Shown here piece after piece: positions 1 to 64,000 of a stretch of 64,000 nucleotides of DNA. This stretch comes from Ignavibacteriales bacterium. Lineage in GTDB: Bacteria; Bacteroidota; Ignavibacteria; Ignavibacteriales; Ignavibacteriaceae. The DNA is taken from assembly GCA_003538625.1 (NCBI GenBank), contig DPRR01000014.1:24945-88944 (forward strand), written 5' to 3'. The translations under genes and the position numbers were made by a program. Below the pieces are notes generated by a model that worked only from the letters and a program-made list of their open reading frames with translations, was not told the origin of the DNA and ran no database searches. Positions within the stretch are counted from its first letter, which is position 1. Every line of letters begins with the position of its first letter.

Positions 1-704
1 TCAACTCTACATTCATCAGCGATTTTATGAGAATTTGAAATTGCTTCTGGAATTTTCCTAAACATCCTTTCTAATTCAGGTACAGTTTTAAAATAGAACT
101 CTTCATCAACTAATTCATCTTTAGAAAGTGAAGTAATGGTTTTGTTTAATCTTATCGCAGTAACCAGCCTGTGAAGTTCGAAATCATGTTTTTCTTCAAA
201 ATATATGGGGTTAGAACCAACAACGGGAATATTATTTTGCTTCGCATATTCAAACAAATGCAGAGCATCTTTTTTATTTGACGTCGTGGGAATTAATTCA
301 GCATAAATAGAATTTTTTGAATTTATCACTTTGAGTATTTGCAGGCTGGAAGAGATAAAGAAAAGATTTTTCCAATGTGTTTTTAAAATATTTATAAGAG
401 AAAAATCATCATTTAGTTTTCTTTGAGTAATTATTTTACATAAATCAGAATATCCGGTATTATTTTTGGCTAAGATAATTGTGTACAATTTGATATTTCC
501 GGGTTCATCAATATATGTCCCTAAAATAGGTTTGATACCAGCTTGAAGAGCTTTCGCGCTAAATTGAATCAATCCATACATGGCATTTGTATCCGTAACT
601 GCAGCAGCTGTAATTGAATTTTTTTTGCAAAGAGTTATAAGCTTTTCAATCTGTAATGTACTCTGCAGTAAGGAATAATTAGTATGTACGTGAAGTGGAA
701 TCAT
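1..704 (-). CDS. dnaE: DNA polymerase III alpha subunit, N-terminal PHP domain (5' part only; runs off the window)
   Basis: Not in the ORF track. Reverse translation from ATG at 704-702 gives MIPLHVHTNYSLLQSTLQIEKLITLCKKNSITAAAVTDTNAMYGLIQF..., the typical PHP-domain start of DnaE. The frame stays open to position 1. Confidence 0.8.
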   Translation of the reverse strand, partial: MIPLHVHTNYSLLQSTLQIEKLITLCKKNSITAAAVTDTNAMYGLIQFSAKALQAGIKPILGTYIDEPGNIKLYTIILAKNNTGYSDLCKIITQRKLNDDFSLINILKTHWKNLFFISSSLQILKVINSKNSIYAELIPTTSNKKDALHLFEYAKQNNIPVVGSNPIYFEEKHDFELHRLVTAIRLNKTITSLSKDELVDEEFYFKTVPELERMFRKIPEAISNSHKIADECRV

Positions 705-766
705 ATTTTTTTTAATAGCAAAATAAAGCGCAGGTTTCTAAAAAGAAATGGTGATTGAGATTGAGT

Positions 767-2053
767 TTACTGTATATACTTCAATGCTTTGTCTGAAATA
801 TCCTTTCTAAAATACATACCATCAAAACTAATTTTATTCAGTGCATCATAAGCTTTTTTCTTAGCTAACTGAAGATCAAATGTTTTGAGTACAGAAGTAA
901 TTCCTAATACTCTTCCACCATTTGTTACTATATTGTTTAAGTCCATTTTTGTACCCGCGTGATAAATTATTATTTGATCATCTTTATAATCTAATCCTTC
1001 GATAATTAATCCTTTATCGTATTCATCAGGATAACCTTTAGAAGCAGCAACCACGCAGACAGAACATCCGCCTGAATATCGAACAGCATTTAAATTAATA
1101 TTTCCGGAAGCTGCAGAATAAAGTAAACCAAGAAAATCTCCTTCCAAAACAGGAAGTACAACCTGAGTTTCCGGATCACCAAATCTGCAATTAAATTCAA
1201 TAACTTTTAGACCGGATTTCGTGATCATCAATCCTGCGTACAGACAACCAACAAATTTATTTCCGGTCTTTCTCATTTGTCTGATAACAGGTGCAATGAT
1301 TGTGTTTTCAATTTCATCAGATAATGCTTTTGAAACGATTGGAGCCGGAGCATAAGCTCCCATTCCTCCTGTATTTTTCCCTGTATCGCCATCTCCAATT
1401 CTTTTATGATCCTGTGCGGCAGGTAGGCAAACAAAATTTTCACCATCGGTAATAGCAAAAACTGATGCTTCTTCACCTTCCAAAAATTCTTCAATAATAA
1501 TTTCATTTCCTGAGGTACCAAATATTTTTTGCTCAAATATTTCTCTAATTGCCAGTTCGGCTTCAGTTATATTATTGCAAATTAAAACCCCTTTACCGGC
1601 AGCAAGTCCGTCAGCTTTAATTACGGTTGGATAATTGATTCCATTTAAATATTCTGATGCTTCATTAATTTGTGCAGATGAAAAGTTTTTATATTGTGCG
1701 GTGGGAACCCCAGCATCGTTCATAATTTTTTTTGCAAATGATTTGCTGGATTCAATTTGTGCAGCATTTGAAGATGGTCCGAAAACCGTAATACCTTCAA
1801 CTCTTAAACGATCGGCTAATCCATCAACTAATGGCTGCTCCGGTCCAATTACTACAAGGTCTATTTTATTACTGCGGCAAAATTCAATAATCGCATTGTG
1901 ATCTGATGGATTAATAGAAATGTTTGAGGCGATTAATTCTGTACCGGGATTTCCGGGAATACAATACAACAAACTTAAATTTTTGCTTTCAATTATTTTT
2001 AGCGCAATTGCATGTTCTCTGCCGCCGGAACCAATAATTGCAACATTCATCAA
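767..2053 (-). CDS. purD: Phosphoribosylamine-glycine ligase (GAR synthetase)
   Basis: 428 aa. N-terminus is MNVAIIGSGGREHA and there is an ATP-grasp core with FNCRFGDPETQ. Length and motif order are typical of PurD. Confidence 0.95.
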   Translation of the reverse strand: MMNVAIIGSGGREHAIALKIIESKNLSLLYCIPGNPGTELIASNISINPSDHNAIIEFCRSNKIDLVVIGPEQPLVDGLADRLRVEGITVFGPSSNAAQIESSKSFAKKIMNDAGVPTAQYKNFSSAQINEASEYLNGINYPTVIKADGLAAGKGVLICNNITEAELAIREIFEQKIFGTSGNEIIIEEFLEGEEASVFAITDGENFVCLPAAQDHKRIGDGDTGKNTGGMGAYAPAPIVSKALSDEIENTIIAPVIRQMRKTGNKFVGCLYAGLMITKSGLKVIEFNCRFGDPETQVVLPVLEGDFLGLLYSAASGNINLNAVRYSGGCSVCVVAASKGYPDEYDKGLIIEGLDYKDDQIIIYHAGTKMDLNNIVTNGGRVLGITSVLKTFDLQLAKKKAYDALNKISFDGMYFRKDISDKALKYIQ

Positions 2054-3336
2054 ACGTCTGCTCTCAGTTTAAGTTGAAATTGTTTTGTTAATAATTCAGT
2101 AAGATTATCTCTCCTGAATTTTTCCAAAACTTCGTCAGATGGGGTTGGAAGTTTATTATTCTTATAATCATTAAAAATTTTAAGGATCATATTTTTTATT
2201 TCTACAACGTTATCAGGTCCGCAAATATATCCGGCACCTGATTCTTCAACCGCCATTTTCGCAGCTCCTTCAGGTACACAAGCCAGAATTGGTTTCCGTG
2301 CTCCTATATATTCATAAACTTTACCCGGCAGGATTGCATCAATATTCCGTCTTCTTCCTACCATAAACCATAGCACATCTGCTGATTTTAATTTTGCAAT
2401 AGACTCATCATGATTTACATAACCATGATCTTTAACAAACTGCTGTAATTTTAGTTTGCGGATCAGTTTTTGATTTTCTTTTCTAAGGAATCCTACAAAA
2501 TGCAGCTCAATGTTTGACGCTATATCTGGTCGTTCAACGGTTAATTGTTTAAATGCTTTTAATAAATAAACCGGAGAATTGTACACCATAAATATTCCGG
2601 AGTACATTAATACCATTTTATTTTGTGGTTTTGGCTGTGCAGGAATTTTATCAAAATCTTTCTGATCATAACCATGAGAAATTATTACTACATCATCAAA
2701 AGTTAAAAAAGGATATGTATGTAAAAGCTTTTCTTTAATCTTTCTATTAGTAACTATTATTCTATCAGCAGCTCTTAAAGCATGGTATTCCTTATTCTTA
2801 TGAATGATCTTATGAAATGGCGTAGGGTAAAAGGCAAAATAACTTTTAAACCAAAGATCTCTATAATCTGCAAACAATGGCACATCGTGGTTCTTTTTGA
2901 TTTTTGAAATGGCATCAAAAGCTGAAAACGGAGGACAGGTTACAAAAATTGCATCAAACTTTTCTGAAGAAAGAATCTCATCAATTTTTTTTGCGGCAAG
3001 TTTAGACCAGGAAATTTTGTTATCAGGAATAAAAAATGTTTGACTTAACTTATCTAAAATGTTTCTTAAAAATTCACTGGGAAACTTAACAGTGCCCAGT
3101 CTGGAAAGAATCGAATTAGGCTCATTGCTTCCCGAAACTCTAATTATCCTTATATTAGAATCAGATAATTCTTTAGTGAGGGATTTATCGTGAGCAAAAT
3201 AAGCCACATTACCCGTGGTTATTACAGTCGGCTCCCAATTATAGTTTTTCATGTATTTGACAAACTTCAAAGTTCTTTGAACTCCGCTGAGACCTAAAGG
3301 AGGAAAATAATATGCAACTACAAGAACTTTAAACAT
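2050..3336 (-). CDS. Glycosyltransferase (GT-B fold, group 1/GT4-like)
   Basis: 428 aa. N-terminus KVLVVAYYFPPLGLSGVQR and a C-terminal nucleotide-sugar-binding-like region (GKVYEYIGARKPILA...EESGAG). Its stop overlaps the purD start by 4 nt (ATGA). Confidence 0.75.
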   Translation of the reverse strand: MFKVLVVAYYFPPLGLSGVQRTLKFVKYMKNYNWEPTVITTGNVAYFAHDKSLTKELSDSNIRIIRVSGSNEPNSILSRLGTVKFPSEFLRNILDKLSQTFFIPDNKISWSKLAAKKIDEILSSEKFDAIFVTCPPFSAFDAISKIKKNHDVPLFADYRDLWFKSYFAFYPTPFHKIIHKNKEYHALRAADRIIVTNRKIKEKLLHTYPFLTFDDVVIISHGYDQKDFDKIPAQPKPQNKMVLMYSGIFMVYNSPVYLLKAFKQLTVERPDIASNIELHFVGFLRKENQKLIRKLKLQQFVKDHGYVNHDESIAKLKSADVLWFMVGRRRNIDAILPGKVYEYIGARKPILACVPEGAAKMAVEESGAGYICGPDNVVEIKNMILKIFNDYKNNKLPTPSDEVLEKFRRDNLTELLTKQFQLKLRADV

Positions 3337-3350
3337 TATAAATACTTATC

Positions 3351-4823
3351 CTATTTATGACTTTGATAATTTGGTGATTCTTGCGTAAGTATTACATCGT
3401 GTGGATGACTTTCTTTCAATCCTGCAAGAGTAATTTGAATAAATTTACTTTTAGTTTTAAGTGCTTTTATACTAGCATTACCGGTGTAGCCCATTGAGGC
3501 TCTAAGCCCACCTACAAGCTGATAAACCGTATCTTCCAGCGGTCCTTTATACGGAACTCTTCCTTCAATACCCTCCGGTACAAGTTTTTTAATATCATCT
3601 TCTGCATCCTGAAAATATCTGTCTTTACTTCCTTTTTTCATCGCACTGAGTGAACCCATACCACGATATGATTTAAAACTTCTTCCTTCATACAGGATTT
3701 TATCACCGGGACTCTCGTCAACTCCTGCAAATAGTCCACCAATCATAACTGAATCTGCTCCGGCAGCAATTGCTTTAGGCACATCACCAGTTTGTTTTAT
3801 ACCACCATCTGCAATAAGTGGAATGCCAAATTTTTTACTTGCACGATAAGCCTGTGCAATTGCAGTAATTTGAGGAACTCCAACTCCAGCAATAACACGT
3901 GTTGTACAAATTGAACCGGGACCAATTCCAACTTTAATAGCATCAACTTTACAGTTTATTAAATCGAGTGCTGCTTCATAAGTTGCTATATTACCAACAA
4001 TTAACTGTATATACTTAAATTTTTTACGTATATCTTTGACAGCTTTTAACACGCCAAGTGAATGTCCATGAGCGGTATCAATTACAATTACATCAGCACC
4101 CGCATCAGTCAATGATTGAACTCGTTCAATTATATCATTTGTAACCCCAACCGCGGCTCCAACTCTTAATCTGCCTTGATCATCTTTGCAGGCATTAGGA
4201 TGCTTTTTCTTTTTAAGAATATCTTTAAATGTAATAAGTCCTCTTAGTTTTCCAGATTTATCAACAACAGGAAGTTTTTCAATCTTATATTTTTGTAATA
4301 GAACCTCGGCTTTTTCCAAAGTTGTACCCATTGGTGCCGTGATTAAATTTTCTTTGGTCATTAATTCAGAGACTTTTAATTTTTTATTTGGCTCAAATCT
4401 AAGATCACGGTTAGTAAGAATGCCAACCAGTTTATTATTTATATCAATTACCGGAATTCCTGAAACACGGTATTTTTTCATGATATCAAGTGCATCACCA
4501 ATGGTTTTATCAGAAGTTAATGTAATTGGATTCCTGATCATTCCGCTTTCAGATCTTTTAACTTTATCTACTTCATTACGCTGATCTTCAATGCTTAAAT
4601 TCTTATGTAATATACCAATACCGCCTTCTCTTGCAATTGCAATAGCCATGGCGGATTCCGTAACAGTATCCATTGCTGCAGATATAATGGGAATATTTAG
4701 TTTGATTTCGGGTGTAAGGTATGTCGTTATATCTACTTCACGGGGTAAGACGGAAGATTTTCCCGGAACTAATAAGATATCATCAAAAGTTAATCCTATT
4801 TCTAAAAATTTTTTATCTAACAT
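3351..4823 (-). CDS. guaB: IMP dehydrogenase
   Basis: 490 aa with a CBS-pair insert. Catalytic loop [11 protein letters not shown] and GGIKQTGD are present, and MGSLSAM lies near the C-terminus. Confidence 0.95.
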
Positions 4824-4853
4824 ATTTTTCCTTCAGTATCAAAATATTAAATC

Positions 4854-6026
4854 TTAATTATCGAAAGCGGGCAAACCCGTAATATCTTCTCCAATTATCA
4901 GTGTATGCATTTCGTGCGTTCCTTCATAAGTTATCACCGATTCCAGATTAGCTGCATGTCTCATCACAGGGTACTCATCAAGAATTCCATTTGCTCCCAA
5001 AATTTGTCTTGACATTCGCGCAATATTCAATGCCATTTCACAGTTATTACGTTTTGCCAATGAGACCTGTGTAAATCTCAAATTTTCTTGATCCTTTAAT
5101 CTACCTAATTGTAGGTTCAATAATTGGGCTTTGGTAATTTCTGTAACCATATATACTAACTTACTTTGAGTTAATTGATATCCAGCGATAGGTCTGCTAA
5201 ATTGTTTTCTTGATTTTGCGTAATTCAAAGCTGAATCATAACAAGCCATCATTGAACCTACAACTCCCCAAGCAATTCCATACCTTGCTTGATTAAGACA
5301 CATCAGAGCATTTTTTAATCCATCAGTCTTTGGGAGCAAGTTTTTATCCGGCACAAATACGCCGTCAAATATAAGTTCGGAAGTAATGGAAGCACGCAAT
5401 GAATGTTTGCCTTTCATCTCAGGAGCCGTAAAGCCTTTCATCCCCTTTTCTACAAGAAATCCTCGCACAACTCCATCTAACTTAGCCCAAACAACTGCAA
5501 CATCTGCAATGGTACCATTTGTAATCCACATCTTGGCACCGTTAATTATATATCCTCCATCAACCTTTATTGCTTTAGTGATCATACCTCCCGGGTTCGA
5601 ACCAAAATCCGGTTCAGTTAAACCAAAGCAGCCAATCATCTCACCTTTTGCTAATAATGGCAGCCATTTGGCTTTTTGGTCGTCATCACCAAACGTAAAA
5701 ATGGGATACATTACTAATGCACTTTGAACTGAAGCAAAACTTCTTATTCCACTATCACCTCTTTCAAGTTCCTGCATAATCAAACCATATGCAACATTAT
5801 TTAACTCAGCACAATCGTACTTTGCTGGCAATGTTGGCCCAAACAAACCCATTTCTGCCATCTTAGAAATTAACTGATCTGGAAATTTAGAATCCCTATT
5901 GTATTCTTCTATAATTGGAATAACTTCTGCACTTACAAATTCTCGTACCGTATTCCTGATCATCAGTTCTTCATCTGATAGCAGTGAATCGATGTTAAAA
6001 TAGTCTACTCCTTGAAATTTGTTCAT
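4854..6026 (-). CDS. Acyl-CoA dehydrogenase family protein, glutaryl-CoA dehydrogenase-like
   Basis: 390 aa. ACAD motifs GLTEPDFGSNPGGM and ITYEGTHEMH. The N-terminal region resembles GCDH-type ACADs. Confidence 0.85.
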   Translation of the reverse strand: MNKFQGVDYFNIDSLLSDEELMIRNTVREFVSAEVIPIIEEYNRDSKFPDQLISKMAEMGLFGPTLPAKYDCAELNNVAYGLIMQELERGDSGIRSFASVQSALVMYPIFTFGDDDQKAKWLPLLAKGEMIGCFGLTEPDFGSNPGGMITKAIKVDGGYIINGAKMWITNGTIADVAVVWAKLDGVVRGFLVEKGMKGFTAPEMKGKHSLRASITSELIFDGVFVPDKNLLPKTDGLKNALMCLNQARYGIAWGVVGSMMACYDSALNYAKSRKQFSRPIAGYQLTQSKLVYMVTEITKAQLLNLQLGRLKDQENLRFTQVSLAKRNNCEMALNIARMSRQILGANGILDEYPVMRHAANLESVITYEGTHEMHTLIIGEDITGLPAFDN

Positions 6027-6189
6027 TAGTTCTTTCTAAAATTGAATGATTAAAATTATTAAAAGGCGAATAGAGATACAATTTTTCTTTTGATCAAATT
6101 GCCTCCTAATATAAAAAAATATTTAGTTTTTGATTAGAATATGAAGGTTAATGTAATTATATAAATAGACTAATAAGATATTTAATAAC

Positions 6190-6213
6190 AAAAAAGCTCC
6201 CGCTGCGGAAGCT
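6190..6213 (-). terminator. Rho-independent terminator downstream of tRNA-Ser
   Basis: Minus-strand AGCTTCC-GCAGC-GGGAGCT forms a 7-bp stem with one G-U pair, followed by TTTTTT. On the plus strand the same position would be a C-A mismatch, so the structure favours the minus-strand transcript. Confidence 0.6.
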
Positions 6214-6217
6214 TAAT

Positions 6218-6309
6218 TGGCGGAGAGGGCGAGATTCGAACTCGCGGTAGAGTTTAACCCCTACGACGGTTTAGCAAACCGTTGGTTTCAGCCACTCACC
6301 CACCTCTCC
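6218..6309 (-). tRNA. tRNA-Ser (anticodon GCU), class II with long variable arm, encoded CCA
   Basis: Minus-strand sequence is GGAGAGGTGGGTGAGTGGCTGAAACCAACGGTTTGCTAAACCGTCGTAGGGGTTAAACTCTACCGCGAGTTCGAATCTCGCCCTCTCCGCCA. Acceptor stem GGAGAGG/CCTCTCC, anticodon stem ACGGT/ACCGT with loop TTGCTAA, T-loop GTTCGAATC. Confidence 0.9.
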
Positions 6310-6817
6310 GGGTAAAAAGTTGTTTTTTGGGAGCTTAGTAAATAATCGTCTTTGCTTAGTATTATATTAAATCTAAAAAAATTATTACTCCCATCCCACA
6401 ATAAAAAAGGCAGTGCAAAGATAATATTTTAGCACAAATATAAAAACTCTTTGATGTGTTCTATCAGATTTGATACTGATCGAGATTACACATTATTATA
6501 ACTTTTTGTGACCGTTAAATCAATTAAAATGTGATTTTATGAAATTGTTGTAATCAGATAATTTGTGAACCCATTCATTTCGCTTTTGGAATACTTTTAC
6601 AATTTTTTTAAGTCACTATGATTCAATTTTGTCACTCAATTAAATTTCTAACTGTTCACGATTCAAAAAAATTCTTTTATTTTTATATCTGATAAATAGT
6701 GATCAGGAATAAAATCTAAAAATAATCAAAAGTTGTTACTATGTAGCGGTTACAAATAAATTACAAATATAGTTTTAACTCCTTTATCATTAACCATTAT
6801 TATAAGTTCCGGGAAAT

Positions 6818-7102
6818 TTAATTTAAGTTTCTCTCGGATAAGTATTTTAAAATATTTTCCTTTTCATCTGCTCTGAGTTTTGCCTTCTTTCCCATTTCAT
6901 TTAATATTTTTTCCCATTCATCTGGTGTGTGCAGTTCCCGATCATAGGCTTTATGGCACGAGGTACATTTGGAAATGTATAAAGATCTACCTGTAGATTG
7001 CTTAGTCGATTCGTCCGACGTTTGATTATTTGAACTGCCGCAAGCTGTAATAAAAACTAGTAATGAAGTTAAAAGAAAAATTGAAAATACTTTATCTATC
7101 AT
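6818..7102 (-). CDS. Small lipoprotein with a single CXXCH haem-binding motif (monohaem c-type cytochrome-like)
   Basis: 94 aa. Lipobox LVFITAC and motif KCTSCHKAY. Its start overlaps the stop of the upstream barrel gene by 4 nt. Confidence 0.5.
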   Translation of the reverse strand: MIDKVFSIFLLTSLLVFITACGSSNNQTSDESTKQSTGRSLYISKCTSCHKAYDRELHTPDEWEKILNEMGKKAKLRADEKENILKYLSERNLN

Positions 7103-7890
7103 AAATTAATTCCAAGAATCGTTCGAATCTCATAATTTTCATGACCATCCAAATCTAATCCGCTCTTTGTAGCAGGACTACCACCTATCTGTTTTAGAAA
7201 ATTTATAGTAAAATAAAGTTCCTCTGTCTGGATATTAAACGTAGGACCTAAAAATGTCGCCTGGTTTTTTTCAGATTCAAAAATGTCCCGATAATTTCTA
7301 TGATTTGTGAATTCGAGTCCTATTGCAATATTATGGGATAAATCATAAGCCACGCCTGCGGTCAGTTCAAAATTTGATTCGTGTTCATAGTCAATAACTT
7401 TTCTTTCAATTTCAGCATTAAGATTAATTACAGTTATAATGTCGCCTATTCTTTTTGACAGAATAATTTTTGGTTCATATTCGAGTTCAGCGCCACCGTA
7501 AGAAAACTCAAAGTACAAAGCCGGATCAATAAACAATTCACCAGGGTCACTCAGCCTGTATCTGAGCTCAAGTGAAGATGATGAAAACTCGAGTGGATTC
7601 GAATTAAAGCTATTCTCAGATGCAGTAACTTGATTAAAATTGAAATAAAAGGAAGTCGTAAGCCGATCGGTTGCACCGTACTCTAACTCAAAACGTGGCT
7701 GCATTCTATAATAGTAACCCTCAGTCTTTCCGATTCGCATAGTGTTCCAAACTTCGATCTCCATCGCTCTTTGAGGTAATGTATTTGCCAGATACGAACG
7801 AGTAAAGTATTTTCTATCTGCATAGTTATTTGTGCTTAGTACGAATAACATTAAAACGCTTGAAACAAAAAAAGTAATCCTGTTAGTCAT
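7099..7890 (-). CDS. Putative outer-membrane beta-barrel protein
   Basis: 263 aa with a signal peptide. It shows alternating amphipathic beta-strand pattern with aromatic girdle residues, and the C-terminus ends in aromatic/hydrophobic residues (TILGINL). No family was recognised. Confidence 0.45.
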   Translation of the reverse strand: MTNRITFFVSSVLMLFVLSTNNYADRKYFTRSYLANTLPQRAMEIEVWNTMRIGKTEGYYYRMQPRFELEYGATDRLTTSFYFNFNQVTASENSFNSNPLEFSSSSLELRYRLSDPGELFIDPALYFEFSYGGAELEYEPKIILSKRIGDIITVINLNAEIERKVIDYEHESNFELTAGVAYDLSHNIAIGLEFTNHRNYRDIFESEKNQATFLGPTFNIQTEELYFTINFLKQIGGSPATKSGLDLDGHENYEIRTILGINL

Positions 7891-7914
7891 TTTTTCTCCA
7901 TTAAATTGTAATTA

Positions 7915-7943
7915 TTTTTATTTAGATGTAATCTAAATAAAAA
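7915..7943. promoter_or_regulatory. Perfect 12-bp inverted repeat (candidate operator) upstream of the barrel/cytochrome operon
   Basis: TTTTTATTTAGA-tgtaa-TCTAAATAAAAA, about 25 nt upstream of the start codon at 7890. Confidence 0.3.
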
Positions 7944-8200
7944 TAAGGAAATGACAAAACCCTAAATATTTGAATTGAAACAGGATAATTTACTGCATTC
8001 TACTGCGCAGTGGATCATCGGGATGAATTGAAATTCGGAATTGAAATTATTTGTTAACGTAATTATGTTTCAAAGCACGGCTAAGAAATAATTAAAAATA
8101 ATTGTTTATAATTATTTAAAAGGTTCTTAAAATAAATAATAATAGTATTCATTTTAAAAGAAATATTTGATCGCTCTAAGTATGGTTGTAGGAAAGAAAC

Positions 8201-8515
8201 TTAATGTACGTCCCGCATTGGAAATATTGTATCCAATTTGACCTTAGATAAAATTTCTTTGACCTTGTTAGTCACACCAACCAACTCAAAGTTTGCGTTA
8301 CGATTAGTTGTAGTTGTAAATGCGTGCACAAGCATTCCAATAGCCCAGCTTGTCACATACTCTACATTAGATAGATCGATTACAATTGAATGAATTCCTT
8401 TGTCGAGAGTATTCAAAACATAATCCTGAAACTCAACACCTTCTGTACCTAAAAGTTGTTTCTTGTTGAATTTTATTAAAGTTGAATTTCCTTGATCGCT
8501 AGTGCTAATTTCCAT
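8201..8515 (-). CDS. STAS-domain anti-sigma-factor antagonist (SpoIIAA/RsbV-like)
   Basis: 104 aa. IDLSNVEYVTSWAIGML aligns to the DLSxVxxxDSxGLG motif with Ser retained at the phospho-site. It is the last gene of the co-directional array. Confidence 0.75.
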   Translation of the reverse strand: MEISTSDQGNSTLIKFNKKQLLGTEGVEFQDYVLNTLDKGIHSIVIDLSNVEYVTSWAIGMLVHAFTTTTNRNANFELVGVTNKVKEILSKVKLDTIFPMRDVH

Positions 8516-8689
8516 TTATTTAATCCTTAATAATTATTTTTAGTACTAATGTTATTTTCTGACCAGAAAATACTTCAGTAAAAATGAAAATCAAAGTGCA
8601 ATTATTATTATTCTCTAAACTAGTCCTAGTCTTCTATTTAAGGAATTAACCCGCAAATATTCAAAACTTGAAAAATAAATTTTTCTTTA

Positions 8690-11600
8690 CTATTTAAACT
8701 TTATTACAACAAACGACACATCATCATCAGGCTCTATTCCGTTAATCCATTGAGAAGCCGAATCTTTTAAATGTCCAATTATTTCATTGGGACTTTTTTG
8801 TGCGACAGATCTAAATTCTTCTTTAACTCTTGTATAACCATATTGCTCATTATTTTCATTCTTTAGTTCTGCAAATCCATCACTCATAAGTAAAAGTGTA
8901 TCACCCATTTCATATCTGATCTCTTTGAGTGAATAATTCGTATTCTTCATTCCGCCCAATGGCAAATTATTACTAACAAACTCACCGGCTTTTTGAGATT
9001 TATTTCTAAAATAAATTAGCGATGGCATTCCAGCATTTGTTGCAATTAATTTTTCAGAATTAATTTGAACACCAATCAATGGCATCATCAATCTACCAAG
9101 GTGCATTTCTTTTATTGAGTTATTTGAGTTTTCAAAAAATTGTTTTAATTCAATATTCTTTCGATTCGAAATGAAGAACGATTTCATAATAGATACCATC
9201 ATGCCCGACATCATACCGTGCCCTGTAGCATCACCAGCCAGAATAGTTAGTGTTCCATTATCATCAACATTAAAATCATAATAATCACCTCCAACTTCCG
9301 TTGCAGTTTTCATATAAACAGCAATATCAAGATGTGGTAATTTAGGAAGCTCTTTTGGAAGCATTGATAATTGCAACTGACGTGCGTCTTCAAGCTCTTT
9401 TGTTTTACGTTCATTCTCCGCTTGAATTATTCTATTCTGAGCTTCTGCCTGCTTCAAATCGTTAAAGCGTGTATAAGTGAGATTAAAAACAGCTGCGAAT
9501 CTTTCCAGTAATTGAATTGTCTCCGGCTTTGTTTCGTCAGGGGATGCTACACCGATAAATCCTTTAGTAAAATAAGCAATGTTTTGTATTCTGCGTTTTT
9601 GTGAAAACCCTTCTTTGAATGGAACATTTAGTCTACTAAGATGACTAAAATATTTTTCAAGCTCTTCCCCCTGCAAATCAAGAATAATCGATTTCTTTTG
9701 TTCTTTCCAGCCACTGTACATTTTTCTAAATGAAATATTTTCATTCAGGTTGATAGTAAAACCAGTGCTTACTTTACTTCCATCTTCATCTGTTACCCAG
9801 AATTCGGCAACCTCCGTTTCATCTTTGATGATAGCGATATAAATCCGGTTAGGTTCAATGCCGAGATTTATTAATTGCTTAAATACAACTGCAGAGGTTT
9901 CTGTAAGTTCATCACTTTGCTGCATCGCCAATGTTTTTGCTCTAACTCTTTCTAATGCTGCTTCAATCTGTGCTTCTCTTGCTTGTGCTTCAGCTTTCTG
10001 TAAGTCAAGAAAACGGGTATATGTTTGATTAAAAACCAGCGAAAAACGTTCCAGCACATCAATTTTTTCTACAGATAGAGCCTCAATCGTAGACATCATA
10101 ATAAATCCCTGCGAGAAAAATCCTACACTGTGCACTCTGCGATTCTCCTTTAATACGTCTTCATTTATAAACATTTGCATTTCCTCACGCACATATCTAA
10201 TCCATTCATTTAATTCCAATCCTGAAAGATCTATAACTACTGATCGCTTTTTTGCTTTCCAGTTACCGTAAATTTTTGACCAGGTGGTTGGTTCATCAAT
10301 ACTTGGTTTAAATATGTGAGTGATTTGATTTCCAACCTGGTCTGTAGACCAGAGTTCAATAGATCTGACATCCTCTTTCATGATACCGATAGTTATTCGA
10401 TCCGGGATATATCCTAATTCATTAAGTTGTTGAAAAAGAACTGCTGCTGTTTCAGCCAGCTCCTCACTTTTTTGCATCGCCATTGTTCGAGATCGAACCT
10501 TTTCCAATGCTGCTTCTATTTTCGCTTCCCTTGCCTGAGATTCAGCTTTTTGCAGATCGAGAAAGCGCGTGTATGATTGTTCAAATACAACAGCAAATCG
10601 TCTGAATATATTATTCTCTTCTTCAGTATAGATTATCGATGCATAGTTGCCAATGATTAACATGATTGTTGGCATAAACACAATTGTTCTTGTATAATTA
10701 TTGTTTAAGATGTAGTCTTTTGTTTTTTCGGGTAAATATTTGAATATAGAATTTTCAAACACATGCTGATGCCACTGCCTGCTTTCCTCTATTGATAATG
10801 TATCTGTGTATATACTAAGATTATTATTTTGTACATTTCTTATTCTTTCAAACATAGGATTATTCAGATAAGGGACATGAATTTTATACGGACGAGGTAA
10901 GCCGGTAGCTGATATCCAGAAGTTATAATCATGAGTTTGGTTTCTTATAGCAAAACTTACGTTATCGAAATTAAAATTTAAAAGCTGGAATTGTTTTGCC
11001 AGAATAGTAATTACCTGAAGAAGTTCTTCACTACGTTGCATTGCCATAGTTCTGCTTCTCACTCTTTCCAATGCTGCTTCTATCTGCGCTTCTCTTGCTT
11101 GTGCTTCTGCTTTTTGCAAATCAAGAAAGCGGGTGTAGGTTTGTTGGAATACTTTTCCAAATCTCATAAGCGTGGCATTCTCATCATCTGAATAAGGAAT
11201 ACCCGAAAAATTTTCGATGTACAATCCAACATTTTCTAACAATACCGTTGATCCTGCGAGTCCGGGACAACTAAAATAAAATTCCTTTGCTTGCGCCGGC
11301 AACCCGGGGATATACTCAAAAAGTTTTTGATAAAACCTGTTTTTTTCTTCAAAACTCAAATTGGTGGCAAAGAAATCCTCTCCTTTTTCTTTTGCTTCAT
11401 TAAAACGATTGTAGTACACAGAATCAAAATACGGAATTGTTATCTTGGCGGGGACCCCAAGCGGGTCAGCTACCCAAATATTGTAATCATCTCTTATCTT
11501 ATAATCCATAACAAACCCTGCATGCTCAACAAGTATATTTAAATGAGCAAATTGTTCATAAACAATCTGAATTACGTCCTTGAGTTCTTCGCTTTTTTGC

Positions 11601-13309
11601 ATACCCATAGAACGGCTACGCACTCTTTCCAATGCAAGTTCTATTTGTGCCTCTCTTGCCTGTGCTTCTGCTTTTTTTAGATCGAGAAAACGGGTGTAGG
11701 TTGGTTCAAATACTTTGGCAAACCGTTTTAAAATATCATGTTCCTTTTCCGAAAATGTTCTGTCAGAGTAGCTATGTATACTGATGCCGATATTATTTGC
11801 TATTCCGACAGACAGGCACCAGCCTTCAGCGGCAAGGATCATTTTTTTTCTTTCATCCGGCAAGTCCTTATAATCAGAATGTTCATAGAGATAAGAGAAG
11901 TAGGCGTCTTTTTCTTCTTTCGGATAAATCTTACTGAGAAGATCCTGTTTGCTTTTAACAGCATTAAAAATATCATTCATAACAGGGGTGTCGAAATAAG
12001 GTGTATACAGGCAAACGGCTTTGGTATATCCGGGGGCTGTAAACCAGGAATCAAAACCTGTCAGGTCATCATTCAATATGTTAATATTAATTGCATCAAC
12101 ATCAATTTCCAGGTCTTTCATTTGACCGAATAATGTCATTACTACATCATTCAGTTCTTCACTTTTTTGCATCGCCATTGTTCTTACACGAACTCTTTCA
12201 AGCGCTAATTCAATTTCAGCCTCTCTTGCCTGTGCCACAGCTATTTCAATATCCAGATACCTTTGATATGCCAGTTCGAATACTTTAAGGAATCGCTTAA
12301 ATAAATATATTTCTGCTTCCGTTAGAAGAATGTAAGTTGAAATTCCAAGTGCAACCGGACCCAGGGAGAACCAATAATAATTTAGTGACGAGGCAGTTTC
12401 GAGGTACTCGTCAATAAAAACATTTGTCGTTTTTTGATAGTTAATCCAGTCTTTTACGTCATCGCCATTTATATGTGTGATAAAGGTTTCTCTCTTGCCC
12501 TTCAGCATTTTTGCCGCAAATTCTTTATGCATTTCATGGTTTGTATATGAAGTTTCTGTAATAAAGGTTTTGTCGTGCTTAGCATAATATTCATAATTCA
12601 TATAAGTGCCGCGCTGCTCATAAAAGATAGCTGTTTGCACATTACGAATTTCCTTTACCCCCAATGAATGGAGTTGAAGTGAAATTGTCTTGCACACATC
12701 CAGCATATCATCTGGTTTCCTCATCCCCATCGCGATAGTACGTACTTTTTCTAATGCAGTTTCAATTTCTAGCTCTCTATTTTTAATAAGTAAGTCGGCA
12801 GTTTTCTCTTCAACCGCTTTTTGTAATACAGCATTTTTTTTCTTCCACTCGTCAACATGCCAGGGATCATCACCACCGGAAATATGCTCCGGCTTAGAAC
12901 CATGCCAATGAATAAGTTTCCACGATCCATCTCTAAATTCAAATATAGTTGACATTCTTACCGCTAACTCATTAGACTCACCTTGAAATCGTGTGAGCAA
13001 TACGATTTCATCAACAACCACAGCAGTATTTCCATTGTCAGAGATGCGGCTTATTACGGGCTTCGAAGTAAAACTAAATTCGTCAAAATTTACGGCTTGT
13101 TCCCGTTGATCAATTATAAGGTCTCTAAAATCCTGAATAGACGTAATCTTTTCATCCTGAGCTGTACCATAACCCATTACATTTTCGTCTATGAATTCAG
13201 AAACATTTTCAAGAGAACCTTCACCGAATCCAACTTCAAGTAATCTTTTATATGCTGCTTTCAGAGATTTTTCTTTATCTGCTAAGCTAAAGTTTGTTTT
13301 AGATTTCAT
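8690..13309 (-). CDS. Giant cytoplasmic multi-module PP2C/SpoIIE phosphatase (NTF2-like N-domain, six tandem ~185-aa modules, SpoIIE)
   Basis: 1539 aa with no signal peptide or TM segment. The C-terminus has GGDYYDF, GDATGHGMMSG, SDGFAEL and PDDDVSFVVIKFK. Internal helix motif YTRFLDLQKAEAQAREAQIEAALERVR recurs every 184-190 aa. Confidence 0.85.
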   Translation of the reverse strand: MKSKTNFSLADKEKSLKAAYKRLLEVGFGEGSLENVSEFIDENVMGYGTAQDEKITSIQDFRDLIIDQREQAVNFDEFSFTSKPVISRISDNGNTAVVVDEIVLLTRFQGESNELAVRMSTIFEFRDGSWKLIHWHGSKPEHISGGDDPWHVDEWKKKNAVLQKAVEEKTADLLIKNRELEIETALEKVRTIAMGMRKPDDMLDVCKTISLQLHSLGVKEIRNVQTAIFYEQRGTYMNYEYYAKHDKTFITETSYTNHEMHKEFAAKMLKGKRETFITHINGDDVKDWINYQKTTNVFIDEYLETASSLNYYWFSLGPVALGISTYILLTEAEIYLFKRFLKVFELAYQRYLDIEIAVAQAREAEIELALERVRVRTMAMQKSEELNDVVMTLFGQMKDLEIDVDAININILNDDLTGFDSWFTAPGYTKAVCLYTPYFDTPVMNDIFNAVKSKQDLLSKIYPKEEKDAYFSYLYEHSDYKDLPDERKKMILAAEGWCLSVGIANNIGISIHSYSDRTFSEKEHDILKRFAKVFEPTYTRFLDLKKAEAQAREAQIELALERVRSRSMGMQKSEELKDVIQIVYEQFAHLNILVEHAGFVMDYKIRDDYNIWVADPLGVPAKITIPYFDSVYYNRFNEAKEKGEDFFATNLSFEEKNRFYQKLFEYIPGLPAQAKEFYFSCPGLAGSTVLLENVGLYIENFSGIPYSDDENATLMRFGKVFQQTYTRFLDLQKAEAQAREAQIEAALERVRSRTMAMQRSEELLQVITILAKQFQLLNFNFDNVSFAIRNQTHDYNFWISATGLPRPYKIHVPYLNNPMFERIRNVQNNNLSIYTDTLSIEESRQWHQHVFENSIFKYLPEKTKDYILNNNYTRTIVFMPTIMLIIGNYASIIYTEEENNIFRRFAVVFEQSYTRFLDLQKAESQAREAKIEAALEKVRSRTMAMQKSEELAETAAVLFQQLNELGYIPDRITIGIMKEDVRSIELWSTDQVGNQITHIFKPSIDEPTTWSKIYGNWKAKKRSVVIDLSGLELNEWIRYVREEMQMFINEDVLKENRRVHSVGFFSQGFIMMSTIEALSVEKIDVLERFSLVFNQTYTRFLDLQKAEAQAREAQIEAALERVRAKTLAMQQSDELTETSAVVFKQLINLGIEPNRIYIAIIKDETEVAEFWVTDEDGSKVSTGFTINLNENISFRKMYSGWKEQKKSIILDLQGEELEKYFSHLSRLNVPFKEGFSQKRRIQNIAYFTKGFIGVASPDETKPETIQLLERFAAVFNLTYTRFNDLKQAEAQNRIIQAENERKTKELEDARQLQLSMLPKELPKLPHLDIAVYMKTATEVGGDYYDFNVDDNGTLTILAGDATGHGMMSGMMVSIMKSFFISNRKNIELKQFFENSNNSIKEMHLGRLMMPLIGVQINSEKLIATNAGMPSLIYFRNKSQKAGEFVSNNLPLGGMKNTNYSLKEIRYEMGDTLLLMSDGFAELKNENNEQYGYTRVKEEFRSVAQKSPNEIIGHLKDSASQWINGIEPDDDVSFVVIKFK
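9425..12754 (-). repeat. Intragenic tandem array of six ~185-aa protein modules (about 555-nt period)
   Basis: The LE(K/R)VR anchor falls at aa 186, 370, 560, 747, 935 and 1119, and a seventh degenerate helix at about aa 1285-1300 leads into the PP2C domain. The DNA copies differ mainly at wobble positions. Confidence 0.8.
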
Positions 13310-13312
13310 ACT

Positions 13313-14284
13313 TTATTTTACCTTTATCACAACAAATGTCACATCATCATCTGGTTCTGTTCCGTTAATCCATTGAGATGCTGAGTTCTTAAGGTGTTCA
13401 ACTATCTCATTGGAGTTTCTCTGTGCTACAGATCTGAATTCTTCTTTTATTCTTAGATAACCATATTGTTCATTATTTCGATTCTTTAATTCCGCAAATC
13501 CATCACTCATTAGTAAAAGTGTATCGCCTCTTTCATAGATGATCTTTCTAAGTGAATATACTGTACTTTTCATCGCACCTAATGGCATATTATTAATTAC
13601 AAACTCACCTGCCTTTTGAGATTTTTTCCGGAAATAAATTAAAGATGGCATTCCGGCATTTGTAGCAATAACTTTTTGAGATGTAATTTGAACACCCATA
13701 CACGCCATCATCAATCTGCCTAGCTGCATATCTTTTATAGATTTGTTTGAACTGTCAAAAAAGTTCTTCAATTCAAGAGTATTTCTATCAGCAATAAAAA
13801 ATGATTTCATAATCGAAACCATCATTCCAGACATCATTCCGTGACCAGTAGCATCACCAACAAGAACAGTTAAGGTGCCATCGGGTTTAATATGAAAATC
13901 ATAATAATCACCGCCGACTTCTGTAGCTGTTTTCATATAAACAGCAATATCAAGATGCGGTAGTTTTGGAAGTTCAAGAGGAAGCATTGCCAGTTGTAAT
14001 TGTCTTGCATCTTCAAGTTCTTTGGATTTTCTGTCGTTCTCTGCTTGAATTATTTTTGCCTGTTCCTCAACCGCTTTTCTCTTTTGTTCAAGCTCTTCAA
14101 TTGTTTCCTCGAGTAAAATCGCTGTAGTTTTTTTTACCTTCTCTGTTCTTTCCAGTTTGAATGCAGTTATCTCTAATTCTTTATCTGCATCCTTTACAGC
14201 TTTTATCATACTATCTTTTTGCTCAGCATCTAATTTTTCAGATTGCAGAATAATATCGAGTATATTTTGAAGTTTCTGATTCAT
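13313..14284 (-). CDS. Short coiled-coil PP2C/SpoIIE phosphatase without a sensor domain
   Basis: 323 aa. About 95 aa of coiled coil (ENDRKSKELEDARQLQLAMLP), then a SpoIIE domain highly similar to that of the giant downstream gene. The stop lies 3 nt from the next start. Confidence 0.85.
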   Translation of the reverse strand: MNQKLQNILDIILQSEKLDAEQKDSMIKAVKDADKELEITAFKLERTEKVKKTTAILLEETIEELEQKRKAVEEQAKIIQAENDRKSKELEDARQLQLAMLPLELPKLPHLDIAVYMKTATEVGGDYYDFHIKPDGTLTVLVGDATGHGMMSGMMVSIMKSFFIADRNTLELKNFFDSSNKSIKDMQLGRLMMACMGVQITSQKVIATNAGMPSLIYFRKKSQKAGEFVINNMPLGAMKSTVYSLRKIIYERGDTLLLMSDGFAELKNRNNEQYGYLRIKEEFRSVAQRNSNEIVEHLKNSASQWINGTEPDDDVTFVVIKVK

Positions 14285-14292
14285 TTAAAGTT

Positions 14293-15456
14293 TTATTTTT
14301 CTTTTAATACCACCAGGCAACAGGTATTATTATGATAATCATATTTACCGGTTTTTGATTTTCCATATTCACCATAGGAAAAAAAGCCTGCCATAGGTGC
14401 ATCCCAGATTTTTTGCACCTTCTCTATCTCCTCCTTTACTATCATACCAAACGCTAAATGCCTGCTCACACATGAAAACATAATAAGTGCATCGGCTTCT
14501 TGTTGTGCTTCATCTTTAATATTTTTACAGTCTGCAACCACTTTTTCAATGGAATCAAAATCAGGCGGCATGGAAAATTTAATTTTTGAACCCTGAGGCA
14601 CTCTTCCGGAACAGATCAGTGAACGGTCTTCCTTATTGGCGAACATGGCTGTGCGTATTACGGGATCTTCATTTTCCCTTTCCAGTTCCAGTGGATAGTA
14701 CCAAGAGCTAAGGAATGTCGTGATGTCCGTCTCCACATCCTCTTTGATATCCACACCCAGGTAATTCATTAACATATCCAATGCTGGTTTATCGTTGATG
14801 GTATACACAATATTACCTTCGCTTTTAGTAACTGTTTTTGTGGTGCCAATAGCTTTCCAGCCACAAGTAGCTATACCTCTAACATCTATTTTATCTTCAT
14901 CAATAATGAGTGCTACAATTGCGCAGTCTTTACTTTTGCCGTTGGTAAAAACAAATGTTGATTCAAGTGCCAAATCATCTCCCGCCTTACCTCCAAATAT
15001 CGTTACTTCCCTTTCTGCCGACGAGGGAGGTTTTCCAAAACTTTGTATGATGCCTTCAACAATTGGCTCACCATCTAAGGACACCCCACTGTTTGCAATA
15101 ATAAACGCTGGGTTGGCAAACGTTTCTTTTCCGGTAATGCCCAGTTTGTTTGCGTCTTCTAAGGCGGTTTCCTGGCTTGTTTCAAGAAATTCTATTTTAA
15201 AATAAGCTGGATGCATGTCGAGCAACATCATGACTATGCTGCCTCCTTCAATTTCGCCATCAATAAATTCCCCGGCAGTTGTAACACCAAATACCTGAAA
15301 GCCTTTTTCGTCAAGTAATTTGGAAATAGTTTCTCTGTCCTGTTTAACAGATAAGAACACAACAGCTAAAGTTGGTTTGAATCCATCAGCCATGCTTTCA
15401 GTTAATGCAGAACTGATTTCTTCTGTAGATTTTCCTTTAATTGTTTTTGCTTTCAT
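14293..15456 (-). CDS. FIST-domain (FIST_N + FIST_C) sensory protein
   Basis: 387 aa. N-terminus MKAKTIKGKS...GFKPTLAVVFLSV and C-terminus GFFSYGEYG...HNNTCCLVVL fit stand-alone FIST proteins. It lies 8 nt upstream of the short phosphatase. Confidence 0.75.
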   Translation of the reverse strand: MKAKTIKGKSTEEISSALTESMADGFKPTLAVVFLSVKQDRETISKLLDEKGFQVFGVTTAGEFIDGEIEGGSIVMMLLDMHPAYFKIEFLETSQETALEDANKLGITGKETFANPAFIIANSGVSLDGEPIVEGIIQSFGKPPSSAEREVTIFGGKAGDDLALESTFVFTNGKSKDCAIVALIIDEDKIDVRGIATCGWKAIGTTKTVTKSEGNIVYTINDKPALDMLMNYLGVDIKEDVETDITTFLSSWYYPLELERENEDPVIRTAMFANKEDRSLICSGRVPQGSKIKFSMPPDFDSIEKVVADCKNIKDEAQQEADALIMFSCVSRHLAFGMIVKEEIEKVQKIWDAPMAGFFSYGEYGKSKTGKYDYHNNTCCLVVLKEK

Positions 15457-15481
15457 AATAATTCTTTGTTTTACTCAATAG

Positions 15482-15501
15482 CCTACGACTTAAGTCGTGG
15501 G
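15482..15501. repeat. GC-rich palindromic element
   Basis: CCTACGAC-TTAA-GTCGTGGG forms an 8-bp stem with one G-U pair in an otherwise AT-rich spacer. Confidence 0.5.
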
Positions 15502-15554
15502 TTAATAAAATTTCAGTTCTCATTCAACTCAACTCAGCTGCAGGTTGTACTTTC

Positions 15555-16355
15555 TTATGAATTTTTTAATGGTTCTTCATCTATGTCTTCATCAATAAAT
15601 TTAATTAGTTTTTGTATTTCTGCATAAAGTGATTCATATAAATTAAGAATACCAAAGTTATTCATTGCCGCTAATCTGAGCCCATTTCTGATAGTCATAT
15701 CTTTTAAGAAGATTGCTACTTGAGACGCAAGTTGTTTTCTTTTATCCTCTGATATTTCAATATTAATTCGTGTTTTTTGCTTTATTGTTCTTTCAAAATC
15801 CAAAAATGGACTGATTTCAAGAATAGGCCAAGTGCGATCATATAAGTAGTTATCGTATTCATGTCTCATATGCTCACGATAAATTACTATCGTTTCATTT
15901 TTTTCTTTAATACTTAACAAATAGAATTTAATAGAATCATTTTTAATAATGTTTAAACTTCCCGAGCTAATCAATTCATCTAACGTATTTGTTCGCGGTG
16001 TAAAACTTGTCCATCCATAAACTTTCCATAATAGTCTGTCAAATGATTTTAATTGGTCTATTGTTTTTGGTGGTTGAAGTGTTAATAATGTATTTGCTGA
16101 AAACATTTTATTACGCCGATCAACTATCATTGAATCCAAATTAACTAAATCAGTTTTTAAATCAAGTTTTAGATTTTTAAGATATTTTATTTCATTGTTT
16201 CTTTCTTTTCTCGCTTCATTCCAATTATTAACCTGAAGAGCTAAAAGAATTCCAACCATAACCAAAATTATTTCCCCAATGGCGTAACGTAAATAGCTTG
16301 CTACTTTGTTTTCAGCTGCGAGTTTTTGTCTGATATTTCTAAAGAATCTTATCAT
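15555..16355 (-). CDS. Single-pass membrane protein, DUF6090-like
   Basis: 266 aa. N-terminus FFRNIRQKLAAENKVASYLRYAIGEIILVMVGILLALQVNNWNE matches, from memory, the conserved head of a Bacteroidota-wide uncharacterised family. Confidence 0.5.
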   Translation of the reverse strand: MIRFFRNIRQKLAAENKVASYLRYAIGEIILVMVGILLALQVNNWNEARKERNNEIKYLKNLKLDLKTDLVNLDSMIVDRRNKMFSANTLLTLQPPKTIDQLKSFDRLLWKVYGWTSFTPRTNTLDELISSGSLNIIKNDSIKFYLLSIKEKNETIVIYREHMRHEYDNYLYDRTWPILEISPFLDFERTIKQKTRINIEISEDKRKQLASQVAIFLKDMTIRNGLRLAAMNNFGILNLYESLYAEIQKLIKFIDEDIDEEPLKNS

Positions 16356-16402
16356 AGTTTAATTATTTTTATTGCTTTGCTTTCATAATAATCAAGATAA
16401 TA

Positions 16403-17542
16403 TTATCTTTCTTTCATCACTACAATGCAGCAGGTATTGTTATGAAATTCCTGCTTGCCCTTTAAAGAATTTCCGATTTCACCATAACAGAAAAACCCCG
16501 CCATTGGAGAATCCCAAACATCTTTAACTTCTTCAATCTCTGATGACACTAATGGACCTAATGAATAATATCGACCAATGCAGGAAAACATAATCATTGC
16601 CTCTGCTTCAGGTTGAAAAGTTTCTTTTAAATATCTGCATTCTTCGGTAACCTGCTGGATTATGTTATTATCGGGAGGTAAAGAGAATCTGATTTTTGTT
16701 CCACGTGTTACCGGCCCTGCAAGTAATATTGATCTTTCTTTTGTGTTTAGATTTCTTATAGCTCTGGTAATAGTACTTCCATCGTCCCTCATCAATTGTA
16801 TGGGATCCATATTTCCTACATTATTAATTAATTCATCCCCGGGATAATCTTCTAAAGAAATTCCCAAAAACTTGACCATAATATCCAATGCAGGCTCATC
16901 ATCTATTGTGTAGACCTTACATTCCTCACAATCGGTTATTGTACGTATTGTTCCGATAGGCTTCCAGCCGTGAGTAGCAAGCCCCGTTAATTGTATATTG
17001 TCATTGTCAACTATGAGTGCAATAATTCCGTCTTGAGTGGATTTGTCATTTGTAAATAAATGTGTTTCAGTGCCACGTAATTCATCTCCGGCAATACCCC
17101 CATATATAATTGAGTCTTTACCTGAAGTGCTGTTTATTCCACTGATGATTGTTTCGCCATCAATTATAGAGCCCCCTGTTGCAACAAGATAAGACGGATT
17201 AGAAAATTTTTCCAGACCCTTTTTACCAATTTCTGCAGCAGTTCTCAACTTACTTTTTCCACTTCTTTCTTCGATGTGAACTAAAAAATTATTTTTATCC
17301 ATATCAAGTAAAAGAATTGCCGCCGATTCTTTCTCTAATTCTCCATTAATAAATTCTCCTGCAGCAGTCGATCCAAATATCGCAATCCCATTTTCATCAA
17401 ATACTTTACAAATAGAATCCCGGTTTATTTTAACAGATAAAAATATTATAACCAAGGTAGGTTTAAATCCATCAAACATACTTTCGGATAAAGCTAATCG
17501 AATTTCTTCAGGAGAATTTCCTTTAATTGATTTTGATTTCAT
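16403..17542 (-). CDS. FIST-domain sensory protein (paralog of 14293..15456)
   Basis: 379 aa, colinear with the other FIST ORF. Shared strings include MKSKSIKGNSPEEI...GFKPTL and HNNTCCIVVMKER. Confidence 0.75.
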   Translation of the reverse strand: MKSKSIKGNSPEEIRLALSESMFDGFKPTLVIIFLSVKINRDSICKVFDENGIAIFGSTAAGEFINGELEKESAAILLLDMDKNNFLVHIEERSGKSKLRTAAEIGKKGLEKFSNPSYLVATGGSIIDGETIISGINSTSGKDSIIYGGIAGDELRGTETHLFTNDKSTQDGIIALIVDNDNIQLTGLATHGWKPIGTIRTITDCEECKVYTIDDEPALDIMVKFLGISLEDYPGDELINNVGNMDPIQLMRDDGSTITRAIRNLNTKERSILLAGPVTRGTKIRFSLPPDNNIIQQVTEECRYLKETFQPEAEAMIMFSCIGRYYSLGPLVSSEIEEVKDVWDSPMAGFFCYGEIGNSLKGKQEFHNNTCCIVVMKER

Positions 17543-17657
17543 AAAATATAATTTTTCATTAATAATAAATTTATTCAGCTATCAACTGAGTCTTCATCAA
17601 GTGCGAAATCGATAGATGAAGTGTGACTTTACTAAACTTGCCTGCGGTAAGCAGGTT

Positions 17658-17686
17658 TGTCAGACTTCAATAAACTCAGTCTGACA
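17658..17686 (-). terminator. Stem-loop 8 nt after the stop of the 1216-aa phosphatase (no U-tract)
   Basis: TGTCAGACT-11 nt-AGTCTGACA is a 9-bp perfect stem. A second hairpin, CCTGC-GGTAA-GCAGG, lies at 17641..17655. Confidence 0.35.
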
Positions 17687-17693
17687 ATTAAGA

Positions 17694-20600
17694 TTACTTC
17701 ACCTTTATCACAACGAACGTAACATCATCATCTGGCTCCTGGCTATTTGTCCAGCTTCTGGCTTCTGCTCTTAAATGTGTGATAATTTCTTCTGGTTCTT
17801 TCTTTGCTGATTCTTCAAAACTGTTCCTTGCTCTTTTGTATCCGTATAATTCTCTGTTTGCATTTTTCAATTCCGCAAAGCCATCGCTCATAAGTAATAA
17901 TGTATCACCTCTATCTACTTTAAATTCCTTTACATCATAAACCACTTCCTTCATTGCACCTAATGGCATATTATTAATAACAACTTCTTCAATGGTTTGA
18001 GAATTGTTTCTGTAAATAAAAAGCGGTGGCATACCGGCATTTGTTGTTATAATTTTATTATTGCTTATCTGAACACATGTAAGCGCCATCATCAGTCGTC
18101 CAAGCTGCATATCTTTTATTGCTGCACTTGCATTTTCGAAGAATGGTTTAAGTGCCTTGTTTGTTCTATCTGACATGAAAAGAGATTTCATAATTGAGAC
18201 CATCATCCCGGACATCATTCCATGTCCGGTTGCATCACCAAGGACAACGGTTAATGTTCCATCCATATGAACATGAAAATCATAATAATCACCGCCAACT
18301 TCTGTCGCAGTTTTCATAAATACGGCAATATCAAGATGTGGAAGACTTGGCAGTGACTTGGGAAGCATTGAAAGTTGAAGCTGTCTGGCTTCTTCAAGTT
18401 CTTTTGTTTTTCTATCATTTTCTAACTGCAGGAATTTTTTATTTTCATTTTCTTTTCTTCTCTCTAGCTCGTACTTTCTTATTCCAACTAAACCAAGAAC
18501 AACAGAAATGAGATAAAAGGAATATGCCCACCATGTTCGCCAGATCGGGGGATTGACTTTGAATGAATATGCAGCTTCATTTGTTTTAACGCCGTTAGAT
18601 GTTATGCCGCGAACTTTAAATGTGTATTTACCAAAAGAAAGATTTTGGTATTCTGCAAAGGACAGCGTACTTGCTTTAGACCAACCCTTATCAAAGCCTT
18701 CAAGAAAATGTTCATAAGTTGTTTGTTTTGGATCTTTGAAATTCAATGCAGCATAACTGAAAATAAAAGAATTTTGAGAGTATGGCAATTCATTTGGAAA
18801 ATTATAATAATGGGATTGCCCGCTAATAGATACAGATGAAATTAATAATGGATAACTTTTTTCTTCACTCTTATTAATGTAAAGACCAACTCCGTTATAA
18901 AACTCAATCATATTTCCCAATCCATCCATTGCAGATATATAGGGACCGCCGCTTGCGACACTTTCGTCATGATAAAAAGTTTGAAATTTATTTCCATTTA
19001 TTTTTAATGCACCGGATGGAGATGAGAAATAAACATTACTTCTGATATCATCGATCACAGGATTTGAAAGATTAGTGGATAGAAGTCCATTCTTTTTTGT
19101 GTAAAAATTTAAATTAGTACCGTCAAAAATTACAAGTCCTCTGCCTCTAAGCCTTATATATAAATTATCTCCTGCCTGAATCTCTGTCTGTGTTCCGGCA
19201 ACACTTGCACCCTTTAAAATTCGGAAATCTGCATTAGCATTTACGCTATCACTAAGATTTATAAATTTGTTTCCGTTAAAAACATAAAAACCTCCCACTG
19301 TTAAAAAGTACATTCCATTTTTTAAGTTACCTACAAAATGCAATTGCTCTGTCGGAACGTTCCAGCTTTCCGGAGGTTTTGACCATGATTTCCCATCGTA
19401 CATCATTATTTTAGATTGTACTGAAGTTATATCTTTTATATTATCTGAGAATAGGCCAAAAAGCCAAAGCCTTCCATCATTATCTTCCCGAAGATCAAAC
19501 AGCTGATATTTTTTGCTGTTATCATCATCATTAAAAGGTGAGTTAATTTTTACAAACTTTTCCCCCTCAAATCTCCCCAGGTAATAATCAGCTTTAATAA
19601 GATCAGTTTCAGCCGGTCTTACATAATTTTGCCATGCATAAATATCACCATTCTTTGTTTCCATAATATCTGAAGTATTATAAGATTTACCATCCTGGTT
19701 TGGAACAGAATTAATTTTAAATATTTGTTCGTCCTCGCTGTTTTTAATTTCGCGAACGATTGTCAAACCTTTTGAGGTGGTAATCCAAATTCTTTTTTTA
19801 CTGTCCTGAAATATTTGGAAAGTAATATTGCTTGCAAGTCCATCTTTTTCTGTAATTGTTCGTAATTTTTTCCCGTCCCAAATGTTTATTCCCACGCTTT
19901 CAGTTTTAGCATAAGCCGGTAAATTGCTGTACGAATATGATAGCCAAACTAAACCATTATAATCAGTATAAGGGGTCACAATACCTGATTGTGTAACTAA
20001 TAGACCTTCCTTAGAAGTGAGCATTTGAGAATAGTTTGGATAATAAATTCCAATGCCTTTTGAAGTTTTCATTGCAACACCGTCGCTTAATGCGATTCCT
20101 GGTGCTGATTCAAATGAATCAAATTTTTTCCATTTGTTATCTGTAAATGAAAAAAGTTGGTTAGGATATTTTGAACTTTGATTTTGGGAAGTAACTTGAA
20201 ATACAAGCCGTTCCGGAAAGTAATTACTGGATTTCAGAAAAAGCACACTCTGGTATTTAAAGTCATTGATTACTCTATCCGTCTTCAGATCTCCGATAGA
20301 ATTAATTTCCTTTAAAATATTAGAGACCTTCCATTTTCCATTTTCAATTTCAAAAACACTTTTATTATTTCCATTAAAAATTTCACCATCTCTAATTAAA
20401 GTTGTCATGAACAACTTATCCATTTTTGTACTATAGTATACTTGAATTGGAAATTGATTCCTTTTAAGCAGATTCTTGAATTCTGTGAATTGATAAAATT
20501 TATTACCATCATACATCAAAACTCCGGAATATTTTTCAGATCCCTCTGAACCACTTATAACACCGGAACAAGCCAGCCATGTATTCCCGTCTTTATCGAT

Positions 20601-21344
20601 TGTTGTTACATTTTCCGTAGGGTATATATTTGCATTCTGCAAATTTATGCCAACTGATTCATCAATTCTTTTGAACACTCCATTTTTAAATAAAGCAACA
20701 TTCGAACCTTCGCGCGTTTGAGTATTATGACCGGCAGAATTAAATATAAGATCACCATACGGTGTTTCAATAAAGTCAGTTGCATTATCCAGTGGAAAAT
20801 TTTTAGAGTCATAGACAGTAAATTTATTATCTTCGAATTTTGTAAGACCACCATTATTATTTTTGTCTACGAATGGTGTTGAAGAACCAATCCATATTCG
20901 CCCCTTACCATCAGCTTTAACAAATGTTATTAACTGTCCTGATAATCCATTTATCTTATAACCTTCTTTTTCCGTATATACTTTAAATTCAGTTCCATCG
21001 AATGTTATAAATTTAGCAGGTGAAGCAAAGTACATTATATTTTTTGTCGAATCATAATACATATTTTGCATTGTGGGTAATCCAATATCAGTGCCCACTT
21101 CTTCAAATTCATATCCATTAAATCTGTAAGTTCCTTCAACGCTGGAAATCCAAATGAAACCATCTTTAGTTTGAATTCCATTTGATAGATTTGTGGTAGG
21201 CAATCCTTCTTTGTTGGTGTATTCAACAATATCCGCATTGGCTTCAGTTTTTAGTTTCTGCTGTGATATTATTGAAGATGAAAAAACAAATATCAAAAGG
21301 GCTATTAGATTCTTAAAAAATGTTACTTTCATAAAACTCACCAT
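17694..21344 (-). CDS. Periplasmic beta-propeller/Y_Y_Y sensor fused to TM, coiled coil and PP2C/SpoIIE phosphatase (divergent propeller)
   Basis: 1216 aa with a signal peptide and degenerate propeller repeats. Y_Y_Y-type FLEGFDKGW...YTFKVRG, juxtamembrane PPIWRTWWAY plus TM, ENDRKTKELEEARQLQLSMLPK, and a SpoIIE domain with GDATGHGMMSG. Confidence 0.85.
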   Translation of the reverse strand: MVSFMKVTFFKNLIALLIFVFSSSIISQQKLKTEANADIVEYTNKEGLPTTNLSNGIQTKDGFIWISSVEGTYRFNGYEFEEVGTDIGLPTMQNMYYDSTKNIMYFASPAKFITFDGTEFKVYTEKEGYKINGLSGQLITFVKADGKGRIWIGSSTPFVDKNNNGGLTKFEDNKFTVYDSKNFPLDNATDFIETPYGDLIFNSAGHNTQTREGSNVALFKNGVFKRIDESVGINLQNANIYPTENVTTIDKDGNTWLACSGVISGSEGSEKYSGVLMYDGNKFYQFTEFKNLLKRNQFPIQVYYSTKMDKLFMTTLIRDGEIFNGNNKSVFEIENGKWKVSNILKEINSIGDLKTDRVINDFKYQSVLFLKSSNYFPERLVFQVTSQNQSSKYPNQLFSFTDNKWKKFDSFESAPGIALSDGVAMKTSKGIGIYYPNYSQMLTSKEGLLVTQSGIVTPYTDYNGLVWLSYSYSNLPAYAKTESVGINIWDGKKLRTITEKDGLASNITFQIFQDSKKRIWITTSKGLTIVREIKNSEDEQIFKINSVPNQDGKSYNTSDIMETKNGDIYAWQNYVRPAETDLIKADYYLGRFEGEKFVKINSPFNDDDNSKKYQLFDLREDNDGRLWLFGLFSDNIKDITSVQSKIMMYDGKSWSKPPESWNVPTEQLHFVGNLKNGMYFLTVGGFYVFNGNKFINLSDSVNANADFRILKGASVAGTQTEIQAGDNLYIRLRGRGLVIFDGTNLNFYTKKNGLLSTNLSNPVIDDIRSNVYFSSPSGALKINGNKFQTFYHDESVASGGPYISAMDGLGNMIEFYNGVGLYINKSEEKSYPLLISSVSISGQSHYYNFPNELPYSQNSFIFSYAALNFKDPKQTTYEHFLEGFDKGWSKASTLSFAEYQNLSFGKYTFKVRGITSNGVKTNEAAYSFKVNPPIWRTWWAYSFYLISVVLGLVGIRKYELERRKENENKKFLQLENDRKTKELEEARQLQLSMLPKSLPSLPHLDIAVFMKTATEVGGDYYDFHVHMDGTLTVVLGDATGHGMMSGMMVSIMKSLFMSDRTNKALKPFFENASAAIKDMQLGRLMMALTCVQISNNKIITTNAGMPPLFIYRNNSQTIEEVVINNMPLGAMKEVVYDVKEFKVDRGDTLLLMSDGFAELKNANRELYGYKRARNSFEESAKKEPEEIITHLRAEARSWTNSQEPDDDVTFVVIKVK

Positions 21345-21357
21345 ATATAAGATTTTA

Positions 21358-21480
21358 AATTGCCCCGACCTTTAGGTCGGGGTTGGATATAAAAATGTTA
21401 TTGGGCTTTAGCCCAAATTTTCGCTAAAGCCTGCATCCTTTAGAATACAATTATTCCACGACCTGAGGGTCGTGGCAATT
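21358..21480. repeat. Compound palindromic element: four stem-loops bounded by 13-bp terminal inverted repeats
   Basis: AATTGCCCCGACC (21358..21370) against the reverse complement of GGTCGTGGCAATT (21468..21480) gives 12/13 identity. Internal hairpins are CCCCGACC-TTTA-GGTCGGGG, TTGGGC-TTTA-GCCCAA, CTAAAG-8 nt-CTTTAG and CCACGACC-TGAG-GGTCGTGG. Confidence 0.5.
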
Positions 21481-21505
21481 CAACACAATATTTGCATCAG
21501 GTGAC

Positions 21506-24500
21506 TCACTTAACTTTTATAACTACAAACGTTACATCATCATCAGGTTCATTACCGTTTGTCCACCTTGAACCGATCTCTTTCAGATAAGTTATAATTC
21601 GTTCCGGTTCTTTTTCTGCAACTTCTTCAAATGAATTCTTTGCACGTTTATATCCGAACAATTCTTTATGCTGATTTTGTAATTCAGGAAATCCATCGCT
21701 CATTAATAAAATTGTATCTCCTGTAAACAATTCCATTTCTTTTAACTCGTAAGGAAAGTTATCCATTGTTCCCAAGGGCATACCTTCCATTAAATGTTCT
21801 TCAATTATTTTATGCTTATTTCTGAATAGAAAAACAGGCGGCATACCTGCAGCAGACATAATTAATCTGTTATTTTGAATCTTCAGCATGGTCATTGACA
21901 TAGCAAGTGATTGAAACTGCATCTGCTTGATACATCTTGTCATTTCACGGAATGTAAAAAGTATATCGGGATTAGCAGCATAACTATTAAATAATGATTT
22001 AGCAGAAGTAACCATCGTTCCCGCTCTCATTCCATGACCGGTCGCATCCCCGATTACAACAGTTAATGTTCCATCCATTCCAACATTAAAATCATAATAA
22101 TCTCCACCAACTTCCGTAGCGGTTTTCATAAAAACAGCAATATCAATATGTGGTAATTGCGGCAGCAATTTTGGAAGCATAGAAAGCTGCAACTGACGTG
22201 CTTCCTCCAATTCCTTTGACTTGCGTTCATTTTCGGTTTCCGCGAGTTGAGCACGCAGATTAGCTTCTTTAATTGCCGCAGCATTACGTTCTTTGTTTAC
22301 AATTCTTCTTCTTTGGACTCTGTCTATTCCGAAAACAATACCTATAAAAAAGAAAAAGTAACCTATGTAGGCAACAGTGGTTCTCCACCAGGGAGGATTG
22401 ATAATAATTCGAATTGCCTTTCCTACATCATTCCAGATTCCATCTCCGTTGGAACCCTTAAATCTAAATGTATAATCACCTGGGTTTAGATTTGTGTAAG
22501 AAGCAAAATTTCTATCTGCAGCTATCCAGTGATCATTAAATCCTTCAAGCATATATATGATTTTATTTTTTTCCGGTCTTGAAAAATGAATGGAAGCAAA
22601 TTCAAAGGAAATATTATTCTGAGTATAAGAAAGAACTAACTCTTCAGTTTTCATTATACCTTTTTCCAATTTGATATCAGATGAATCTGATTTAAGTGAT
22701 ATTTCGGAAACCTTTATATCGTTAATAACTATATCAGGTTTTACTTCATTTATCTTTCCGGGATAGAAATGAGTTATACCATCAATTCCTCCTAAAAATA
22801 TCTCGCCATCTTTACTGATCCAGTTTGCTTTGCTTGTTGTAAAACCTTGTAGCCCGTCACGCGTATCAAAATTGACAAAGTTCCATTTGTCCTTCGTGGT
22901 ATTTTTATTCAGTTTGGATAATCCGGCAGATGTATTTATCCAAAGATTTCCTTCAAGATCTTCTATGATGGAATTTATCTGATTGGATGGCAGTCCATCT
23001 TTTTGATCATACTTATCAATTTTTTCTGTTTCAGGATCAAATCTTAATAAACTATTTGCGGTTGCTATCCAAACTATTCCTCTACTCTCCTCAAAAATGC
23101 AATTAATATAATTATTGGGAGAAAAAATATTTTTCGAATCAAAATTGTATTGCTTAAAATTTTGTTCGGCAAGATCATACTTAAAAAATCCGCTGATAGT
23201 AGAACCTAACCATACGACATTATTGAACCTCTTACTAAATTCAAAACAAGTTCCAACTTCCATTGGCATAAATTTATCAGAACTAATTTCTTTTTCATTC
23301 ATTTGATTAATGGCGTTGTAATCAGATTCATTCAAACTTATAACCTGAATTCCATACCAATTAGAATCCGGAGGTGCAATTGCATTCCAGGTTCCATAAG
23401 AATGACCAACGTCTGTAGCAAATGTAATTTTATAATCACCCTTCTTAAGGTCCAAACATCCAAGCGCAATACGGTTTTTAAAAGCTCCACCGTCATTAAA
23501 GGTTTTAAATAAGTTATTCATTGACCAGACTGTTTTTCCATTTCCGGTCAAAAGGGATCCTGCATCAGTAACACCCAAACCAACATTCATTTCACCTTCA
23601 CCAACACAAATAACCAAAACTTTTTGACCCTGATTTAATGAGAATGTTTTTTCTAAATTAGATGCTTCACCAACTTTTAAAATTGAGGCTATGCTTTTAC
23701 CGGATTCTGATACTTCATGTATTTTTTGTTTAAGATTCTCACTCATTGTCTTATTCATAATCGTAGGTAAGAGTGTATATTTATTTTTAGCAGGATTATA
23801 TCTCTCAAAACCCTGTCTTGATGCCATCCAGATATTACCGATCAAATCTATTTTTATAGAGTTTATATAATAAACTGAAGTTTTATTTTCGTTAGGTGAT
23901 TTAAATGTACTTAACAAATTATTTTTATCAATTTTGTGCAAACCTAGATTATTATATGCGAACCATTTATTCCCTTCATTATCTATAGCAAGACCTTGAA
24001 TATTTATCTTCTCATCTGAATCGTTAATTTTGCCGGGATTAAAATTCAATTTAGCAGATTTTTGATTTTCGAGATTGTAAGTGAATAGTCCCTTCTCAGA
24101 TGTTCCGATCGTTATCTCCTTACTTTGACTTATCCCGGCAATTACAGTAGAAAAATTTGCATTAGAATTTACGATATCATTGGTGATGAACTTATGGAAG
24201 TTAAATGGCTCTCTGAGGGGATCAAATTTTGTAACACCTTTCCCCCAAATCCCAATCCAGATTACTCCATATCTGTCTTTATAAATATTCGAAATAATAT
24301 TGCGGCCGAAGTTGTTTAATTCATAAATATTGTAATCAAATTTCTGAATGTTTTTTGTCTTCGGTTCAATTCTATATAGTCCTTGTGAATAAACCCCCGC
24401 CCATAAGTATCCTTCATCATCCTGAGTTATTCCTGTAACGTTATCGTAGCTGGTGGGGTTTTTTATTAAGCTAAATAAATCGTAACTGTCGATAGTGTAA

Positions 24501-25276
24501 AAAGACGGCGAATATCTTATTAATTGGTTCCTGCCACCGAACCAGATATTGCCGGATGCGTCTTCATATATAACCTGGAGTTCTTTCGGATTAAAATTTG
24601 TTTTGAGGTAATATGGCTGAAATACATTCTGTTTTTCATTATATATTTTAATACCGTTTCCATAATCAGCGACTAATATACTACCGTTTTTTAATTCTGT
24701 TATACTGTAGATATTACCCCATTGAACATTATTATTAGAAACTTCAAGAGGCACCTGTTTAAATTTGTTTTTTGATCTATTAAATTTTTGTATTCCATGA
24801 TTTGTGGATCCGAACCATAAATTTCCTTTAGAATCATAAAGAGCCGAATAAAAGTACGAGATGTTAGTTACACCGGCTGTTTCTATGCGGTAGCTTTGAA
24901 AGGTTTCATTTATTGGATTGTATCTTGCAATAGAATTCCCGGAAACACCTACCCAGATATATCCATCTGCATCCTCTGCAATTGCAGAACATTCATTAGT
25001 TGGAATAGTAGTAGAATCATTAGGGTCGTTTTTAAATACTTTTATACTATTTCCGTCATATCTGTTTAGTCCATCTGATGTTGATATCCAGAGGAATCCG
25101 TTGCTATCCTGAAAAATATAATTAACTGTAGAATTCGAGAGCCCTTCAGGCACCGAGATATTTTCAAAAAGGTAATTTCGTTGTTGTGCGTAACTTGAAG
25201 AAGCTAAGATGAAACTTAATATCACAAATAATAACTGCGATAATTTTCTTGTTCTAAACATTGGATTCTTATTCAT
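21506..25276 (-). CDS. Periplasmic two-propeller/Y_Y_Y sensor fused to TM, coiled coil and PP2C/SpoIIE phosphatase, with an extra inserted domain
   Basis: 1256 aa with a signal peptide and repeats of the type D..G.LWI(G/S)T..GL.RYD. YMLEGFNDHW...YTFRFKGSNGDGIWN, PPWWRTTVAY plus TM, ENERKSKELEEARQLQLSMLPK, and a SpoIIE domain with GDATGHGMRAG. Confidence 0.85.
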   Translation of the reverse strand: MNKNPMFRTRKLSQLLFVILSFILASSSYAQQRNYLFENISVPEGLSNSTVNYIFQDSNGFLWISTSDGLNRYDGNSIKVFKNDPNDSTTIPTNECSAIAEDADGYIWVGVSGNSIARYNPINETFQSYRIETAGVTNISYFYSALYDSKGNLWFGSTNHGIQKFNRSKNKFKQVPLEVSNNNVQWGNIYSITELKNGSILVADYGNGIKIYNEKQNVFQPYYLKTNFNPKELQVIYEDASGNIWFGGRNQLIRYSPSFYTIDSYDLFSLIKNPTSYDNVTGITQDDEGYLWAGVYSQGLYRIEPKTKNIQKFDYNIYELNNFGRNIISNIYKDRYGVIWIGIWGKGVTKFDPLREPFNFHKFITNDIVNSNANFSTVIAGISQSKEITIGTSEKGLFTYNLENQKSAKLNFNPGKINDSDEKINIQGLAIDNEGNKWFAYNNLGLHKIDKNNLLSTFKSPNENKTSVYYINSIKIDLIGNIWMASRQGFERYNPAKNKYTLLPTIMNKTMSENLKQKIHEVSESGKSIASILKVGEASNLEKTFSLNQGQKVLVICVGEGEMNVGLGVTDAGSLLTGNGKTVWSMNNLFKTFNDGGAFKNRIALGCLDLKKGDYKITFATDVGHSYGTWNAIAPPDSNWYGIQVISLNESDYNAINQMNEKEISSDKFMPMEVGTCFEFSKRFNNVVWLGSTISGFFKYDLAEQNFKQYNFDSKNIFSPNNYINCIFEESRGIVWIATANSLLRFDPETEKIDKYDQKDGLPSNQINSIIEDLEGNLWINTSAGLSKLNKNTTKDKWNFVNFDTRDGLQGFTTSKANWISKDGEIFLGGIDGITHFYPGKINEVKPDIVINDIKVSEISLKSDSSDIKLEKGIMKTEELVLSYTQNNISFEFASIHFSRPEKNKIIYMLEGFNDHWIAADRNFASYTNLNPGDYTFRFKGSNGDGIWNDVGKAIRIIINPPWWRTTVAYIGYFFFFIGIVFGIDRVQRRRIVNKERNAAAIKEANLRAQLAETENERKSKELEEARQLQLSMLPKLLPQLPHIDIAVFMKTATEVGGDYYDFNVGMDGTLTVVIGDATGHGMRAGTMVTSAKSLFNSYAANPDILFTFREMTRCIKQMQFQSLAMSMTMLKIQNNRLIMSAAGMPPVFLFRNKHKIIEEHLMEGMPLGTMDNFPYELKEMELFTGDTILLMSDGFPELQNQHKELFGYKRAKNSFEEVAEKEPERIITYLKEIGSRWTNGNEPDDDVTFVVIKVK

Positions 25277-25323
25277 TGATCTTTCTTTTAAAATTTATTT
25301 ACAATTGTTAGTCTTGCGAATCC

Positions 25324-25410
25324 CCGATCTTACCTATCGGCAGATAGATCTTTGACTTAGAAATCTTTCTACTATACAGGATAAAAGATTTCTCCCCCGA
25401 TGAATCGGGG
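25324..25410. repeat. Cluster of three stem-loops in the spacer between phosphatase paralogs
   Basis: CCGAT-7 nt-ATCGG (25324..25340), AGAAATCTTT-15 nt-AAAGATTTCT (25359..25393) and CCCCGA-TGAA-TCGGGG (25395..25410). Confidence 0.4.
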
Positions 25411-25464
25411 TCGAAATGACAATAACAATTTTCACACACCCTAAAGGACGGGGCTATTATTTTC

Positions 25465-28400
25465 TTACTTAACTTTTATTACTACAAACGTTACATCATC
25501 ATCAGGTTCTTTATTATCAGACCAGCTATTGCCTTCACTCTTAAGTTCATCAATTATCTCTTCTGGATTTTTACTTGCCGAGTTTTTATAAATATCCATT
25601 ACTCTTTCGTAACCAAACATTTCTTTCTCTTTATTGAATAACTCCGGAAGTCCATCACTCATGAGTAATATTGTATCCCCGGGATTAATTTCTGTTTCTC
25701 TTAATTCGTAAGGAAAATCCTGTACAGCACCCAACGGCATTCCTTTTAATATAATTTCTTCAACCAATTTCGTTTTATCTCTGTATAACAAAGCTGGAGG
25801 CATTCCTGCCGCTGATATCTGCATTTTGTTACCATTAATTTTTAATATTGTTAGGCACATTGAAAGCATATGCATGTTCATGGTTTTTATGCAGCGTGTT
25901 ATTTCCTGAAAAGTAAAAAGTATATCAGGATTTGATGCGTGTGAACTGAATAAACTTTTTGTAGTTGTAACCATAGTTCCGGCTCTCATTCCGTGTCCGG
26001 TTGCATCACCAATAACAACTGTTAAAGTTCCATCCATACCAACGTGAAAATCATAATAATCACCTCCAACTTCTGTTGCAGTTTTCATATAAACCGCAAT
26101 ATCAAATTGCGGCAATTGTGGAAGATTCTTAGGTAACATGGAAAGCTGAAGCTGGCGAGCTTCTTCCAACTCTTTTGTCTTACGCTGGTTTTCAGCACGG
26201 AGTAATGCTAACTGTGCTCTTCTCTGTTCAGTACTTTTTATTCTGGATCTCTGATATCTGTCGAATGAAAATCCGCCGACCAACAAGATTACAAAGTACG
26301 AAGCGTACGCCAAATTTGTTCTCCACCAGGGTGGTTTAATTATGAGGCGAATTGATTTGCCTTCTTCATTCCACAATCCATCATTGTTAGATCCTTTCAC
26401 CCGGAATACATATTCACCTGGATCAAGATTTGTATAGGTTGCTATTCTAACATTACCAACATAACGCCAATCATCTTCATAATTTTCAAGCTTAAATGCA
26501 TATTTATTTTTTGATGGATTTGAATAATGAAGTGCAACATATTCAAACGAGATGTCATTCTGCCAATAAGGTAAAACTATTTCGTCAGTTTTTGAGATCT
26601 GTACTTTAAGTGGAGAGTCTCCTCCAACTTTAACAGATTCATTAAATATTTTAAGATCCGTTAAAACAATATTGGGTATAAACTTATTGTCTATAACTTC
26701 TGAAGGATAGAAATAATTAAATCCTTTAATGCCGCCAAAAAACATTTCGCCATCGGGAGCTTTGTAGTAAGCGCCTCCGTTAAATTCTTCACTTTGTAAC
26801 CCATCATCTACAGAGTAATTTCTAAATTGAAATGTATTTGGATTAAATTTTGTGATACCATTATTTGTTGAAATCCAAAGATTGCCCTCCTCATCAGGTA
26901 AACTTCCATAAACTCCATTGTTTGGCAAACCACTGTTCTCTTGAGTTAAGCGTAAAAATTTTTCGGTTTTTGGATCGAACCTATTTAATCCACCTCCATA
27001 AGTGGCTATCCAGATGTATCCCCTTTTATCTTCATAAAAATTCAGAACGTTTGGATGACTTAAACTGGTAGAATCTTTTGGGTTATAATTATAATATCGA
27101 AATGTCTCTGTCTTTAGATTCAGAATATTTATTCCATTTGTGGTTCCTGCCCATAGTTCATCCGGCCGGGATTTTGAGTACCAAACAGTTCTTACATGAT
27201 TAGCCCTGCTGCTTAGACTGGCTGCATCTTCCGGATCATAAGTATACTTTTTAAATGTTTCTTTCTCTTTATCAAATCGAACTAACCCGCTTCCATTTGT
27301 TCCGAACCATAAATAGCCGGGCATTTTATCTATTTCGATAATGTTATAATTAATTCCATTAACATTTAAATTTGGATTTGAAGGGTCGATATAAAACCTT
27401 TTAAAGGTTTTTGTCTTTTTATCAAATCGATTTAATCCTTGATCAGTTCCAATCCACATGTATTTACCATCATCGTATATGCTGCGGACTATATCATCAC
27501 TGATTGAAGAAGGCTCGTTTTCACTGTGCGTAAAAAATTCATATTTATCTTTACTCCTGTCATAAGAAATTAAACCGCCTCCCTGGGAGGCTATCCACAA
27601 TATTTTGTTATTATCAATATAAAATCCTCTTATGGGTCCTTTAATTTTATTAGTTTCATCCTGATCTGTCGCAACAAGAGAAAATTTAATCACTGATTTA
27701 TCGTACACGTTGAGTCCTGAAAGATAAGTTCCAACCCATAACACACCTGTTTTGTCAACCAATAAAGATAGAATGCGATTGCTGCTAAGGCTTTTTTGAT
27801 CTTTAGGATCCACCAAAAACTTTTCAATTTCTTTTGATTGAATATTTAACCTTAATAAACCCGGGACTGTTTCCCTTTCTGCATCAGGATTATCATCAAT
27901 AGGTAATCCGCCAATCCAAAGATTGCCGATTTCATCCGACTCTAACGCAATGATGATTAAAGAATTAAGTAAAGTATTACCATCAGTTATTTCAAATTTT
28001 TTTAGAGTTTTATCCTTATAATCAAATCTAAACAGACCTTCACCTGGAGTTCCAATCCAAATATTACCATCATTATCTTCTTTAATTGAAGTAGCCGCGG
28101 TTTTAAGAATTTGATTCTCAATTTTTATTGGCTGTAATATCGGTACACCGGCTTGACTATAACTGATTTTGAAATAATGAATCTTTCCTGCGCCGCCGAT
28201 CCATAAATTATTTTGTTTGTCTTGATGAATAAAAAAGATTTTATTCTCAGGAATTTTATAATCCGGTGGAAGCATATTAATCATGTGGATAAATTTCCCC
28301 TCATTAACCTTCATGTAATCAAAACCTTTATTACGCGTAGCTATCCAAAGATTGCCGTTCGTATCTTCATTTAATGAAACAATTATATCTTCTGCCAAAG

Positions 28401-28821
28401 AGTTTGGGTCTGAATGATTGTTATTGTATCGGGTAAAAGTTTTTGTAGCGGAATTATATTTACTTAATCCGGTTAGTGTACCGCCGATCCAAAGCGTACC
28501 ATCCTTTGCAACAAGCATCGCATTTCCCGCATTATCGTTTAAGGATAAACTATCATCGGGATTTCTATTAAAAATTTCAAAATTGTATCCGTCAAATTTG
28601 TTTAGACCATCTTCAGTGCCAATCCAGATAAATCCATCATGGTCTTGCACAATTGAAATAACCCGATTTTGGGATAAGCCATTACTAGAGGTAATCCGAT
28701 TAAATTTAACTGGTTTTTTCTGAGCGATAGCAATTGAAGTAAACATTAATAATATCAGAAAAAATGCCGAGTATTTAGACGAGAGTTTTAGATTTAAATT
28801 ATTTACCATATTAGTTTCCAT
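25465..28821 (-). CDS. Periplasmic two-propeller/Y_Y_Y sensor fused to TM, coiled coil and PP2C/SpoIIE phosphatase
   Basis: 1118 aa with a signal peptide and canonical regulator-propeller repeats. FKLENYEDDW...YVFRVKGSNNDGLWN, PPWWRTNLAY plus TM, ENQRKTKELEEARQLQLSMLPK, and SpoIIE motifs ending PDDDVTFVVIKVK. Confidence 0.85.
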   Translation of the reverse strand: METNMVNNLNLKLSSKYSAFFLILLMFTSIAIAQKKPVKFNRITSSNGLSQNRVISIVQDHDGFIWIGTEDGLNKFDGYNFEIFNRNPDDSLSLNDNAGNAMLVAKDGTLWIGGTLTGLSKYNSATKTFTRYNNNHSDPNSLAEDIIVSLNEDTNGNLWIATRNKGFDYMKVNEGKFIHMINMLPPDYKIPENKIFFIHQDKQNNLWIGGAGKIHYFKISYSQAGVPILQPIKIENQILKTAATSIKEDNDGNIWIGTPGEGLFRFDYKDKTLKKFEITDGNTLLNSLIIIALESDEIGNLWIGGLPIDDNPDAERETVPGLLRLNIQSKEIEKFLVDPKDQKSLSSNRILSLLVDKTGVLWVGTYLSGLNVYDKSVIKFSLVATDQDETNKIKGPIRGFYIDNNKILWIASQGGGLISYDRSKDKYEFFTHSENEPSSISDDIVRSIYDDGKYMWIGTDQGLNRFDKKTKTFKRFYIDPSNPNLNVNGINYNIIEIDKMPGYLWFGTNGSGLVRFDKEKETFKKYTYDPEDAASLSSRANHVRTVWYSKSRPDELWAGTTNGINILNLKTETFRYYNYNPKDSTSLSHPNVLNFYEDKRGYIWIATYGGGLNRFDPKTEKFLRLTQENSGLPNNGVYGSLPDEEGNLWISTNNGITKFNPNTFQFRNYSVDDGLQSEEFNGGAYYKAPDGEMFFGGIKGFNYFYPSEVIDNKFIPNIVLTDLKIFNESVKVGGDSPLKVQISKTDEIVLPYWQNDISFEYVALHYSNPSKNKYAFKLENYEDDWRYVGNVRIATYTNLDPGEYVFRVKGSNNDGLWNEEGKSIRLIIKPPWWRTNLAYASYFVILLVGGFSFDRYQRSRIKSTEQRRAQLALLRAENQRKTKELEEARQLQLSMLPKNLPQLPQFDIAVYMKTATEVGGDYYDFHVGMDGTLTVVIGDATGHGMRAGTMVTTTKSLFSSHASNPDILFTFQEITRCIKTMNMHMLSMCLTILKINGNKMQISAAGMPPALLYRDKTKLVEEIILKGMPLGAVQDFPYELRETEINPGDTILLMSDGLPELFNKEKEMFGYERVMDIYKNSASKNPEEIIDELKSEGNSWSDNKEPDDDVTFVVIKVK

Positions 28822-28826
28822 TTAAA

Positions 28827-28856
28827 TTTTACTTTTATTACCATAAACGTTATCGC
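28827..28856 (-). pseudogene. Fossil 3' end of a lost SpoIIE-phosphatase paralog (about 10 codons, stop lost)
   Basis: The minus strand reads GCG ATA ACG TTT ATG GTA ATA AAA GTA AAA (AITFMVIKVK), compared with the paralog terminus VTFVVIKVK*. 20 of 22 nt are identical to the end of 25465..28821. It abuts the start codon at 28821. Confidence 0.45.
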
Positions 28857-28974
28857 TCTCTTTTTACAGTTATGGTATCTGCTTGTTTGCTAAGAAATTT
28901 AAAGTTTTCCTAAGGATTGCTTTGTCCCATTGGGACTAGCAATTACGATCTCTAAATCTCTCGAATAAAAAAAT

Positions 28975-29007
28975 TTATTTACCTTTATCACTTTAGGTTA
29001 CATCAGC
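28975..29007 (-). pseudogene. Second fossil 3' end of a SpoIIE-phosphatase paralog
   Basis: Plus-strand TTATTT-ACCTTTATCAC...ACATCA matches the true gene ends at 13313 and 17694 (TTATTTTACCTTTATCACAAC...CACATCATC). The middle 8 nt are scrambled and the frame is broken by a stop. Confidence 0.4.
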
Positions 29008-29029
29008 ATTGAATGCTTTAAAATAATTC

Positions 29030-30637
29030 TTAAAGCTTTTTAAGAATCAGTGCTGTAATATCATCGCTTTGTGGAGCTGTGCCAGTATGACCTTTTACAT
29101 CATTAACTAAGGCATTTATAAATTCTTGAGAAGAAATATGTGCGTTGTTCTGAAAAAAGCTTATCATTCTTTCGTCAGAAAATTCTTCTTCCTGTTCATT
29201 CATTGCTTCAGGGATACCGTCAGTATACAAAAAGAGCTTATCGCCGGAATTAATAATTGATTTTTGTCCTGCAAAAGGAATCCCAAAATCAAACATGCCC
29301 AAACCAACACCGCCGGCATCAAGTTTTTCAAGTGTCCCATCTTTTCGTAATAAAAAGATCGGGTTGTGACCTGCATTCACTATATCCAGTTCACCTGTAT
29401 GTGAATCAAGAACAGCAATAAAAAACGTTATATATTTATCGGAAGGAGATGACTTATAAATTAATTTATTTAATCTATCAGACATTTCAGTTAAGGGGAT
29501 ATCAAATTGCAAATAAGAGTAAAGCGCAGCATCTAAAGTACTGACAAGAAGTGCAGCGCCAATTCCTTTTCCGGCTACATCAGCAATAATAAAGGCAAAT
29601 TTGCCTCTGCCAAGATCGATACAATTATAATAATCACCTCCAACTTCTTTGGACGGAATATTTATTCCCGAAAATTCGTAGCCGGCTATTTTGGGAAGTT
29701 CAGTGGGTAGAATTCTTTGTTGAATTGAAGCGGCAACAATTAATTCCTGCTCCATTTTTTCTTTTTCAATTGCCTGATCATTCAAAAACTGATTTTCTAT
29801 TGAAACCTGAACCTGTCTGGCAACTGCATCAAGAAGCATTTTATCAAGTTCATTAAATGCAGTTGTATTGTGCCGTGTTTCCTTTTCAGATAGAACAAAA
29901 TTGTACAAACGGTCATTGTGCTCAAATGAAGATTCCATTTTAAATCTACTGGTAAGAATTTTATCAGGGTCAATTCCAGTGGGAAAAACGATATATCTTT
30001 TATGATTGTTCTGAGATTTTTTTACTATTTCAATTAATGCTGAGGATGCATTTGTCATTGAAGTGATACGTGCAAGTGCAATATCGTACAAATCACTTTT
30101 TTTATCATAACGTGAAATCTCGATACCGGCATCGATTAGATTATTAAGATGCAGCACTCTTTCATTTAACTCAAATATCAGTGCCTTTTCTTTTTTCTGA
30201 TTTAAAAAAGATTTGTAAGCACTATCAAAAACCTGAAGAAGTATTTGTAAAGTTATTTTATCAAAATCCGTGAAATTTGATTTATCAAACTTAGGGCCGA
30301 TTAAAATTCCCAAATATGTTTTATCAGCAAGAGGAAGTGTAATGGATACTTCAATCCTTGGATCATCAAAATATTTTAATGATGGATTTTCAGAATCATG
30401 AAGAAAAGATGAATATGATGGATCAGGGATTTTCTTTAATGAAATGTTACTCCAATTAGAATCATTAGCTAATTTATGGAAAGAATAAATTTCCGTGATG
30501 ATAAAATTTCCTCTTATTATGTGAAGGAAGTTTTTTACCATTTCCAGAAAACTGAATGACTTTGAAAGAAGTTCAAATCCTTCCTGAAAAGACTCAACCT
30601 GCAAAGCAAGTTTTTCTACAAGATTATTATTTACCAC
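29030..30637 (-). CDS. Cytoplasmic GAF-like sensor fused to a PP2C/SpoIIE phosphatase (RsbU/RsbP-like)
   Basis: 535 aa with no TM segment. About 300 aa of N-terminal sensory region, then ELIVAASIQQRILP, VGGDYYNC, ADVAGKG, YTDGIPEA and SDDITALILKKL. Confidence 0.8.
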   Translation of the reverse strand: MVNNNLVEKLALQVESFQEGFELLSKSFSFLEMVKNFLHIIRGNFIITEIYSFHKLANDSNWSNISLKKIPDPSYSSFLHDSENPSLKYFDDPRIEVSITLPLADKTYLGILIGPKFDKSNFTDFDKITLQILLQVFDSAYKSFLNQKKEKALIFELNERVLHLNNLIDAGIEISRYDKKSDLYDIALARITSMTNASSALIEIVKKSQNNHKRYIVFPTGIDPDKILTSRFKMESSFEHNDRLYNFVLSEKETRHNTTAFNELDKMLLDAVARQVQVSIENQFLNDQAIEKEKMEQELIVAASIQQRILPTELPKIAGYEFSGINIPSKEVGGDYYNCIDLGRGKFAFIIADVAGKGIGAALLVSTLDAALYSYLQFDIPLTEMSDRLNKLIYKSSPSDKYITFFIAVLDSHTGELDIVNAGHNPIFLLRKDGTLEKLDAGGVGLGMFDFGIPFAGQKSIINSGDKLFLYTDGIPEAMNEQEEEFSDERMISFFQNNAHISSQEFINALVNDVKGHTGTAPQSDDITALILKKL

Positions 30638-30706
30638 TTTAATTTTATCTTTATAATGAATGGATAATTACTTTGCTGCTCAAACAAAAGTAATACGAAA
30701 ATAATT

Positions 30707-30738
30707 TGTGCTGCCACAGAATAGTCCGCGGCAGCACA
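30707..30738 (-). terminator. Stem-loop between the STAS gene and the GAF-phosphatase gene (possible attenuator or processing site)
   Basis: TGTGCTGCC-14 nt-GGCAGCACA is a 9-bp GC-rich stem. Only a weak T-rich tail follows it on the minus strand. Confidence 0.35.
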
Positions 30739-30757
30739 ATGAAACTTAAAAAGAAAA

Positions 30758-31093
30758 TTAGCTGTTTAAAGCCGCATCAACAGTATCAGCTTTTTCCGCA
30801 AACTGAAATAAACCCATTATAGAAAAAGTTTTTTCTATCGTGGGATCAAGGTTTGTAAATACCAATTTGCCGTTTCCCTGATTAAGTATTTCAATAACTT
30901 CAATCAAATGAGAAATGCCGATTGAATTTACAACTTTCGAATTTTCAAGATTAAGTATAAGTTTATTAACATCTGAATGTTTAGTAAACTCCTGAACAAT
31001 TTTTTCACCACCGATATTATTTATATATCCTTCGGTTTTTATTACAAGAGTTTTATCGTGTAATTCTGAATTCAAACTAAAATCTGTGCTCAT
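30758..31093 (-). CDS. STAS-domain anti-sigma-factor antagonist (RsbV/SpoIIAA-like)
   Basis: 111 aa. LNLENSKVVNSIGISHLIEV carries the conserved phospho-Ser position. It begins 13 nt after the kinase gene. Confidence 0.85.
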   Translation of the reverse strand: MSTDFSLNSELHDKTLVIKTEGYINNIGGEKIVQEFTKHSDVNKLILNLENSKVVNSIGISHLIEVIEILNQGNGKLVFTNLDPTIEKTFSIMGLFQFAEKADTVDAALNS

Positions 31094-31106
31094 TAAATCT
31101 CTCCAC

Positions 31107-31523
31107 TTAGATTAATTTTTTAATAATTGTAATTCGTGTTCCATTAGGACCTGATTCAATAATCAGATCATCTGACATTGACTTCATAAGTTTTAAACCC
31201 CAACCTCTTTTATGAGAACTATGTATTTTATCTGTGATTTGAGGATTTTCTACTTTTTCAGGTTCAAACCCGGGTCCAAAATCTGTAACAAGTATAATTA
31301 GCTTTTCAGTCCCCATATCAAATTCAACATCAACATGAGGGTTATTTTCTCCGGAGTGTTCAAGTGCATTAATAATAGCTTCCGTAACTATCAATTTTGC
31401 TTCGCTAATCTTTTCATGCGGAATACCCAGATGCTTACCCATAATTTGTAAGCTTTCAATAGCAACCAATTCTACATCCGGAATATTTGGAAGCTTTATT
31501 TCCAGTTTAACATTTTCCTTCAT
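31107..31523 (-). CDS. RsbW/SpoIIAB-type serine kinase / anti-sigma factor (HATPase_c)
   Basis: 138 aa. N-box [11 protein letters not shown]1 DFGPGF and G2 RGWGLKLM. The size is typical of partner-switching kinases. Confidence 0.85.
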
Positions 31524-31636
31524 AAAATTTCTTTCTTACTGAATTAGTAATGAGTTATTAATAACGGATTAGTACGTTGGGAATATAACATAAATTTTAA
31601 AATTGTTTAAAGGTTATTAATGCATTTAAATAAATA

Positions 31637-34600
31637 TTACTTTACTCTGATAACAACAAAACTTATATCATCATCCTGAATTCTGCCGTTCATCCAATCA
31701 TCACCGGCAACAACAAGATGATTAATTATTTCTTCGGGATGATTAGATGCTACACTTTGGAAATTACTTTTAACACGCGAATAATCAAACATCTCCTCGT
31801 CTAAATTCATTTGTTCAGGCAGTCCATCTGTTAATAATAAAATTATATCACCACTGTTAATCTCTTTTTCAATCACTTTATAAGGAAAGTTCCTCATCGC
31901 ACCCAGCGGCATACCCTGAATTACTAATTCTTCAACATCATTTGAACTGCTGTTATAGAAAAAGATTGGAGGCATTCCTGCACTGGTAATTTTCAATTTA
32001 CTGCCTTCAATCTTTAGATAACTAAAAGACATTAAAATTCTTCCTAATTCAATCTCTTTTATCATTCTGCTGCAATGATTCATAAATTCTGACATTCCGA
32101 GTTTGGATGAGTCTGAAGTAAAAAATCCTTTCATTAAAGTTACCATCGTTCCAGCCTGAAGACCGTGACCTGTTGCATCACCAAAGGCAACATACAATCC
32201 GTTGTTTTCTATTATTCTAAAATCGTAGTAGTCTCCACCTACTTCAGTTGCAGTTCTCATAAATGCAGCTATTTCAAGATTAGGTAGTACGGGCAATTTT
32301 TTAGGAAGCATCGATAGCTGAAGTTGTCTTGCTTCTTCAAGCTCTTTTGTTTTTCTCTCATTCTCAATTTCAAGTGCTCGCTTTTCAGCTTCTGTTGCCT
32401 TAATACGTAAAGCTGATTCCCGGATTTGAGCTTTTTGTTCCCGTCTGTTAATTTCTACTTGTCTTATAAAATATAAAAGACCAAAGAATGAAATAAAGTA
32501 AATTGCATATGCAAGATTAGTTTTCCACCATGGCGGAGAAACGTGGACAAGCAATGATGTACCTTCCTCATTCCAAACACCATCATTATTTGAACCAATT
32601 ACTCTTAATGTATAATCACCAGGAGAAAGGTTTGTGAATGTGACTCTATTATTATTTCCTAACTGAATCCAGTTTGCGTTAAAGCCTTCAAGTTTGTACC
32701 GGTACTGATTATTGAAATTGTTATAGTAACTTAACGCAGAAAACTCTAGTGTAACAATATTATCCTTATAGGTAATTGATATTTCTTTCATCTCAGAAAT
32801 ACCTTTTTCAATTATAGGTTTACCTTCCTGATCATCCGTATTATATCTTATGTAGTTTGTAATAACAATCGGAGGCACATAAGTGTTCCCGGTAATCCGA
32901 TCCGGATTAAATACATTAAATCCGTTAACACCTCCGAATAACAGATTACCAGTTTTACTGTCTTTTGCAAATGCGTTTTGATTAAATTCATTATTCTGTA
33001 ATCCGTCTGAGGAATAATAATTTGTAAAAGTTTCGCTGGCAGGATTAAACTTAGATAAACCATTATTTGTACTTAACCAGAGATTTCCATTGTTGTCTTC
33101 AAGAATCCCATAAATAAAATTATTGCAAAGTCCATCTTTTTCACTGTATGTTTTAAATTTATTTTCATCTGAGTAAAAACGGCATAATCCTTTTGTTGTA
33201 CCCAACCACATATTACCTTTAGAATCTTTAAACACTCTTATAATATTATCATCACCGATGCTATTTGGATCTTTTGGATTGTTAATGAAATGCCTGAATG
33301 TTTTTTTAGATTTATCAAATATATTTACACCGCCGCCAAATGTTCCAACCCAAATATTTCCGGAATTATCCAATGCTAAAGACCATGTTCTGTTTGAGCT
33401 TAATGAAGTGCTGTCTTTTCCGTCGTATTTATAAGTGTTTATACGTCCTGAATTGCGTTCAAGCATATTAAGTCCGCCTTCATAAGTTCCTATCCAGATA
33501 TTTCCGTCTGCATCCTCAATGATGGCATAAATTCGATTATCCGAAATTGAGTTCTGATCAGATGGATTATGAACATAGGATTTAAAGATTCCTGTTTCCG
33601 GATTAAAGGAATTCAAACCGCTGCTAAAACTGCCAATCCATAATGTACCGGATCTGTCTTCAAATAGCGCTTGAATTGAGTTATCGATCAAACTATTTGG
33701 ATTAGATGGGTTGTGTGAGTAGTTATAGAAATTTTTTGTTTTATAATCAAACTTATCTAAGCCGCCTTTTCTGGTACCGATCCAATAATTACCTTTTCTA
33801 TCAACCAGCATAGAATAAACGTTATTATCCTTAAGACTATTTTTTCTTTCCGGAATATTGAAATAATGTTCAAACACCTGGGAAGATGGATCAAAATAAT
33901 TTACACCGCCTGTATTTGTGCCGATCCAGATTAAGCCGCTTCTATCTTCATAAATTGAAAAAATAAAATTATCATCTAAACTTTTTGGATCGGATGGATC
34001 GTTTTTAAAACTAATAAATGTATTTGAATTAGGATCAAATTTATTTAATCCTCCTTTTACCGTTCCAACCCACAAATTACCTTTTAAATCTTCAAACAAA
34101 GGCCAGACCCAATTATCGCTCAAACTATTCGGGTTACCTGCAATATTTTTAAAATGCTGAAACTTTCCTGTTTTTTCATCAAGTTTATCCAGACCATTAA
34201 AAGTGGCAACCCATAATGAACCGTTTTTATCCCTTAGTACAGAATAAACTTTATTATCGCTTAATGATGAATTATCATTTGGATTATGCATGTAAACTTT
34301 TTTCTCGCCGGTTTTTTTGTTTTCCATAGTTAAACCGACTTCCTTCCCTAAACCACCTCGCCAGGTTATATCTTTTCCATCAAAATAAATGGCTTTTACA
34401 GTACTCATTTTAAAACTAGACAAATCAAGTTTGCCGGGTTCAAGAATTTTAAAGGATTCATCTAAGGGATTGTATTTATTTAGCTTGCCTGACTGTGTTT
34501 CTATATATAATCCACCGGCTTTGTCTTCATAGATTGAAAAGATAAAATTATCAGAAAGACTGGTGCTGTCGTTCGATATATTTTTAAATACTTTAAAGTT

Positions 34601-34807
34601 ATAGCCATCGTATCTGTTTAATCCATCCTGCGTTCCAAACCACATAAATCCATCTTTATCCTGGAAGATGCAGGTGACTGCACTTTGAGAAAGACCATTT
34701 TCTACAGTAAGATGATTAAAAGAAACATGATTTTGAGAAAACATTTCTGAAAAGAGTAATAGAATAGAAGTAAGACAAAACAGAATCTCCCTGAACATAA
34801 AAAGCAT
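31637..34807 (-). CDS. Periplasmic two-propeller/Y_Y_Y sensor fused to TM, coiled coil and PP2C/SpoIIE phosphatase
   Basis: 1056 aa with a signal peptide and many GLSxNxVxxIxxDxxGxxWIGTxxGGLNxFD repeats. YKLEGFNANW...YTLRVIGSNNDGVWN, PPWWKTNLAY plus TM, ENERKTKELEEARQLQLSMLPK, GDATGHGLQAG, and DDDISFVVIRVK. Confidence 0.85.
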   Translation of the reverse strand: MLFMFREILFCLTSILLLFSEMFSQNHVSFNHLTVENGLSQSAVTCIFQDKDGFMWFGTQDGLNRYDGYNFKVFKNISNDSTSLSDNFIFSIYEDKAGGLYIETQSGKLNKYNPLDESFKILEPGKLDLSSFKMSTVKAIYFDGKDITWRGGLGKEVGLTMENKKTGEKKVYMHNPNDNSSLSDNKVYSVLRDKNGSLWVATFNGLDKLDEKTGKFQHFKNIAGNPNSLSDNWVWPLFEDLKGNLWVGTVKGGLNKFDPNSNTFISFKNDPSDPKSLDDNFIFSIYEDRSGLIWIGTNTGGVNYFDPSSQVFEHYFNIPERKNSLKDNNVYSMLVDRKGNYWIGTRKGGLDKFDYKTKNFYNYSHNPSNPNSLIDNSIQALFEDRSGTLWIGSFSSGLNSFNPETGIFKSYVHNPSDQNSISDNRIYAIIEDADGNIWIGTYEGGLNMLERNSGRINTYKYDGKDSTSLSSNRTWSLALDNSGNIWVGTFGGGVNIFDKSKKTFRHFINNPKDPNSIGDDNIIRVFKDSKGNMWLGTTKGLCRFYSDENKFKTYSEKDGLCNNFIYGILEDNNGNLWLSTNNGLSKFNPASETFTNYYSSDGLQNNEFNQNAFAKDSKTGNLLFGGVNGFNVFNPDRITGNTYVPPIVITNYIRYNTDDQEGKPIIEKGISEMKEISITYKDNIVTLEFSALSYYNNFNNQYRYKLEGFNANWIQLGNNNRVTFTNLSPGDYTLRVIGSNNDGVWNEEGTSLLVHVSPPWWKTNLAYAIYFISFFGLLYFIRQVEINRREQKAQIRESALRIKATEAEKRALEIENERKTKELEEARQLQLSMLPKKLPVLPNLEIAAFMRTATEVGGDYYDFRIIENNGLYVAFGDATGHGLQAGTMVTLMKGFFTSDSSKLGMSEFMNHCSRMIKEIELGRILMSFSYLKIEGSKLKITSAGMPPIFFYNSSSNDVEELVIQGMPLGAMRNFPYKVIEKEINSGDIILLLTDGLPEQMNLDEEMFDYSRVKSNFQSVASNHPEEIINHLVVAGDDWMNGRIQDDDISFVVIRVK

Positions 34808-34878
34808 CCTGATTAAAATGAAAATAGTTTAATGCTAATATTTTAATTAATTCATTGTTTAATCCAAAATATTATTAT

Positions 34879-34917
34879 AAAAAAAAAGCCCTTGATTTTA
34901 GTTTTAAATCAAGGGCT
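34879..34917 (-). terminator. Rho-independent terminator of the T9SS-cargo gene
   Basis: Minus-strand AGCCCTTGATTT-7 nt-AAATCAAGGGCT is a 12-bp perfect stem followed by a run of 9 T. Confidence 0.8.
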
Positions 34918-34925
34918 AAATGTAT

Positions 34926-37900
34926 TTATTTCAAAAGCATTAATTTTTTTGTCGAAACAAAACTGCCGCTGCTTAATCTGTAAAAATAAATTCCGCTTGA
35001 TAAACCGCCGGCATTCCAATAAGCACTGTGATAACCTGCATTCATTTCCTCATCAACCAGAGTTGTAACAAGATTACCAAGTATATCATAGATTTGTAAA
35101 GTAACATGATTTTTTTCGGGCATTTGAAAATCTATTCTGGTGCTAGGATTAAATGGATTAGGATAATTTTGATCTAAACCATATTGAGTTGGAATATTTG
35201 TGACTTCTTCATCACCAGCCTCTTTTTTAAGGTTAGCGCCCATCATATTTTGAGCAAACTTCCATGCATTAGTTAAATGGTTAAAGATATACACATAATT
35301 ATTTTGTTTAGATTCATCTATCGCTTTGCCTAGCTCAGAATTAGCACTTTGCAGAAGCTGATCGCAATTAGAAACAACGCAAGCTCCCGGCATCTGCGCA
35401 TCATCTCTGGCAAGTACTGCAATTTTATATCCACCTTCAATCAAATATTCCAATGCTGCATCAATTCTGTTTCCAAAGTTTAAGTTGCTTTCGTAAGCAT
35501 AAATATTATTAACAGCTGTTGTCAGATTAGAATAAAAGCTTAAACCTTTACTCACTTTCAACCGATTACCATCATTGTTCTGGAAATAACCTAATGCAGT
35601 AGTTAATAATGATATAGCACCAGTAATATTTCTCTTAGTGTTATTATCTAAACTGCAATTATTATTTGATGGACAATATTGTGACATTATAGCTGATAAT
35701 TCATTTATAGCTTTTTGAATTAAAGCTTTCCCTGTCAATTCAGTAGGATTAATATATGGTGAAATATAAAATGAATGTTCTGTAGTAATCAGATACTGAC
35801 TGTTGTTTGTATTACCATTTTGAACATTATCAGATGCTATTACACTTATATCATAATTCCCTAATAACGTTGTTTGCAGAGCAATCGTGTACAGGCCATT
35901 TCCAACAGGTGTCAATCTTCCTACCACCGTTTGACCGTCTGGAGATGTCATTTGAACACCTATTAATGCATCATCAACCGCCTGCCCTACAGTTTTTGTG
36001 TGATCGCTAAGTCCGCTTGTTTCACCACCCTGAAATAACTTTGCTTCAAGATGAACTGTTACCGGAATAGGGTTTCCATTCTGATCATACTGTAAATAAT
36101 AGCGCTCCTGATCTGTTTTAAATTCTAGTACCAGATCCGATCTGTTTGCCATATACACTCTTAAAGGCTCAGGATCAAGCGGAGGAATATTTTCTATGAT
36201 AGCATATTTCCATGCGCCTATACCAGGATTGTTTACCCTGAAAAATTTATAAGGTTCACCATATAATGAAGTTCCATTTAATAACTCTACTTCATAATTG
36301 GATAAAGTATAATTATCCTGAGTTATAGCCCCTGCAGGAAGATTTGGAGGATCAGTGATATTCACACCCGGAGGCAACAGAACTAATGAGTATTCACTGC
36401 CCTGCCATGATAATCCCATATCAAGAGTTCCTCCTTGCCATGATAGTCCACCTTGCCATGAAAGTCCGCCAGCAAACAATGCACTGTTTATTTCTTCCGA
36501 CAGATATGAAATTTGCAAACCTAATAATCTCAACCAGATTATATTTACAGCGGTTGGGATTTCAGTGGAACTTGCCATTTCATAATATTCACCCTTTGTT
36601 TTATTGGCAAGCCAGCTCATTAAATCCTGCCCATCTTGCAATCCTTCAAAACCCATCGTATATATTTTAATGTTTGGGTCCAGTGTTAAATTAGTTATTG
36701 AAGTAATTGGAGAAACCTCACCAGCACTAAATAATATAATTAGTTTTTTGTTATTTGATTGTCCGGATAATAATTGTTCTGCAGCTAAAATGCGTTCAGC
36801 AAGAGTGCCGTTTGTATTGGGCTGTAAATTCTGCAGTGATGAAATTATCTGGTTAAAATTATCTCCAATAGGAACAACCTGATTACTTCCGTTGACCCAA
36901 CCAATCTTATCACCTATTCTTAATTTCGTTACCAGTTCCATTGCAGCATTTTGAGATGGGGTAAAACCATTCAATACGTCGGATGAAGTAAAATTAGTTG
37001 TGCCATCAAATACCAAAACTATATCATAATAAACATCACCTAAGTGACTGTATATATAATTTATTCCTCCAACATCATATTTATCAATCTGTAACTGGTT
37101 TGAAGAATTGTATGCAGGATGCAAAGTATTTTTATAAGTTTCACCATTATCAATTCTTCCAAACATTGTAGCAAGCTGATTATTATTTTTCATTCGTAGC
37201 GTATAATTAAAATCGCCAGGATTATAGAGATCTGCTAATCCTGAGTAGTGACCAATTTCGTGAGTAGCTGTGTTTTGTACATCAAGTTTATCAGATGATC
37301 CATCAGTAGCCCATTGAAAATGATTTCCGGTAGTAAGCGAAATCGGATCACCATTAAATGCAATATCAATATCAATCATCTCTCCGTTTAATGCGTTGTA
37401 TCTTACTCTTGTTACCGCTATAACATTTGTAGGAGCTTCTGTAGAATCTACCCAAGCACTTGAAGTCGGCATCCACACAACATTATTAAGCCCGTCCGCA
37501 TTGCCTCCCCACTTTTCGGAATTAGCAAAAAACTTTCTGGTATATTCCAACTGCTGCAGATCACTCCAGGTATTAAATCCATTTTGAATCTCATCATCAT
37601 AACCTTTTGTAACAACTGATTGTGCAATCTGATATGTACCTTTACCATCTTTCCAATGCAATGGTATACCTGCAAGAGTGGTGTTTACAATATAATGATC
37701 GCCTTCATCAGTTGCGCGTTGAATTGAAGCTGAGAATTCCGAAGTGCTTAATGGATTGCCGCTGTTATTTAAAACTGTTGCTGTTGCACTAACAACTTCT
37801 CCATCCACCAATACAACATCCTTTAAATTAGCCAGAAAGTCAGATCCACCTGCTATATCGGTTGTAACGTCAACTTCACCCAAATATCGTTTACCCTCAC

Positions 37901-39596
37901 GATTAATAGAGTTATCATTTGCATAGAACTGAATTTTATAATTTTTTCCTGGTACGCTTTGCAAAGTACCTTGAATAGCAGTGCCGCCTTTAATATCAGG
38001 CAATGCTGTTTCATCCTGCCAGGTATAAAGAGTATTTAGTGTAGGATAAGTTTGTGAGTCGTTTGTTAATGAGTTTAATTTAATTCCTAATACCGAGTTG
38101 CTGTAAATTGAATTATTTAAAATTGAATTACCATTCCCGGACTGCACAAAAATACCAGAAGCCCCATTATTAAATACTTTTTGATTTCTGATGTTATTGT
38201 TATTTCCATTAATTACAATTCCATTGTTAGGATTATTTGCAATTATATTTTCTGTCGTCAATGAAAAATTAGAAGAATTAAATAATATACCAGCTGTTGC
38301 ATTTCCGGAAATAGTATTATTTGATAAAACACTATTGCCAGCAAACGCTGAAATCTCAACACCTGCGCTAGTTGAATTAATTAAAGAATTATTTGAAATA
38401 TTATTGTTTGGTGAATTTATTTTTATTCCTGTTATTTGGTTGTTAACTATGTTGTTTCCTCCCAAATTAGTTAGAGTTAAACCATAACCCGAAGTACTGT
38501 TTATAGCAAGTCCTCGCATTGTACTCCCACTTCCACTTATATCAATTCCAGCTAATCCGCCAATAACCTGGACTAAAGGCGACCCAATGTAACCTTTCTG
38601 GGATGTAGCGTCTAAAAGCACTGATTCTGTAATGGATGGTAATGAAGTTAATGGTTGAATTACCGGCGAAGTATCGGTTATATAGAAATATATTGTTTGT
38701 TGCCCTGCAAGTGCATTCGCTTCCTGAACTGCAGATCTTAAAGTAACTTTTCCATTTAAAGATACAGCAGAGCCATCACCAACTATGGAATCAGCATCAT
38801 CAGCCGCCGATGTTACTACAAAGAATGGTATATTTTTGCTAGGTACTATCTGATTAATATCAACTATTCTCAAATGATTTTTCTTGGTTGATAAATCATT
38901 AAGCAGATTGCCGGCACTTATTGCTGTAAAAGACCACTGACCGACTGAGTACTGTGAAAGTGATGATGGGAATGGTTCTGCAGGATTTCCATTTCCTCCG
39001 GAACTATTAATATTGTTATCGCCTAAAGCTATGTTAAAAATTCTTACTTCATCTATCAAACCTTTAAAAGCACCTTCTGATGATTTTCCAATAAATAATC
39101 CCTGCCCGCCAGTATATCCTGGTGTTAATGTATACGGAATACTTTGAATAAGATTTCCACCACTATAAATTTTTAGAGTTGTACCATCATAAGATCCTGT
39201 AAGGCTTATCCAGGTAAAAGCGGGAAATTCCTGTGTGCTCAAAATAGGACTATTACCGACTGAAAAATATCCTTTATTGTCTTTTACATAAAGTGAAAAT
39301 GTTGTTCCGCCCTGAACTGCACGATAAACAATCGGCATTTTTACACCTGGATTATCTCCGATCAGATAAACCCACGCCTGAACTGTAATTTTATTATTTG
39401 CTGCATTACTGTTAAAAAATTTAAAACCGTCTTGATTCGCATCGCTATTGGCAGGTGCATTATCATAAACATAAAGCTGACTTGTTGTACCATTAAAAAC
39501 AAAAGCATTATTATTCCCACCCTGTGCAAATGAAATACTGCTTAATGCAGTTAGAGAAAGTAAAATAAAAGTAAAAATATTTTTTGAAATTTTCAT
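34926..39596 (-). CDS. Giant T9SS-secreted multidomain protein: LamG, parallel beta-helix, metzincin-like protease, vWA-like, T9SS C-terminal sorting domain
   Basis: 1556 aa with a signal peptide. LamG-type ...GLIDEVRIFNIAL, then TLRSAVQEANA and NNxISGN beta-helix repeats. HEIGHYSGLAD lies at aa 779-789 (nt 37230..37262), followed by a vWA-like segment (VLVFDGTTN...LIILFSAGE). The C-terminus YPNPFNPSTRIDFQMP...GIYFYRLSSGSFVSTKKLMLLK is a classic Por/T9SS tail. Confidence 0.8.
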   Translation of the reverse strand: MKISKNIFTFILLSLTALSSISFAQGGNNNAFVFNGTTSQLYVYDNAPANSDANQDGFKFFNSNAANNKITVQAWVYLIGDNPGVKMPIVYRAVQGGTTFSLYVKDNKGYFSVGNSPILSTQEFPAFTWISLTGSYDGTTLKIYSGGNLIQSIPYTLTPGYTGGQGLFIGKSSEGAFKGLIDEVRIFNIALGDNNINSSGGNGNPAEPFPSSLSQYSVGQWSFTAISAGNLLNDLSTKKNHLRIVDINQIVPSKNIPFFVVTSAADDADSIVGDGSAVSLNGKVTLRSAVQEANALAGQQTIYFYITDTSPVIQPLTSLPSITESVLLDATSQKGYIGSPLVQVIGGLAGIDISGSGSTMRGLAINSTSGYGLTLTNLGGNNIVNNQITGIKINSPNNNISNNSLINSTSAGVEISAFAGNSVLSNNTISGNATAGILFNSSNFSLTTENIIANNPNNGIVINGNNNNIRNQKVFNNGASGIFVQSGNGNSILNNSIYSNSVLGIKLNSLTNDSQTYPTLNTLYTWQDETALPDIKGGTAIQGTLQSVPGKNYKIQFYANDNSINREGKRYLGEVDVTTDIAGGSDFLANLKDVVLVDGEVVSATATVLNNSGNPLSTSEFSASIQRATDEGDHYIVNTTLAGIPLHWKDGKGTYQIAQSVVTKGYDDEIQNGFNTWSDLQQLEYTRKFFANSEKWGGNADGLNNVVWMPTSSAWVDSTEAPTNVIAVTRVRYNALNGEMIDIDIAFNGDPISLTTGNHFQWATDGSSDKLDVQNTATHEIGHYSGLADLYNPGDFNYTLRMKNNNQLATMFGRIDNGETYKNTLHPAYNSSNQLQIDKYDVGGINYIYSHLGDVYYDIVLVFDGTTNFTSSDVLNGFTPSQNAAMELVTKLRIGDKIGWVNGSNQVVPIGDNFNQIISSLQNLQPNTNGTLAERILAAEQLLSGQSNNKKLIILFSAGEVSPITSITNLTLDPNIKIYTMGFEGLQDGQDLMSWLANKTKGEYYEMASSTEIPTAVNIIWLRLLGLQISYLSEEINSALFAGGLSWQGGLSWQGGTLDMGLSWQGSEYSLVLLPPGVNITDPPNLPAGAITQDNYTLSNYEVELLNGTSLYGEPYKFFRVNNPGIGAWKYAIIENIPPLDPEPLRVYMANRSDLVLEFKTDQERYYLQYDQNGNPIPVTVHLEAKLFQGGETSGLSDHTKTVGQAVDDALIGVQMTSPDGQTVVGRLTPVGNGLYTIALQTTLLGNYDISVIASDNVQNGNTNNSQYLITTEHSFYISPYINPTELTGKALIQKAINELSAIMSQYCPSNNNCSLDNNTKRNITGAISLLTTALGYFQNNDGNRLKVSKGLSFYSNLTTAVNNIYAYESNLNFGNRIDAALEYLIEGGYKIAVLARDDAQMPGACVVSNCDQLLQSANSELGKAIDESKQNNYVYIFNHLTNAWKFAQNMMGANLKKEAGDEEVTNIPTQYGLDQNYPNPFNPSTRIDFQMPEKNHVTLQIYDILGNLVTTLVDEEMNAGYHSAYWNAGGLSSGIYFYRLSSGSFVSTKKLMLLK

Positions 39597-39660
39597 ATTA
39601 TCCTCAACATATATTAATTATTAAAAACTATAGATCCGGAATTGATTATAAAGTTCAACG

Positions 39661-40158
39661 TTACCGTAGCTCAACATAGCTTTTAATTTCTTTTTTAAGA
39701 GTTGATATTTTTTTGTTAAATGATGTTACTTTTTCACCTGTGGCTTTATCTTCATACAATGTAAGTTTACCCTCCTCACCATTTAATACCCGATAGCTTA
39801 AATCCTTATTATCCTTTTTTACAAATAATAAAACCTCTTCATCATTTGTAAATTTTGGCATGTGAGAATAAAGTTCTCCGACATCTCCCACTTCGCCGCC
39901 TAAAGTTTTAACAGATAATGTGTTTTCAGAATAATCTCCCTTCAGATATTCATCTGCCCGCAATGTAACTTCAGTATAAATACGGGATCTGTCTGCATTC
40001 CACGAAGAAGTTTGGTTAATAACTTTTCCAGTTAAGATTACATCAGCGCCATCCGTAAGGGATTTAAGTTCTGACTGAATAGATTGTGACAGCAGTAAAC
40101 CTTGCGTTCCGAAAAAACAGAACGTAAGTAATAGCATTATTCGTGAACGAGTATTCAT
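39661..40158 (-). CDS. Small secreted protein of unknown function
   Basis: 165 aa with a signal peptide (LLLTFCFFGTQGLLLSQS) and a GGAGAG Shine-Dalgarno sequence upstream. No family was recognised. Confidence 0.5.
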   Translation of the reverse strand: MNTRSRIMLLLTFCFFGTQGLLLSQSIQSELKSLTDGADVILTGKVINQTSSWNADRSRIYTEVTLRADEYLKGDYSENTLSVKTLGGEVGDVGELYSHMPKFTNDEEVLLFVKKDNKDLSYRVLNGEEGKLTLYEDKATGEKVTSFNKKISTLKKEIKSYVELR

Positions 40159-40864
40159 AATACATCTCTCCAGGGAATTTATTATTAGTTATTTTCTTAA
40201 TCTTTGATTGTCAAATCATGCTCAATAGATTTGACAATGCCCTCTAAACAGTGAATTAAATATATAAAAAATTATTGACAAATGTTAATGTTAAGCAACT
40301 ATTACGGCTTATCAATTAAGAACTACTTTTTCTATAAATCTAGTTTAAGCGTTACAAAATTAATAGTTAGATAAATATAGTGGTTATGATATTTCTCGCA
40401 ATCATGTGGATTTTTAAAGCAGAAGATTAACTTTTGAATAATTGTTGTTTTGGAGCAATTTGAGTTCTACGTTAGCTCTTAATTTTTCTCATCCAAATCA
40501 CAATTATGAACATTTAATTGATATTAACAAAAATCGATATTAAGCAACACAGTAGTTTTAATTCATTATAATATTCTGACTTACTTGTTATTGAAATAGA
40601 AATTTTTATTTAATAGTAACAATTAAATTACTGTTTACCTTTCGTATTAAGTTAGTTTTAAAATTTTTTTGATAATAGAATTTTTAATGTATTTTAGATA
40701 CAGAATCTATTTGAACAAAAGTCCTTCTTCACTAATTAATAATTATTGTATTTTATCATTAGTTGATAGTGACTTTTGTTCAGATTACGGCAGCCATCAA
40801 AACTTATTAAAAGATTTAAAGAGTACTTATCGATGTTATTCAGAAAAATAATCCTTTCATTGAT

Positions 40865-43800
40865 ATGACGAGAATTGAATTTCACAGGTCGTTATCATTA
40901 TTCACCTCACTAATTTTTATTATTACTTTTTCCGCCTTACCACAAAATCAAAATTTAAAATTTAAATATCTTTCAAGCGATGATGGATTATCTCAAAATT
41001 TTGTTTCTTGTATAATACAAGATCAAAAAGGATTTATGTGGTTTGGAACTAAAGATGGATTAAACAGATATGATGGTCATACTTTTATAGTCTATCAGAA
41101 TGATCCTTTTAACACTAAGACCATTTCAGATAATTTTATAACTTCATTATTTGAAGACAGCCGCGGTTACATTTGGGTTGGGACATTAAATGGCGGTTTA
41201 AATATTTTTGATAGAGAAACAGAAACCTTTCATCGTATTAATTATACTTCAAATGTACCTCACACAAGTAATATTGATGAAGTAAAATCCATTGTGGAAG
41301 ATTCAAAAGGAAATATCTGGTTTGGCACACGGGGCGAAGGGATTTTCAAAATAAGCTTTAAAAGAAAAAATTCTTTTGACATAACCTATGATCAATTTGT
41401 ATCTAATCCCAACGATCGTGGTAGTTTAAGCAGTAATATTGTCTCTACTTTATTTTATGATTCAAAAGGCACATTATGGGTCAGTACTTTAACAGGACTT
41501 GATAGATTTGATTTTGAGACAGAAAAATTTACTCATTATAATATCCAGACTCGAAATCCTAAAGCGCCTCCTAATTTTTTTGATGAAACTGTTTATTCTA
41601 TTTGTGAATCACGCAAGGGAGACTTATGGCTGGGTTCATTAAGTGGTCTGGTAAAATTTAATAGACAAACCGGAAGTTATAAAATTTTTCCTAACCGATA
41701 TGAAATTTTTAGATATGGTTGGGGAAGCGTAGTACAAATTATAGAAGATAATTTTGGGAAATTATGGCTTGCAACTCCGGCTGAACTAATGAGTTTTGAT
41801 CCTGAAAAAATGTCTTATAATTATTTTAGAAATGATCCGTCAAATCTAAATTCAGTTAGTTACAACAGTATATCAAGTTTGTTTATTGATAGAACAGGAA
41901 TACTTTGGGTTGGTACTGCAGGAATGGGAATTAATTTGTACGATCCAAAGGTTAATCGTTTTTCTACTTTTGCTTATCAAAATGACCCTTCTTCCCGGGT
42001 TACAGGATTCAGCGTAAGATCTGTTTTGCAGGAAAATGATGAGATCATCTGGATTAGTACGGATGTACTGTATAAATGGAATAGAAAGAACGGAGAAATA
42101 AAAGACTTTGAAACTGATTCAAACCGGCCCGACGATTTTGGAAATACCGGTCCATGGTCAATGATTAAATCGTATGATGGGATGATATGGACAGCTACAA
42201 CGGAGGGTGTCTTTCGTTACGATCCTTCAAAGGGTAATTCAAGACAATATAAATTCAATCCATCTGATAGTCTTGGGTTACCTCAAAAAGAAGCTTTCAC
42301 TGTTTTTGAAGATCATCAAAAAAATATTTGGGTAGCAACCGAAAATTACTTTTGCAAAATGATTGATATTGATAAAGGCATTTTCAAATCTTTTCGTTAT
42401 CAAACTCCCCTTCCCTATAATCAACGGGTGCGTCCCGTAATTTATCAGGATAATAAAGAACTGTTCTGGATCGGAACAAGAAATGGTCTTTTAGTTTTCG
42501 ATCAAAAAAAGCAGACATTTTTTGCATACAAAAACGATCCTGCTAAACCATATAGTTTGAATAATGATAATATAAATTCGATTTGTCCCGATCCCGTAAA
42601 TCCAGATAACATTCTCTGGCTTGGTACCTCTGGCGGCGGATTAAATAAATTTAATATTGATGAAGGTACTTTTGCTCATATTACTGAAAGCGAAGGACTG
42701 CCTAATAATGTAGTTTATGGAATCTTACCCGATCACAATGGAAATTTATGGCTGAGCACAAATAAAGGGTTATCTAAATTTAATCCGCAGAAAAATATTT
42801 TTAGGAATTATGATGTTCTTGATGGATTACAAAGCAACGAATTTAACACCGGAGCATATTATCTTAGCAAAAATGGAGAGATGTTTTTTGGTGGCATTAA
42901 AGGATTAAATTATTTCTATCCGGATAAAGTAAAAGACAATCAGTTTATTCCGACAATCGTTTTGACTAGATTAAAACTTGGGGACAAAATTATTTCAGTT
43001 AAAAATGATAATTCAATCTTACAAAAAACTATTTCAGAAACTAATAAACTTGTTCTTACTTACGATGAAGATGTTATTACTTTTGAATTTGCTGCACTTG
43101 ATTTTTCAGCGCCCAGAAAAAATCGCTTTGCATACAAGCTGGAAAATTTTAATAAAGATTGGATTTATTCAGGATCGGTAAGATCAGCAACCTTTACACA
43201 TTTGCCGCCGGGTGAATATATTTTTCGGGTTAAAGGAACCAACAATGATGGTGTTTGGAATGAAAATGGTGTTGCACTTGAATTGATAATTACACCACCA
43301 TGGTGGAGCACCTTTTGGGCATATATAATTTATTTGATACTGATACTTTTGGCTCTGTATTATATCCGACGCTATGAATTAAACAGATTAAGACTGAAGA
43401 ATCAGTTAAAACTTGAAAAAGTGGAAACAGACACTTTGCGTAACCTGGATCATCTCAAATCCAGTTTCTTTGCCAATATATCCCACGAATTTAGAACACC
43501 GCTTACATTAATCCTTGGTCAAATTGAAAGTGTAATGTCATCAAACATTGCAACAAAGGAAAAAGGTAAACTTCAGGTTGCAAACCGAAATGCAAGAAGA
43601 TTATTAACATTGATCAATCAAATATTGGATCTATCAAAACTTGAAGCCGGCAGCATGGAACTTAAAGCAGAACAGCATAACATTGTTTCATTTCTCAAAA
43701 GTATTTTCTATTCATTTGAATCGCTTGCAGAATCAAAAAAAATAACTTTAAAGTTTGAATCTGAAATGTCAAATATTCCATTGAAATTTGATCCCGATAA

Positions 43801-45013
43801 AATGGAAAAAATTATCTGCAACCTTATTTCAAATGCTTTAAAGTTTACTTCTGAAAACGGTGAGATTAAAGTTTCTATAAATGTAATTTTAAACAGAGTT
43901 GAAATCATAATTAAAGATACAGGAATTGGAATTCCTAAGGACAGATTACCTCACATATTCGATCGATTTTATCAGGTGGATAGTTCAATCACACGTGAAT
44001 ATGAAGGGACCGGTATTGGATTAGCTTTGACGAAAGAATTGGTTGAACTTCACAAAGGCAGCATTTACGCAAAAAGTAAATTAGGAGAAGGTACCGAATT
44101 TATAATTGATTTTCCGCTAGGAATTTTAAATCCGGATGATAATTTATTAGTTGAAATTAATGATGCAAATAATTCATATACAGATAATAACCAATTGATC
44201 GAATCGAATATTGATTCTAAAATGCCGCTAAGTGATGAGCAGCCGTTGTTAAAAATTGAGCAAAAGGAAATTATTTTAATTGTTGAAGACAATATTGATG
44301 TTCTAAACTACATTAAGGAACAACTTGAAAACGATTACCGAATCATTCAAGCGGCTAATGGTGAAGAAGGATTCACCAGAGCTCAAAACGAAATTCCGGA
44401 TTTGATAATAACGGATGTAATGATGCCTAAGATGGATGGATATCAGCTAAGCAATAAAATCCGTAATGATGAAAAAACAAGTCATATCCCCATAATTATG
44501 TTAACTGCTAAAGCAGGTCTTGATGATAAAATTGAGGGACTTGAAACAGGTATTGATGATTATCTGACTAAACCTTTCAGTTCAAAAGAACTTATGGTAA
44601 GAGTAAGAAATTTAATTTATCAGCGGAAGCAGTTAAGAAAAAAATTCAGTAAGTCCACAATTATAAAGCCTGCAGAAGTTACGGAAGTGTCTGTTGATCG
44701 GGCATTCTTAGAAAAAGTAATTAGTACAATTGAAAAACATTTTTCGGATGAGCAGTTTACTGTAGAAAAACTTTCAGATGAAATGAACATGAGTGTGTCT
44801 CAGTTAAACAGAAAACTGAATGCACTTATTGATCAGCCGCCGGGACAAATGATTAGAACATACCGTTTGCAAAGAGCAGCAGATCTTTTAAAACAAAATG
44901 CCGGAACTGTAGCTGAAATATGTTACAAAGTAGGATTTAATGATCAGGCATATTTTTCTCGTGCGTTTAAAAAAGAGTTCGGATGCAGTCCATCAGAATA
45001 TAAACTAAAATAA
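40865..45013 (+). CDS. Hybrid two-component system sensor (HTCS): propellers, Y_Y_Y, TM, HisKA, HATPase_c, REC, AraC-type HTH
   Basis: 1382 aa with regulator-propeller repeats. YKLENFNKDW...YIFRVKGTNNDGVWN, PPWWSTFWAY plus TM, H-box SHEFRTPLT, and G-boxes DTGIGIP and GTGIGLALTKELV. Receiver LIVEDN...DLIITDVMMPKMDG, and C-terminal AraC HTH (YKVGFNDQAYFSRAFKKEFGCSPSEY). Confidence 0.9.
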   Translation: MTRIEFHRSLSLFTSLIFIITFSALPQNQNLKFKYLSSDDGLSQNFVSCIIQDQKGFMWFGTKDGLNRYDGHTFIVYQNDPFNTKTISDNFITSLFEDSRGYIWVGTLNGGLNIFDRETETFHRINYTSNVPHTSNIDEVKSIVEDSKGNIWFGTRGEGIFKISFKRKNSFDITYDQFVSNPNDRGSLSSNIVSTLFYDSKGTLWVSTLTGLDRFDFETEKFTHYNIQTRNPKAPPNFFDETVYSICESRKGDLWLGSLSGLVKFNRQTGSYKIFPNRYEIFRYGWGSVVQIIEDNFGKLWLATPAELMSFDPEKMSYNYFRNDPSNLNSVSYNSISSLFIDRTGILWVGTAGMGINLYDPKVNRFSTFAYQNDPSSRVTGFSVRSVLQENDEIIWISTDVLYKWNRKNGEIKDFETDSNRPDDFGNTGPWSMIKSYDGMIWTATTEGVFRYDPSKGNSRQYKFNPSDSLGLPQKEAFTVFEDHQKNIWVATENYFCKMIDIDKGIFKSFRYQTPLPYNQRVRPVIYQDNKELFWIGTRNGLLVFDQKKQTFFAYKNDPAKPYSLNNDNINSICPDPVNPDNILWLGTSGGGLNKFNIDEGTFAHITESEGLPNNVVYGILPDHNGNLWLSTNKGLSKFNPQKNIFRNYDVLDGLQSNEFNTGAYYLSKNGEMFFGGIKGLNYFYPDKVKDNQFIPTIVLTRLKLGDKIISVKNDNSILQKTISETNKLVLTYDEDVITFEFAALDFSAPRKNRFAYKLENFNKDWIYSGSVRSATFTHLPPGEYIFRVKGTNNDGVWNENGVALELIITPPWWSTFWAYIIYLILILLALYYIRRYELNRLRLKNQLKLEKVETDTLRNLDHLKSSFFANISHEFRTPLTLILGQIESVMSSNIATKEKGKLQVANRNARRLLTLINQILDLSKLEAGSMELKAEQHNIVSFLKSIFYSFESLAESKKITLKFESEMSNIPLKFDPDKMEKIICNLISNALKFTSENGEIKVSINVILNRVEIIIKDTGIGIPKDRLPHIFDRFYQVDSSITREYEGTGIGLALTKELVELHKGSIYAKSKLGEGTEFIIDFPLGILNPDDNLLVEINDANNSYTDNNQLIESNIDSKMPLSDEQPLLKIEQKEIILIVEDNIDVLNYIKEQLENDYRIIQAANGEEGFTRAQNEIPDLIITDVMMPKMDGYQLSNKIRNDEKTSHIPIIMLTAKAGLDDKIEGLETGIDDYLTKPFSSKELMVRVRNLIYQRKQLRKKFSKSTIIKPAEVTEVSVDRAFLEKVISTIEKHFSDEQFTVEKLSDEMNMSVSQLNRKLNALIDQPPGQMIRTYRLQRAADLLKQNAGTVAEICYKVGFNDQAYFSRAFKKEFGCSPSEYKLK

Positions 45014-45275
45014 TAATTCCACCATTTTCTAAATCTTGTCAATATGCAACTCCAAACTGCTTAGTGATATCCAACCGGATTAAACACAACATTTTCGTAC
45101 GATTCAGATTCAATTAAATACTCAGTAAAAAATTCATTAAGAATAATGTAGTAATTCCAATCCGCTCAAATAATCCAAACATTTGCGAGAATAGTGCAAG
45201 ATAACTGCGAACCGATATCTTACTTTTGCATCAATCAAAAATTATAAACTATTTCGACTCCCAAGATATAAGATC

Positions 45276-45719
45276 GTGATAATTTTAACGACAAAAGGTG
45301 TTTTTAACAAAGGCGGAGAGATTGTGCTAAATTCAATGAAGAATATTAAATGGCAGGATATTATTGATAACTCTCCTCCTGAATTACCATCCGGAACCAT
45401 CATAGATCTTTCGCTTTCTTTCGATGAAAATACCTTTCTTTCCGGAATAAATGGAATTGTTTGGGCTACACATGATCAAAGACAATCTGAAATTATTCAT
45501 AATACACTTCTTGCCCAACAAATTAGTTCGGAAATTAATATGATTGAATTGGGCAGTCAGATTATTTTCCTTACAAAAATTTCAAACTCAAAAGATATTA
45601 ATGAAGCAATAGATTTTATCTGGAAAAGCAATGTTGGTCTTAGACTTAAACCGGATTGGACTTATTCAGCAGGTGAATCAAATAAAAGTTTTGAGCTATG
45701 GCTGAACGGACATGAATAA
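45276..45719 (+). CDS. Hypothetical cytoplasmic protein (true start possibly the ATG at 45336)
   Basis: The track ORF starts at a GTG. An in-frame ATG at 45336 (MKNIKWQD...) is preceded by GGCGGAGAG. No signal peptide or known motif. Confidence 0.4.
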   Translation: MIILTTKGVFNKGGEIVLNSMKNIKWQDIIDNSPPELPSGTIIDLSLSFDENTFLSGINGIVWATHDQRQSEIIHNTLLAQQISSEINMIELGSQIIFLTKISNSKDINEAIDFIWKSNVGLRLKPDWTYSAGESNKSFELWLNGHE

Positions 45720-45747
45720 TTTTCAATTTATATAAATAGTAATTAAG

Positions 45748-46266
45748 GTGAGTAATATGAAGTACTTAAAATCAATTTTAATCGTAATAACAGTTAACCT
45801 TTGTTTAACTTATAATATGATTGCACAAAGCGAACAGGGATATATTCTAGGAATTAAAAACTTTGAAAAATCATTTCCTTCCGAAAACTCCGGATGGGAT
45901 AGTTATGATAATCTTTACATGAACAGACACTTTGATGGAAAAGTAAATCAAAACAAACTTGGTCTTAACACAAAAGAAATTATCGGAAAAGAAATTGTCT
46001 ACGAGTATGGAATTTTTAGTATGACCATGGTTATTGAATCAGATTCATCTCTTTACTGGAAAGATCAGAATGGTGAAGACGGTTCAAACCAAAAAATAAA
46101 TACCATACACATTAATAATTTCAAAACGCTGCTATCCTGGGTTGAAACTGATAACACTTTTGTAACAATGTACTCTGATTTTAACGAAGGTAAATCTTCT
46201 GCTTTCTTATACAGAGAAAATGGAAGTATTACTCCCGTTGAAGGCATAATTAAAATGAAAAAATAA
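45748..46266 (+). CDS. Small exported protein, unknown family
   Basis: 172 aa with a signal peptide. The mature N-terminus GYILGIKNFEKSFPSENS resembles that of the next ORF (NVFIITNFERAFPENGS). Confidence 0.5.
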   Translation: MSNMKYLKSILIVITVNLCLTYNMIAQSEQGYILGIKNFEKSFPSENSGWDSYDNLYMNRHFDGKVNQNKLGLNTKEIIGKEIVYEYGIFSMTMVIESDSSLYWKDQNGEDGSNQKINTIHINNFKTLLSWVETDNTFVTMYSDFNEGKSSAFLYRENGSITPVEGIIKMKK

Positions 46267-46314
46267 GTATTCAATAATGGTTCTAATTTACAACAATCAA
46301 AAGGAGCAGGTGCT

Positions 46315-46749
46315 ATGAAATATTCAATCATTCTTTCTTTTTTATTTATTCTTTTCTTTGCCGGTGCAAATGATATGCTTGCACAATCCAGAGATGGCAA
46401 TGTGTTTATAATAACAAATTTTGAAAGAGCGTTTCCTGAAAACGGTTCTATGAATGAATTAGATTCTCTTCAGCAGATTATGATGGATGCTTCATATAAA
46501 GGCAATCCATACGTAGTAAGTTATAAAACCATGTCTCACTGGTGGGGACATGATAACCGTGATTTTATTCAAATTATTGAAGTCAAAAGCTGGGATGATG
46601 TTTCAAAAGCATATGATAAATCCAATGAAATGATAATGAAGGCAATGCCCGACAAAGCAGACAGAGATAAATTTAATAGAGCTTACAATAAATATTTCAC
46701 CGGAAAACACTCAGATGAAATATACCGTGAAGTAAAGTTTGGTAAGTAA
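46315..46749 (+). CDS. Small exported protein, paralogous to 46788..47231
   Basis: 144 aa with a signal peptide and an AAGGAG Shine-Dalgarno sequence. By eye it aligns colinearly with the following ORF (…SYKTMSHWWG… / …SYMVLSHSPG…). Confidence 0.55.
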   Translation: MKYSIILSFLFILFFAGANDMLAQSRDGNVFIITNFERAFPENGSMNELDSLQQIMMDASYKGNPYVVSYKTMSHWWGHDNRDFIQIIEVKSWDDVSKAYDKSNEMIMKAMPDKADRDKFNRAYNKYFTGKHSDEIYREVKFGK

Positions 46750-46787
46750 AATTAAAAATTCTTATAAAACAATTATTAGAGGATTAA

Positions 46788-47231
46788 ATGAAACATCTAA
46801 GCTTAGCATTGTTATTTGCAGTTATAATATCTTTTTCGTTTGCTGATTCAATTCTAGCACAGGAGAAATCCTATACTGAAGGAAGCGTTTGGGATATATC
46901 ATTAATAAAAACTAAAGCGCCATACTTTGATGATTATATGAATAATCTTAATAACGGTTGGAAAAAGGTAATGGAAGAAGCAAAAAAACAAGGTTTAATT
47001 TTATCTTATATGGTTCTATCTCATAGCCCGGGTTCGCCCGGTGATTGGGATCTTGCTTTATTAATTGAGTACAAGAATATGGCAGCATTTGATGGACTTG
47101 GAGAAAAGATGGAAAAAATCCAAAACAAATTATTTGGAGAAAGACAAGCAATGCAGGATGCAGCAGTTAAAAGAAATGATTTAAGAGAATTGCTTGGCAG
47201 CAAATTAGCACGCCAGTTGTTGTTTAAATAA
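46788..47231 (+). CDS. Small exported protein, paralogous to 46315..46749
   Basis: 147 aa with a signal peptide ending SILAQ and a Shine-Dalgarno sequence AGAGGA. Confidence 0.55.
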   Translation: MKHLSLALLFAVIISFSFADSILAQEKSYTEGSVWDISLIKTKAPYFDDYMNNLNNGWKKVMEEAKKQGLILSYMVLSHSPGSPGDWDLALLIEYKNMAAFDGLGEKMEKIQNKLFGERQAMQDAAVKRNDLRELLGSKLARQLLFK

Positions 47232-47303
47232 ATTGTTTGCTTATGATTTAAAGGTGATTAATTGTTCTTAATAAATAATTTTTTTTAAAAAGGAATATGT
47301 TTT

Positions 47304-47771
47304 ATGAATAAGTTACTTTCAATATTTACCGCATTATTTGTAGTGTTAATTTTATCGGGCAGCACAGTTGCACAACAATGGTCACCTGAACAAAAAGATG
47401 TTTGGGCGGGTGTTGAAGAGTACTGGGCTGCAAGTGCATCCAGTGATCCAATGTCATTCACAAAATATTTTGATGACTCATACTTTGGTTGGTCATACGA
47501 AAATGAGGCTCCCGGAAGTAAAGAGGATGCTGTTAAATCACTTAACTACTGGCTTAAGAAAGGTAAAATTCAATACTATGTTATTAAGCCTGCAAAAATT
47601 TGGGTCAATGGTGATTTTGCTTATGTACATTACTACTACACTCAAGTTTCTGAAAGTTCAGATGGAAAACCAAATACTGAAAGAGGACGGTGGACGGATA
47701 TCCTAATGAAGAAGAACGGCAAATGGATGTTAGTTGGAGATCATGGTGGCGAAATTAAAAAAAATGATTAG
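47304..47771 (+). CDS. Exported NTF2-like (DUF4440/SnoaL-like) protein
   Basis: 155 aa with a signal peptide. The C-terminal RGRWTDILMKKNGKWMLVGDHG is typical of DUF4440-type NTF2 folds. Confidence 0.6.
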   Translation: MNKLLSIFTALFVVLILSGSTVAQQWSPEQKDVWAGVEEYWAASASSDPMSFTKYFDDSYFGWSYENEAPGSKEDAVKSLNYWLKKGKIQYYVIKPAKIWVNGDFAYVHYYYTQVSESSDGKPNTERGRWTDILMKKNGKWMLVGDHGGEIKKND

Positions 47772-47871
47772 TCATTATTTTAATTTATTTTTTTTGAATA
47801 TACAGGCAGTGAAATATCTGCCTGTTCATTTTAAACCGGGAACTATTTAATAATATAATGAGCAGTAGACA

Positions 47872-48354
47872 ATGAAAATACTTATGATCGCTCTAGCAGC
47901 ACTAATATCAATCATCTCATCCAATTTTTCTTATGCTATAGATAATAAAAAAATCGAAGACAAGAATATAGATTTAATACAGAGTTTATACGCTGATTTT
48001 GCAAATGGGAATATACCTTCTGTACTGCAAAAATTTGATTCTAAAATTGTGTGGAATGATGCAGAAAATTTTCCTTATGCAGATGGAAATCCTTATATAG
48101 GGTCTGAAGCAGTTCTTGAAGGAGTATTCAAACGGCTTGGTGGTGAATGGGAATACTGGAACTTAACGGAACAAAAATATTATGAAGCCAAATCCGGTGA
48201 AATAATTGTTACCGGACGATACAAAGCTAAAAATAAAGCGACAGGTAAAGTGATAAATACTGAGTTTGTACATATGTGGACAATCGAAGATGGAATGATT
48301 ACCAAGTTTCAACAGTTTGCCGATACTTACCAAACCGCTGAGGCAATGAAGTAA
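47872..48354 (+). CDS. Exported SnoaL/ketosteroid-isomerase-like NTF2-fold protein
   Basis: 160 aa with a signal peptide. LIQSLYADFANGNIPSVLQKFDSKIVW... and ...FVHMWTIEDGMITKFQQFADT follow the SnoaL_2-type pattern. Confidence 0.65.
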   Translation: MKILMIALAALISIISSNFSYAIDNKKIEDKNIDLIQSLYADFANGNIPSVLQKFDSKIVWNDAENFPYADGNPYIGSEAVLEGVFKRLGGEWEYWNLTEQKYYEAKSGEIIVTGRYKAKNKATGKVINTEFVHMWTIEDGMITKFQQFADTYQTAEAMK

Positions 48355-48396
48355 AATATTAAATAGGACAATTAAATAATAAAAGAAATTAGCATT

Positions 48397-48879
48397 ATGA
48401 AAAAACGAAGTCACACAATTCAAAAAGTAAGTTTTCTGTTTTTAATATTTCTCCTTTTTGTTGCGGCAGGATGTCAGCAGCCTAAATCAGCAGATACAAA
48501 ACCAGTTTCAGAAGCATTTGATATGCAAAAAGCTAAAACGTTTATTGATAGTATCAATACAAAGTTTATGGAAGAGATAAAGAATGGCGATTCAGTGGCA
48601 TTAGCTTCTCATTATTCATCCGATGCAGAACTGTTATTACCAAATAGTGAATCAGTAAGAGACAAAGACATTCTTTCATCCTGGGGTAGTTTGATACGTT
48701 CAGGAGTTAAGGACATGACTTTAACGACCACTGATCTTACCGGCAACAATGATTTTCCAATTGAAACCGGTTATTTTGAAATTAAAGGGAAAGACAATCA
48801 AGTGAATAAAGGAAATTATTTGGTAGTGTGGAAGAATGAAAATAGTGAATGGAAATTATACAGGGATATCGGAAATTAA
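48397..48879 (+). CDS. NTF2-like (DUF4440-like) lipoprotein
   Basis: 160 aa with lipobox VAAGC. AKTFIDSINTKFMEEIKNGDSVALASHYS... and ...GNYLVVWKNENSEWKLYRDIGN are present. Confidence 0.6.
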   Translation: MKKRSHTIQKVSFLFLIFLLFVAAGCQQPKSADTKPVSEAFDMQKAKTFIDSINTKFMEEIKNGDSVALASHYSSDAELLLPNSESVRDKDILSSWGSLIRSGVKDMTLTTTDLTGNNDFPIETGYFEIKGKDNQVNKGNYLVVWKNENSEWKLYRDIGN

Positions 48880-48969
48880 AATCCATCTTGCATAAGAAAG
48901 AAAGATTTGTTTATAATGATTCCAATCGAATCTAATTAAACGTATAATCAATCAGAGGAGAACCAGTTA

Positions 48970-49479
48970 ATGAGACAAATAATTTTATCAATTTTAAAAA
49001 CAAGTTGCTCGTTTTTAATTATTGTGGTTCTGATTTTTACAGGTTGCCAGCAAACACTGGATAATGCTGATATGCAAAAAAGTAAAATCGAAACGCCAGA
49101 ATATTTTTACCTGCGTCCCAAAGTTGAAAAAGAATATGGATATACACACGCAGTAAAAATTGGTAACGATATAAAAATCTCCGGCGCTGTAAGTATGGAT
49201 GATGAAGGTAATCCAACTGCTGTTGGTGATTTTTTACAACAGATGAAAAATTGTTATTCTGATCTGGACAAAGTGCTGAAACATTTTGGCTGCACATTTG
49301 ATGATGTGGTTGTCGAAAATATTTTTACTACCAATATGCCGGAATTCCTTAAACAAGCCGGTTATCGAAACACAATTTACACTAAACAATTTCCAACCGG
49401 TTCCTGGCTTGGAGTTAAGGAATTAGCATTGCCAGAGTTTATGATAGAAATTGAACTGGAAGTATATAAAGCCCAATAA
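48970..49479 (+). CDS. RidA/YjgF/L-PSP family protein carrying a lipoprotein signal
   Basis: 169 aa with lipobox IFTGC. The core GYTHAVKIGNDIKISGAVSMD...NCYSDLDKVLKHFGCTFDDVV...IEIELEVY has the RidA-fold pattern. Confidence 0.7.
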   Translation: MRQIILSILKTSCSFLIIVVLIFTGCQQTLDNADMQKSKIETPEYFYLRPKVEKEYGYTHAVKIGNDIKISGAVSMDDEGNPTAVGDFLQQMKNCYSDLDKVLKHFGCTFDDVVVENIFTTNMPEFLKQAGYRNTIYTKQFPTGSWLGVKELALPEFMIEIELEVYKAQ

Positions 49480-49530
49480 AAATGTTAACTAAAAATTCAA
49501 CTTTCAAAAAGAAGTAATGTGGTTAATTAA

Positions 49531-50892
49531 ATGCTTTTTGTAAACTCTGATCAGATAAAAACAAAAACTTTACCGGCATTATCTGAGAATACTTTTTTAA
49601 GGTATTTTACTTTTGCTGCGTTGTACGTTGCTCAAGGAATTCCTGAAGGTTTATTGTGGTATGCGATTCCTGCCTGGCTTGCAATGAATGGTAAAAGTCC
49701 CGCTGAAATTGGTTCATATGTTGCTGTAATTGGAATTCCCTGGAGTTTAAAAATTATTAATGCTCCAGTTATGGATAGGTTTACATACCTGGCAATGGGA
49801 AGACGAAGACCCTGGATTTTGTTTGGACAGGTCGGATTAATATTAAGCTTTTTATCTATGTCATTGATTACAGATCCGTTAAACAATTTATCTCTGTTAA
49901 TGATATTAGGTTTTGTTGTTAGTTTTTTTGAAGTGTCTCAGGACATTGCTGTTGACGGTATGGCGATCGATATTTTACCGGTCGATCAGCAAGCAAGAGC
50001 AAACGGATTAATGTGGGGCTCAAAAACGCTTGGTATCTCTGCATCAGTCGCTTCCGGCAGTTGGATAATGAGCCACTTTGGATATTTTTATGCGATAGTA
50101 TCATTCTCATTTTTTATTGGAGTCATTTGTATTATTCCAATTTTACTTAGAGAACGACCTGGAGAAAAGCTTTTACCCTGGACAATTGGTGAAGCCTCAA
50201 AAGCTGCTGAAAAAATTCAACTGCATAGTTGGAAAGGAATTTTTAAAAGTCTGTATAAAGTTTTCTTTCTGCCTGTAAGTTTTATAATGGGTGTGGCTGC
50301 TTTTAGTTACTCAGTTGGAAGAGGATTGATTGATACTTTATTACCTGTATTTACAGTACAGCAGCTTGGTTGGGCAGATACGCAATATTCACAAATCTTT
50401 GCCACTGCAAATTTAATTTCAGGTATACTTGGAATGATCATTGGAGGTTTTCTTATAGATTATTTTGGTAAAGTTAAAATGATATCCGTTTATTTGAGTT
50501 TACTAATTTTGCTAGCGTCTGCAATGTCTTTCTTAAAAAGTTTTTGGCAGAATGACATTTTTGTAACGGGTTTTATAATTTGTTTTTATATCCTGTTAAC
50601 TTTTACAAATATTGCAATTTTTGCTTCAGCTATGCAGCTTTGCTGGAAGCGCGTTTCTGCAACTCAGTTTACACTCTATATGGCGATTTCAAATCTTGGA
50701 CTTGCTGCCGGTGCTGCCTTAATGGGACAGTTGAAAGGATTTTTGGACTGGCAATTTGTAATACTTACATATGTATTTTTTGCAGGCATTATGCTGGTGT
50801 TGATTAGATTCATCAATTTTGAAAAACATCAAACCCGTGTGGGTGAACTGGAACTAAAATATGCAGATAAACAAATTAATTTTAATTTATAA
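49531..50892 (+). CDS. MFS transporter, AmpG/PAT-family-like
   Basis: 453 aa with about 12 hydrophobic segments. N-terminus LRYFTFAALYVAQGIPEGLLWYAIPAWL, and GRRRPW lies after TM2. Confidence 0.7.
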   Translation: MLFVNSDQIKTKTLPALSENTFLRYFTFAALYVAQGIPEGLLWYAIPAWLAMNGKSPAEIGSYVAVIGIPWSLKIINAPVMDRFTYLAMGRRRPWILFGQVGLILSFLSMSLITDPLNNLSLLMILGFVVSFFEVSQDIAVDGMAIDILPVDQQARANGLMWGSKTLGISASVASGSWIMSHFGYFYAIVSFSFFIGVICIIPILLRERPGEKLLPWTIGEASKAAEKIQLHSWKGIFKSLYKVFFLPVSFIMGVAAFSYSVGRGLIDTLLPVFTVQQLGWADTQYSQIFATANLISGILGMIIGGFLIDYFGKVKMISVYLSLLILLASAMSFLKSFWQNDIFVTGFIICFYILLTFTNIAIFASAMQLCWKRVSATQFTLYMAISNLGLAAGAALMGQLKGFLDWQFVILTYVFFAGIMLVLIRFINFEKHQTRVGELELKYADKQINFNL

Positions 50893-51393
50893 CCGCAATT
50901 AAAAAATTTACTTACATAAATTTTATCCACTTGATTTTTATTTAGAAATATTTCAAGTTTCTCACCAAAACAATTTCAACTGCTTGAGGAAGGGTTTATA
51001 AATTTAACTAATTTATACCCGCTCACTTCTAAATCCGGCTGCTCCTTAAGTAAGTATACGTACTTATTGAGAGTTGTGCTTTTGTTATTCTTAATGTAAA
51101 AATATTTCTTTTAATAAAATCGTACAGAAATAATCTGCTTAAATCTGTAATGATAATATTTTTATTTAAATCTATATGATTCAGTAAAATATGTCTTCTT
51201 ATCTATTAATCTCCGTTGAAATTGTTATGATAATACCTCATTCAACTGATTATAGGAAGTATAATTAATTAATTTTTTAGATAATGGTACGGAGGAAATA
51301 TGAATACAAGTTAATATCATCAATACTAATGTAGTGTTGAAATCTTAGTACAAATTGTTAAATATAATTATCAATAAATAAAAAGGAAGGCAT

Positions 51394-52521
51394 ATGAAAA
51401 AGCAAGCAATTTTTATGTTGTTTGTATTGTTTTTATCATCATTAGTTTTTTATTCGTGTAATGATGACTCAAGTATCCCAACAGATACTCAATTAATAAA
51501 ATCCTCTTCAAGCGATAAAATAACAAGTTCAAATACTACCATAGATACCATTGCGGTAGGTTTAAATGGTCCGCGTGGATTAAAATTTGGAGCTGATGGT
51601 TATCTGTATGTTGCGGAATCAGGATTAGGCGGCAGCAACTCAACTCTTGGACAATGTGATCAGGTAATACCGCCTGTTGGTCCGTACGTCGGAGGAAATA
51701 CAGCAAGAATTTTAAAAATTAGTCCATCGGGAACAGTATCAACAGTGGTTGATAATCTTCCATCCTGTCAAAACGCTCTGGGTGATCGTTTAGGAGTTGC
51801 GGATATAGAATTTATGAATAATACTTTGTACGCTTTAATAGCCGGTGGCGGTTGTTCTCATGGTCACTCCGATGTTCCTGCATCAATTATCAAAATTAAT
51901 AGTGATGCTTCCTGGTCTGTAATCGCTGATCTAAGTACATATCAGCAAAATAATCCGGTTGCTGAACCTGAAGAAGATGATTTTGAACCGGATGGAAGCT
52001 GGTACAGTTTAATTAACGTAAGAAATAATCTTTATGCAATCGAACCGAATCATGGTGAGATGGTAAAAGTAACGAAAAATGGAAACGTGAGCAGAGTAAT
52101 TGATTTCAGTGCTACTTATGGACACATCGTACCAACTTCTGTTGCTTATCACGGCAATTTTTTTGTTGGTAATTTAAATACGTTCCCGGTAGTTGCTGGC
52201 AGTTCAAATATCTATAAAGTAACACCGAGCGGACAATCGCAGGTGTGGGCAACCGGATTTTCTACTGTACTCGGTTTAGTAATTGATGATCAGGCTAGAA
52301 TGTATGTACTGGAATCATCTTCGGTAGATGGTTTTCCAACTCCAAATACCGGAAGAATTATAAAAGTGCTCCCTTCCGGGCAAAAAGAAGTTCTTGTTGA
52401 TGGGTTATTCTTCCCCACAGGTATGACAATGGGTCCTGATGGAAATCTATATGTATCAAATAAAGGTTATGGACCACCAGTTCCGGGTTTTGGTGAAATA
52501 TTAAGAATAAATCTTCACTAA
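51394..52521 (+). CDS. Beta-propeller lipoprotein (ScyD/ScyE- or NHL-like)
   Basis: 375 aa with lipobox VFYSC and a strong Shine-Dalgarno sequence AAGGAAGG. Repeated G.NGPRGLKFGADGYLYVAESG / PTGMTMGPDGNLYVSN blade motifs. Confidence 0.55.
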   Translation: MKKQAIFMLFVLFLSSLVFYSCNDDSSIPTDTQLIKSSSSDKITSSNTTIDTIAVGLNGPRGLKFGADGYLYVAESGLGGSNSTLGQCDQVIPPVGPYVGGNTARILKISPSGTVSTVVDNLPSCQNALGDRLGVADIEFMNNTLYALIAGGGCSHGHSDVPASIIKINSDASWSVIADLSTYQQNNPVAEPEEDDFEPDGSWYSLINVRNNLYAIEPNHGEMVKVTKNGNVSRVIDFSATYGHIVPTSVAYHGNFFVGNLNTFPVVAGSSNIYKVTPSGQSQVWATGFSTVLGLVIDDQARMYVLESSSVDGFPTPNTGRIIKVLPSGQKEVLVDGLFFPTGMTMGPDGNLYVSNKGYGPPVPGFGEILRINLH

Positions 52522-52535
52522 TAAATTTTATAAAA

Positions 52536-52567
52536 ATGTCTGTCTGTTTTATGACAGACATTTTTTT
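52536..52567. terminator. Bidirectional rho-independent terminator between convergent genes
   Basis: ATGTCTGTC-8 nt-GACAGACAT is a 9-bp stem flanked by an A-run upstream and TTTTTTT downstream. Confidence 0.7.
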
Positions 52568-52715
52568 ATAAACGTGCTGCGAAGAGTTAAGGGGTTTAAG
52601 TAAGTGATATTTGTAGTATGAACTTGTAATGGTATACTAAAAATAAACCAGTTTGTAATTAATGAACTGCATATTTTGATAATTATTAACAGTTAAATGA
52701 ACCTAAAAATAATAC

Positions 52716-54002
52716 TTACATAGCACGACCGGTTATTTGTTTAAACAGTGTTTTATTATTTGCAAACTTATATGCGGTATCATAAGATATTTTTTTTGTT
52801 TCATACAATTGTTTTAAATCATGCTCCATAGTAATCATCCCCAAATCTGCTGCCTGATTAATCATCATATATATTTCATCCGAATTATTATTTTTAATTG
52901 CCGCTCTTACATTTGGAGTAACAATTAAAACTTCCTTAGCCATAGTAAGCTGACCATTCATATCAGGTACAAGTTTTTGTGAAATTACTGCAGAAAGAAC
53001 ATCAGCAAGTCTATGTCTTACACGAGCCTGCTCTGATTCATTTACTTCTGCAATAATTCTATCAATTGATTCTACGGTAGAAGAAGTATGCAGTGTTGAA
53101 AAAACTTTATGTCCGGTATCTGTAACTTCTAAAGCAGCAATAATAGTATCCTCATCTCTCATTTCGCCGATGACCATGATATCTAAGTCCTGTCGTAAAG
53201 CTTGTACTACCCCATCCCGGAATGAGAGAACATCTTTACCAACTTCTCTTTGTCTTATGATACATTTTTTTGATCGGTGGACATACTCTAACGGTGAAGC
53301 GATAGCAACTACATGAGCATTTACATTATGATTATGCCAATCAATAATTGCATCAAGCGTTGTAGATTTTCCTGTTCCTGTAACACCAGTAACTAGAACT
53401 AATCCCTGTTTTACATAGTTAAATGAAAGCACGCGAATTAGATTTGGGTGAAATCCAAGTTGCTCCAGCTTTCTAAGCTTTGGTAAAATTGAACGTATAT
53501 TTAATGCAAGCGTATCAACATCAAAATATGCATCTGCTCTAAATCTTATTAAGTTCTCTTCACTGCTAAGACCTTGAGATAAACCTTTTGAATAATCAAA
53601 TGAATAAGAAAAATCCAGGTTCCTGTTTTTGAATAGTAATGCTCTTTGCTTTTCAGTTATGATGTTAAGAATTAATAGTGCAGCTTCATCATTATTCAAT
53701 TTTGGCAGTTCAGAAACAATATTTTTGTTACCATAAATCCTTAACCATACAAAACCTTCTGAACCGAATCCACCAAGCTCAAGATCTGACGCTTCTCTGA
53801 GCAGCATTATCTTTAAAAGATAATTGACATACCGTGTCAGAATTCTTGTCTCTTCAAAAGTAATTTCTTTAAGAATAGAGTCTAAAAAGATAAGTCTATC
53901 AACTCCAAAATAATGCTCGGGAATTTTAGATGAGTGTTTTTTTAGGATTTCAATTGTATCAAGAGTTAAATCCTCATCGATCTTAATTTCAGGTACAGCC
54001 AT
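52716..54002 (-). CDS. PilT/PilU-family type IV pilus retraction ATPase-like protein with an N-terminal extension
   Basis: 428 aa. Walker A GVTGTGKST, DLDIMVIGEMRD and His-box TGHKVFSTLHTSS. The conserved ASDL(H/E)L motif sits about 55 aa later than in canonical PilT. Confidence 0.85.
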   Translation of the reverse strand: MAVPEIKIDEDLTLDTIEILKKHSSKIPEHYFGVDRLIFLDSILKEITFEETRILTRYVNYLLKIMLLREASDLELGGFGSEGFVWLRIYGNKNIVSELPKLNNDEAALLILNIITEKQRALLFKNRNLDFSYSFDYSKGLSQGLSSEENLIRFRADAYFDVDTLALNIRSILPKLRKLEQLGFHPNLIRVLSFNYVKQGLVLVTGVTGTGKSTTLDAIIDWHNHNVNAHVVAIASPLEYVHRSKKCIIRQREVGKDVLSFRDGVVQALRQDLDIMVIGEMRDEDTIIAALEVTDTGHKVFSTLHTSSTVESIDRIIAEVNESEQARVRHRLADVLSAVISQKLVPDMNGQLTMAKEVLIVTPNVRAAIKNNNSDEIYMMINQAADLGMITMEHDLKQLYETKKISYDTAYKFANNKTLFKQITGRAM

Positions 54003-54036
54003 ATAATTACTTCTTTGAAAAGTGATTTATTAAAAA

Positions 54037-55887
54037 TTAGTCATCCATTGTACTGGCAAAAACTTCTTCGAGTGAGGTTATTCCGTTCTTAACTCTTTCT
54101 AAACCGGCTTCACGCAAAGTTAACGATCCATCTTTTCTAGCGGCTTTCCTAACACTTATCTCATCAATCTTGTCACCGGCATCAAGTATAATCTGAGCAA
54201 TTTCTTTAGTTATATAAACAGCTTCGTGAACAGCCATTCTACCTTTAAATCCAGATCCTAAACATTTTTCACAACCTACCGGTTCATAAAGAGTATATTT
54301 TTTCCATTCTACCGGATCCAAACCTAATCTTTTAAAATATTTTTCATCGTGTTTACCACTTTTTTTCTTACACTCGCATAATTTTCTTATCAGTCTTTGA
54401 GCAACAATAATATTAATTGCATTCGCAAGTAGGAAAGGTTCAATACCCATTTTATAAAGACGTGAAATAGCGCTTGGTGCATCATTTGTATGAAGTGTAG
54501 AAAAAGTTAAGTGTCCCGTATTTGCTAATTTGATTGCAATGTCCGCTGTCTCCTTATCACGCATTTCTCCAACAAGTACAATATCCGGATCATGACGTAA
54601 GATATATCTTAAAGCATGTTCAAAATCTAATTTGTGCCCAAGTTTTACTTGCCGCGCACCTTTAATTATATATTCTATCGGGTCTTCAACTGTAATAACA
54701 TTAACAGAAGGATTGATAACCTGATGAAGTGCAGCTTGCAGAGTTGTGCTTTTTCCGCAGCCAGTAGGTCCTGTTAAAATTATCAATCCTTGTGGATTGC
54801 TGATTGATTTTTGAAAACTGGTCAGTGCATATCCTGCAAATCCCAATGCACCTAAATCTTTAATTACCTTTCTATCATCTAAAATTCTTATTACAATACT
54901 TTCGAACTTATTTTTAATTTCATTACCTGCAATAGGAATTATTGAAACTCTAAACCTTATAATGTGTCCGTCAATCTCTCTTTGAATAAATCCATCCTGC
55001 CCGCTTTCTCTTTCAAATCTATCAAGACCTCTTGCCCGGTCCTTAACTACAGCTATTATTGCCTCAGGCATTGTGTTTTGCTGCCGATGCCAGAGAAGCA
55101 GTTTTCCATCAACTCTAAAATTAATTAATGTGTCGGTTGAACTTTCAGGTAAAAAGTGTATATCACTTGCGCCTTTTCTCACGCCTTCAATCAGCGCACC
55201 CTCGAATAAATTTATTAAAGCACTTTTATTTATTTCAATCTCTAAAAGACTTTCGTCTACAGATCCTTCAGAACCAGTAATTGGCGCTTCGTACTGATTA
55301 CCAAGTTTTTCTAAATTGATTAAATATTCATTTTCAGGTGGAATTAAAATTTCAATTAGTTTTTCATAAACCGCAGGCGGCAGGTATGTAATTTCATATC
55401 TTTCAACATTCAATCTTTGAATAATTCTAAGTATTTCTTTATCAGTTGGATCAATCGCACCAATAATTAATTTATTTTTATTATTGATATCAAACATCAA
55501 CGGAAGCATTTTAACGTGCAGAAGTAATTTTTTAAGTTCGATATCATAAGTATCCAATAAATTTCGGATATCAGTTATGAAACTTTCGGATAGATTTTTT
55601 ATATCAATATCAACTGTTCGAAATGCATAGAATGAGGCTACTTCGCGAAAGATCAGATCGTGGTCAAAGTTTAAATCCTGTACCAGAATTTGAGCAAGAT
55701 TTTTCCTTCCCTTACCATCCTGGCTGTATTTTTGTTTTAAGAAGATAGCTTTGTTGACAGTGTTGGTATCGATTATACCTTTTTTAAGGAGAAGATATGC
55801 TAATTTATTTCCGACGAGTTCCTGGGAATAATCTTCGTCATTAATCTTTATATCAATCTTACCTTCGATAAATGAAATATTGTTCAT
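54037..55887 (-). CDS. GspE/PilB-family type II secretion / type IV pilus assembly ATPase
   Basis: 616 aa. Walker A GPTGCGKST, DPDIVLVGEMRD and TGHLTFSTLHTND, plus a tetracysteine CxC...CxxC zinc motif. Confidence 0.9.
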   Translation of the reverse strand: MNNISFIEGKIDIKINDEDYSQELVGNKLAYLLLKKGIIDTNTVNKAIFLKQKYSQDGKGRKNLAQILVQDLNFDHDLIFREVASFYAFRTVDIDIKNLSESFITDIRNLLDTYDIELKKLLLHVKMLPLMFDINNKNKLIIGAIDPTDKEILRIIQRLNVERYEITYLPPAVYEKLIEILIPPENEYLINLEKLGNQYEAPITGSEGSVDESLLEIEINKSALINLFEGALIEGVRKGASDIHFLPESSTDTLINFRVDGKLLLWHRQQNTMPEAIIAVVKDRARGLDRFERESGQDGFIQREIDGHIIRFRVSIIPIAGNEIKNKFESIVIRILDDRKVIKDLGALGFAGYALTSFQKSISNPQGLIILTGPTGCGKSTTLQAALHQVINPSVNVITVEDPIEYIIKGARQVKLGHKLDFEHALRYILRHDPDIVLVGEMRDKETADIAIKLANTGHLTFSTLHTNDAPSAISRLYKMGIEPFLLANAINIIVAQRLIRKLCECKKKSGKHDEKYFKRLGLDPVEWKKYTLYEPVGCEKCLGSGFKGRMAVHEAVYITKEIAQIILDAGDKIDEISVRKAARKDGSLTLREAGLERVKNGITSLEEVFASTMDD

Positions 55888-55906
55888 AATAAAAACTCTA
55901 AGTTTA

Positions 55907-57256
55907 TCATCCTCCTAAAGGTCTTTTAGGTGATATCACCGCGGTTTCAGCTGAAATTAATGTTAGTAATACCATTAGTATTAATATCACAAATGCAATC
56001 GCAATCTGAATCCACTCTATTGCATTTTTTAATTTGTATACTGTTTCTCTTTCAAAGTATTTTGCTAATTGCAAAGAAGTTTTTTTCACATTTCCACTTT
56101 CTTCACCCTGCCTGAATTTGGAAATAGCTGTTTCATTAAAAACTCCCGATGCCTGAAGTGCATCAGTTATTCCAACTCCTCGTTTCATCATCATAGGAAG
56201 AGAAATGTTTACAATTTGTTCCTCAAAATATCTGTTACCGGTTGCTTCGGCAGCAATTTTTATTGGTAAAATACTAACAGCCGAACCGCTATACAGTGTA
56301 TAGAAAACACGGCAAAATATTTCAATATAAGTTTTATGAAATAAATCACCGAGTAAAGGCAGCTTCATTAAATACTGATCGAACAATACTCTGCCTCTTG
56401 GATGCTTATAAATCAGAAATAAAATTATAAACGGCAGTAAAGAAAGAAGAAAAAGTAAAATAGCATTCTCACCAATAAAGTCACTCATCTTTAAAGTAAA
56501 GGCAGTCATTGGTGGAAGTTTTGCACCCATTCTTAAAAATAATTTAGCTGTCTCCGGAAATATATAAGTTACATACCAAATACATGCAGCTATTAATAAC
56601 AATACAGTTACGGATGGAGTTATCAATGCACTGCGTAAGCTCTTTTTAAATTGTAATGATCTTTCAAGAAACTTTGCAGTTGCGGAATAAATCTCAGCCA
56701 TGTTACCGCTTTTTGATCCCAATCCCAGCATATAAGCAGTAAATCTTCCAAATACACTCTGATGCTTCATAAAAGCTTTTTCACCATCCACACCTTGCTT
56801 TAAATCTTTACTGATATCCTTTAAAGTTTCTTTAAGAACTTTATTCCGCGTATCGTTTATTAAAAAAGTTAATATCTCACTGAAAGGTAAACTTTCTTCA
56901 AGCATATCTGATGTTATCTGTACAAAGTTTAGAATTTCACCATTGCTTGGTTTAGCAGTAAACTCAAAAAGTTTTCTTCTGATACTTATTATTTGATATC
57001 CAAGTAACCTGAATGCTTCGGCAACTTCATCTTTATTATAAGCGCGTTGAACTCCAATTATTGGTTTATCGTACGGACCTTTGCCCTTCACTTTATATCT
57101 GAAGGTTGCTTTTCTTTCAATCTTTTTTAATTTATAGCTGTTTTTAAGTGCTATATCTTTAATTTGCTTTCTTACTTCCCAATAAGAATTATTTGCGATA
57201 ACACCAGTAATTAGCTGTCCATCTGATTTTAAAGCGGAAAATCTAGCTTCTATCAT
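55907..57256 (-). CDS. GspF/PilC-family inner-membrane platform protein
   Basis: 449 aa with a duplicated T2SS-F-type cytoplasmic domain and three hydrophobic segments. It is the first gene of the PilC-PilB-PilT operon. Confidence 0.8.
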   Translation of the reverse strand: MIEARFSALKSDGQLITGVIANNSYWEVRKQIKDIALKNSYKLKKIERKATFRYKVKGKGPYDKPIIGVQRAYNKDEVAEAFRLLGYQIISIRRKLFEFTAKPSNGEILNFVQITSDMLEESLPFSEILTFLINDTRNKVLKETLKDISKDLKQGVDGEKAFMKHQSVFGRFTAYMLGLGSKSGNMAEIYSATAKFLERSLQFKKSLRSALITPSVTVLLLIAACIWYVTYIFPETAKLFLRMGAKLPPMTAFTLKMSDFIGENAILLFLLSLLPFIILFLIYKHPRGRVLFDQYLMKLPLLGDLFHKTYIEIFCRVFYTLYSGSAVSILPIKIAAEATGNRYFEEQIVNISLPMMMKRGVGITDALQASGVFNETAISKFRQGEESGNVKKTSLQLAKYFERETVYKLKNAIEWIQIAIAFVILILMVLLTLISAETAVISPKRPLGG

Positions 57257-57830
57257 TATCCCTTCACAAAAAAATGATTTTACTTATTAAAATATAATAC
57301 ATTAAAAATTGTTACTCTCGTAAATCCTGTAACTATTTCAAATAATAGGCCAGTGAGATCATATAAGACTACATATAGCTCAAAAATCAGAGACTCATTA
57401 TAAAAAGAGAAAATACGGATAATATTTTTTCCAAATATTGAGAATCATAAAATATTCAGCGTTTGGTCTGCGACATTTAAAATAATAGGCTAATCCAGTA
57501 GTCTGACTAAAATAATTTTCTTTTTAACTTTGAGCAGATATATTGAATATAAGATTAAATTAAAGCTTTCCATCCGGCTAAAGTGATTTATATGAATCTA
57601 ACTATTAAACAATTAATAAAATATCGAAGAATAATAGCGAGTTATTTTCTAAATATTCCACATCTCAAAACTGTATCATTATAATATTTTCTCGGATTGT
57701 AAAATATTTTGAGATTAAAAAAGGTATGAGTAGGTAAATTTTACAAAAAATGTATTATATTTAACAGGGTATATTTTTTGATACTACTTTCTGTCACTAA
57801 AGTATTTCTCTATAAAGTCAATTTTAAATA

Positions 57831-58313
57831 ATGACGGGAATACAATCCTTATTAGCAATTGGCGCAATCTGGTTATTCGCACTCATCTCAATTAATTTCA
57901 ATTCTACAGTTGTGCACAATATATCCATTGAGGTTGAAAATAAAGTTTACCTTACTGCTTTTTCCCTTGCTGATGATATGATTGAGGAGATTAAGCAAAA
58001 AGCGTTTGATGAAAGAACAATTGATTTTATTACTCCAAACGCAGAACAATTGACTCTGGATTTGGGCACAGAAGGAGAAGTTTGGCCAAATTTTAATGAT
58101 GTTGATGATTATAATGGCTATTCCAAAAATGTTGGATTGCCATATTTAGAAACATATCATGTTTCGACCGCAGTTTTTTATGTTAATAGTAATGATCCTA
58201 ATTCGGTTGCAGCAGACGGAGAACGAACATTTTATAAAAAAGTTGAAGTTACAGTAACCAGTAAGTATATGTCATTACCAGTGGTCCTTTCATTTATTTT
58301 TACCATGAAATAA
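57831..58313 (+). CDS. Pilin/pseudopilin-like membrane-anchored protein lacking the canonical class III signal
   Basis: 160 aa. The N-terminus MTGIQSLLAIGAIWLFALISI is a pilin-like hydrophobic helix with no Glu at +5. An in-frame stop lies 2 codons upstream of the ATG. Confidence 0.4.
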   Translation: MTGIQSLLAIGAIWLFALISINFNSTVVHNISIEVENKVYLTAFSLADDMIEEIKQKAFDERTIDFITPNAEQLTLDLGTEGEVWPNFNDVDDYNGYSKNVGLPYLETYHVSTAVFYVNSNDPNSVAADGERTFYKKVEVTVTSKYMSLPVVLSFIFTMK

Positions 58314-58317
58314 TACT

Positions 58318-58902
58318 ATGAGTATGTTACTTGATATATTTGGATCTGTCGTTATTGCTGGTTTATTATTTATTATGATGGTGAGACTTAATTTGTTCTC
58401 TTCTCAAACCAGCTATATTTCTGATAGTGAACTTAAACTCCAGACAAATACCAAAACATTAGCTGAAATTCTGGATTATGATCTAAGAAAAATTGGTTAC
58501 AGACATGAGGGTACAGCTATCATACTAGCAGATTCAACTCATCTTACTTTTATGGCGGATATAGATTCAAATGGAACGGCAGAAGAAGTTGAATATTTTG
58601 TAGGAGATTCGACAGAAGCAACAGGTACACTTAATCCAAGTGATATAATATTAAAACGGACTATCGATGGTGGTAATTTAATGAGTGGATCTTCATTAAA
58701 TTTAGTTAAATTAAAATTTACATATCTTGATGAGTTCAGTAATAAAATATCTTATCTTAATTCAGGTCGATATGATGATATAAAATATATAAGAACTGAA
58801 ATGTGGCTTGCAGGTGATGATCCTATTCCTGACGCTTATGCTGATACATCAAGTTATACATTAACATATTGGGAATTTACAATTTATCCAAGGAATATAT
58901 AA
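58318..58902 (+). CDS. PilW-like minor-pilin-like protein, atypical N-terminus
   Basis: 194 aa with N-terminus MSMLLDIFGSVVIAGLLFIMMV. It begins 4 nt after the previous stop. Confidence 0.4.
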   Translation: MSMLLDIFGSVVIAGLLFIMMVRLNLFSSQTSYISDSELKLQTNTKTLAEILDYDLRKIGYRHEGTAIILADSTHLTFMADIDSNGTAEEVEYFVGDSTEATGTLNPSDIILKRTIDGGNLMSGSSLNLVKLKFTYLDEFSNKISYLNSGRYDDIKYIRTEMWLAGDDPIPDAYADTSSYTLTYWEFTIYPRNI

Positions 58903-59957
58903 TGGGAAAAAGTGCATTAATTATGACGCTGGGGTTATCCCTTATAATTGCATTTATTATACTAAAGCTTAACACAAATGCAACGCAAGGCGTTGAGACA
59001 ACTGTTAATAAATTTGACCAGACACACGCACGACTGATAGCTAATTCAGCAGTGGAAATCCAGCTCGAAAAATTAAGACAAGACAAAAATCTTCATGGAA
59101 ATTTTGCAGGTAGTTTATTTGACGGTAGTTATTCCGGGAATATAAGTCCTGAAGATGCAAACGGAAGAATCATTATTAGATCCACTGGATTATTCCAGAC
59201 AATATCACATTATGTTCGTGTCGATGCTGAGAGAAAATCTGTTACAGCTCCGCCTTCAGCTGGTGCAGTGAGAATAATCACCAATGTATTTGATAAATTG
59301 ATTATATCTGGTGGCTTGAATATAAGTGGTTTTGATCACGATCCTACAGGAGTTAGAATTGATTCATTACCCGCGATACCTGGAATCACAGTTGATACAC
59401 AAGGACAAATTGATACATTAGTCGATAAAAAACTCGGCATCAATGCAAATGCAGAAGTTACAGGTCTAGGGCCGCTTGTGAAAGATAAATATAGCATAGC
59501 ATTACCAAGCGGAGAAGAGGTCGATTGGTTAGGTATTTCTGAGGATATCGCTTCTTCAGCCGACACTATTTTATATGGTGGCAGTGGAGATAAATTTGAA
59601 AATTTTCCAAATTTTTCCATTGGAACTTTAGCAAATCCTAAAATAGTTCGAATCGAAGGTAATGTTCAAATTAATTCTGCAAATGCAACCGGAGCTGGGA
59701 TTTTAGTTGTGAATGGTAATCTAACACTTGAGAAACTGTTTTGGCAAGGATACATAGTTGCTTACAAAGATTCTAAAATTGATATCAAGCTTAATGGTGG
59801 AGCGACTGTCATCGGTGGAATGTTATTATCTGGAGATACAGTAGAAATTACAGCCGGCAATGGAGGTTTTACATTAAAATACAGCAGTCAGGTGATGCAA
59901 CTATTGCATGAGAATTTAGTTTCATCAAGATTTAAAATATTAAATTGGTGGGAATAA
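58902..59957 (+). CDS. PilX-like pilus-associated protein
   Basis: The preferred start is the ATG at 58902, overlapping the upstream stop (TAATG). MGKSALIMTLGLSLIIAFIIL resembles the PilX N-terminal segment. The track ORF begins 33 nt upstream at 58869, inside the preceding gene. Confidence 0.45.
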   Translation: MGKSALIMTLGLSLIIAFIILKLNTNATQGVETTVNKFDQTHARLIANSAVEIQLEKLRQDKNLHGNFAGSLFDGSYSGNISPEDANGRIIIRSTGLFQTISHYVRVDAERKSVTAPPSAGAVRIITNVFDKLIISGGLNISGFDHDPTGVRIDSLPAIPGITVDTQGQIDTLVDKKLGINANAEVTGLGPLVKDKYSIALPSGEEVDWLGISEDIASSADTILYGGSGDKFENFPNFSIGTLANPKIVRIEGNVQINSANATGAGILVVNGNLTLEKLFWQGYIVAYKDSKIDIKLNGGATVIGGMLLSGDTVEITAGNGGFTLKYSSQVMQLLHENLVSSRFKILNWWE

Positions 59958-59980
59958 ACCCCAAAAAACTTTTTATAATA

Positions 59981-60008
59981 AGTTGCCTTTACTGGCAACT
60001 TTTTTTTT
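59981..60008 (+). terminator. Rho-independent terminator of the pilin-like operon
   Basis: AGTTGCC-TTTACT-GGCAACT followed by TTTTTTTT. Confidence 0.75.
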
Positions 60009-60206
60009 AAATCTATTTCAAATATTTATTATTCAGTTAGTATGCAGTTACATTTTGACCATATGATAAAATCTCTTGTTGATCTTCAAGTATTTAATCA
60101 TTTCTTTTGCTAATTTTAGCACCAACAAAATGATAATCCGAAAGTAACCGGTACGTTAAAATCATTAAACTTATAAAGTTATTTCCAAAAGGATAAAAGT
60201 AATTTC

Positions 60207-61961
60207 ATGATTAGAATCTTAGTGACTTTTTTTGTAATCATTATCCTAATCCTATTTTATGGATGTGAAAATAAAACTGAAAAAATTAAACCAGGATTAA
60301 ATGAGGAATTTAATTTTAACTTTTCAGAGTATGAAAATATTTTTAAAAAAAATATAGTAATACCCGATACACAAAGTTCTTTATTTGAAACCTGTGGTAA
60401 AGATTTAGATACTATTAAATATTATTACTCAACGCAAAACTATAAACCAATATTTCTGAAAAGTTTTGAATCCAAAAGTTTTGTTGATTCACTGCTTGAA
60501 ATTTTGGGTGCAGCAGCAGACCACGGTTTAAATCCCGAGAGCTACCATTATACTCAAATTAAAAATGAATTTGATGAAGTATTAAATCCAAAAACTGATA
60601 GCAATAAAAGATATTTTTATTTGGCCAATACGGAATTAATAGCTGCTCATGCAATTCTTATATACTCTACTCATATGCGCCATGGTGTGGTTAACCCTAG
60701 ACAACTTTATTTTGATAGATATTATTTACCGGTTACAGATTCACTGAATAAAAAATTGTTTGAACCATTCCAGCAGAAAAACGTAATTCATTATTTGCAA
60801 AACATTCAACCCAAGAGTAAAAAGTATACAAGATTACAAACCGCACTCAAAAGATTTGAAGCTATTTCAAGTATAGAATGGATTAAAATTCCTGTTTCTG
60901 ATAAGAAAATTGAAATTGGAAATGAATCTGCTTCCATCAGAAATATTGTAGATAAATTAGTAGTCCTTGGTTTTTTGGATACAAACAAAGTAAAACTAAA
61001 AGAACTAGATCGTTATGATTCTTTACTCGTAGAACCGATCAAAGAATTTCAAAGGGCTAACGGATTAAATGATGACGGCGTAATTGGCAAAACTACTATT
61101 GAAAGATTAAATATTTCTCCCAAACAATATGTTGAAAAAATAAAATTGAATTTGGAAAGATTCCGGTGGATAGATTATTCCGATACCGCCAGATATGTAA
61201 TGGTTAACATTCCTGATTTTAAACTTTATGTAATGGAAAATGAGAATGAAAAGTTTAATATTAAAGTTTGCACAGGAAGAAAAGGTAAATGGGAAACTCC
61301 GAATCTCTACGGTAGAATTTCATATTTAGTTCTTAATCCAACATGGTCTGTTCCTAAAAGTATTATACAAGAAGAAATTGTCAGTGGATTAAGAAAGGAC
61401 TCTTTATATCTTAAAAAAAGAAACTTTAAAGTTTTCAAATCCGGTGAACGTGTTAGCTTAGATGGACTGACTGCACATGATTTAGCTTCATCCAACCGTT
61501 ATAGTCTGGTTCAGGATCCGGGATTAGGAAATGCTTTGGGAAAAATAAAATTTATGTTTCAAAATCCATTTGGCGTTTATCTGCACGATACACCTACAAG
61601 AGCACCCTTTGGTTATGTGAACCGTGCTGTTAGTCATGGCTGCGTTCGTGTTGAAAAACCGATTGAACTGGCTGATTATTTTCTCTCAAATAATTCACGG
61701 TGGACTACCGATTTCTTAAAAATCGAAATCGGACAAAAGGTGAATGATCCAAAAATTATCTCAGAGTTTAACAGCCTAAGATATGAACTCCGGAAAAATA
61801 ATAGTTATGGAGTGACCACCGAAGTAAAATTTGATAAAAAGATTCCCGTTTTTATAGATTACTATACAACCTGGGTTGATGCTGATGGACGATTTAATTA
61901 TAGAGATGATGTATATAATAGAGATAAAATATTGGAACAAAATCTATTCTCGAATAAATAG
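60207..61961 (+). CDS. L,D-transpeptidase (YkuD domain) with a peptidoglycan-binding domain, YcbB-like
   Basis: 584 aa with lipobox LFYGC. PG-binding EFQRANGLNDDGVIGKTT and catalytic YLHDTP...SHGCVRVEKP. Confidence 0.85.
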   Translation: MIRILVTFFVIIILILFYGCENKTEKIKPGLNEEFNFNFSEYENIFKKNIVIPDTQSSLFETCGKDLDTIKYYYSTQNYKPIFLKSFESKSFVDSLLEILGAAADHGLNPESYHYTQIKNEFDEVLNPKTDSNKRYFYLANTELIAAHAILIYSTHMRHGVVNPRQLYFDRYYLPVTDSLNKKLFEPFQQKNVIHYLQNIQPKSKKYTRLQTALKRFEAISSIEWIKIPVSDKKIEIGNESASIRNIVDKLVVLGFLDTNKVKLKELDRYDSLLVEPIKEFQRANGLNDDGVIGKTTIERLNISPKQYVEKIKLNLERFRWIDYSDTARYVMVNIPDFKLYVMENENEKFNIKVCTGRKGKWETPNLYGRISYLVLNPTWSVPKSIIQEEIVSGLRKDSLYLKKRNFKVFKSGERVSLDGLTAHDLASSNRYSLVQDPGLGNALGKIKFMFQNPFGVYLHDTPTRAPFGYVNRAVSHGCVRVEKPIELADYFLSNNSRWTTDFLKIEIGQKVNDPKIISEFNSLRYELRKNNSYGVTTEVKFDKKIPVFIDYYTTWVDADGRFNYRDDVYNRDKILEQNLFSNK

Positions 61962-62269
61962 ATTAAGGATTATGCTTTCGATTTTGATTCATTATTGTTT
62001 TCGAACAATTATTAAAGCATTAATTGGTTGAGAAAATAAATTTTTTAGAATGGATTTAATTGAAAATTACTATCAATGGAATTACGCAGACAAAATCGAT
62101 GATGCTGCTTAAGTAATCATTATTCAAACCATTTATTCTAGCGATTAAATAAATATCGAATATGCCTGCTTCTGATTAACAGAATAAAACAGCCCGTGGA
62201 TTTATTTTTTTTGGCCCAATTTATTTTTACTTTTAATCAACAGATTTTGAATGATTTCATTTTTAAAGA

Positions 62270-62830
62270 ATGTTAAGATCAAAAAAAATAACCAGCTTCG
62301 TATTTGCTGCACTTCTACTTTTATTCATTTATAATTCATTTGGATATCTGTTGCTCTATTTCCCTGCCAGAACATTCATTAAAGAATTTGTCAGCGAATC
62401 TATCAGACAAGATAAAATAGAAGCTGAGGAACTCAGTACAATTTCATTTAATAAAAATGATCTTAAAAAAAATAAATACGATTTTGTTTGGGTAAAACCC
62501 GATAAAGAATTTCGTTTTAACGGAAAGATGTATGATGTTAAAAAACAAATTGAATTAAATGACTCTATTTATTTTACATGTTATTACGATGAAGAAGAAA
62601 ATATCCTTGAAGAATTATTTGCCCATTATTTCAATAGCCGCAAACAAGATACGACACATAATTCTGCACTGCGTATAATTTTAGTTGGTCTGTTTTCTGA
62701 AGAAATAAAGAGCTTCAGTTATAATCTATATGATGAAGATATAATTAATTTACCGCTGCTAAAAAAAGAAGCGGAATTAATTGCACCAATAAAAGATATT
62801 CCCACTCCACCGCCGCGTTTAGCCGTTTAA
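62270..62830 (+). CDS. Hypothetical membrane-anchored protein
   Basis: 186 aa with one N-terminal TM segment (FVFAALLLLFIYNSFGYLLLYF). No known motif. Confidence 0.4.
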   Translation: MLRSKKITSFVFAALLLLFIYNSFGYLLLYFPARTFIKEFVSESIRQDKIEAEELSTISFNKNDLKKNKYDFVWVKPDKEFRFNGKMYDVKKQIELNDSIYFTCYYDEEENILEELFAHYFNSRKQDTTHNSALRIILVGLFSEEIKSFSYNLYDEDIINLPLLKKEAELIAPIKDIPTPPPRLAV

Positions 62831-62913
62831 TTTCAGATCTATAATTCAATCTTTCAGAGAAAATTAATCAAATTTCTATCTCTGATTTTTTTCAATTAAT
62901 CAAGGATAATTAT

Positions 62914-64000
62914 ATGAATCTAATTAAGACAATTATTCTGTCTTCTTTGTTATTGTTCATCTTTGCTTTTACATCGATAGCACAGAAGAAAGATTCAGTG
63001 CTGTACTTAATTCCGATTGATCAAATAGATTCAATCAAATATGAAACAGACGAAGTTATTGTTACAGGCACCAGAACGAGCCAAAAAATAATTGATATCC
63101 CTTATTCCGTGGTAAGGATTAGTCCAAATCAATATAAATATGATAGAAAGGTTTCTATAAGTGATGTGTTAAATGCCGTACCCGGAGTTTTTATGCAATC
63201 ACGGTATGGTAATCACGATGTAAGAATTTCGATTCGCGGTTTTGGTAGCAGATCTAATACCGGTATAAGAGGAGTAAGAATTTTGTTAGATGGAATTCCG
63301 GAATCAGAACCGGATGGACAAACAAGAATTGAGGCAATCGATTTTAATTCATTAGGAAGTATTGAAATCGTAAAAGGAAATTCATCTTCACTTTATACTA
63401 ATGCGCCTGGTGGAGTTGTGAATTTTATCAGCGATATTAATTATTCAAAATCATTCGCAACCCAATTTAATGAACTCGGTTCGTTTGGATTAAGACGAAA
63501 CGGATTTAAAGTCGGAATAAGAACAAAAAATTATGGACTCTTAAATACATATACATACCACAACTATAAAGGTTTTAGACCGCATAGTGAGGATTACTGG
63601 CATATCTTAAATACGGTGGTTGAAACTACGCCCGGTGATAATACCAATTTACAATTTCTCGGTTATCTTGCCACTGGTTTGATACGTCTTCCCGGTTCGT
63701 TAACTAAAGCGGAATTTGATACTGATCCTTATCAGGCTGCTCAGCGCGAAGTGGATTGGGATTTTAGAAGGGTCTCAAAAAAAGGACGGGTTGCTGTAAG
63801 ATTTGATTCGAAGTTTGGAGAAAAATTAAATAATGAAATTGAAATTACCGGCTATGGAACAATCAAATATTTTGAAAGGGCAGCACGCAACTCTTTTAGA
63901 ATTTTTGATCGTTATGGATTAGGCGCCAGCGTAAAGTATGTAAATAAATCTGCAATCTTTAACAGAGAAAATACATTTACAGTCGGCGGTGATCTGTTCT
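62914..64000 (+). CDS. TonB-dependent receptor, N-terminal signal/plug and start of the barrel (3' end outside the window)
   Basis: Not in the ORF track. ATG at 62914 gives MNLIKTIILSSLLLFIFAFTSIAQ..., then DEVIVTGTR, VPGVFMQSRYGNHDVRISIRGFG and IEIVKGNSSSLYTNAPGGVVNFI. The frame is open to the window end. Confidence 0.85.
   Translation, partial: MNLIKTIILSSLLLFIFAFTSIAQKKDSVLYLIPIDQIDSIKYETDEVIVTGTRTSQKIIDIPYSVVRISPNQYKYDRKVSISDVLNAVPGVFMQSRYGNHDVRISIRGFGSRSNTGIRGVRILLDGIPESEPDGQTRIEAIDFNSLGSIEIVKGNSSSLYTNAPGGVVNFISDINYSKSFATQFNELGSFGLRRNGFKVGIRTKNYGLLNTYTYHNYKGFRPHSEDYWHILNTVVETTPGDNTNLQFLGYLATGLIRLPGSLTKAEFDTDPYQAAQREVDWDFRRVSKKGRVAVRFDSKFGEKLNNEIEITGYGTIKYFERAARNSFRIFDRYGLGASVKYVNKSAIFNRENTFTVGGDLF

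Follow-up and report, generated by a model that had tools for sequence, protein, structure and literature searches.

A conserved Ignavibacteria gene cluster as a candidate many-input partner-switching hub with its output encoded elsewhere

The RsbU/RsbP-RsbV-RsbW-SigB and SpoIIE-SpoIIAA-SpoIIAB-SigF systems of Bacillus subtilis are built from the same three protein types as the gene cluster described here: a SpoIIE-family PPM phosphatase carrying an N-terminal sensor and a helical linker, a single-domain STAS protein with a phospho-serine, and a small HATPase_c_2 kinase. RsbU-type phosphatases combine a coiled-coil linker with an exchangeable sensor (PMC12143880). In Bacillus both RsbU and RsbP act on the one STAS protein RsbV, so the convergence of several phosphatases proposed in a first-pass annotation of this DNA follows an established logic. 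Like the cluster, the Rsb system of Chlamydia trachomatis (RsbU, RsbW, RsbV1, RsbV2) pairs a single kinase with two STAS proteins, includes a phosphatase whose sensor domain is periplasmic, and has no dedicated alternative sigma factor encoded alongside. Its genes are scattered and it has a single sensor phosphatase, whereas here the genes lie together and the phosphatases number seven. The proposed Chlamydia target is the primary sigma factor, encoded elsewhere (PMC4552016, PMC11619594).

Partner switches without a co-encoded sigma factor are in fact well established, and the lack of one, stressed in the first-pass annotation, is not unusual. Besides Chlamydia (PMC4552016), the same PP2C/STAS/kinase logic is seen in Vibrio SypE/SypA, Bordetella BtrUVW, Rhodobacter RbaVWY and Nostoc HmpUVW (reviewed in PMC8256260) and in Pseudomonas HsbR/HsbA (PMC6482189) and SiaABCD (PMC9239204), where the STAS protein or the kinase has a different kind of target. 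These sigma-independent switches have one phosphatase input each, often REC-linked or bifunctional, and none has a tandem sensor-phosphatase array. With the stressosome, the cluster shares only the idea of one partner switch taking its input from several paralogous sensors. There, RsbT, a kinase acting upstream of a single phosphatase, is kept sequestered on a scaffold of RsbR paralogs and RsbS; here, integration would occur at the phosphatase layer.

Ignavibacteria are a group of sediment bacteria, and the window analyzed here is a 64,000-nucleotide stretch of DNA from one of them, an Ignavibacteriales bacterium. Its minus strand carries, between 8201 and 34807, seven SpoIIE/PP2C phosphatases (SpoIIE E-values 5e-27 to 4e-43), two STAS proteins, one RsbW/SpoIIAB-like kinase (KIN), two FIST proteins and one DUF6090 protein by Pfam (Table 1). 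A search of all 119 window ORFs of 70 aa or longer with family HMMs returned exactly seven PP2C, one kinase and two STAS proteins, bearing out the first-pass gene counts. The 7:1 phosphatase-to-kinase ratio derived from them holds for the cluster and is not a genome figure. The minus-strand orientation was also correct, but the co-directional run is longer than the 34807-8201 first described, spanning 767-40158. Position 34807 is still a reasonable cluster boundary because of the hairpin and T-run just upstream of it. Intergenic gaps of 110-210 bp within the cluster contain hairpins, and the cluster is therefore probably several transcription units rather than a single operon. The hairpin after STAS2 may be a terminator, an attenuator or an RNA-stability element; one relative (L006) has its ortholog, and other relatives do not all have one. 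In comparison with Bacillus, the cluster has seven phosphatases rather than two (at least nine in a relative), a second STAS protein, different sensors (periplasmic propeller/Y_Y_Y, tandem GAF, and SnoaL with repeats), no RsbQ-type partner, no stressosome and no sigma gene in the locus. It is the RsbU/RsbP layer scaled up.

Table 1. Features of the cluster and its surroundings (window coordinates)
Feature	Coordinates	Strand	Description and Pfam E-values
STAS1	8201-8515	-	104-aa single-domain STAS, last cluster gene; STAS 1.7e-12
PP2C_1539	8690-13309	-	cytoplasmic giant; SnoaL_3 2.4e-11, SpoIIE 2.9e-25
PP2C_323	13313-14284	-	class A; about 90-aa helical N-terminus, no sensor domain; SpoIIE 5e-27
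FIST_387	14293-15456	-	stand-alone FIST sensor, 8 bp upstream of PP2C_323; FIST 5.1e-30, FIST_C 1.9e-23
DUF6090 protein	15555-16355	-	one N-terminal TM (residues 24-42); DUF6090 6.6e-16
FIST_379	16403-17542	-	stand-alone cytoplasmic FIST sensor; FIST 4.1e-25, FIST_C 9.6e-21
PP2C_1216	17694-21344	-	periplasmic propeller/Y_Y_Y, TM, class A PP2C; SpoIIE 4.2e-32, Y_Y_Y 5.3e-12, Reg_prop 4e-10
PP2C_1256	21506-25276	-	periplasmic propeller/Y_Y_Y, TM, class A PP2C; Reg_prop 2.5e-28, Y_Y_Y 9.3e-16, SpoIIE 1.1e-30
PP2C_1118	25465-28821	-	periplasmic propeller/Y_Y_Y, TM, class A PP2C; Reg_prop 3.1e-48, Y_Y_Y 7.2e-18, SpoIIE 3e-35
PP2C_535	29030-30637	-	class B, 535 aa; SpoIIE 4.3e-43
Hairpin	30706-30739	-	15-bp stem directly after STAS2; separates KIN-STAS2 from the phosphatases 3' of them
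STAS2	30758-31093	-	111-aa single-domain STAS, 13 bp downstream of KIN; STAS 1.9e-10
KIN	31107-31523	-	138-aa RsbW/SpoIIAB-like serine kinase, sole one in the window; HATPase_c_2 2.2e-20
PP2C_1056	31637-34807	-	first cluster gene; Reg_prop 4.9e-63, Y_Y_Y 1.5e-19, SpoIIE 3e-30
Terminator-like hairpin	34917-34887	-	12-bp stem, then T-run; upstream cluster boundary
Linked upstream block	34926-40158	-	hyp165 and T9SS-tailed protein; travels with PP2C_1056
T9SS-tailed protein	34926-39596	-	1556-aa beta-helix protein; Laminin_G_3, Beta_helix, Por_Secre_tail
hyp165	39661-40158	-	small secreted protein (signal peptide prediction)
Hybrid two-component system	40865-45013	+	canonical, same sensor type; HisKA, HATPase, REC, AraC-type DNA-binding domain

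The closest solved relatives of KIN are RsbW (6M36, 2e-8) and SpoIIAB, and that of STAS2 is SpoIIAA. KIN retains an N-box, a DFGPGF box and a G2 box (KRGWGLKLM). As the first-pass annotation had stated, both STAS proteins keep a serine at the predicted phospho-site: Ser57 of STAS2 aligns with SpoIIAA Ser58, within an NSIGIS motif conserved to 95% or more across 79 sequences, and Ser56 of STAS1 lines up with the serine that is the phospho-site in TM1081 and TM1442. At E <= 1e-5 KIN has 1127 homologs, the best 120 of them at 74-100% identity; STAS1 is found far less widely, with 93 clusters at the same threshold, the few source-named ones being from Ignavibacteria. Median identity is similar for KIN (74%) and STAS2 (72%), which marks KIN as a strongly constrained kinase but does not separate a sigma target from a STAS output.

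We favor, with somewhat more confidence than doubt, a reading of the cluster as a conserved, Ignavibacteria-specific, many-input partner-switching hub whose output is encoded elsewhere. Its core would be KIN, the substrate STAS2 and the tandem-GAF phosphatase PP2C_535, with a variable sensor-phosphatase array around it. By homology to RsbW/RsbV/RsbU and SpoIIAB/SpoIIAA/SpoIIE, we infer that KIN would phosphorylate Ser57 of STAS2 and possibly Ser56 of STAS1; phospho-STAS would be unable to bind KIN, which would remain on its target. Each phosphatase would be activated by its own signal through the helical linker and would dephosphorylate phospho-STAS, which would then capture KIN and free the target. 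With several phosphatases converging on a single kinase and one or two STAS proteins, the inputs would be summed at the node or combined there as in an OR gate. A sigma factor held by KIN is the most likely candidate for the target.

The nature of that output is where a second explanation enters. The inputs could be the same, with STAS2 and/or STAS1 as the output, binding a non-sigma effector directly when unphosphorylated; candidates would be FlgM, a diguanylate cyclase or part of the secretion or motility machinery. The role of KIN would then be limited to resetting, and the switch would work without a sigma factor. Pfam detected no sigma domain in any window ORF or in the 10 kb past either window end, and no sigma-70-family gene was present near the cluster in 85 related loci. 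Pfam and the family HMMs likewise found no RsbR-type protein (N-terminal sensor plus STAS), RsbS scaffold or RsbT-like second kinase among the window ORFs. The first-pass annotation was thus right that these genes are missing, while its comparison to a stressosome is a loose one. KIN, STAS1 and STAS2 are distant relatives for which an anti-sigma role cannot be assumed: none comes near the NCBIfam equivalog cut-offs (RsbW, SpoIIAB, SpoIIAA, RsbV), and all fall under even that of the anti-anti-sigma superfamily model. A STAS output has precedents in SypA, RbaV and HmpV (PMC8256260), HsbA (PMC6482189) and SiaC acting on SiaD (PMC9239204), and STAS1, lacking a kinase of its own, would suit such a role. 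However, the solved structures nearest to KIN belong to true anti-sigma factors, SpoIIAB and RsbW in complex with SigB, and no candidate effector gene is conserved beside either STAS gene in the related loci. We consider a STAS output unlikely.

On the input side of the proposed hub, alignment of the seven catalytic domains confirmed the earlier statement that the metal-binding motifs are intact: EVGGDYY(D/N), GDATGHG or ADVAGKG, (S/T)DG(F/L/I)(A/P)E, and DDD(V/I) or SDDI, with D67, D85, G88, G90, D202, G203, D254 and D255 invariant. Six enzymes form class A, 46-80% identical in the catalytic domain, while PP2C_535 (class B) is 25-30% identical to these. The sensors of the class A paralogs are only 26-37% identical, and this combination of similar catalytic domains with divergent sensors is consistent with enzymes that share a substrate but receive different signals. 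PP2C_1056 consists of a signal/TM segment, a periplasmic double beta-propeller (Reg_prop) with Y_Y_Y, a second TM (at residue 758, with a PPWWKT motif), a coiled-coil linker and a class A PP2C domain. Its sensor matches the periplasmic domain of the hybrid two-component sensor in PDB 4A2L (3.6e-121). That of PP2C_1216 belongs to an orthogroup conserved out to Melioribacteraceae. The Bacteroides hybrid systems (PDB 4A2L/4A2M, which we take to be BT4663) have the same double propeller, Y_Y_Y and TM, followed by a HisKA-HATPase-REC-AraC output in place of the coiled-coil linker and PP2C domain found here, so the signal would go to the phospho-STAS node and not directly to DNA. The sensor of the hybrid system within the window shares 36-38% identity with three of the propeller-PP2C sensors and 27% with the PP2C_1216 sensor. 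Since these sensors are of the Bacteroides type, PP2C_1056, PP2C_1118, PP2C_1256 and PP2C_1216 probably receive glycan-like ligands in the periplasm.

PP2C_535 is cytoplasmic, with tandem GAF-like domains, a long helical linker and the PP2C domain; an AlphaFold2 model of residues 1-285 (pLDDT 85.7) matched the PDE5A/PDE2A GAF-A/B pair and phytochrome GAF-PHY in Foldseek (E about 1e-7), and the protein probably senses a cytoplasmic small molecule. PP2C_1539 carries SnoaL_3 and, by repeat analysis, six tandem modules of about 185 aa linked by a near-identical helix before its class A domain; the SnoaL-like domain and the modules would form its input. In the catalytic domain it shares 80% identity with the sensor-less PP2C_323, which is probably controlled in trans by the adjoining FIST_387. 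A free-standing FIST sensor is thought to control the adjoining signaling enzyme in the NosP-kinase precedent, where FIST and FIST_C likewise occur in a protein encoded beside its partner; the NosP neighbor is a histidine kinase, whereas that of FIST_387 is a PP2C. The match of FIST_387 to NosP is weak (2e-18; 66.6 bits, far below the 450-bit cut-off). The trio of FIST, 323-aa PP2C and giant PP2C occurs in two further loci, and DUF6090 is a recurrent accessory of the arrays, with runs of three to four copies in four loci.

Comparative genomics removes the possibility, allowed for in the first-pass annotation, that the juxtaposition is accidental; the cluster is conserved as a unit. KIN and STAS2 are adjacent in 77 of 78 related Ignavibacteria loci, the tandem-GAF phosphatase comes next in 62 of 72, and a PP2C_1056 ortholog lies directly upstream of the kinase and co-directional with it in 25 of 64. 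The block of hyp165 and the T9SS-tailed protein adjoins KIN even where inverted (five loci). All loci with at least 9 kb of downstream flank (61/61) have one to four co-directional PP2C genes downstream. In eight loci the PP2C array ends with STAS1, which in four of them is preceded by a PP2C_1539 ortholog of 977-1740 aa, and a STAS1-type last gene recurs 17-28 kb from the kinase. The unit from PP2C_1056 to STAS1 measures 17.3 kb with five PP2C genes in CAZMYA010000003 (L033 and L088) and 27.7 kb with at least nine in JADJMD010000013, and is reduced to 1056-KIN-STAS2-535-STAS1 in L029. A near-identical strain (L002) lacks PP2C_1118, and some relatives add REC, a 6xGAF histidine kinase and a REC-PP2C, as expected for swappable inputs. 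The idea of many inputs to one node fits this picture: KIN and the phospho-site motif of STAS2 are nearly invariant and the PP2C catalytic domains are conserved, whereas the sensors diverge.

In another reading the STAS proteins are not substrates of the phosphatases, which would be tandem-duplicated sensor PP2Cs with other substrates, parked by a small KIN-STAS-PP2C triad. The hairpin-bearing gaps suggest independent transcription, copy number differs between strains, and SpoIIE-like phosphatase genes elsewhere in bacteria are often unlinked to a kinase gene (PMC2887360). Nevertheless, every sufficiently flanked locus shows the association with KIN-STAS2, which persists between lineages diverged at the family level and through rearrangements; eight independent contigs have STAS1 at the far end of the array; and all seven enzymes belong to the SpoIIE/RsbU subfamily with an RsbU-like linker, making a parked array very improbable.

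Two STAS proteins and two PP2C classes also leave room, against a single node, for two insulated circuits with one shared kinase and two outputs, class B serving STAS2 and some or all of class A, especially the 1539/323/1216 subgroup by STAS1, serving STAS1. The distance between the phosphatase classes is matched by that between the STAS proteins (about 25% identity), PP2C specificity is set by variable docking loops (PMC11418112), and a class A phosphatase, usually of the 1539 type, nearly always directly precedes STAS1. Some MAGs have two KIN-STAS2 loci, one with GAF-PP2C and the other with class A only. Yet in split genomes the class A arrays accompany a STAS2-type protein and not STAS1, and they also occur in loci with no STAS1 gene within the 10 kb fetched; L029 has STAS1 directly after the class B enzyme, and STAS1 is much less widespread than KIN. 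One lineage has only class A phosphatases after its KIN-STAS2 pair, suggesting that class A enzymes work with a pair of this type. Insulated circuits are, on these grounds, quite unlikely.

In the favored reading, a convergent hub, every part is of a known type, and many signals are apparently merged into one switch.

The source genome is that of an Ignavibacteriales bacterium from a sediment metagenome. From 767 to 40158 every long ORF is on the minus strand, the few plus-strand ORFs of this stretch being nested within the long ones. Family HMMs applied to each ORF of the window with a length of 70 aa or more returned exactly the counts given by the first-pass annotation, namely seven SpoIIE/PP2C phosphatases (named here by their length in residues), two STAS proteins and one RsbW/SpoIIAB-like kinase; STAS2 is the STAS protein encoded beside the kinase, and STAS1 is the one that ends the cluster. 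All seven phosphatases matched SpoIIE (PF07228) at 90-148 bits against a cut-off of 25 (E = 5e-27 to 4e-43; Pfam), and their structural matches are SiaA, RssB, Rv1364c and SpoIIE. They are predicted to be active, since the metal-binding motifs listed in the first pass were all present in an alignment of the seven domains, in which D67, D85, D202, D254 and D255 are invariant.

Features of the phosphatase cluster and its surroundings in the window
Feature	Position	Strand	Remarks
tRNA-Ser (GCT)	6218-6309	-	only Rfam or ARAGORN match in the window
STAS1, STAS	8201-8515	-	104 aa; Pfam
PP2C_1539, SpoIIE/PP2C	8690-13309	-	1539 aa; Pfam
PP2C_323, SpoIIE/PP2C	13313-14284	-	323 aa; Pfam
FIST_387, FIST + FIST_C	14293-15456	-	Pfam
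DUF6090 protein	15555-16355	-	Pfam
FIST_379, FIST + FIST_C	16403-17542	-	Pfam
PP2C_1216, SpoIIE/PP2C	17694-21344	-	1216 aa; Pfam
PP2C_1256, SpoIIE/PP2C	21506-25276	-	1256 aa; Pfam
PP2C_1118, SpoIIE/PP2C	25465-28821	-	1118 aa; Pfam
PP2C_535, SpoIIE/PP2C	29030-30637	-	535 aa; Pfam
15-bp-stem hairpin	30739-30706	-	3' of STAS2
STAS2, STAS	30758-31093	-	111 aa; Pfam
Kinase, HATPase_c_2	31107-31523	-	138 aa; Pfam
PP2C_1056, SpoIIE/PP2C	31637-34807	-	1056 aa; Pfam
Strong terminator-like hairpin	34917-34887	-	separates the cluster from the upstream gene of the T9SS-tailed protein

The kinase is a single-domain HATPase_c_2 protein of the Bergerat fold with N, G1 and G2 boxes (73.4 bits against a cut-off of 27.4; Pfam), and its best PDB matches are RsbW (6M36) and SpoIIAB. 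Its homologs number 1127, the best 120 having 74-100% identity, and the motif KRGWGLKLM is conserved. It shares with the RsbW/SpoIIAB kinases the small HATPase_c_2 fold and the adjoining STAS gene, here 13 bp downstream, but falls below the curated equivalog cut-offs (NF003144, 51.7 versus 145; TIGR01925, 51.8 versus 135; TIGR01924, 43.3 versus 155; NCBIfam) and has no co-encoded sigma factor within the loci searched. Both STAS proteins (47.4 and 40.9 bits against a cut-off of 22.6; Pfam) have the STAS fold within about 100-120 aa. They share size, fold and serine site with RsbV and SpoIIAA, but score below the curated models: STAS2 at 39.5 and STAS1 at 48.2 against 53.45 for TIGR00377, and at 38.4 and 22.1 against 114.75 for TIGR02886 (NCBIfam). 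The serine that the first pass had placed at the phospho-site of both proteins was borne out, the predicted phospho-acceptor lying in each case at the start of helix 2. Ser57 of STAS2 aligns with SpoIIAA Ser58 and is kept in at least 95% of 79 sequences. In STAS1, Ser56 is aligned to the corresponding serine of TM1081 and TM1442, two antagonists from Thermotoga, and is unchanged in all five STAS1 sequences aligned.

The window had been reported to contain no sigma factor, and this holds: no sigma-70-family domain was found by Pfam in the ORFs of its 64 kb, nor, when a sigma factor just outside was looked for, within 10 kb past either end. A phmmer search of the ORFs of 70 aa or more from the window and from 85 related loci (about 1.5 Mb), using SigB, SigF, FliA and RpoE as single-sequence queries, which are weaker for divergent ECF sigmas, gave nothing under E = 0.02; the positive control was sound, as the queries found each other. 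The borderline ORFs from this search were rejected as sigma factors, since Pfam identified them as a response regulator of the LuxR type and an HTH protein of the XRE type. When about 400 unassigned neighbour ORFs were clustered, no additional gene family was present in more than 14 loci. Because neither a sigma factor nor any other recurrent neighbour family was found near the cluster, the output is probably encoded elsewhere. The genome of Ignavibacterium album carries 16 sigma factor genes (PMC3362086), so candidate targets exist, and a sigma factor held by the kinase is a possible, if still tentative, identity for this output. Alternatively, the STAS proteins could themselves be the output with no sigma factor involved, by analogy with SypA, HsbA and SiaC (PMC8256260, PMC6482189, PMC9239204). 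That the kinase, STAS1 and STAS2 score too low for the RsbW, SpoIIAB, SpoIIAA and anti-anti-sigma superfamily models of NCBIfam would suit such an arrangement, which we consider unlikely.

The phosphatases fall into two classes. The catalytic domains of the six mutually similar class A enzymes are 46-80% identical to one another, versus 25-30% identity between these and class B, which consists of PP2C_535. A linker, ENERKTKELEEARQLQLSMLP, is near-identical across the six class A enzymes in the alignment. In PP2C_1056, PP2C_1118, PP2C_1256 and PP2C_1216, an N-terminal signal or transmembrane (TM) segment is followed by Reg_prop propellers with Y_Y_Y, a PPWW(R/K)T motif with a TM segment, the linker and the PP2C domain; these four proteins are periplasmic sensors. 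The sensor of PP2C_1056 matched the periplasmic domain of a hybrid two-component protein (PDB 4A2L) at E = 3.6e-121, and three of the propeller sensors are 36-38% identical to the canonical hybrid two-component system encoded divergently at 40865-45013, versus 35-37% among themselves. That of PP2C_1216 is more remote from the other propeller sensors and from the hybrid system (26-29%). The four phosphatases thus share propellers, Y_Y_Y and TM segment with the Bacteroides hybrid two-component proteins, but the HisKA, HATPase, REC and AraC-type HTH output of the latter is replaced by the linker and SpoIIE domain, and is present only in the neighbour at 40865-45013.

The remaining phosphatases carry inputs of other kinds. 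A fold search with the full-length model of PP2C_535 gave PP2C matches only, with no GAF match, so the N-terminal 285 residues were modelled apart (AlphaFold2, pLDDT 85.7). They form two GAF-like domains, for which Foldseek matched the GAF-A/B pair of PDE5A and PDE2A and the GAF-PHY pair of phytochromes (E about 1e-7), and in the model a helix of 47 residues (263-309) lies between the GAF-like pair and the PP2C domain. PP2C_323 has the linker with no sensor domain and starts 8 bp past the gene for FIST_387, a FIST protein that weakly resembles the stand-alone sensor NosP; no solved FIST structure was found in the structure search. PP2C_1539 is cytoplasmic; its SnoaL_3 domain precedes six tandem modules of about 185 aa joined by an almost invariant helix. 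The helix that ends each module reads (F)xxVFxQTYTRFLDLQKAEAQAREAQIEAALERVR, and the sole Pfam match of the modules is a weak one to DUF7951 (0.0022).

When one genome was scanned for each GTDB species, 393 loci with a relative of the kinase were found, of which the best 80 carry Ignavibacteria-type or generic MAG labels; ORFs were called in related loci and matched to the window proteins. In 77 of 78 loci STAS2 comes next after the kinase gene. The gene after STAS2 encodes a GAF-PP2C in 62 of 72 loci, and in 9 others its product is a PP2C of class A or propeller type. One to four co-directional PP2C genes lie downstream in each of the 61 loci for which 9 kb or more of sequence was available on that side, and a co-directional PP2C gene lies immediately upstream of the kinase in 25 of 64. 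Homologs of STAS1 form 93 clusters, the few with a source name being from Ignavibacteria, and in eight loci STAS1 is the final gene of the phosphatase array, with unrelated genes beyond. On contig CAZMYA010000003 a distance of 17.3 kb, with five PP2C genes, separates the kinase from STAS1; on JADJMD010000013 the distance is 27.7 kb, with at least nine. The minimal form, in locus L029, comprises PP2C_1056, the kinase, STAS2, PP2C_535 and STAS1. A near-identical strain with an identical kinase (GCA_014874525.1) is without the PP2C_1118 gene, and its counterpart of the 1216-aa gene is broken into ORFs of 1015 and 190 aa. Extra content in the relatives consists of FIST genes, DUF6090 arrays, or a REC protein with a six-GAF histidine kinase and a REC-PP2C; the trio of FIST, 323-aa PP2C and giant PP2C recurs in two loci. 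What is conserved is the cluster as a whole, while its content between the two ends varies, and an accidental juxtaposition, which the first-pass annotation had proposed to check by comparing neighbourhoods, is excluded. Relatives of the system are also present in assemblies of Melioribacter roseus.

Among the array members seen in relatives are a 123-aa receiver, a six-GAF histidine kinase of 1150-1340 aa and a REC-PP2C (L022, 11476-17048; L045, 10583-14474; L050, 18775-20297), which are a two-component input to the same cluster. Three or four paralogs of the single-TM DUF6090 protein lie inside the cluster in four loci, versus one in the window.

These features are probably those of a many-input partner switch, the phosphotransfer steps, ligands and targets being proposed by homology to RsbW/RsbV/RsbU and SpoIIAB/SpoIIAA/SpoIIE. 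The kinase would phosphorylate Ser57 of STAS2 and perhaps Ser56 of STAS1, and phosphorylated STAS would be unable to bind the kinase, which would remain on its target. A signal reaching any sensor phosphatase would activate it via the helical linker, a mechanism described together with exchangeable sensor modules (PMC12143880); the active phosphatase would dephosphorylate STAS, which would capture the kinase and free the target. The inputs may be periplasmic glycan-like ligands for the four propeller sensors, a cytoplasmic small molecule for the tandem GAF, FIST-bound ligands acting in trans for PP2C_323, and cues of unspecified kind for PP2C_1539. The FIST route is suggested by the recurrence of the trio and the weak likeness to NosP.

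Convergence on one node is indicated by the conservation of the catalytic domains while the sensors diverge, and by the near invariance of the kinase and of the STAS2 phospho-site motif. It is further indicated by MAGs with two loci of kinase and STAS2 (four pairs of loci), in which class A arrays accompany a pair of this type. There, the first locus has the GAF-PP2C and a divergently transcribed block of a secreted 165-aa protein, a T9SS-tailed protein and PP2C_1056, and the second has class A phosphatases only, with kinases that form a single monophyletic clade. These split genomes, together with the minimal locus L029, speak against two insulated circuits that share one kinase, in which class B would go with STAS2 and class A with STAS1. 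Such circuits, which we regard as improbable, would be in keeping with the divergence of the two classes and with the position of STAS1. The predicted docking loops of the two classes (flap, alpha2/beta4 and alpha3/4), taken without a complex model, yielded no assignment of STAS partners. Phosphatases acting on unrelated substrates are also unlikely, because the linkage of phosphatase, kinase and STAS2 is universal. The proposal of the first pass that the cluster is an analogue of the stressosome fails because RsbR, RsbS and RsbT are absent, the window encoding only two single-domain STAS proteins and one kinase. Overall, a many-input partner switch whose output is a sigma factor held by the kinase is the reading we lean towards, by a modest degree of confidence.

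The cluster is probably several transcription units rather than a single operon, because hairpins lie at its boundary, after STAS2, and in other intergenic gaps of 110-210 bp, where they are GC-rich. The hairpin downstream of STAS2 was considered as a universal element and rejected, as it occurs in close relatives only. REP-like GC-rich hairpins such as TTTCGACCCCGATTCATCGGGGGAGAAAT lie in the gaps 25277-25464, 21345-21505 and 17543-17693 between phosphatase paralogs, and similar sequences were seen in the STAS2-downstream spacers of other genomes (three loci). A small inverted repeat, ACTTTTGTTTGAGCAGCAAAGT (30670-30691, minus strand), precedes the start codon of PP2C_535 by about 30 nt and has no T-tract following. 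It has been conserved in several relatives (including L006, L029 and L033) and may be an operator or RNA element. A sigma-70 promoter scan gave 89 and 83 sites versus 79 and 75 in shuffled sequence and was therefore uninformative, and the Bacteroidetes-type -7 motif TAnnTTTG showed no enrichment upstream of cluster genes. An Rfam scan of the whole window returned no riboswitch or known regulatory RNA.

Several flanking genes were also surveyed. The block of the secreted 165-aa protein, the 1556-aa T9SS-tailed beta-helix/Laminin_G protein (34926-40158, minus strand, for these two) and PP2C_1056 moves together, remaining beside the kinase even when inverted (five loci), and PP2C_1056 may sense something tied to the secreted protein. 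On the plus strand, 40865-50892 holds the hybrid two-component system, then eight small genes (SnoaL, DUF4440, MoaF-like, RidA) and an MFS transporter; a SnoaL_3 domain is also what opens PP2C_1539. The hybrid sensor lies beside the phosphatase cluster in five related loci, usually with some of the small genes, and differs in placement and orientation. About 8 kb past the right end of the window, the source-contig flank (L091, 18054-19970) encodes a 638-aa TPR protein with a Guanylate_cyc nucleotide cyclase domain; that it supplies a cyclic-nucleotide ligand to the tandem-GAF phosphatase is pure speculation. The genes at 52716-57256 (minus strand), for two T2SSE-family ATPases and a T2SSF platform protein, are type IV pilus or type II secretion-like and have no apparent connection to the cluster.

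All components of the cluster are of known families, the seven phosphatases sharing the SpoIIE domain, metal aspartates and helical linker of RsbU and SpoIIE, and both sigma-less partner switches and multi-phosphatase input (RsbU with RsbP) are already established. Genome-wide expansions of SpoIIE-like phosphatases are known from Streptomyces and Sorangium (PMC2887360). What is distinctive is a set of features of which no description was found in the literature searched: a tandem array, conserved class-wide, that runs from the kinase to a second STAS, the turnover of sensor phosphatases within it in the manner of cassettes, fusion of hybrid-two-component-type periplasmic sensors to PP2C, and the pairing of FIST with a sensor-less PP2C. 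A bolder synthesis, rather doubtful when all its parts are taken jointly, is that Ignavibacteria rewired the glycan sensors of polysaccharide-utilisation hybrid two-component systems to a single phospho-STAS node instead of gene-specific AraC outputs. The result would be an evolvable cassette array of one to at least nine sensor phosphatases (periplasmic propeller, GAF, FIST-partnered, SnoaL-repeat and REC-linked), capped by the kinase at one end and by the second STAS at the other. It would integrate nutrient-polymer and cytoplasmic signals globally and throughout the class, with a target regulator elsewhere (a primary or FliA-type sigma factor, or a motile/sessile switch) and STAS1 as a second, separately addressable output.

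Melioribacter roseus is cultivable, which makes these questions open to experiment, and the seven phosphatases and two STAS proteins are a defined set for the study of PP2C substrate specificity. The placement of a Bacteroides hybrid periplasmic sensor on a PP2C output fits the view of exchangeable sensor modules joined to PP2C, kinase and cyclase outputs via coiled-coil linkers (PMC12143880). The cluster, conserved across the class yet with input modules that are gained, lost and duplicated even between strains, would be a compact natural case of a partner switch whose signals are integrated at the phosphatase layer.

Follow-up and report, generated by a model that had tools for sequence, protein, structure and literature searches.

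The long open reading frame on the minus strand of the window (the whole 64,000-nucleotide stretch of DNA analysed here) raises two related questions: what are the six tandem modules of its product, and why is the helix that separates them so much better conserved than the modules themselves? The protein is deposited as HCY75521.1, a "hypothetical protein" from a metagenome-assembled genome (MAG) of an Ignavibacteriales bacterium. The gene and its two terminal domains are as follows.

8690..13309, minus strand: whole ORF, 1539 aa, ATG start; SnoaL_3 domain, six GAF-like modules and PP2C phosphatase
12893..13258, minus strand: N-terminal SnoaL_3/NTF2-like domain, aa 18-139 (Pfam SnoaL_3, E = 2.4e-11)
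8696..9259, minus strand: SpoIIE/PP2C (PPM) phosphatase domain, aa 1351-1538 (Pfam SpoIIE, E = 2.9e-25)

The Pfam match agrees with the NTF2/SnoaL fold that the initial annotation had read at the N-terminus, and the phosphatase domain carries the PPM motifs GGDYYD, GDATGHG, SDG and DDD. The protein fits a cytoplasmic, soluble location, because its N-terminus is charged and every hydrophobic segment is a predicted β-strand.

The LE[KR]VR anchors of the repeated helix are located exactly at residues 186, 370, 560, 747, 935 and 1119, with intervals of 184 to 190 residues, precisely as had been noted from the sequence. The modules comprise approximately 186 residues each, and the six align with almost no gaps. 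An HMM built from 57 diverse modules recognises the module six times over its full length in this ORF (E = 6e-44 to 3e-67) and finds no match in any other ORF of the window.

12239..12796, minus strand: module 1, aa 172-357; "first-position" subtype, cluster G (HMM E = 5.6e-44)
11669..12244, minus strand: module 2, aa 356-547 (HMM E = 3e-67; alignment)
11108..11674, minus strand: module 3, aa 546-734; the modelled module, predicted GAF fold (AF2 and Foldseek)
10544..11113, minus strand: module 4, aa 733-922 (HMM E = 4e-65)
9992..10549, minus strand: module 5, aa 921-1106 (HMM E = 3.7e-63; same order of secondary structure as module 3 in model 2)
9440..9997, minus strand: module 6, aa 1105-1290; "last-position" subtype, cluster J (HMM E = 5e-61)

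The helix leading into module 1 reads ...LLIKNRELEIETALEKVR, and a seventh, degenerate copy of the motif (YTRFNDLKQAEAQNRIIQAENERK) begins near residue 1288 and, as proposed earlier, continues into the PP2C linker. The early impression of a helix much better conserved than the module interiors holds for the family as a whole. The mean pairwise identity among the six modules is 64% in the linker columns (75% for modules 2 to 6), whereas it is 17% in the core columns (19% for modules 2 to 6); over 2043 modules from 260 proteins, the linker columns mostly carry 2 to 4.3 bits of information and the core columns mostly 0.4 to 1.6 bits. The two subtypes distinguished by eye are retained only loosely: the cores of modules 5 and 6 are 32% identical and those of modules 2 to 4 are 21 to 26% identical among themselves, against 9 to 18% between both groups, and module 1 stands apart from all others at 9 to 16%.

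Repeats are notoriously prone to misassembly and the genome here is a MAG, so that collapse or expansion of the repeat during assembly had to be considered. We regard such an artefact as extremely improbable and reject it, because the exact 1539-residue protein is present on three separately read contigs of 50 to 200 kb and the DNA copies of the linker are just 60 to 76% identical, with many synonymous differences. The module cores have diverged (9 to 32% identity), the longest exact DNA match is 25 nt, at least six homologues of 1523 to 1557 residues also contain six modules, and each module of the 1539-residue protein is a different subtype. The same data bear on the idea that the helix is conserved by a process at the DNA level, whether recent duplication, gene conversion or selection to keep a substrate for recombination that would allow modules to be shuffled. 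The variable number of modules per protein (2 to 18 in genomic loci of the family) and the mosaic arrays of homologues, in which common subtypes occur in a different order (1-x-5-x-3-x-6 in P0271 and 1-3-x-x-5-6 in P0281), would suit such a process. It is nevertheless very unlikely: besides the low identity of the linker DNA and the short exact matches, 13 to 19 of the 30 to 43 codons for the same residue differ synonymously in each linker pair within the gene, and the same connector peptide is kept across Ignavibacteria, Chitinophagaceae and Flavobacteriaceae. The constraint is therefore on the protein.

No Pfam or NCBIfam model, including the existing GAF sequence models, detects the modules, and their fold was assigned by structure prediction and fold comparison. 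The AF2 model of module 3 has a pLDDT of 94.9 and a pTM of 0.89, and the best 32 Foldseek matches in the PDB all contain GAF domains. The top match is 3ci6 (E = 7e-6); the matches include the PtsP GAF domain (3ci6/3trc), phytochromes, the CyaB2 tandem GAF (1ykd) and fRMsr, with TM values of 0.5 to 0.6. The model thus supports the view that the repeated modules are very divergent GAF-type domains. A second model (model 2), which covers modules 5 and 6 and the PP2C domain (aa 921-1539), has a pLDDT of 85; its pTM is just 0.51, so that the relative positions of its domains are not reliable. Modules 5 and 6 of this model match the tandem GAFs of CyaB2 (PDB 1ykd; E = 4e-8, 398 columns). Two long helices are predicted at the junctions.

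9929..10072, minus strand: inter-module helix, aa 1080-1127, a single helix of 48 residues from the last helix of module 5 and the first of module 6 (DSSP of model 2, H160-207)
9365..9523, minus strand: output helix, aa 1263-1315, 53 residues, from the last helix of module 6 through the degenerate seventh motif to the N-terminal linker of PP2C (..AENERKTKELEDARQLQLS) (DSSP of model 2, H343-395)

The counterparts of the inter-module helix are centred on the LE(K/R)VR anchors at residues 370, 560, 747 and 935. In a heptad analysis of the linker, which is weak, just 53 to 71% of the a/d positions are hydrophobic in the best register, and many are alanine. The PP2C part matches RssB (3f79/3f7a) including its linker, SiaA (6k4e, TM 0.85), Rv1364c, SpoIIE and RsbX, which supports a predicted RssB/SiaA/RsbU-like PP2C as the catalytic domain. 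The earlier guess of GAF/PAS-like modules, with signalling helices that connect them to a single catalytic domain, is therefore borne out by the predicted structures, with the GAF fold as the one matched.

The genes around the phosphatase point to a partner-switching pathway.

8201..8515, minus strand: STAS anti-sigma-factor antagonist, 104 aa, downstream (Pfam STAS, E = 1.7e-12; TIGR00377)
13313..14284, minus strand: short SpoIIE phosphatase, 323 aa, upstream, 3 nt from the long gene
14293..15456, minus strand: FIST_N + FIST_C sensor protein, 8 nt upstream of the short phosphatase

A gap of 174 nt without a terminator-like site separates the long gene from the STAS gene downstream of it. In PDB alignments the serine of the STAS segment ..VEYVTSWAIG.., the predicted phosphorylatable and conserved residue, aligns with the serine of ..VSYMDSAGLG.. 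in TM1442. Of three homologous loci, two (P0287 and P0368) likewise have a 104-aa STAS gene downstream, whereas the third has no adjacent STAS gene. The STAS protein is the probable substrate of the phosphatase. The PP2C domains of the 323-aa and the long protein share 78% identity, and at the P0368 locus the homologue is preceded by the same 323-aa gene, with FIST genes at the equivalent position. In all, six SpoIIE phosphatases other than the long protein have genes close by, and these enzymes could share this STAS protein or compete for it. The PP2C linker ENERKTKELE(D/E)ARQLQLSMLPK, which the initial annotation had described as shared with paralogues, occurs in six of the seven SpoIIE proteins encoded in the window, namely the long protein and five of its paralogues. 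The scanned ORFs of the window include neither an RsbW-type switch kinase nor a sigma factor.

Taken together, the protein is probably a PPM/PP2C serine phosphatase that works in the cytoplasm, takes several inputs, belongs to a partner-switching pathway and is controlled through a helical spine. In the predicted architecture, an NTF2/SnoaL-like cap is followed by six divergent GAF-fold modules and a SpoIIE/RsbU-type phosphatase domain; each junction would be one long helix in which the last GAF helix of one module becomes the first helix of the next, and the last of these helices would run directly into the N-terminal linker of PP2C. There is precedent in signalling helices that sit between sensor and output domains (PMC1592074) and in PPM dimers whose control lies in coiled-coil linkers, among them the tandem-GAF phosphatase RsbZ (PMC12143880). 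By analogy with RsbU, RsbP, RsbZ, RssB and tandem-GAF enzymes, the protein may dimerise so that the conserved helices form a continuous helical spine. A ligand or partner protein on individual GAF-like modules would then alter the rigidity or register of the spine, and the last helix would determine how the PP2C domains dimerise, the state of their switch helix and hence the dephosphorylation of STAS. We infer signal integration, dimerisation through the helix and binding of small molecules or proteins by the modules; the modules all differ in subtype, and each subtype is conserved across proteins, so that the array would most likely combine several separate signals.

This conservation is seen at the level of the family. 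M3-like modules are 63 to 88% identical in 80 genomes, and cores of the same subtype in other proteins, including Chitinophagaceae kinases, are 40 to 91% identical. M1-like modules elsewhere (41 to 91% core identity) are likewise in first position, and subtypes in general keep their place: G is first in 37 of 39 cases, C last in 78 of 80 and J last in 31 of 38. In a sample of loci seeded with module 3, the 64 outputs comprise 59 HisKA histidine kinases, 4 SpoIIE/PP2C phosphatases and 1 cyclase. An N-terminal SnoaL_3 cap is present in 43 of the 64 sampled family members.

On the other hand, the modules could be docking or scaffold units rather than small-molecule sensors, with the helical spine serving as a rigid rod that recruits partners or sets a distance; FIST proteins, other SpoIIE phosphatases and STAS are the candidate partners, and control would come from the bound partner and not from a ligand. 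Column statistics over the 2043 modules reveal no polar pocket residue conserved in all modules, so that no ligand can be inferred, and the core positions that are conserved carry Gly, Trp, Leu and Pro. Constraint is strongest in the helices, the FIST genes and the sensor-less 323-aa phosphatase are conserved neighbours, and 1 of the 64 family members has a fused FIST domain for its N-terminal cap. We nevertheless consider this reading unlikely. The subtype cores are conserved across phyla and reshuffled among proteins with different outputs, a pattern more in keeping with sensing units that act autonomously than with sites that dock locus-specific partners, and characterised GAF domains mostly bind small ligands.

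The initial annotation had left room for the modules to be a well-known repeat of such phosphatases. The GAF-PP2C architecture is indeed known, since C. difficile RsbZ is a tandem GAF-PP2C phosphatase (Baral et al. 2025, PMC12143880), but the modules match no GAF sequence model, and arrays of GAF-like modules as long as this one are not described in the searched literature. RsbZ, S. coelicolor OsaC (GAF/PAS-PP2C) and the linker-dimer mechanism of RsbU/RsbP/RssB (Baral et al. 2025, PMC12143880) have the same order of sensors, long helix and SpoIIE/RsbU-type PP2C. GAF-PPM partner-switching phosphatases also share the adjacent STAS antagonist gene, and the PP2C model matches RssB and its linker. 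They have one or two modules, whereas the protein described here has six that are invisible to Pfam GAF models, an NTF2-like cap and a near-invariant connector at every junction, and its surroundings show neither an RsbT-like activator nor an RsbW-like kinase.

Anabaena CyaB2 (1ykd) and mammalian PDE2/5/10 resemble the array in their two consecutive GAF folds and long connecting helix, and one family member has a cyclase output. The sequence identity to these tandem GAFs is approximately 10%, and therefore no cNMP-binding motif is claimed; the array has six modules here and up to 18 in the family. In cyanobacteriochrome and phytochrome photoreceptors, such as the three-GAF All2699 (PMC6696110), chained GAFs precede a histidine kinase and each is a separate input, and phytochrome GAFs are among the fold matches of module 3. 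Here, however, the hosts (Ignavibacteria and Bacteroidota) do not photosynthesise, the connector has another motif and is conserved much more strongly, and PP2C occurs as an alternative output. The S-helix (Anantharaman, Balaji and Aravind 2006, PMC1592074) is likewise a connector of approximately 40 to 50 residues that joins two signalling domains, is found ahead of kinase, PP2C and cyclase outputs, and has conserved polar residues (..ERVRSRT.. here). In place of its defining "ERT" triplet the linker has SRT, ART or AKT, and the helix here is fused seamlessly to the terminal GAF helices, up to 18 times per protein.

The module defines a large, unnamed family in Bacteroidota and Ignavibacteriota, with 3177 cluster representatives at E ≤ 1e-3 and up to 17 modules in these. 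A standard connector may still let the products of shuffled arrays work.

The ORF 8690..13309 on the minus strand of the window encodes a 1539-aa protein (the window protein), deposited as 'hypothetical protein' HCY75521.1 of an Ignavibacteriales bacterium MAG. The anchor LE[KR]VR occurs in it at aa 186, 370, 560, 747, 935, and 1119, and cutting at these anchors yields six segments of 186 to 192 aa (modules M1 to M6) that align almost without gaps at 22 to 43% overall identity. A module HMM constructed from 57 diverse modules finds six full-length copies in the window protein (E = 6e-44 to 3e-67) and none in the other ORFs of the window; the six repeats described in the initial annotation are thus borne out. 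A degenerate seventh copy of the motif, YTRFNDLKQAEAQNRIIQAENERK, begins at approximately aa 1288. Pfam detects only two domains in the whole protein, i.e., SnoaL_3 (aa 18-139, E = 2.4e-11) and SpoIIE. No transmembrane segment or signal peptide was apparent, and the most hydrophobic stretch corresponds to predicted β-strands of M4.

Modules were matched across proteins by profile-anchored alignment columns. Over the 53 linker columns the mean pairwise identity is 64% for M1 to M6 and 75% for M2 to M6; over the 137 core columns the corresponding values are 17% and 19%, in agreement with the earlier impression that the helix is more conserved than the module interiors. The same is seen in 2043 modules, where most linker columns hold 2 to 4.3 bits and core columns mostly 0.4 to 1.6 bits. 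The essentially invariant linker residues are the Arg of LERVR, the Met located six residues later, and the Arg, Asp, and Ala of YTRFLDLQKA. The division of the modules by eye into two subtypes holds only loosely: core identity is 32% between M5 and M6, 21 to 26% among M2 to M4, and 9 to 16% between M1 and the others.

It is extremely improbable that the six-fold repeat arose by collapse or expansion of repeats during assembly, since the identical 1539-aa protein occurs on three contigs of 50 to 200 kb that were read separately, and six homologues of 1523 to 1557 aa likewise contain six modules. A DNA-level cause of the linker conservation is also very unlikely; it is contradicted by synonymous divergence among the linker copies. 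The five canonical linker-coding stretches share only 60 to 76% DNA identity, the longest exact run common to any copies is 25 nt, and 13 to 19 of the 30 to 43 codons per pair that specify the same residue differ between copies. Recent duplication, gene conversion, and mis-assembly were rejected on these three grounds (DNA divergence, three contigs, and six-module homologues), which together argue that the repeats are old and have been held similar by selection at the protein level.

Annotation scans with Pfam and NCBIfam covered the whole protein, each module, eight homologues, and the 57 diverse modules, and none of them assigned the module to a family. In the window protein, searched whole and per module, no family covers aa 172-1290. 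The Pfam models GAF, GAF_2, and GAF_3 match none of the six window modules or the 57 diverse modules, even at E ≤ 1; the homologue P0307 (2654 aa) alone stands out, its GAF_2 score summing to 31.6 bits although no stretch is significant by itself. Searching PDB sequences with the module profile gave nothing below E = 0.3. DUF7951 was rejected as the identity of the module, because its score on the window protein is 18.2 bits against a cut-off of 27 bits and the match (aa 1069-1152) is confined to the linker region; the homologues score 25 to 26 bits, again with no significant single stretch. Matches to DUF7951, DUF2388, RNA_pol_N, DCC1-like, and adh_short/3-hydroxybutyrate dehydrogenase are all below threshold, lie on the linker helix, and were treated as spurious.

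The AlphaFold2 model of M3 (aa 546-734; alignment A2 of 57 sequences) has a pLDDT of 94.9 and a pTM of 0.89, and its secondary structure elements follow the order H-H-E-E-E-H-E-H-H-E-E-H. When this single module was compared with the PDB using Foldseek, the 32 best matches were all GAF-containing proteins (E down to 7e-6, TM = 0.5 to 0.6, identity = 5 to 14%), including the GAF domain of PtsP (3ci6/3trc), a dual-sensor kinase (6oap), the tandem GAF domains of CyaB2 (1ykd), phytochromes, and fRMsr. A PAS or other sensor fold was rejected on the basis of these matches. As judged from the predicted model, the module belongs to the GAF domain superfamily at the level of fold, and represents a GAF-fold family that escapes the current GAF sequence models.

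A second AlphaFold2 model, comprising M5, M6, and the phosphatase domain (aa 921-1539; 22 sequences), has a pLDDT of 85 and a pTM of 0.51. M5 and M6 take the same fold as M3 in this model, and together they align with the CyaB2 tandem GAF domains (1ykd) over 398 columns (Foldseek E = 4e-8). The junction between M5 and M6 is a single 48-residue helix (aa 1080-1127), and that between M6 and the phosphatase is a single 53-residue helix (aa 1263-1315); a four-residue break follows the fused helix and precedes the first core helix. From these continuous helices, the "almost invariant helix" of the initial annotation is read as the predicted fusion of three elements, i.e., the last GAF helix, a short connector, and the extra N-terminal helix of the next module. 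The overall arrangement suggested there, in which GAF-like modules are joined by helices to one catalytic domain, is supported by both the structure prediction and the fold comparison.

The connector also appears to fit the earlier concept of the signalling helix (S-helix), an element some 40 residues long whose core contains conserved polar residues, found between sensor and output domains that include PP2C (PMC1592074). The 48- and 53-residue helices of the window protein, located between modules and before PP2C, agree with the S-helix in length and place. They differ in the defining ERT triplet, which appears in the linker only as (S/A)(R/K)T, so that R-T is kept and the Glu is replaced. 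A simple heptad count on the linkers gives a weak coiled-coil fit.

The search for the motif in other proteomes, proposed earlier together with a record of the output domains, revealed a large family. The module profile matches 1433 proteins in a word-indexed collection and 3177 cluster representatives among 1.84 billion proteins, 1907 of them at E ≤ 1e-30; the members reach 3880 aa and, in the representative search, up to 17 matched stretches. Scanning species genomes confirmed over 500 places, and 80 loci among them were kept. These belong to Chitinophagaceae, Ignavibacteria, Flavobacteriaceae (Maribacter, Eudoraea, Gelidibacter algens, and Lutimonas), Cytophagales, and others, and their M3-like modules are 63 to 88% identical to M3 of the window protein. 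Complete ORFs in the kept loci contain 2 to 18 modules each, the maximum being found in locus L007 (18 modules in 3616 aa). The extreme members, with 17 to 18 modules, are single ORFs of 3207 to 3616 aa (L007, 6869-17716; L040, 6002-15622; L034, 2-10048, the start of which is cut off). Two or three long-array genes lie side by side in several loci, e.g., L029, L021, L064, and L077.

In a sample seeded with module 3, the 64 C-terminal tails comprise HisKA in 59 cases (57 with HATPase_c), SpoIIE in 4, and a nucleotide cyclase in 1. The N-terminal heads (n = 64) are SnoaL_3 in 43 cases, TPR in 3, and FIST in 1, most others being short segments of about 72 aa. PP2C-type proteins with 4 to 11 modules account for 35 of the window protein's 120 best full-length relatives. 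In public records these relatives are called 'hypothetical', 'nuclear transport factor 2 family', 'ATP-binding protein', 'sensor histidine kinase', 'SpoIIE family protein phosphatase', and 'RsbU'; none of them names the module. In homologues such as P0058, P0301, P0330, and P0342, the linker helix draws spurious Pfam matches (RNA_pol_N, DUF2388, DCC1-like, DUF7951, and Peptidase_M3_N), and such matches have spread to public names, e.g., 'DNA-directed RNA polymerase subunit N' and 'coenzyme F420-reducing hydrogenase delta subunit'. Literature searches on the linker peptide, on tandem-GAF/SnoaL kinases of Bacteroidetes, and on partner switching in Bacteroidetes yielded no paper on the module family. 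The family is large and unnamed, and its connector is unusually invariant.

Clustering of the module cores at 35% identity defines about 200 subtypes, roughly 50 of which are recurrent. Each module of the window protein is of a different subtype, and its subtype string reads G. B X Q J. Subtype position is non-random: G opens the array in 37 of its 39 occurrences, C and J close it in 78 of 80 and 31 of 38, respectively, and A, B, E, F, H, I, M, and X occupy internal positions. Modules of the same subtype in other proteins, including kinases of other phyla, share 40 to 91% core identity with M1, M2, M3, M5, or M6, and the window modules share 9 to 32% among themselves. Homologous phosphatases carry subsets of the same subtypes in differing order (1-2-x-3-x-x in P0287, 1-3-x-x-5-6 in P0281, and 1-x-5-x-3-x-6 in P0271), which indicates that the arrays are mosaics drawn from a common library. 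Conservation within subtypes of this kind argues for a dedicated task of each module, and integration by the array of several inputs, be they small molecules or proteins, is therefore the most economical reading. No pocket residue is conserved across the module subtypes (2043 modules). A docking or scaffold role of the modules, without ligand sensing, is an unlikely alternative.

The C-terminal domain (aa 1351-1538) scores 89.8 bits with Pfam SpoIIE (PF07228; cut-off 25), at E = 2.9e-25. The corresponding part of the second model retrieves Pseudomonas aeruginosa RssB (including the linker form 3f7a), SiaA (TM = 0.85), Rv1364c, SpoIIE, and RsbX in Foldseek. By profile and predicted fold, this domain is assigned to the SpoIIE/RsbU branch of the PPM/PP2C phosphatases. 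The motifs GGDYYD, GDATGHG, SDG, and DDD, which are known as metal-binding motifs of PPM enzymes, are intact, and the retained acidic residues would fit an active enzyme rather than a pseudophosphatase. A gene for a 104-aa STAS anti-sigma antagonist lies 174 nt downstream of the long phosphatase gene; a scan for terminators and promoters between the two genes gave nothing informative. In alignment with TM1442, the Ser of VEYVTSWAIG in this protein falls on that of the VSYMDSAGLG motif, so that a putative partner-switching antagonist with a phosphorylatable-type Ser is encoded beside the phosphatase. The Pfam scan of 23 window ORFs revealed neither an RsbW-like kinase (RsbW/SpoIIAB-like HATPase) nor a sigma factor; such genes may lie outside the ORFs covered, in other parts of the genome.

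Seven minus-strand genes for SpoIIE-type phosphatases lie at window 8690-34807; the long phosphatase gene comes last among them, and its neighbours are as follows.

Genes accompanying the long phosphatase gene (window coordinates, strand, product)
8201-8515, minus: STAS antagonist, 104 aa, the sole STAS gene among the scanned ORFs
13313-14284, minus: SpoIIE phosphatase, 323-aa form, sensor-less
14293-15456, minus: FIST_N+FIST_C sensor protein, 8 nt upstream of the 323-aa phosphatase
15555-16355, minus: DUF6090 gene between the two FIST genes
16403-17542, minus: second FIST_N+FIST_C sensor protein
17694-21344, minus: SpoIIE phosphatase with Reg_prop/Y_Y_Y sensor region
21506-25276, minus: SpoIIE phosphatase with Reg_prop/Y_Y_Y sensor region
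25465-28821, minus: SpoIIE phosphatase with Reg_prop/Y_Y_Y sensor region
29030-30637, minus: SpoIIE phosphatase, 535-aa form
31637-34807, minus: SpoIIE phosphatase with Reg_prop/Y_Y_Y sensor region

Six of the seven phosphatases share the linker ENERKTKELE(D/E)ARQLQLSMLPK, and the PP2C domain of the 323-aa neighbour is 78% identical to that of the window protein. The presence of seven phosphatases in the same direction against one STAS gene among the scanned ORFs gives the impression that many sensors converge on a single partner-switching substrate, and the cluster recurs in parts in related MAGs. The phosphatase-STAS neighbourhood is kept in two of three homologous loci: a locus of Ignavibacterium contains FIST genes, the 323-aa SpoIIE gene, the long phosphatase, one transporter gene, and then STAS; a second contains the long phosphatase followed by STAS; and a third has Reg_prop-Y_Y_Y-SpoIIE paralogues upstream and lacks an adjacent STAS gene. 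The FIST protein may be a separate sensor for the 323-aa phosphatase; the one encoded at 14293-15456 has a weak match to the NCBIfam model of the nitric-oxide sensor NosP (66.6 bits versus a cut-off of 450).

Several other features of the window were observed. The plus-strand gene at 40865-45013 encodes a 1382-aa hybrid two-component protein (Reg_prop, Y_Y_Y, HisKA, HATPase_c, receiver, and AraC HTH) with a periplasmic sensor region of the same type as that of the four phosphatase paralogues. Three consecutive NTF2-like genes (47304-48879, plus strand; 155 to 160 aa; DUF4440, SnoaL_2, and DUF4440), followed by genes for a RidA/L-PSP protein and an MFS transporter, have products that share their fold class with the phosphatase's N-terminal cap. 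A 1556-aa protein (34926-39596, minus strand) with Laminin_G_3, a right-handed beta-helix/NosD region, and Por_Secre_tail is a probable type IX secretion cargo. A 94-aa lipoprotein-like ORF (6818-7102, minus strand) contains the CxxCH motif CTSCH and matches DHC (dihaem cytochrome c) weakly; its translation is coupled to that of a 263-aa beta-barrel-like ORF (7099-7890). The GC skew changes sign at about 40 kb and 52 kb, matching the switches in gene orientation (minus-strand genes to 40158, plus-strand genes at 40865-52521), and probably reflects coding-strand bias rather than a replication landmark.

Taken as a whole, the predictions and comparisons support a soluble protein in which an NTF2-like cap is followed by six GAF-fold modules, joined by continuous helices, and by a motif-intact PP2C domain, and which is encoded next to a STAS protein with the Ser. 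The window phosphatase would function as a dimer, with an uninterrupted spine built from the conserved helices; binding of ligands or partners at individual modules would alter the rigidity or register of this spine, and the final helix would set PP2C dimerisation and the state of the switch helix, leading to dephosphorylation of the adjacent 104-aa STAS protein. A direct precedent is RsbU, which becomes active upon ordering of its coiled-coil linker and dimerisation of its PPM domains, and high-confidence AlphaFold2 dimers with crossing helical linkers, accompanied by crystal structures of RssB, have been described for RsbP, the tandem-GAF RsbZ, and GAF-, PAS-, HAMP-, and receiver-linked phosphatases (PMC12143880). 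GAF sensors, helical linkers, and partner-switching PP2C phosphatases are already known, and a system of this kind is not new; the comparison systems contain one to three GAF domains, whereas the arrays of the module family are much longer (up to 18). It has been proposed that such linkers make sensor domains exchangeable among phosphatases, kinases, and cyclases (PMC12143880), and this exchangeability is what the module family displays with its three output types.

About 1,100 of the 1,539 residues of the window protein belong to a GAF-fold family that no public model recognises, and thousands of other very large proteins, now annotated as 'hypothetical', 'NTF2 family', or 'ATP-binding', have comparable stretches. 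The family combines long arrays (to 18 modules), one near-invariant connector, clear positional rules, and mosaicism of modules. A broader reading, which we consider possible though doubtful, is that the modules are plug-and-play cassettes, in which about 200 clusters with a standard connector are chained 2 to 18 at a time, in almost any order, between dedicated first and last modules and ahead of a kinase, phosphatase, or cyclase output. If true, single cytoplasmic proteins would compute on many inputs via one helical spine. Signal integration in Bacteroidota and Ignavibacteriota would then follow a phylum-wide design principle that has gone unrecognised, and the cassettes would offer a natural template for the engineering of multi-input sensors. 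A domain definition would correct many annotations, the separable units of about 186 aa lend themselves to ligand screening, and since the same arrays feed three output enzymes, the family is a natural test bed for helical linkers as an exchangeable device of signal transmission.

Follow-up and report, generated by a model that had tools for sequence, protein, structure and literature searches.

HTCS-type double-propeller sensors joined to PPM serine phosphatases in an Ignavibacteriaceae gene cluster with an RsbW-like kinase and STAS proteins

The stretch of Ignavibacteriaceae DNA analysed here (64,000 nucleotides, the window) raises the question of how a sensor cassette of the HTCS type comes to be joined, across the membrane, to a serine phosphatase, and into which pathway such proteins would feed. 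The initial annotation placed one propeller/Y_Y_Y/TM cassette on four phosphatases and on an HTCS; profile HMM searches upheld this homology, with Pfam domains in all five ORFs and the juxtamembrane motifs exactly as quoted. The gene positions given there are correct as numbers, but the phosphatase genes lie on the minus strand, so that these numbers are stop-codon ends.

17694..21344, minus strand: SP1 sensor-phosphatase, 1216 aa, PPIWRT motif at aa 932-937
21506..25276, minus strand: SP2 sensor-phosphatase, 1256 aa, PPWWRT motif at aa 961-966
25465..28821, minus strand: SP3 sensor-phosphatase, 1118 aa, PPWWRT motif at aa 830-835
31637..34807, minus strand: SP4 sensor-phosphatase, 1056 aa, first gene of the core unit
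40865..45013, plus strand: HTCS, SP-type sensor cassette, PPWWST (aa 811) and TM, then HisKA-HATPase-REC-AraC HTH

The sensor cassette and its distribution

SP1-SP4 share one layout: behind an N-terminal hydrophobic segment come a double propeller of the HTCS type and a Y_Y_Y domain, then the PPxWxT motif with a single TM helix, and after it a helical linker that leads to an intact SpoIIE/RsbU-type PPM. In SP4, the double propeller and Y_Y_Y occupy aa ~26-757 behind the N-terminal hydrophobic segment, followed by PPWWKT (758-763), the TM helix, the linker, and the PPM (837-1056). Pfam matches in all four SP ORFs comprise SpoIIE (E 1e-30 to 3e-35), Y_Y_Y (5e-12 to 1.5e-19), and Reg_prop, and those in the HTCS comprise Reg_prop, Y_Y_Y, HisKA, HATPase_c, Response_reg, and HTH_18. 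In all five proteins, which also have a hydrophobic segment at the N-terminus, the motif directly precedes the sole internal hydrophobic segment, which is followed by an R/K-rich stretch; the positive-inside rule places the propellers in the periplasm, as had been proposed.

The homology of the SP cassette to solved HTCS sensors extends along its entire length. A sequence search with SP4 matches PDB 4A2L at E=5e-120, identity to these sensors is 29-30% across ~780 aligned columns, and the AF2 model of SP4 (pLDDT 84.9) matches them in Foldseek at TM 0.70-0.78, with BT4663 at E~1e-63. As in the Bacteroides thetaiotaomicron HTCS sensors (BT4663, 4A2L/4A2M; BT3049, 3V9F; BT4673, 3OTT/3VA6), two Reg_prop propellers and a Y_Y_Y domain precede one TM, and the membrane-proximal Y_Y_Y leads to a presumably dimeric helix. 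In contrast to these HTCS, the cytoplasmic part of the SP proteins is a PPM serine phosphatase rather than HisKA-HATPase-REC-AraC. Tandem propeller repeats had been noted in all of these proteins, and Reg_prop is indeed found in all four phosphatases, but the propellers of SP1 are degenerate by sequence, and only its Y_Y_Y-TM part scores on its own. The top PDB matches of the SP1 AlphaFold model (pLDDT 85) are BT4663, BT3049, and BT4673, and the divergent SP1 propellers are accordingly modelled with an HTCS-like fold.

The sensors of SP1-SP4 are mutually 25-37% identical, and that of SP2 carries an insert of ~135-170 aa (about aa 505-684) without an assigned fold. Orthologs of SP4 with an identity of 66% or higher form at least 120 clusters. 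SP3 homologs down to 49% identity, including Caldithrix abyssi DSM 13497, are all PPM-coupled or, as shorter entries, without a recorded output. Loci with the sensor-phosphatase architecture number at least 525 in species-representative genomes, and databases already auto-annotate it as a ligand-binding sensor/RsbU. The class had been called experimentally uncharacterised, and a literature search found no experimental paper on the propeller/Y_Y_Y-PPM architecture; nevertheless, it is widespread and not unknown, membrane-spanning PP2Cs of partner-switch systems have been characterised elsewhere, and the exchange of sensors among PPM, HK, and GGDEF outputs via a coiled-coil linker is a published principle (PMC12143880). 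Among the best 150 sensor representatives, the outputs comprise HisKA, HisKA_2, HisKA_3, LytS-type, HK-REC, HTCS, GGDEF, class III cyclase, Ser/Thr kinase, GAF, and PPM.

Output exchange, linker helix, and PPM module

18357..18551, minus strand: SP1 junction (PPIWRT, TM helix, and linker up to LPK), the swap breakpoint region
22169-22396: equivalent junction segment of SP2
26128-26334: equivalent junction segment of SP3
32300-32536: equivalent junction segment of SP4

Homologs of the SP1-type sensor, 60-78% identical across all 935 residues, carry either a PPM or a classical histidine kinase (HisKA+HATPase), and identity drops sharply at the TM helix. This sensor is common to 95 PPM and 20 HK proteins, and its tree separates HK from the rest with a bootstrap of 98/100. 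In the closest PPM/HK pair (P0318/P0310), the sensors are 78% identical, and identity falls to 15-30% beyond about residue 965. A kinase-coupled counterpart exists in locus L083, where an SP2-type sensor (72-80% identical) is attached to HisKA/HATPase with a breakpoint ~15-20 aa past the TM. In sister lineages, the histidine kinases that bear SP1-type and SP2-type sensors are encoded in tandem, with REC and REC-cyclase genes behind the arrays. These observations support the output-domain swap proposed in the initial annotation: sensor and output are separable modules that meet at the TM helix or a short way behind it.

The coiled coil described there as conserved is present in all four phosphatases (ENERKTKELEEARQLQLSMLPK, exact in SP4, the 31637 protein, and with 1-2 substitutions in SP1, SP2, and SP3), but it is simply the alpha0/linker helix common to RsbU-type PPM phosphatases, and it also occurs on the propeller-less S323 (13313-14284) and S1539 (8690-13309). 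The output modules of SP1-SP4, S323, and S1539 are 46-78% identical. Furthermore, the linkers between TM and PPM measure solely 7n or 7n+4 residues, and in 346 non-identical PPM-coupled proteins the motif-to-LP lengths take nine distinct values, all 57+7k or 68+7k. The probability of this by chance is ~3e-4 if the lengths are independent, and the sequences are related and mostly from one PPM clade. In kinase-coupled relatives, the motif-to-output lengths occupy all seven classes. From these length statistics, we infer that the TM helix continues, with its coiled-coil phase fixed, into the alpha0 linker helix; the AF2 model of the SP4 monomer has a low-confidence break at aa 794-820, between the two helices.

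The motifs GGDYY, GDxxG(H/K)G, (S/T)DG, and DD(V/I)(T/S) are intact in all seven PPMs of the cluster and align with the conserved motifs of B. subtilis SpoIIE, and the four acidic motifs are almost invariant among orthologs. Such conservation makes it highly improbable that the PPM domains, rather than working as phosphatases, serve as regulated, RssB-like adaptors or scaffolds or as decoys, a role to which a weak, below-cutoff NCBIfam similarity to RssB and the degenerate membrane PP2C paralogues of other partner-switch systems, such as Chlamydia CT589 (PMC4552016), would point.

The kinase-STAS core and the phosphatase cluster

SP1-SP4 belong to a same-strand cluster of 26 kb that also holds three more PPM phosphatases, an RsbW-like kinase, and two STAS genes, all six of which were absent from the initial annotation.

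34887..34917, minus strand: hairpin with a 12-bp stem and T8, between the T9SS protein gene and SP4
31107..31523, minus strand: RsbW/SpoIIAB-like serine kinase (anti-sigma-type switch kinase), 138 aa, Pfam HATPase_c_2 2e-20
30758..31093, minus strand: STAS1, anti-sigma-antagonist-type, presumed phosphatase substrate, 111 aa, Pfam STAS
30706..30739, minus strand: terminator-like hairpin with a 15-bp stem just 3' of STAS1, closing the SP4-kinase-STAS1 unit
29030..30637, minus strand: S535 cytoplasmic PPM, ~330-aa N-terminal region matching no family
13313..14284, minus strand: S323 short cytoplasmic PPM, N-terminal helical region, then linker+PPM module
8690..13309, minus strand: S1539 cytoplasmic PPM, SnoaL-like N-terminus, six ~185-aa repeats
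8201..8515, minus strand: STAS2, 104 aa, last gene of the cluster

The kinase and STAS1 genes come immediately after SP4, with which they apparently form a single transcription unit. NCBIfam RsbW/SpoIIAB matches of the kinase stay below cutoff; it matches PDB RsbW 6M36 at 2e-8, with the conserved motifs, read as N, G1, and G2 boxes, aligned. The Ser of VNSIG in STAS1 aligns with the DSSG Ser of B. subtilis SpoIIAA (Ser58 by residue count). The total of the hairpin scan is not above that of shuffles, and the case for the two hairpins lies in stem length and intergenic position.

The linker+PPM module of S323 is 65% identical to that of SP1, and in S1539 the helix of the last repeat continues into the module, so that both carry the SP-type module on unrelated N-termini; the PPM domain of S535 is only 26-30% identical to the others. 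Across 77 scanned loci, the order sensorPPM-kinase-STAS recurs in 17 and kinase-STAS-S535-like in 27, and tandem sensor-PPMs appear in 18 by gene-order pattern, with 2-3 such ORFs in 21 loci. These orders span Ignavibacteria, Melioribacteraceae, Calditrichota, and others, and in I. album-like loci STAS2 lies directly 3' of the S535 ortholog. The proposed coupling of the sensor-phosphatases to partner switching is thus supported by context, through the kinase, the STAS protein with its phosphorylatable Ser directly after the 31637 gene, and the recurring order.

That four sensors feed one pathway, as had been suggested, is plausible, with six phosphatases sharing one output module and only one kinase for two STAS proteins in the window, but the count of four is probably too low. 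Co-regulation and a common substrate of SP1-SP4 are assumptions, since the cluster genes are spaced 150-210 bp and SP1-3 lie outside the SP4-kinase-STAS unit. It is unlikely, although conceivable, that each SP acts on a separate substrate from another locus (a further STAS or a Hanks-type kinase target) and that the kinase/STAS pair serves only SP4 and/or S535. The hairpins that set the SP4-kinase-STAS1 unit apart, the 160-210-bp gaps upstream of SP1-3, the 0 to 3 extra sensor-PPMs per genome beside a constant core, and the SP4 PPM, only ~50% identical to the other output modules, would fit such separate wiring. However, the additional phosphatases sit between the core and STAS2, within a single cluster on the same strand, their linker+PPM modules form one clade with that of SP4, and no other kinase or substrate, Hanks kinases included, was found in the window.

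Ligands, related systems, and a transduction model

39661-40158, minus strand: secreted protein, 165 aa, upstream of SP4
34926-39596, minus strand: T9SS cargo, 1556 aa, with LamG, beta-helix, HExxH, and Por_Secre_tail
16403-17542, minus strand: FIST, candidate accessory sensor
15555-16355, minus strand: DUF6090 membrane protein, candidate accessory sensor
14293-15456, minus strand: FIST, candidate accessory sensor, ending 8 bp ahead of S323

The HTCS is transcribed divergently from the cluster, and its ortholog adjoins the cluster in L001 and L005. FIST genes adjoin PPM genes in six loci (L024, L025, L029, L034, L074, and L075), and in L083 FIST_C and DUF6090 adjoin the kinase array.

Glycan sensing, raised in the initial annotation, gains no support here: no SusC/D or CAZyme PUL context occurs in the 64-kb window, and the SP genes, in an Ignavibacteriaceae host, differ in this from those of the B. 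thetaiotaomicron HTCS. The periplasmic domains might instead report envelope or surface state, for instance by responding to a lipopolysaccharide-type ligand, or to the neighbouring T9SS protein or its product, a reading that we regard as possible but somewhat doubtful. The T9SS cargo and the 165-aa protein are conserved directly upstream of SP4 orthologs, a large T9SS protein being found there in at least 10 scanned loci, and the T9SS component PorZ, to which PMC8545088 ascribes a role in A-LPS delivery, has the same double-propeller fold. Yet the characterised ligands of the cassette that were found are all carbohydrates (heparin/heparan sulphate for BT4663, by PDB entry title; laminarin for BguR, bioRxiv 10.64898/2026.01.10.698779), and GH16 or cellulase/CBM genes lie close to some related loci. 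The transduction model is unaffected by this choice of ligand.

BguR (GerE HTH), the Reg_prop/Y_Y_Y-GGDEF proteins, and classical sensor kinases have the same sensor, motif, and single TM with an exchangeable output; where their outputs work through His-Asp transfer, second messengers, or direct DNA binding, the PPM output leads to serine phosphorylation and partner switching. With B. subtilis RsbU/RsbP and SpoIIE, the SP proteins share a SpoIIE-family PPM with the same metal motifs and an alpha0/linker helix with an ELExAxxLQxxxLP-type motif, and, as there, a STAS protein as presumed substrate and an RsbW-type kinase stand alongside, with several phosphatases probably acting on one switch. 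Whereas RsbU and RsbP take input from cytoplasmic partners (RsbT, RsbQ), the SP input is a predicted periplasmic ligand-binding domain acting via a TM helix. Unlike in B. subtilis, up to seven phosphatases occur per cluster and no sigma factor gene is linked; the 64-kb window contains neither a sigma factor nor another obvious kinase target, and none was found within the 10-kb flanks around three related loci either.

In Pseudomonas aeruginosa, SiaA of the SiaABCD system is a membrane PP2C phosphatase over a kinase/STAS-like switch with a non-sigma output. Membership of the SP proteins in the SiaA family was rejected (NCBIfam 26-31 bits against a cutoff of 700; sensor and linker differ), and, unlike SiaABCD, the cluster contains no diguanylate cyclase partner. 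The nearest characterised analogue at the system level is Chlamydia trachomatis RsbU-RsbW-RsbV1/RsbV2, with a membrane-traversing PP2C, one RsbW kinase, two STAS antagonists, and several PP2C paralogues without a dedicated sigma gene beside them (PMC4552016), but C. trachomatis RsbU has another extracytoplasmic domain and a HAMP linker, whereas the SP proteins have the HTCS double propeller and a direct coiled-coil linker.

SP1-SP4 are probably inner-membrane receptor phosphatases through which a multi-input partner-switching pathway of this Ignavibacteriaceae bacterium receives its periplasmic signals. Ligand binding would shift the membrane-proximal domains of a putative sensor dimer, as in the scissor model of BT4663 (Lowe 2012, as cited in PMC8534201), and thereby alter the packing of the TM and linker helices. 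This packing would set PPM activity, as the linker does in RsbU (PMC12143880). The active PPM would dephosphorylate STAS1, and perhaps STAS2 also, and the unphosphorylated STAS would capture the RsbW-like kinase and free the presumed kinase target. In addition, S535, S323, S1539, and the FIST proteins may provide intracellular inputs.

Cluster layout and the sensor cassette

The window contains a long same-strand gene cluster on the minus strand, and the four phosphatase genes of the initial annotation are present where it placed them, although they run on the minus strand. Each of these sensor-phosphatases (SP1–SP4) joins regulator propellers, a Y_Y_Y domain, a PPxWxT motif, one transmembrane (TM) helix and a linker to a PPM domain, the SpoIIE/RsbU-type PP2C phosphatase domain.

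Genes of the cluster and the neighbouring HTCS gene (window coordinates, strand, description)
8201–8515, minus: STAS2, second STAS protein
8690–13309, minus: S1539, PPM phosphatase, 1539 aa
13313–14284, minus: S323, short PPM phosphatase
17694–21344, minus: SP1, 1216 aa; Pfam SpoIIE, Y_Y_Y, Reg_prop
21506–25276, minus: SP2, 1256 aa; Pfam SpoIIE, Y_Y_Y, Reg_prop
25465–28821, minus: SP3, 1118 aa; Pfam SpoIIE, Y_Y_Y, Reg_prop
29030–30637, minus: S535, PPM phosphatase; N-terminus without family match
30758–31093, minus: STAS1, 111 aa; after the kinase gene
31107–31523, minus: RsbW/SpoIIAB-like kinase, 138 aa; HATPase_c_2 at 2e-20; directly 3' of SP4
31637–34807, minus: SP4, 1056 aa; Pfam SpoIIE, Y_Y_Y, Reg_prop
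40865–45013, plus: HTCS; Pfam Reg_prop, Y_Y_Y, HisKA, HATPase_c, Response_reg, HTH_18/AraC

Downstream of STAS1, the same-strand order is S535, SP3, SP2, SP1, FIST, DUF6090, FIST, S323, S1539 and STAS2. One hairpin (12-bp stem and T8 run) lies between SP4 and the gene upstream of it, and another (15-bp stem) follows the STAS1 gene; bracketed in this way, SP4, the kinase and STAS1 look like one unit. These two long intergenic hairpins are the only terminator-like matches used, as the scans gave promoter-like and terminator-like totals not above those of shuffled sequence. The intergenic region between the HTCS and the cluster (40100–40900) contains only AT-rich repeats at chance level and no convincing operator.

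Several neighbouring genes are of separate interest. S1539 possesses a SnoaL-like N-terminus and six tandem repeats of ~185 aa, each ending in a near-identical helix (RF..VF..TYTRFLDLxKAEAQAREAQIExALERVR), the last of which is continuous with the α0 motif of the PPM domain; the one repeat tested has no significant match in Pfam, nor has the N-terminus of S535. Proteins similar to S1539 occur in 10 of 77 related loci. Within 13313–17542 (minus), a DUF6090 membrane protein is flanked by two stand-alone FIST-domain proteins; the second FIST gene ends 8 bp from S323, which in turn ends 3 bp from S1539. FIST genes also adjoin PPM genes in the related loci L024, L025, L029, L034, L074 and L075, and by analogy with RsbT/RsbQ for RsbU/RsbP, the FIST proteins may be trans-acting sensors for S323. 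Downstream of the HTCS (45276–50892, plus), several SnoaL/DUF4440-like small proteins, one MoaF-like protein and one RidA are followed by an MFS transporter; this run is no polysaccharide utilisation locus. A comparable run, arranged differently, separates the HTCS ortholog from the cluster in L001, an Ignavibacterium album-like contig. Two T2SSE-family ATPases and a T2SSF-family platform protein (52716–57256, minus), resembling type II secretion or type IV pilus components, have no evident link to the sensor-phosphatases.

The single N-terminal architecture ascribed earlier to the four phosphatases and the HTCS is confirmed by Pfam, by the motifs and by the single TM helix. All five proteins pass the whole-protein Pfam cut-offs for Reg_prop and Y_Y_Y, which upholds the propeller/Y_Y_Y homology, while the four phosphatases lack the HisKA, HATPase, REC and AraC HTH that follow the sensor in 40865–45013. 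Every one of the five proteins contains two hydrophobic segments, one N-terminal and one internal; the former had been taken for a signal peptide and may instead be an uncleaved anchor. The internal segment directly follows PPIWRT, PPWWRT, PPWWRT, PPWWKT or PPWWST and precedes an Arg/Lys cluster; hydropathy and the positive-inside rule thus predict periplasmic propellers and cytoplasmic outputs, in agreement with the topology first proposed. The propeller regions are 25–37% identical among the window proteins. The SP2 sensor carries an insert of ~135–170 aa (aa ~505–684), absent from the other four cassettes and matching nothing in Pfam or in a PDB sequence search.

The Bacteroides HTCS sensors are the closest structure-level relatives of the SP sensors. 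In a PDB sequence search, the periplasmic part of SP4 matches the heparin-sensing HTCS BT4663 (4A2L, E=5e-120) and BT3049 (3V9F, 3e-109) over its whole length. The AlphaFold2 model of SP4 (mean pLDDT 84.9) comprises an all-β region (30–757), a helix (764–799), a low-confidence stretch (794–820), a helix (811–832) and an α/β PPM domain. Foldseek places BT4663 first (E~1e-63, target TM 0.70–0.78, 29–30% identity), then BT3049, BT4673 and PorZ (5M11); for the PPM part, the match is to Rv1364c, in its RsbU domain. PorZ being a T9SS component, the double-propeller fold is common to that system as well; by sequence, the SP4 sensor scores 137 bits against the NCBIfam PorZ model (cutoff 260). Tandem propellers had been read in all five proteins, but those of SP1 are barely recognisable by sequence: Reg_prop reaches a weak 39 bits, with none of the repeats above threshold by itself, and Y_Y_Y alone matches solved HTCS sensors. 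Nevertheless, the same four structures rank first for the SP1 sensor model (pLDDT 85.2, E~1e-27, 14–15% identity), hence SP1 keeps the fold. The structural match to solved HTCS sensors covers these two models, SP4 and the SP1 sensor.

Phosphatase modules and the linker-length rule

The PPM domains of the cluster score 90–148 bits against the SpoIIE Pfam model (cutoff 25). GGDYY, GDxxG(H/K)G, (S/T)DG and DD(V/I)(T/S) are kept in all seven SpoIIE-family domains, and the four acidic metal-binding motifs align with conserved motifs in the sequences of B. subtilis SpoIIE structures; judged by these residues, the seven domains look active. Membership in the SiaA and RssB families was rejected, with scores far below the curated NCBIfam cutoffs.

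Directly before the PPM fold, six proteins carry (K/R)ELE(E/D)ARQLQL(S/A)MLP, and S535 carries the degenerate version EQELIVAASIQQRILP; in the SP4 model, this region corresponds to the helix 811–832. The conserved coiled coil described initially is therefore present, but it is the generic RsbU-type α0/linker helix rather than a mark of the sensor-phosphatase class, the same version being found on two proteins without propellers. The linker and PPM modules of SP1–SP4, S323 and S1539 are mutually 46–78% identical, and the S535 PPM is 26–30% identical to the rest. A single output module is thus combined with three or more unrelated kinds of input.

In the window, PP and KELEE are 49, 60, 53 and 63 residues apart; across 53 ORFs of the genome scan, this distance takes only the values 42, 49, 63, 70 and 77 or 53, 60, 67 and 74. 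With another anchor, 346 non-identical PPM-coupled proteins give nine linker lengths, all equal to 57+7k or 68+7k. The chance of nine lengths falling into two of seven classes is ~21 × (2/7)^9 = ~3e-4 if they are independent, which they are not fully. Since coiled coils repeat in steps of 7 and 11 residues, these spacings favour an unbroken helix that runs from the membrane to the PPM domain without a change of phase. Kinase-coupled relatives show 22 linker lengths in all seven classes; theirs is a far more mixed set and therefore a weak control for the rule.

Same sensors on other outputs

Domain shuffling of bacterial sensors is textbook knowledge, and the sensor cassette is a promiscuous module. 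A profile of the window sensors retrieves 158,979 cluster representatives at E<=1e-3 and 61,161 at E<=1e-30. Outputs of the best 150, classified by local profiles with a Pfam check on one example of most kinds, comprise HisKA kinases (37), kinase+REC (36), HisKA_3 (18), PPM (18, and 2 with extra domains), HisKA_2 (7), GGDEF (6), HTCS (6), class III cyclase (2), LytS-type (2), Ser/Thr kinase (2) and GAF (2), with 5 unclassified by these profiles and 7 truncated or without output.

Separate phylogenies of sensor and output had been proposed initially as a check on swapping. In a neighbour-joining tree of these 150 sensors and the window proteins, deep nodes have 0–22% bootstrap and PPM leaves need 19 changes against 22.5 for shuffled labels, being about equally scattered; with the depth of the tree unresolved, counting or dating swaps in this manner was rejected. 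The PPM tree resolves the sensor-linked PPMs into two well-separated groups, so the sensor-PPM fusion arose at least twice. Moreover, the SP1 PPM is sister to those of S323 and S1539 (100% bootstrap), whereas the SP1 sensor groups with that of SP2 (87%), a conflict suggesting that modules were shuffled at the linker inside the cluster. Among related loci, L011 (1–6957) contains two adjacent sensor-phosphatases with sister PPM modules (100% bootstrap, PPM tree), and L005 (15939–19760) encodes a 1274-aa protein near SP2 in length with a PPM that groups with that of SP3; this pattern suggests that the output modules of tandem paralogues evolve in concert or undergo gene conversion.

Close relatives provide direct evidence for the output-domain swap that had been proposed, as SP1-type (60–78% identical) and SP2-type (72–80%) sensors sit on either PPM or histidine kinase (HK) outputs with a break near the TM helix. 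A search with the SP1 sensor alone (935 aa), with matches mostly of full query length and outputs assigned by motif, lists homologs 60–100% identical: 95 PPM-coupled, 19–20 classical kinases and a few shorter proteins without recorded output. The kinases (HisKA+HATPase, about 1222–1256 aa, several named 'signal transduction histidine kinase') form one split in the sensor alignment (98/100 bootstrap), and mean sensor identity is 64% between the PPM and HK sets against 68–69% within them. The closest pair among the homologs listed, P0318 (HK) and P0310 (PPM), has sensors 78% identical; in 40-residue windows, identity is 0.60–0.88 up to about residue 965 and 0.15–0.30 thereafter, the break coming immediately behind PPxWxTWWAY, where the TM helix begins.

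The kinase versions form tandem arrays of 3–4 propeller/Y_Y_Y sensor-kinases interleaved with TPR-kinases (L083, 6382–22992; L084, 1–15382). REC and REC-guanylate_cyc genes follow the L084 array; FIST_C and DUF6090 come before the L083 array, a feature shared with the window. Frameshifts, which are probably errors of assembly, interrupt several L083 genes. Another member of the L083 array has a sensor 72–80% identical to that of SP2, including its private insert, and a HisKA/HATPase output; the similarity spans the TM helix and IDRVQRRRI and stops ~15–20 residues later. Two L083 kinase outputs are 69% identical, much like the PPM outputs within the window. Meanwhile, SP3-type sensors down to 49% identity, including one of Caldithrix abyssi DSM 13497, are PPM-coupled or shorter without recorded output, and the best 120 SP4-type matches (at least 66%) are all PPM-coupled. 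Compared with the mixed SP1 and SP2 types, the core receptor thus stably remains a phosphatase, and accessory receptors have been re-plugged.

The boldest reading, with slightly less than an even chance of being right, is that within one bacterial class the same sensors are carried on PPM or HK, with tandem arrays wired whole, the joint at the TM helix or first cytoplasmic turns, and strict 7n/7n+4 linkers on the PPM side.

Probable partner switch, distribution and meaning

The kinase matches RsbW (6M36) at 2e-8, with aligned conserved motifs that read as N, G1 and G2 boxes. The Ser of VNSIG in STAS1 aligns with the Ser of SpoIIAA DSSG (Ser58 by our residue count), and the candidate Ser of STAS2, read by eye rather than by alignment, lies in YVTSW. 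Neither the window nor the 10-kb flanks of L001, L004 and L005 contain a sigma factor or other candidate kinase target; the gene for it may lie elsewhere. At the level of the whole system, the nearest analogue is the Rsb network of Chlamydia: its RsbU crosses the membrane and has a HAMP linker, and the network also includes one RsbW, two RsbV and several PP2Cs (PMC4552016).

In BT4663, as a passage of PMC8534201 relates from Lowe et al. (2012), ligand closes the dimer like scissor blades and moves its membrane-proximal ends; in RsbU, it is the packing of the linker, a crossing coiled coil, that activates the PPM (PMC12143880), and the authors of that study propose exchange of sensors among PPM, kinase and GGDEF outputs via linker packing. 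The cluster fits both models, from which, beyond the architecture itself, we infer the following. A periplasmic ligand would change TM/linker packing and thereby phosphatase activity, which would set the phosphorylation state of the STAS proteins; this state would decide whether the RsbW-like kinase is captured, and capture would release a putative target. Response-regulator–PPM fusions and small REC proteins adjoin sensor-phosphatases in L006, L007, L020 and L077, and by analogy such proteins could connect histidine kinases to this partner switch. The RsbK–RsbY pair of B. cereus is a known case of a histidine kinase feeding a partner switch.

Glycan sensing, suggested at first as a possibility, finds no support in the gene content, with no SusC/SusD or CAZyme genes in the window. 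Directly upstream of SP4 (34926–40158, minus) lie a 165-aa secreted protein and a 1556-aa T9SS cargo protein containing LamG, a right-handed β-helix, a HEIGH zincin-like motif and Por_Secre_tail; the PDB sequence search gives only marginal matches for the latter. The pair is kept in three synteny contigs, with the large protein so placed in at least 10 scanned loci, and could be linked to the signal sensed by SP4.

The best matches overall come from Ignavibacteriaceae/Ignavibacteriales MAGs, and the best 120 matches of SP4 (66–100% identical, one from Ignavibacterium album) all share its domains. Core genes in the I. album-like and other contigs come in the order of a 165-aa protein, a ~1550-aa protein, SP4, kinase, STAS and an S535-like protein. 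After this core, L001 has no further sensor-phosphatase and L004 at least two, and L005 has one, together with a REC and a large multi-GAF protein. L001 has a second STAS immediately after its S535 ortholog, and the L004 and L005 sequences end before the position where one might appear; an HTCS ortholog lies nearby in 2 of the 3 contigs (L001, L005), in different orientation. A search with the Y_Y_Y-to-PPM junction in a single genome of each GTDB species retrieved at least 600 stretches, of which at least 525 were confirmed as sensor-PPM loci, with hosts among the matches listed in Ignavibacteria, Melioribacteraceae, Calditrichota, Rhodothermales, Chitinophagales and Chlorobiaceae-labelled MAGs. 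Among the 77 loci kept, 68 have at least one ORF with sensor end and PPM (21 have two or three), 32 have kinase and STAS within 6 kb, 17 the order sensorPPM–kinase–STAS and 27 the order kinase–STAS–S535-like.

The propeller/Y_Y_Y–PPM architecture is abundant and already labelled by annotation pipelines; SP4 matches are named 'two-component regulator propeller domain-containing protein', 'SpoIIE family protein phosphatase' or 'ligand-binding sensor domain-containing protein/serine phosphatase RsbU'. The view that the class is uncharacterised agrees with the literature searches, which returned no paper on this architecture, including under Y_Y_Y with SpoIIE, and none on Ignavibacterium partner switching; the PP2C/RsbU papers found for regulator propeller with PP2C/RsbU do not mention regulator propellers. 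BguR, described recently, is another protein that uses this sensor, here joined to a GerE DNA-binding output.

Most known inputs of partner-switching phosphatases are cytoplasmic, and to our knowledge, control of a PPM domain across the membrane by a periplasmic ligand is little studied. The sensor-PPM class is large, extends over Ignavibacteria, Calditrichota and other FCB lineages, and includes the cultured I. album and C. abyssi; HTCS-type sensors are thus in use outside polysaccharide utilisation loci. If the boldest reading is true, the transmembrane signal of this receptor class would be an output-agnostic change in helix packing, and natural chimeras on which to test the 'exchangeable toolkit' model of PPM, HK and cyclase control would already be at hand. 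Since near-identical sensors on histidine kinases serve as natural controls, this is a good system for studying one helix-packing signal with chemically unrelated outputs, and its main value is as such a test system, with natural HK/PPM chimeras, a linker rule and cultured hosts.
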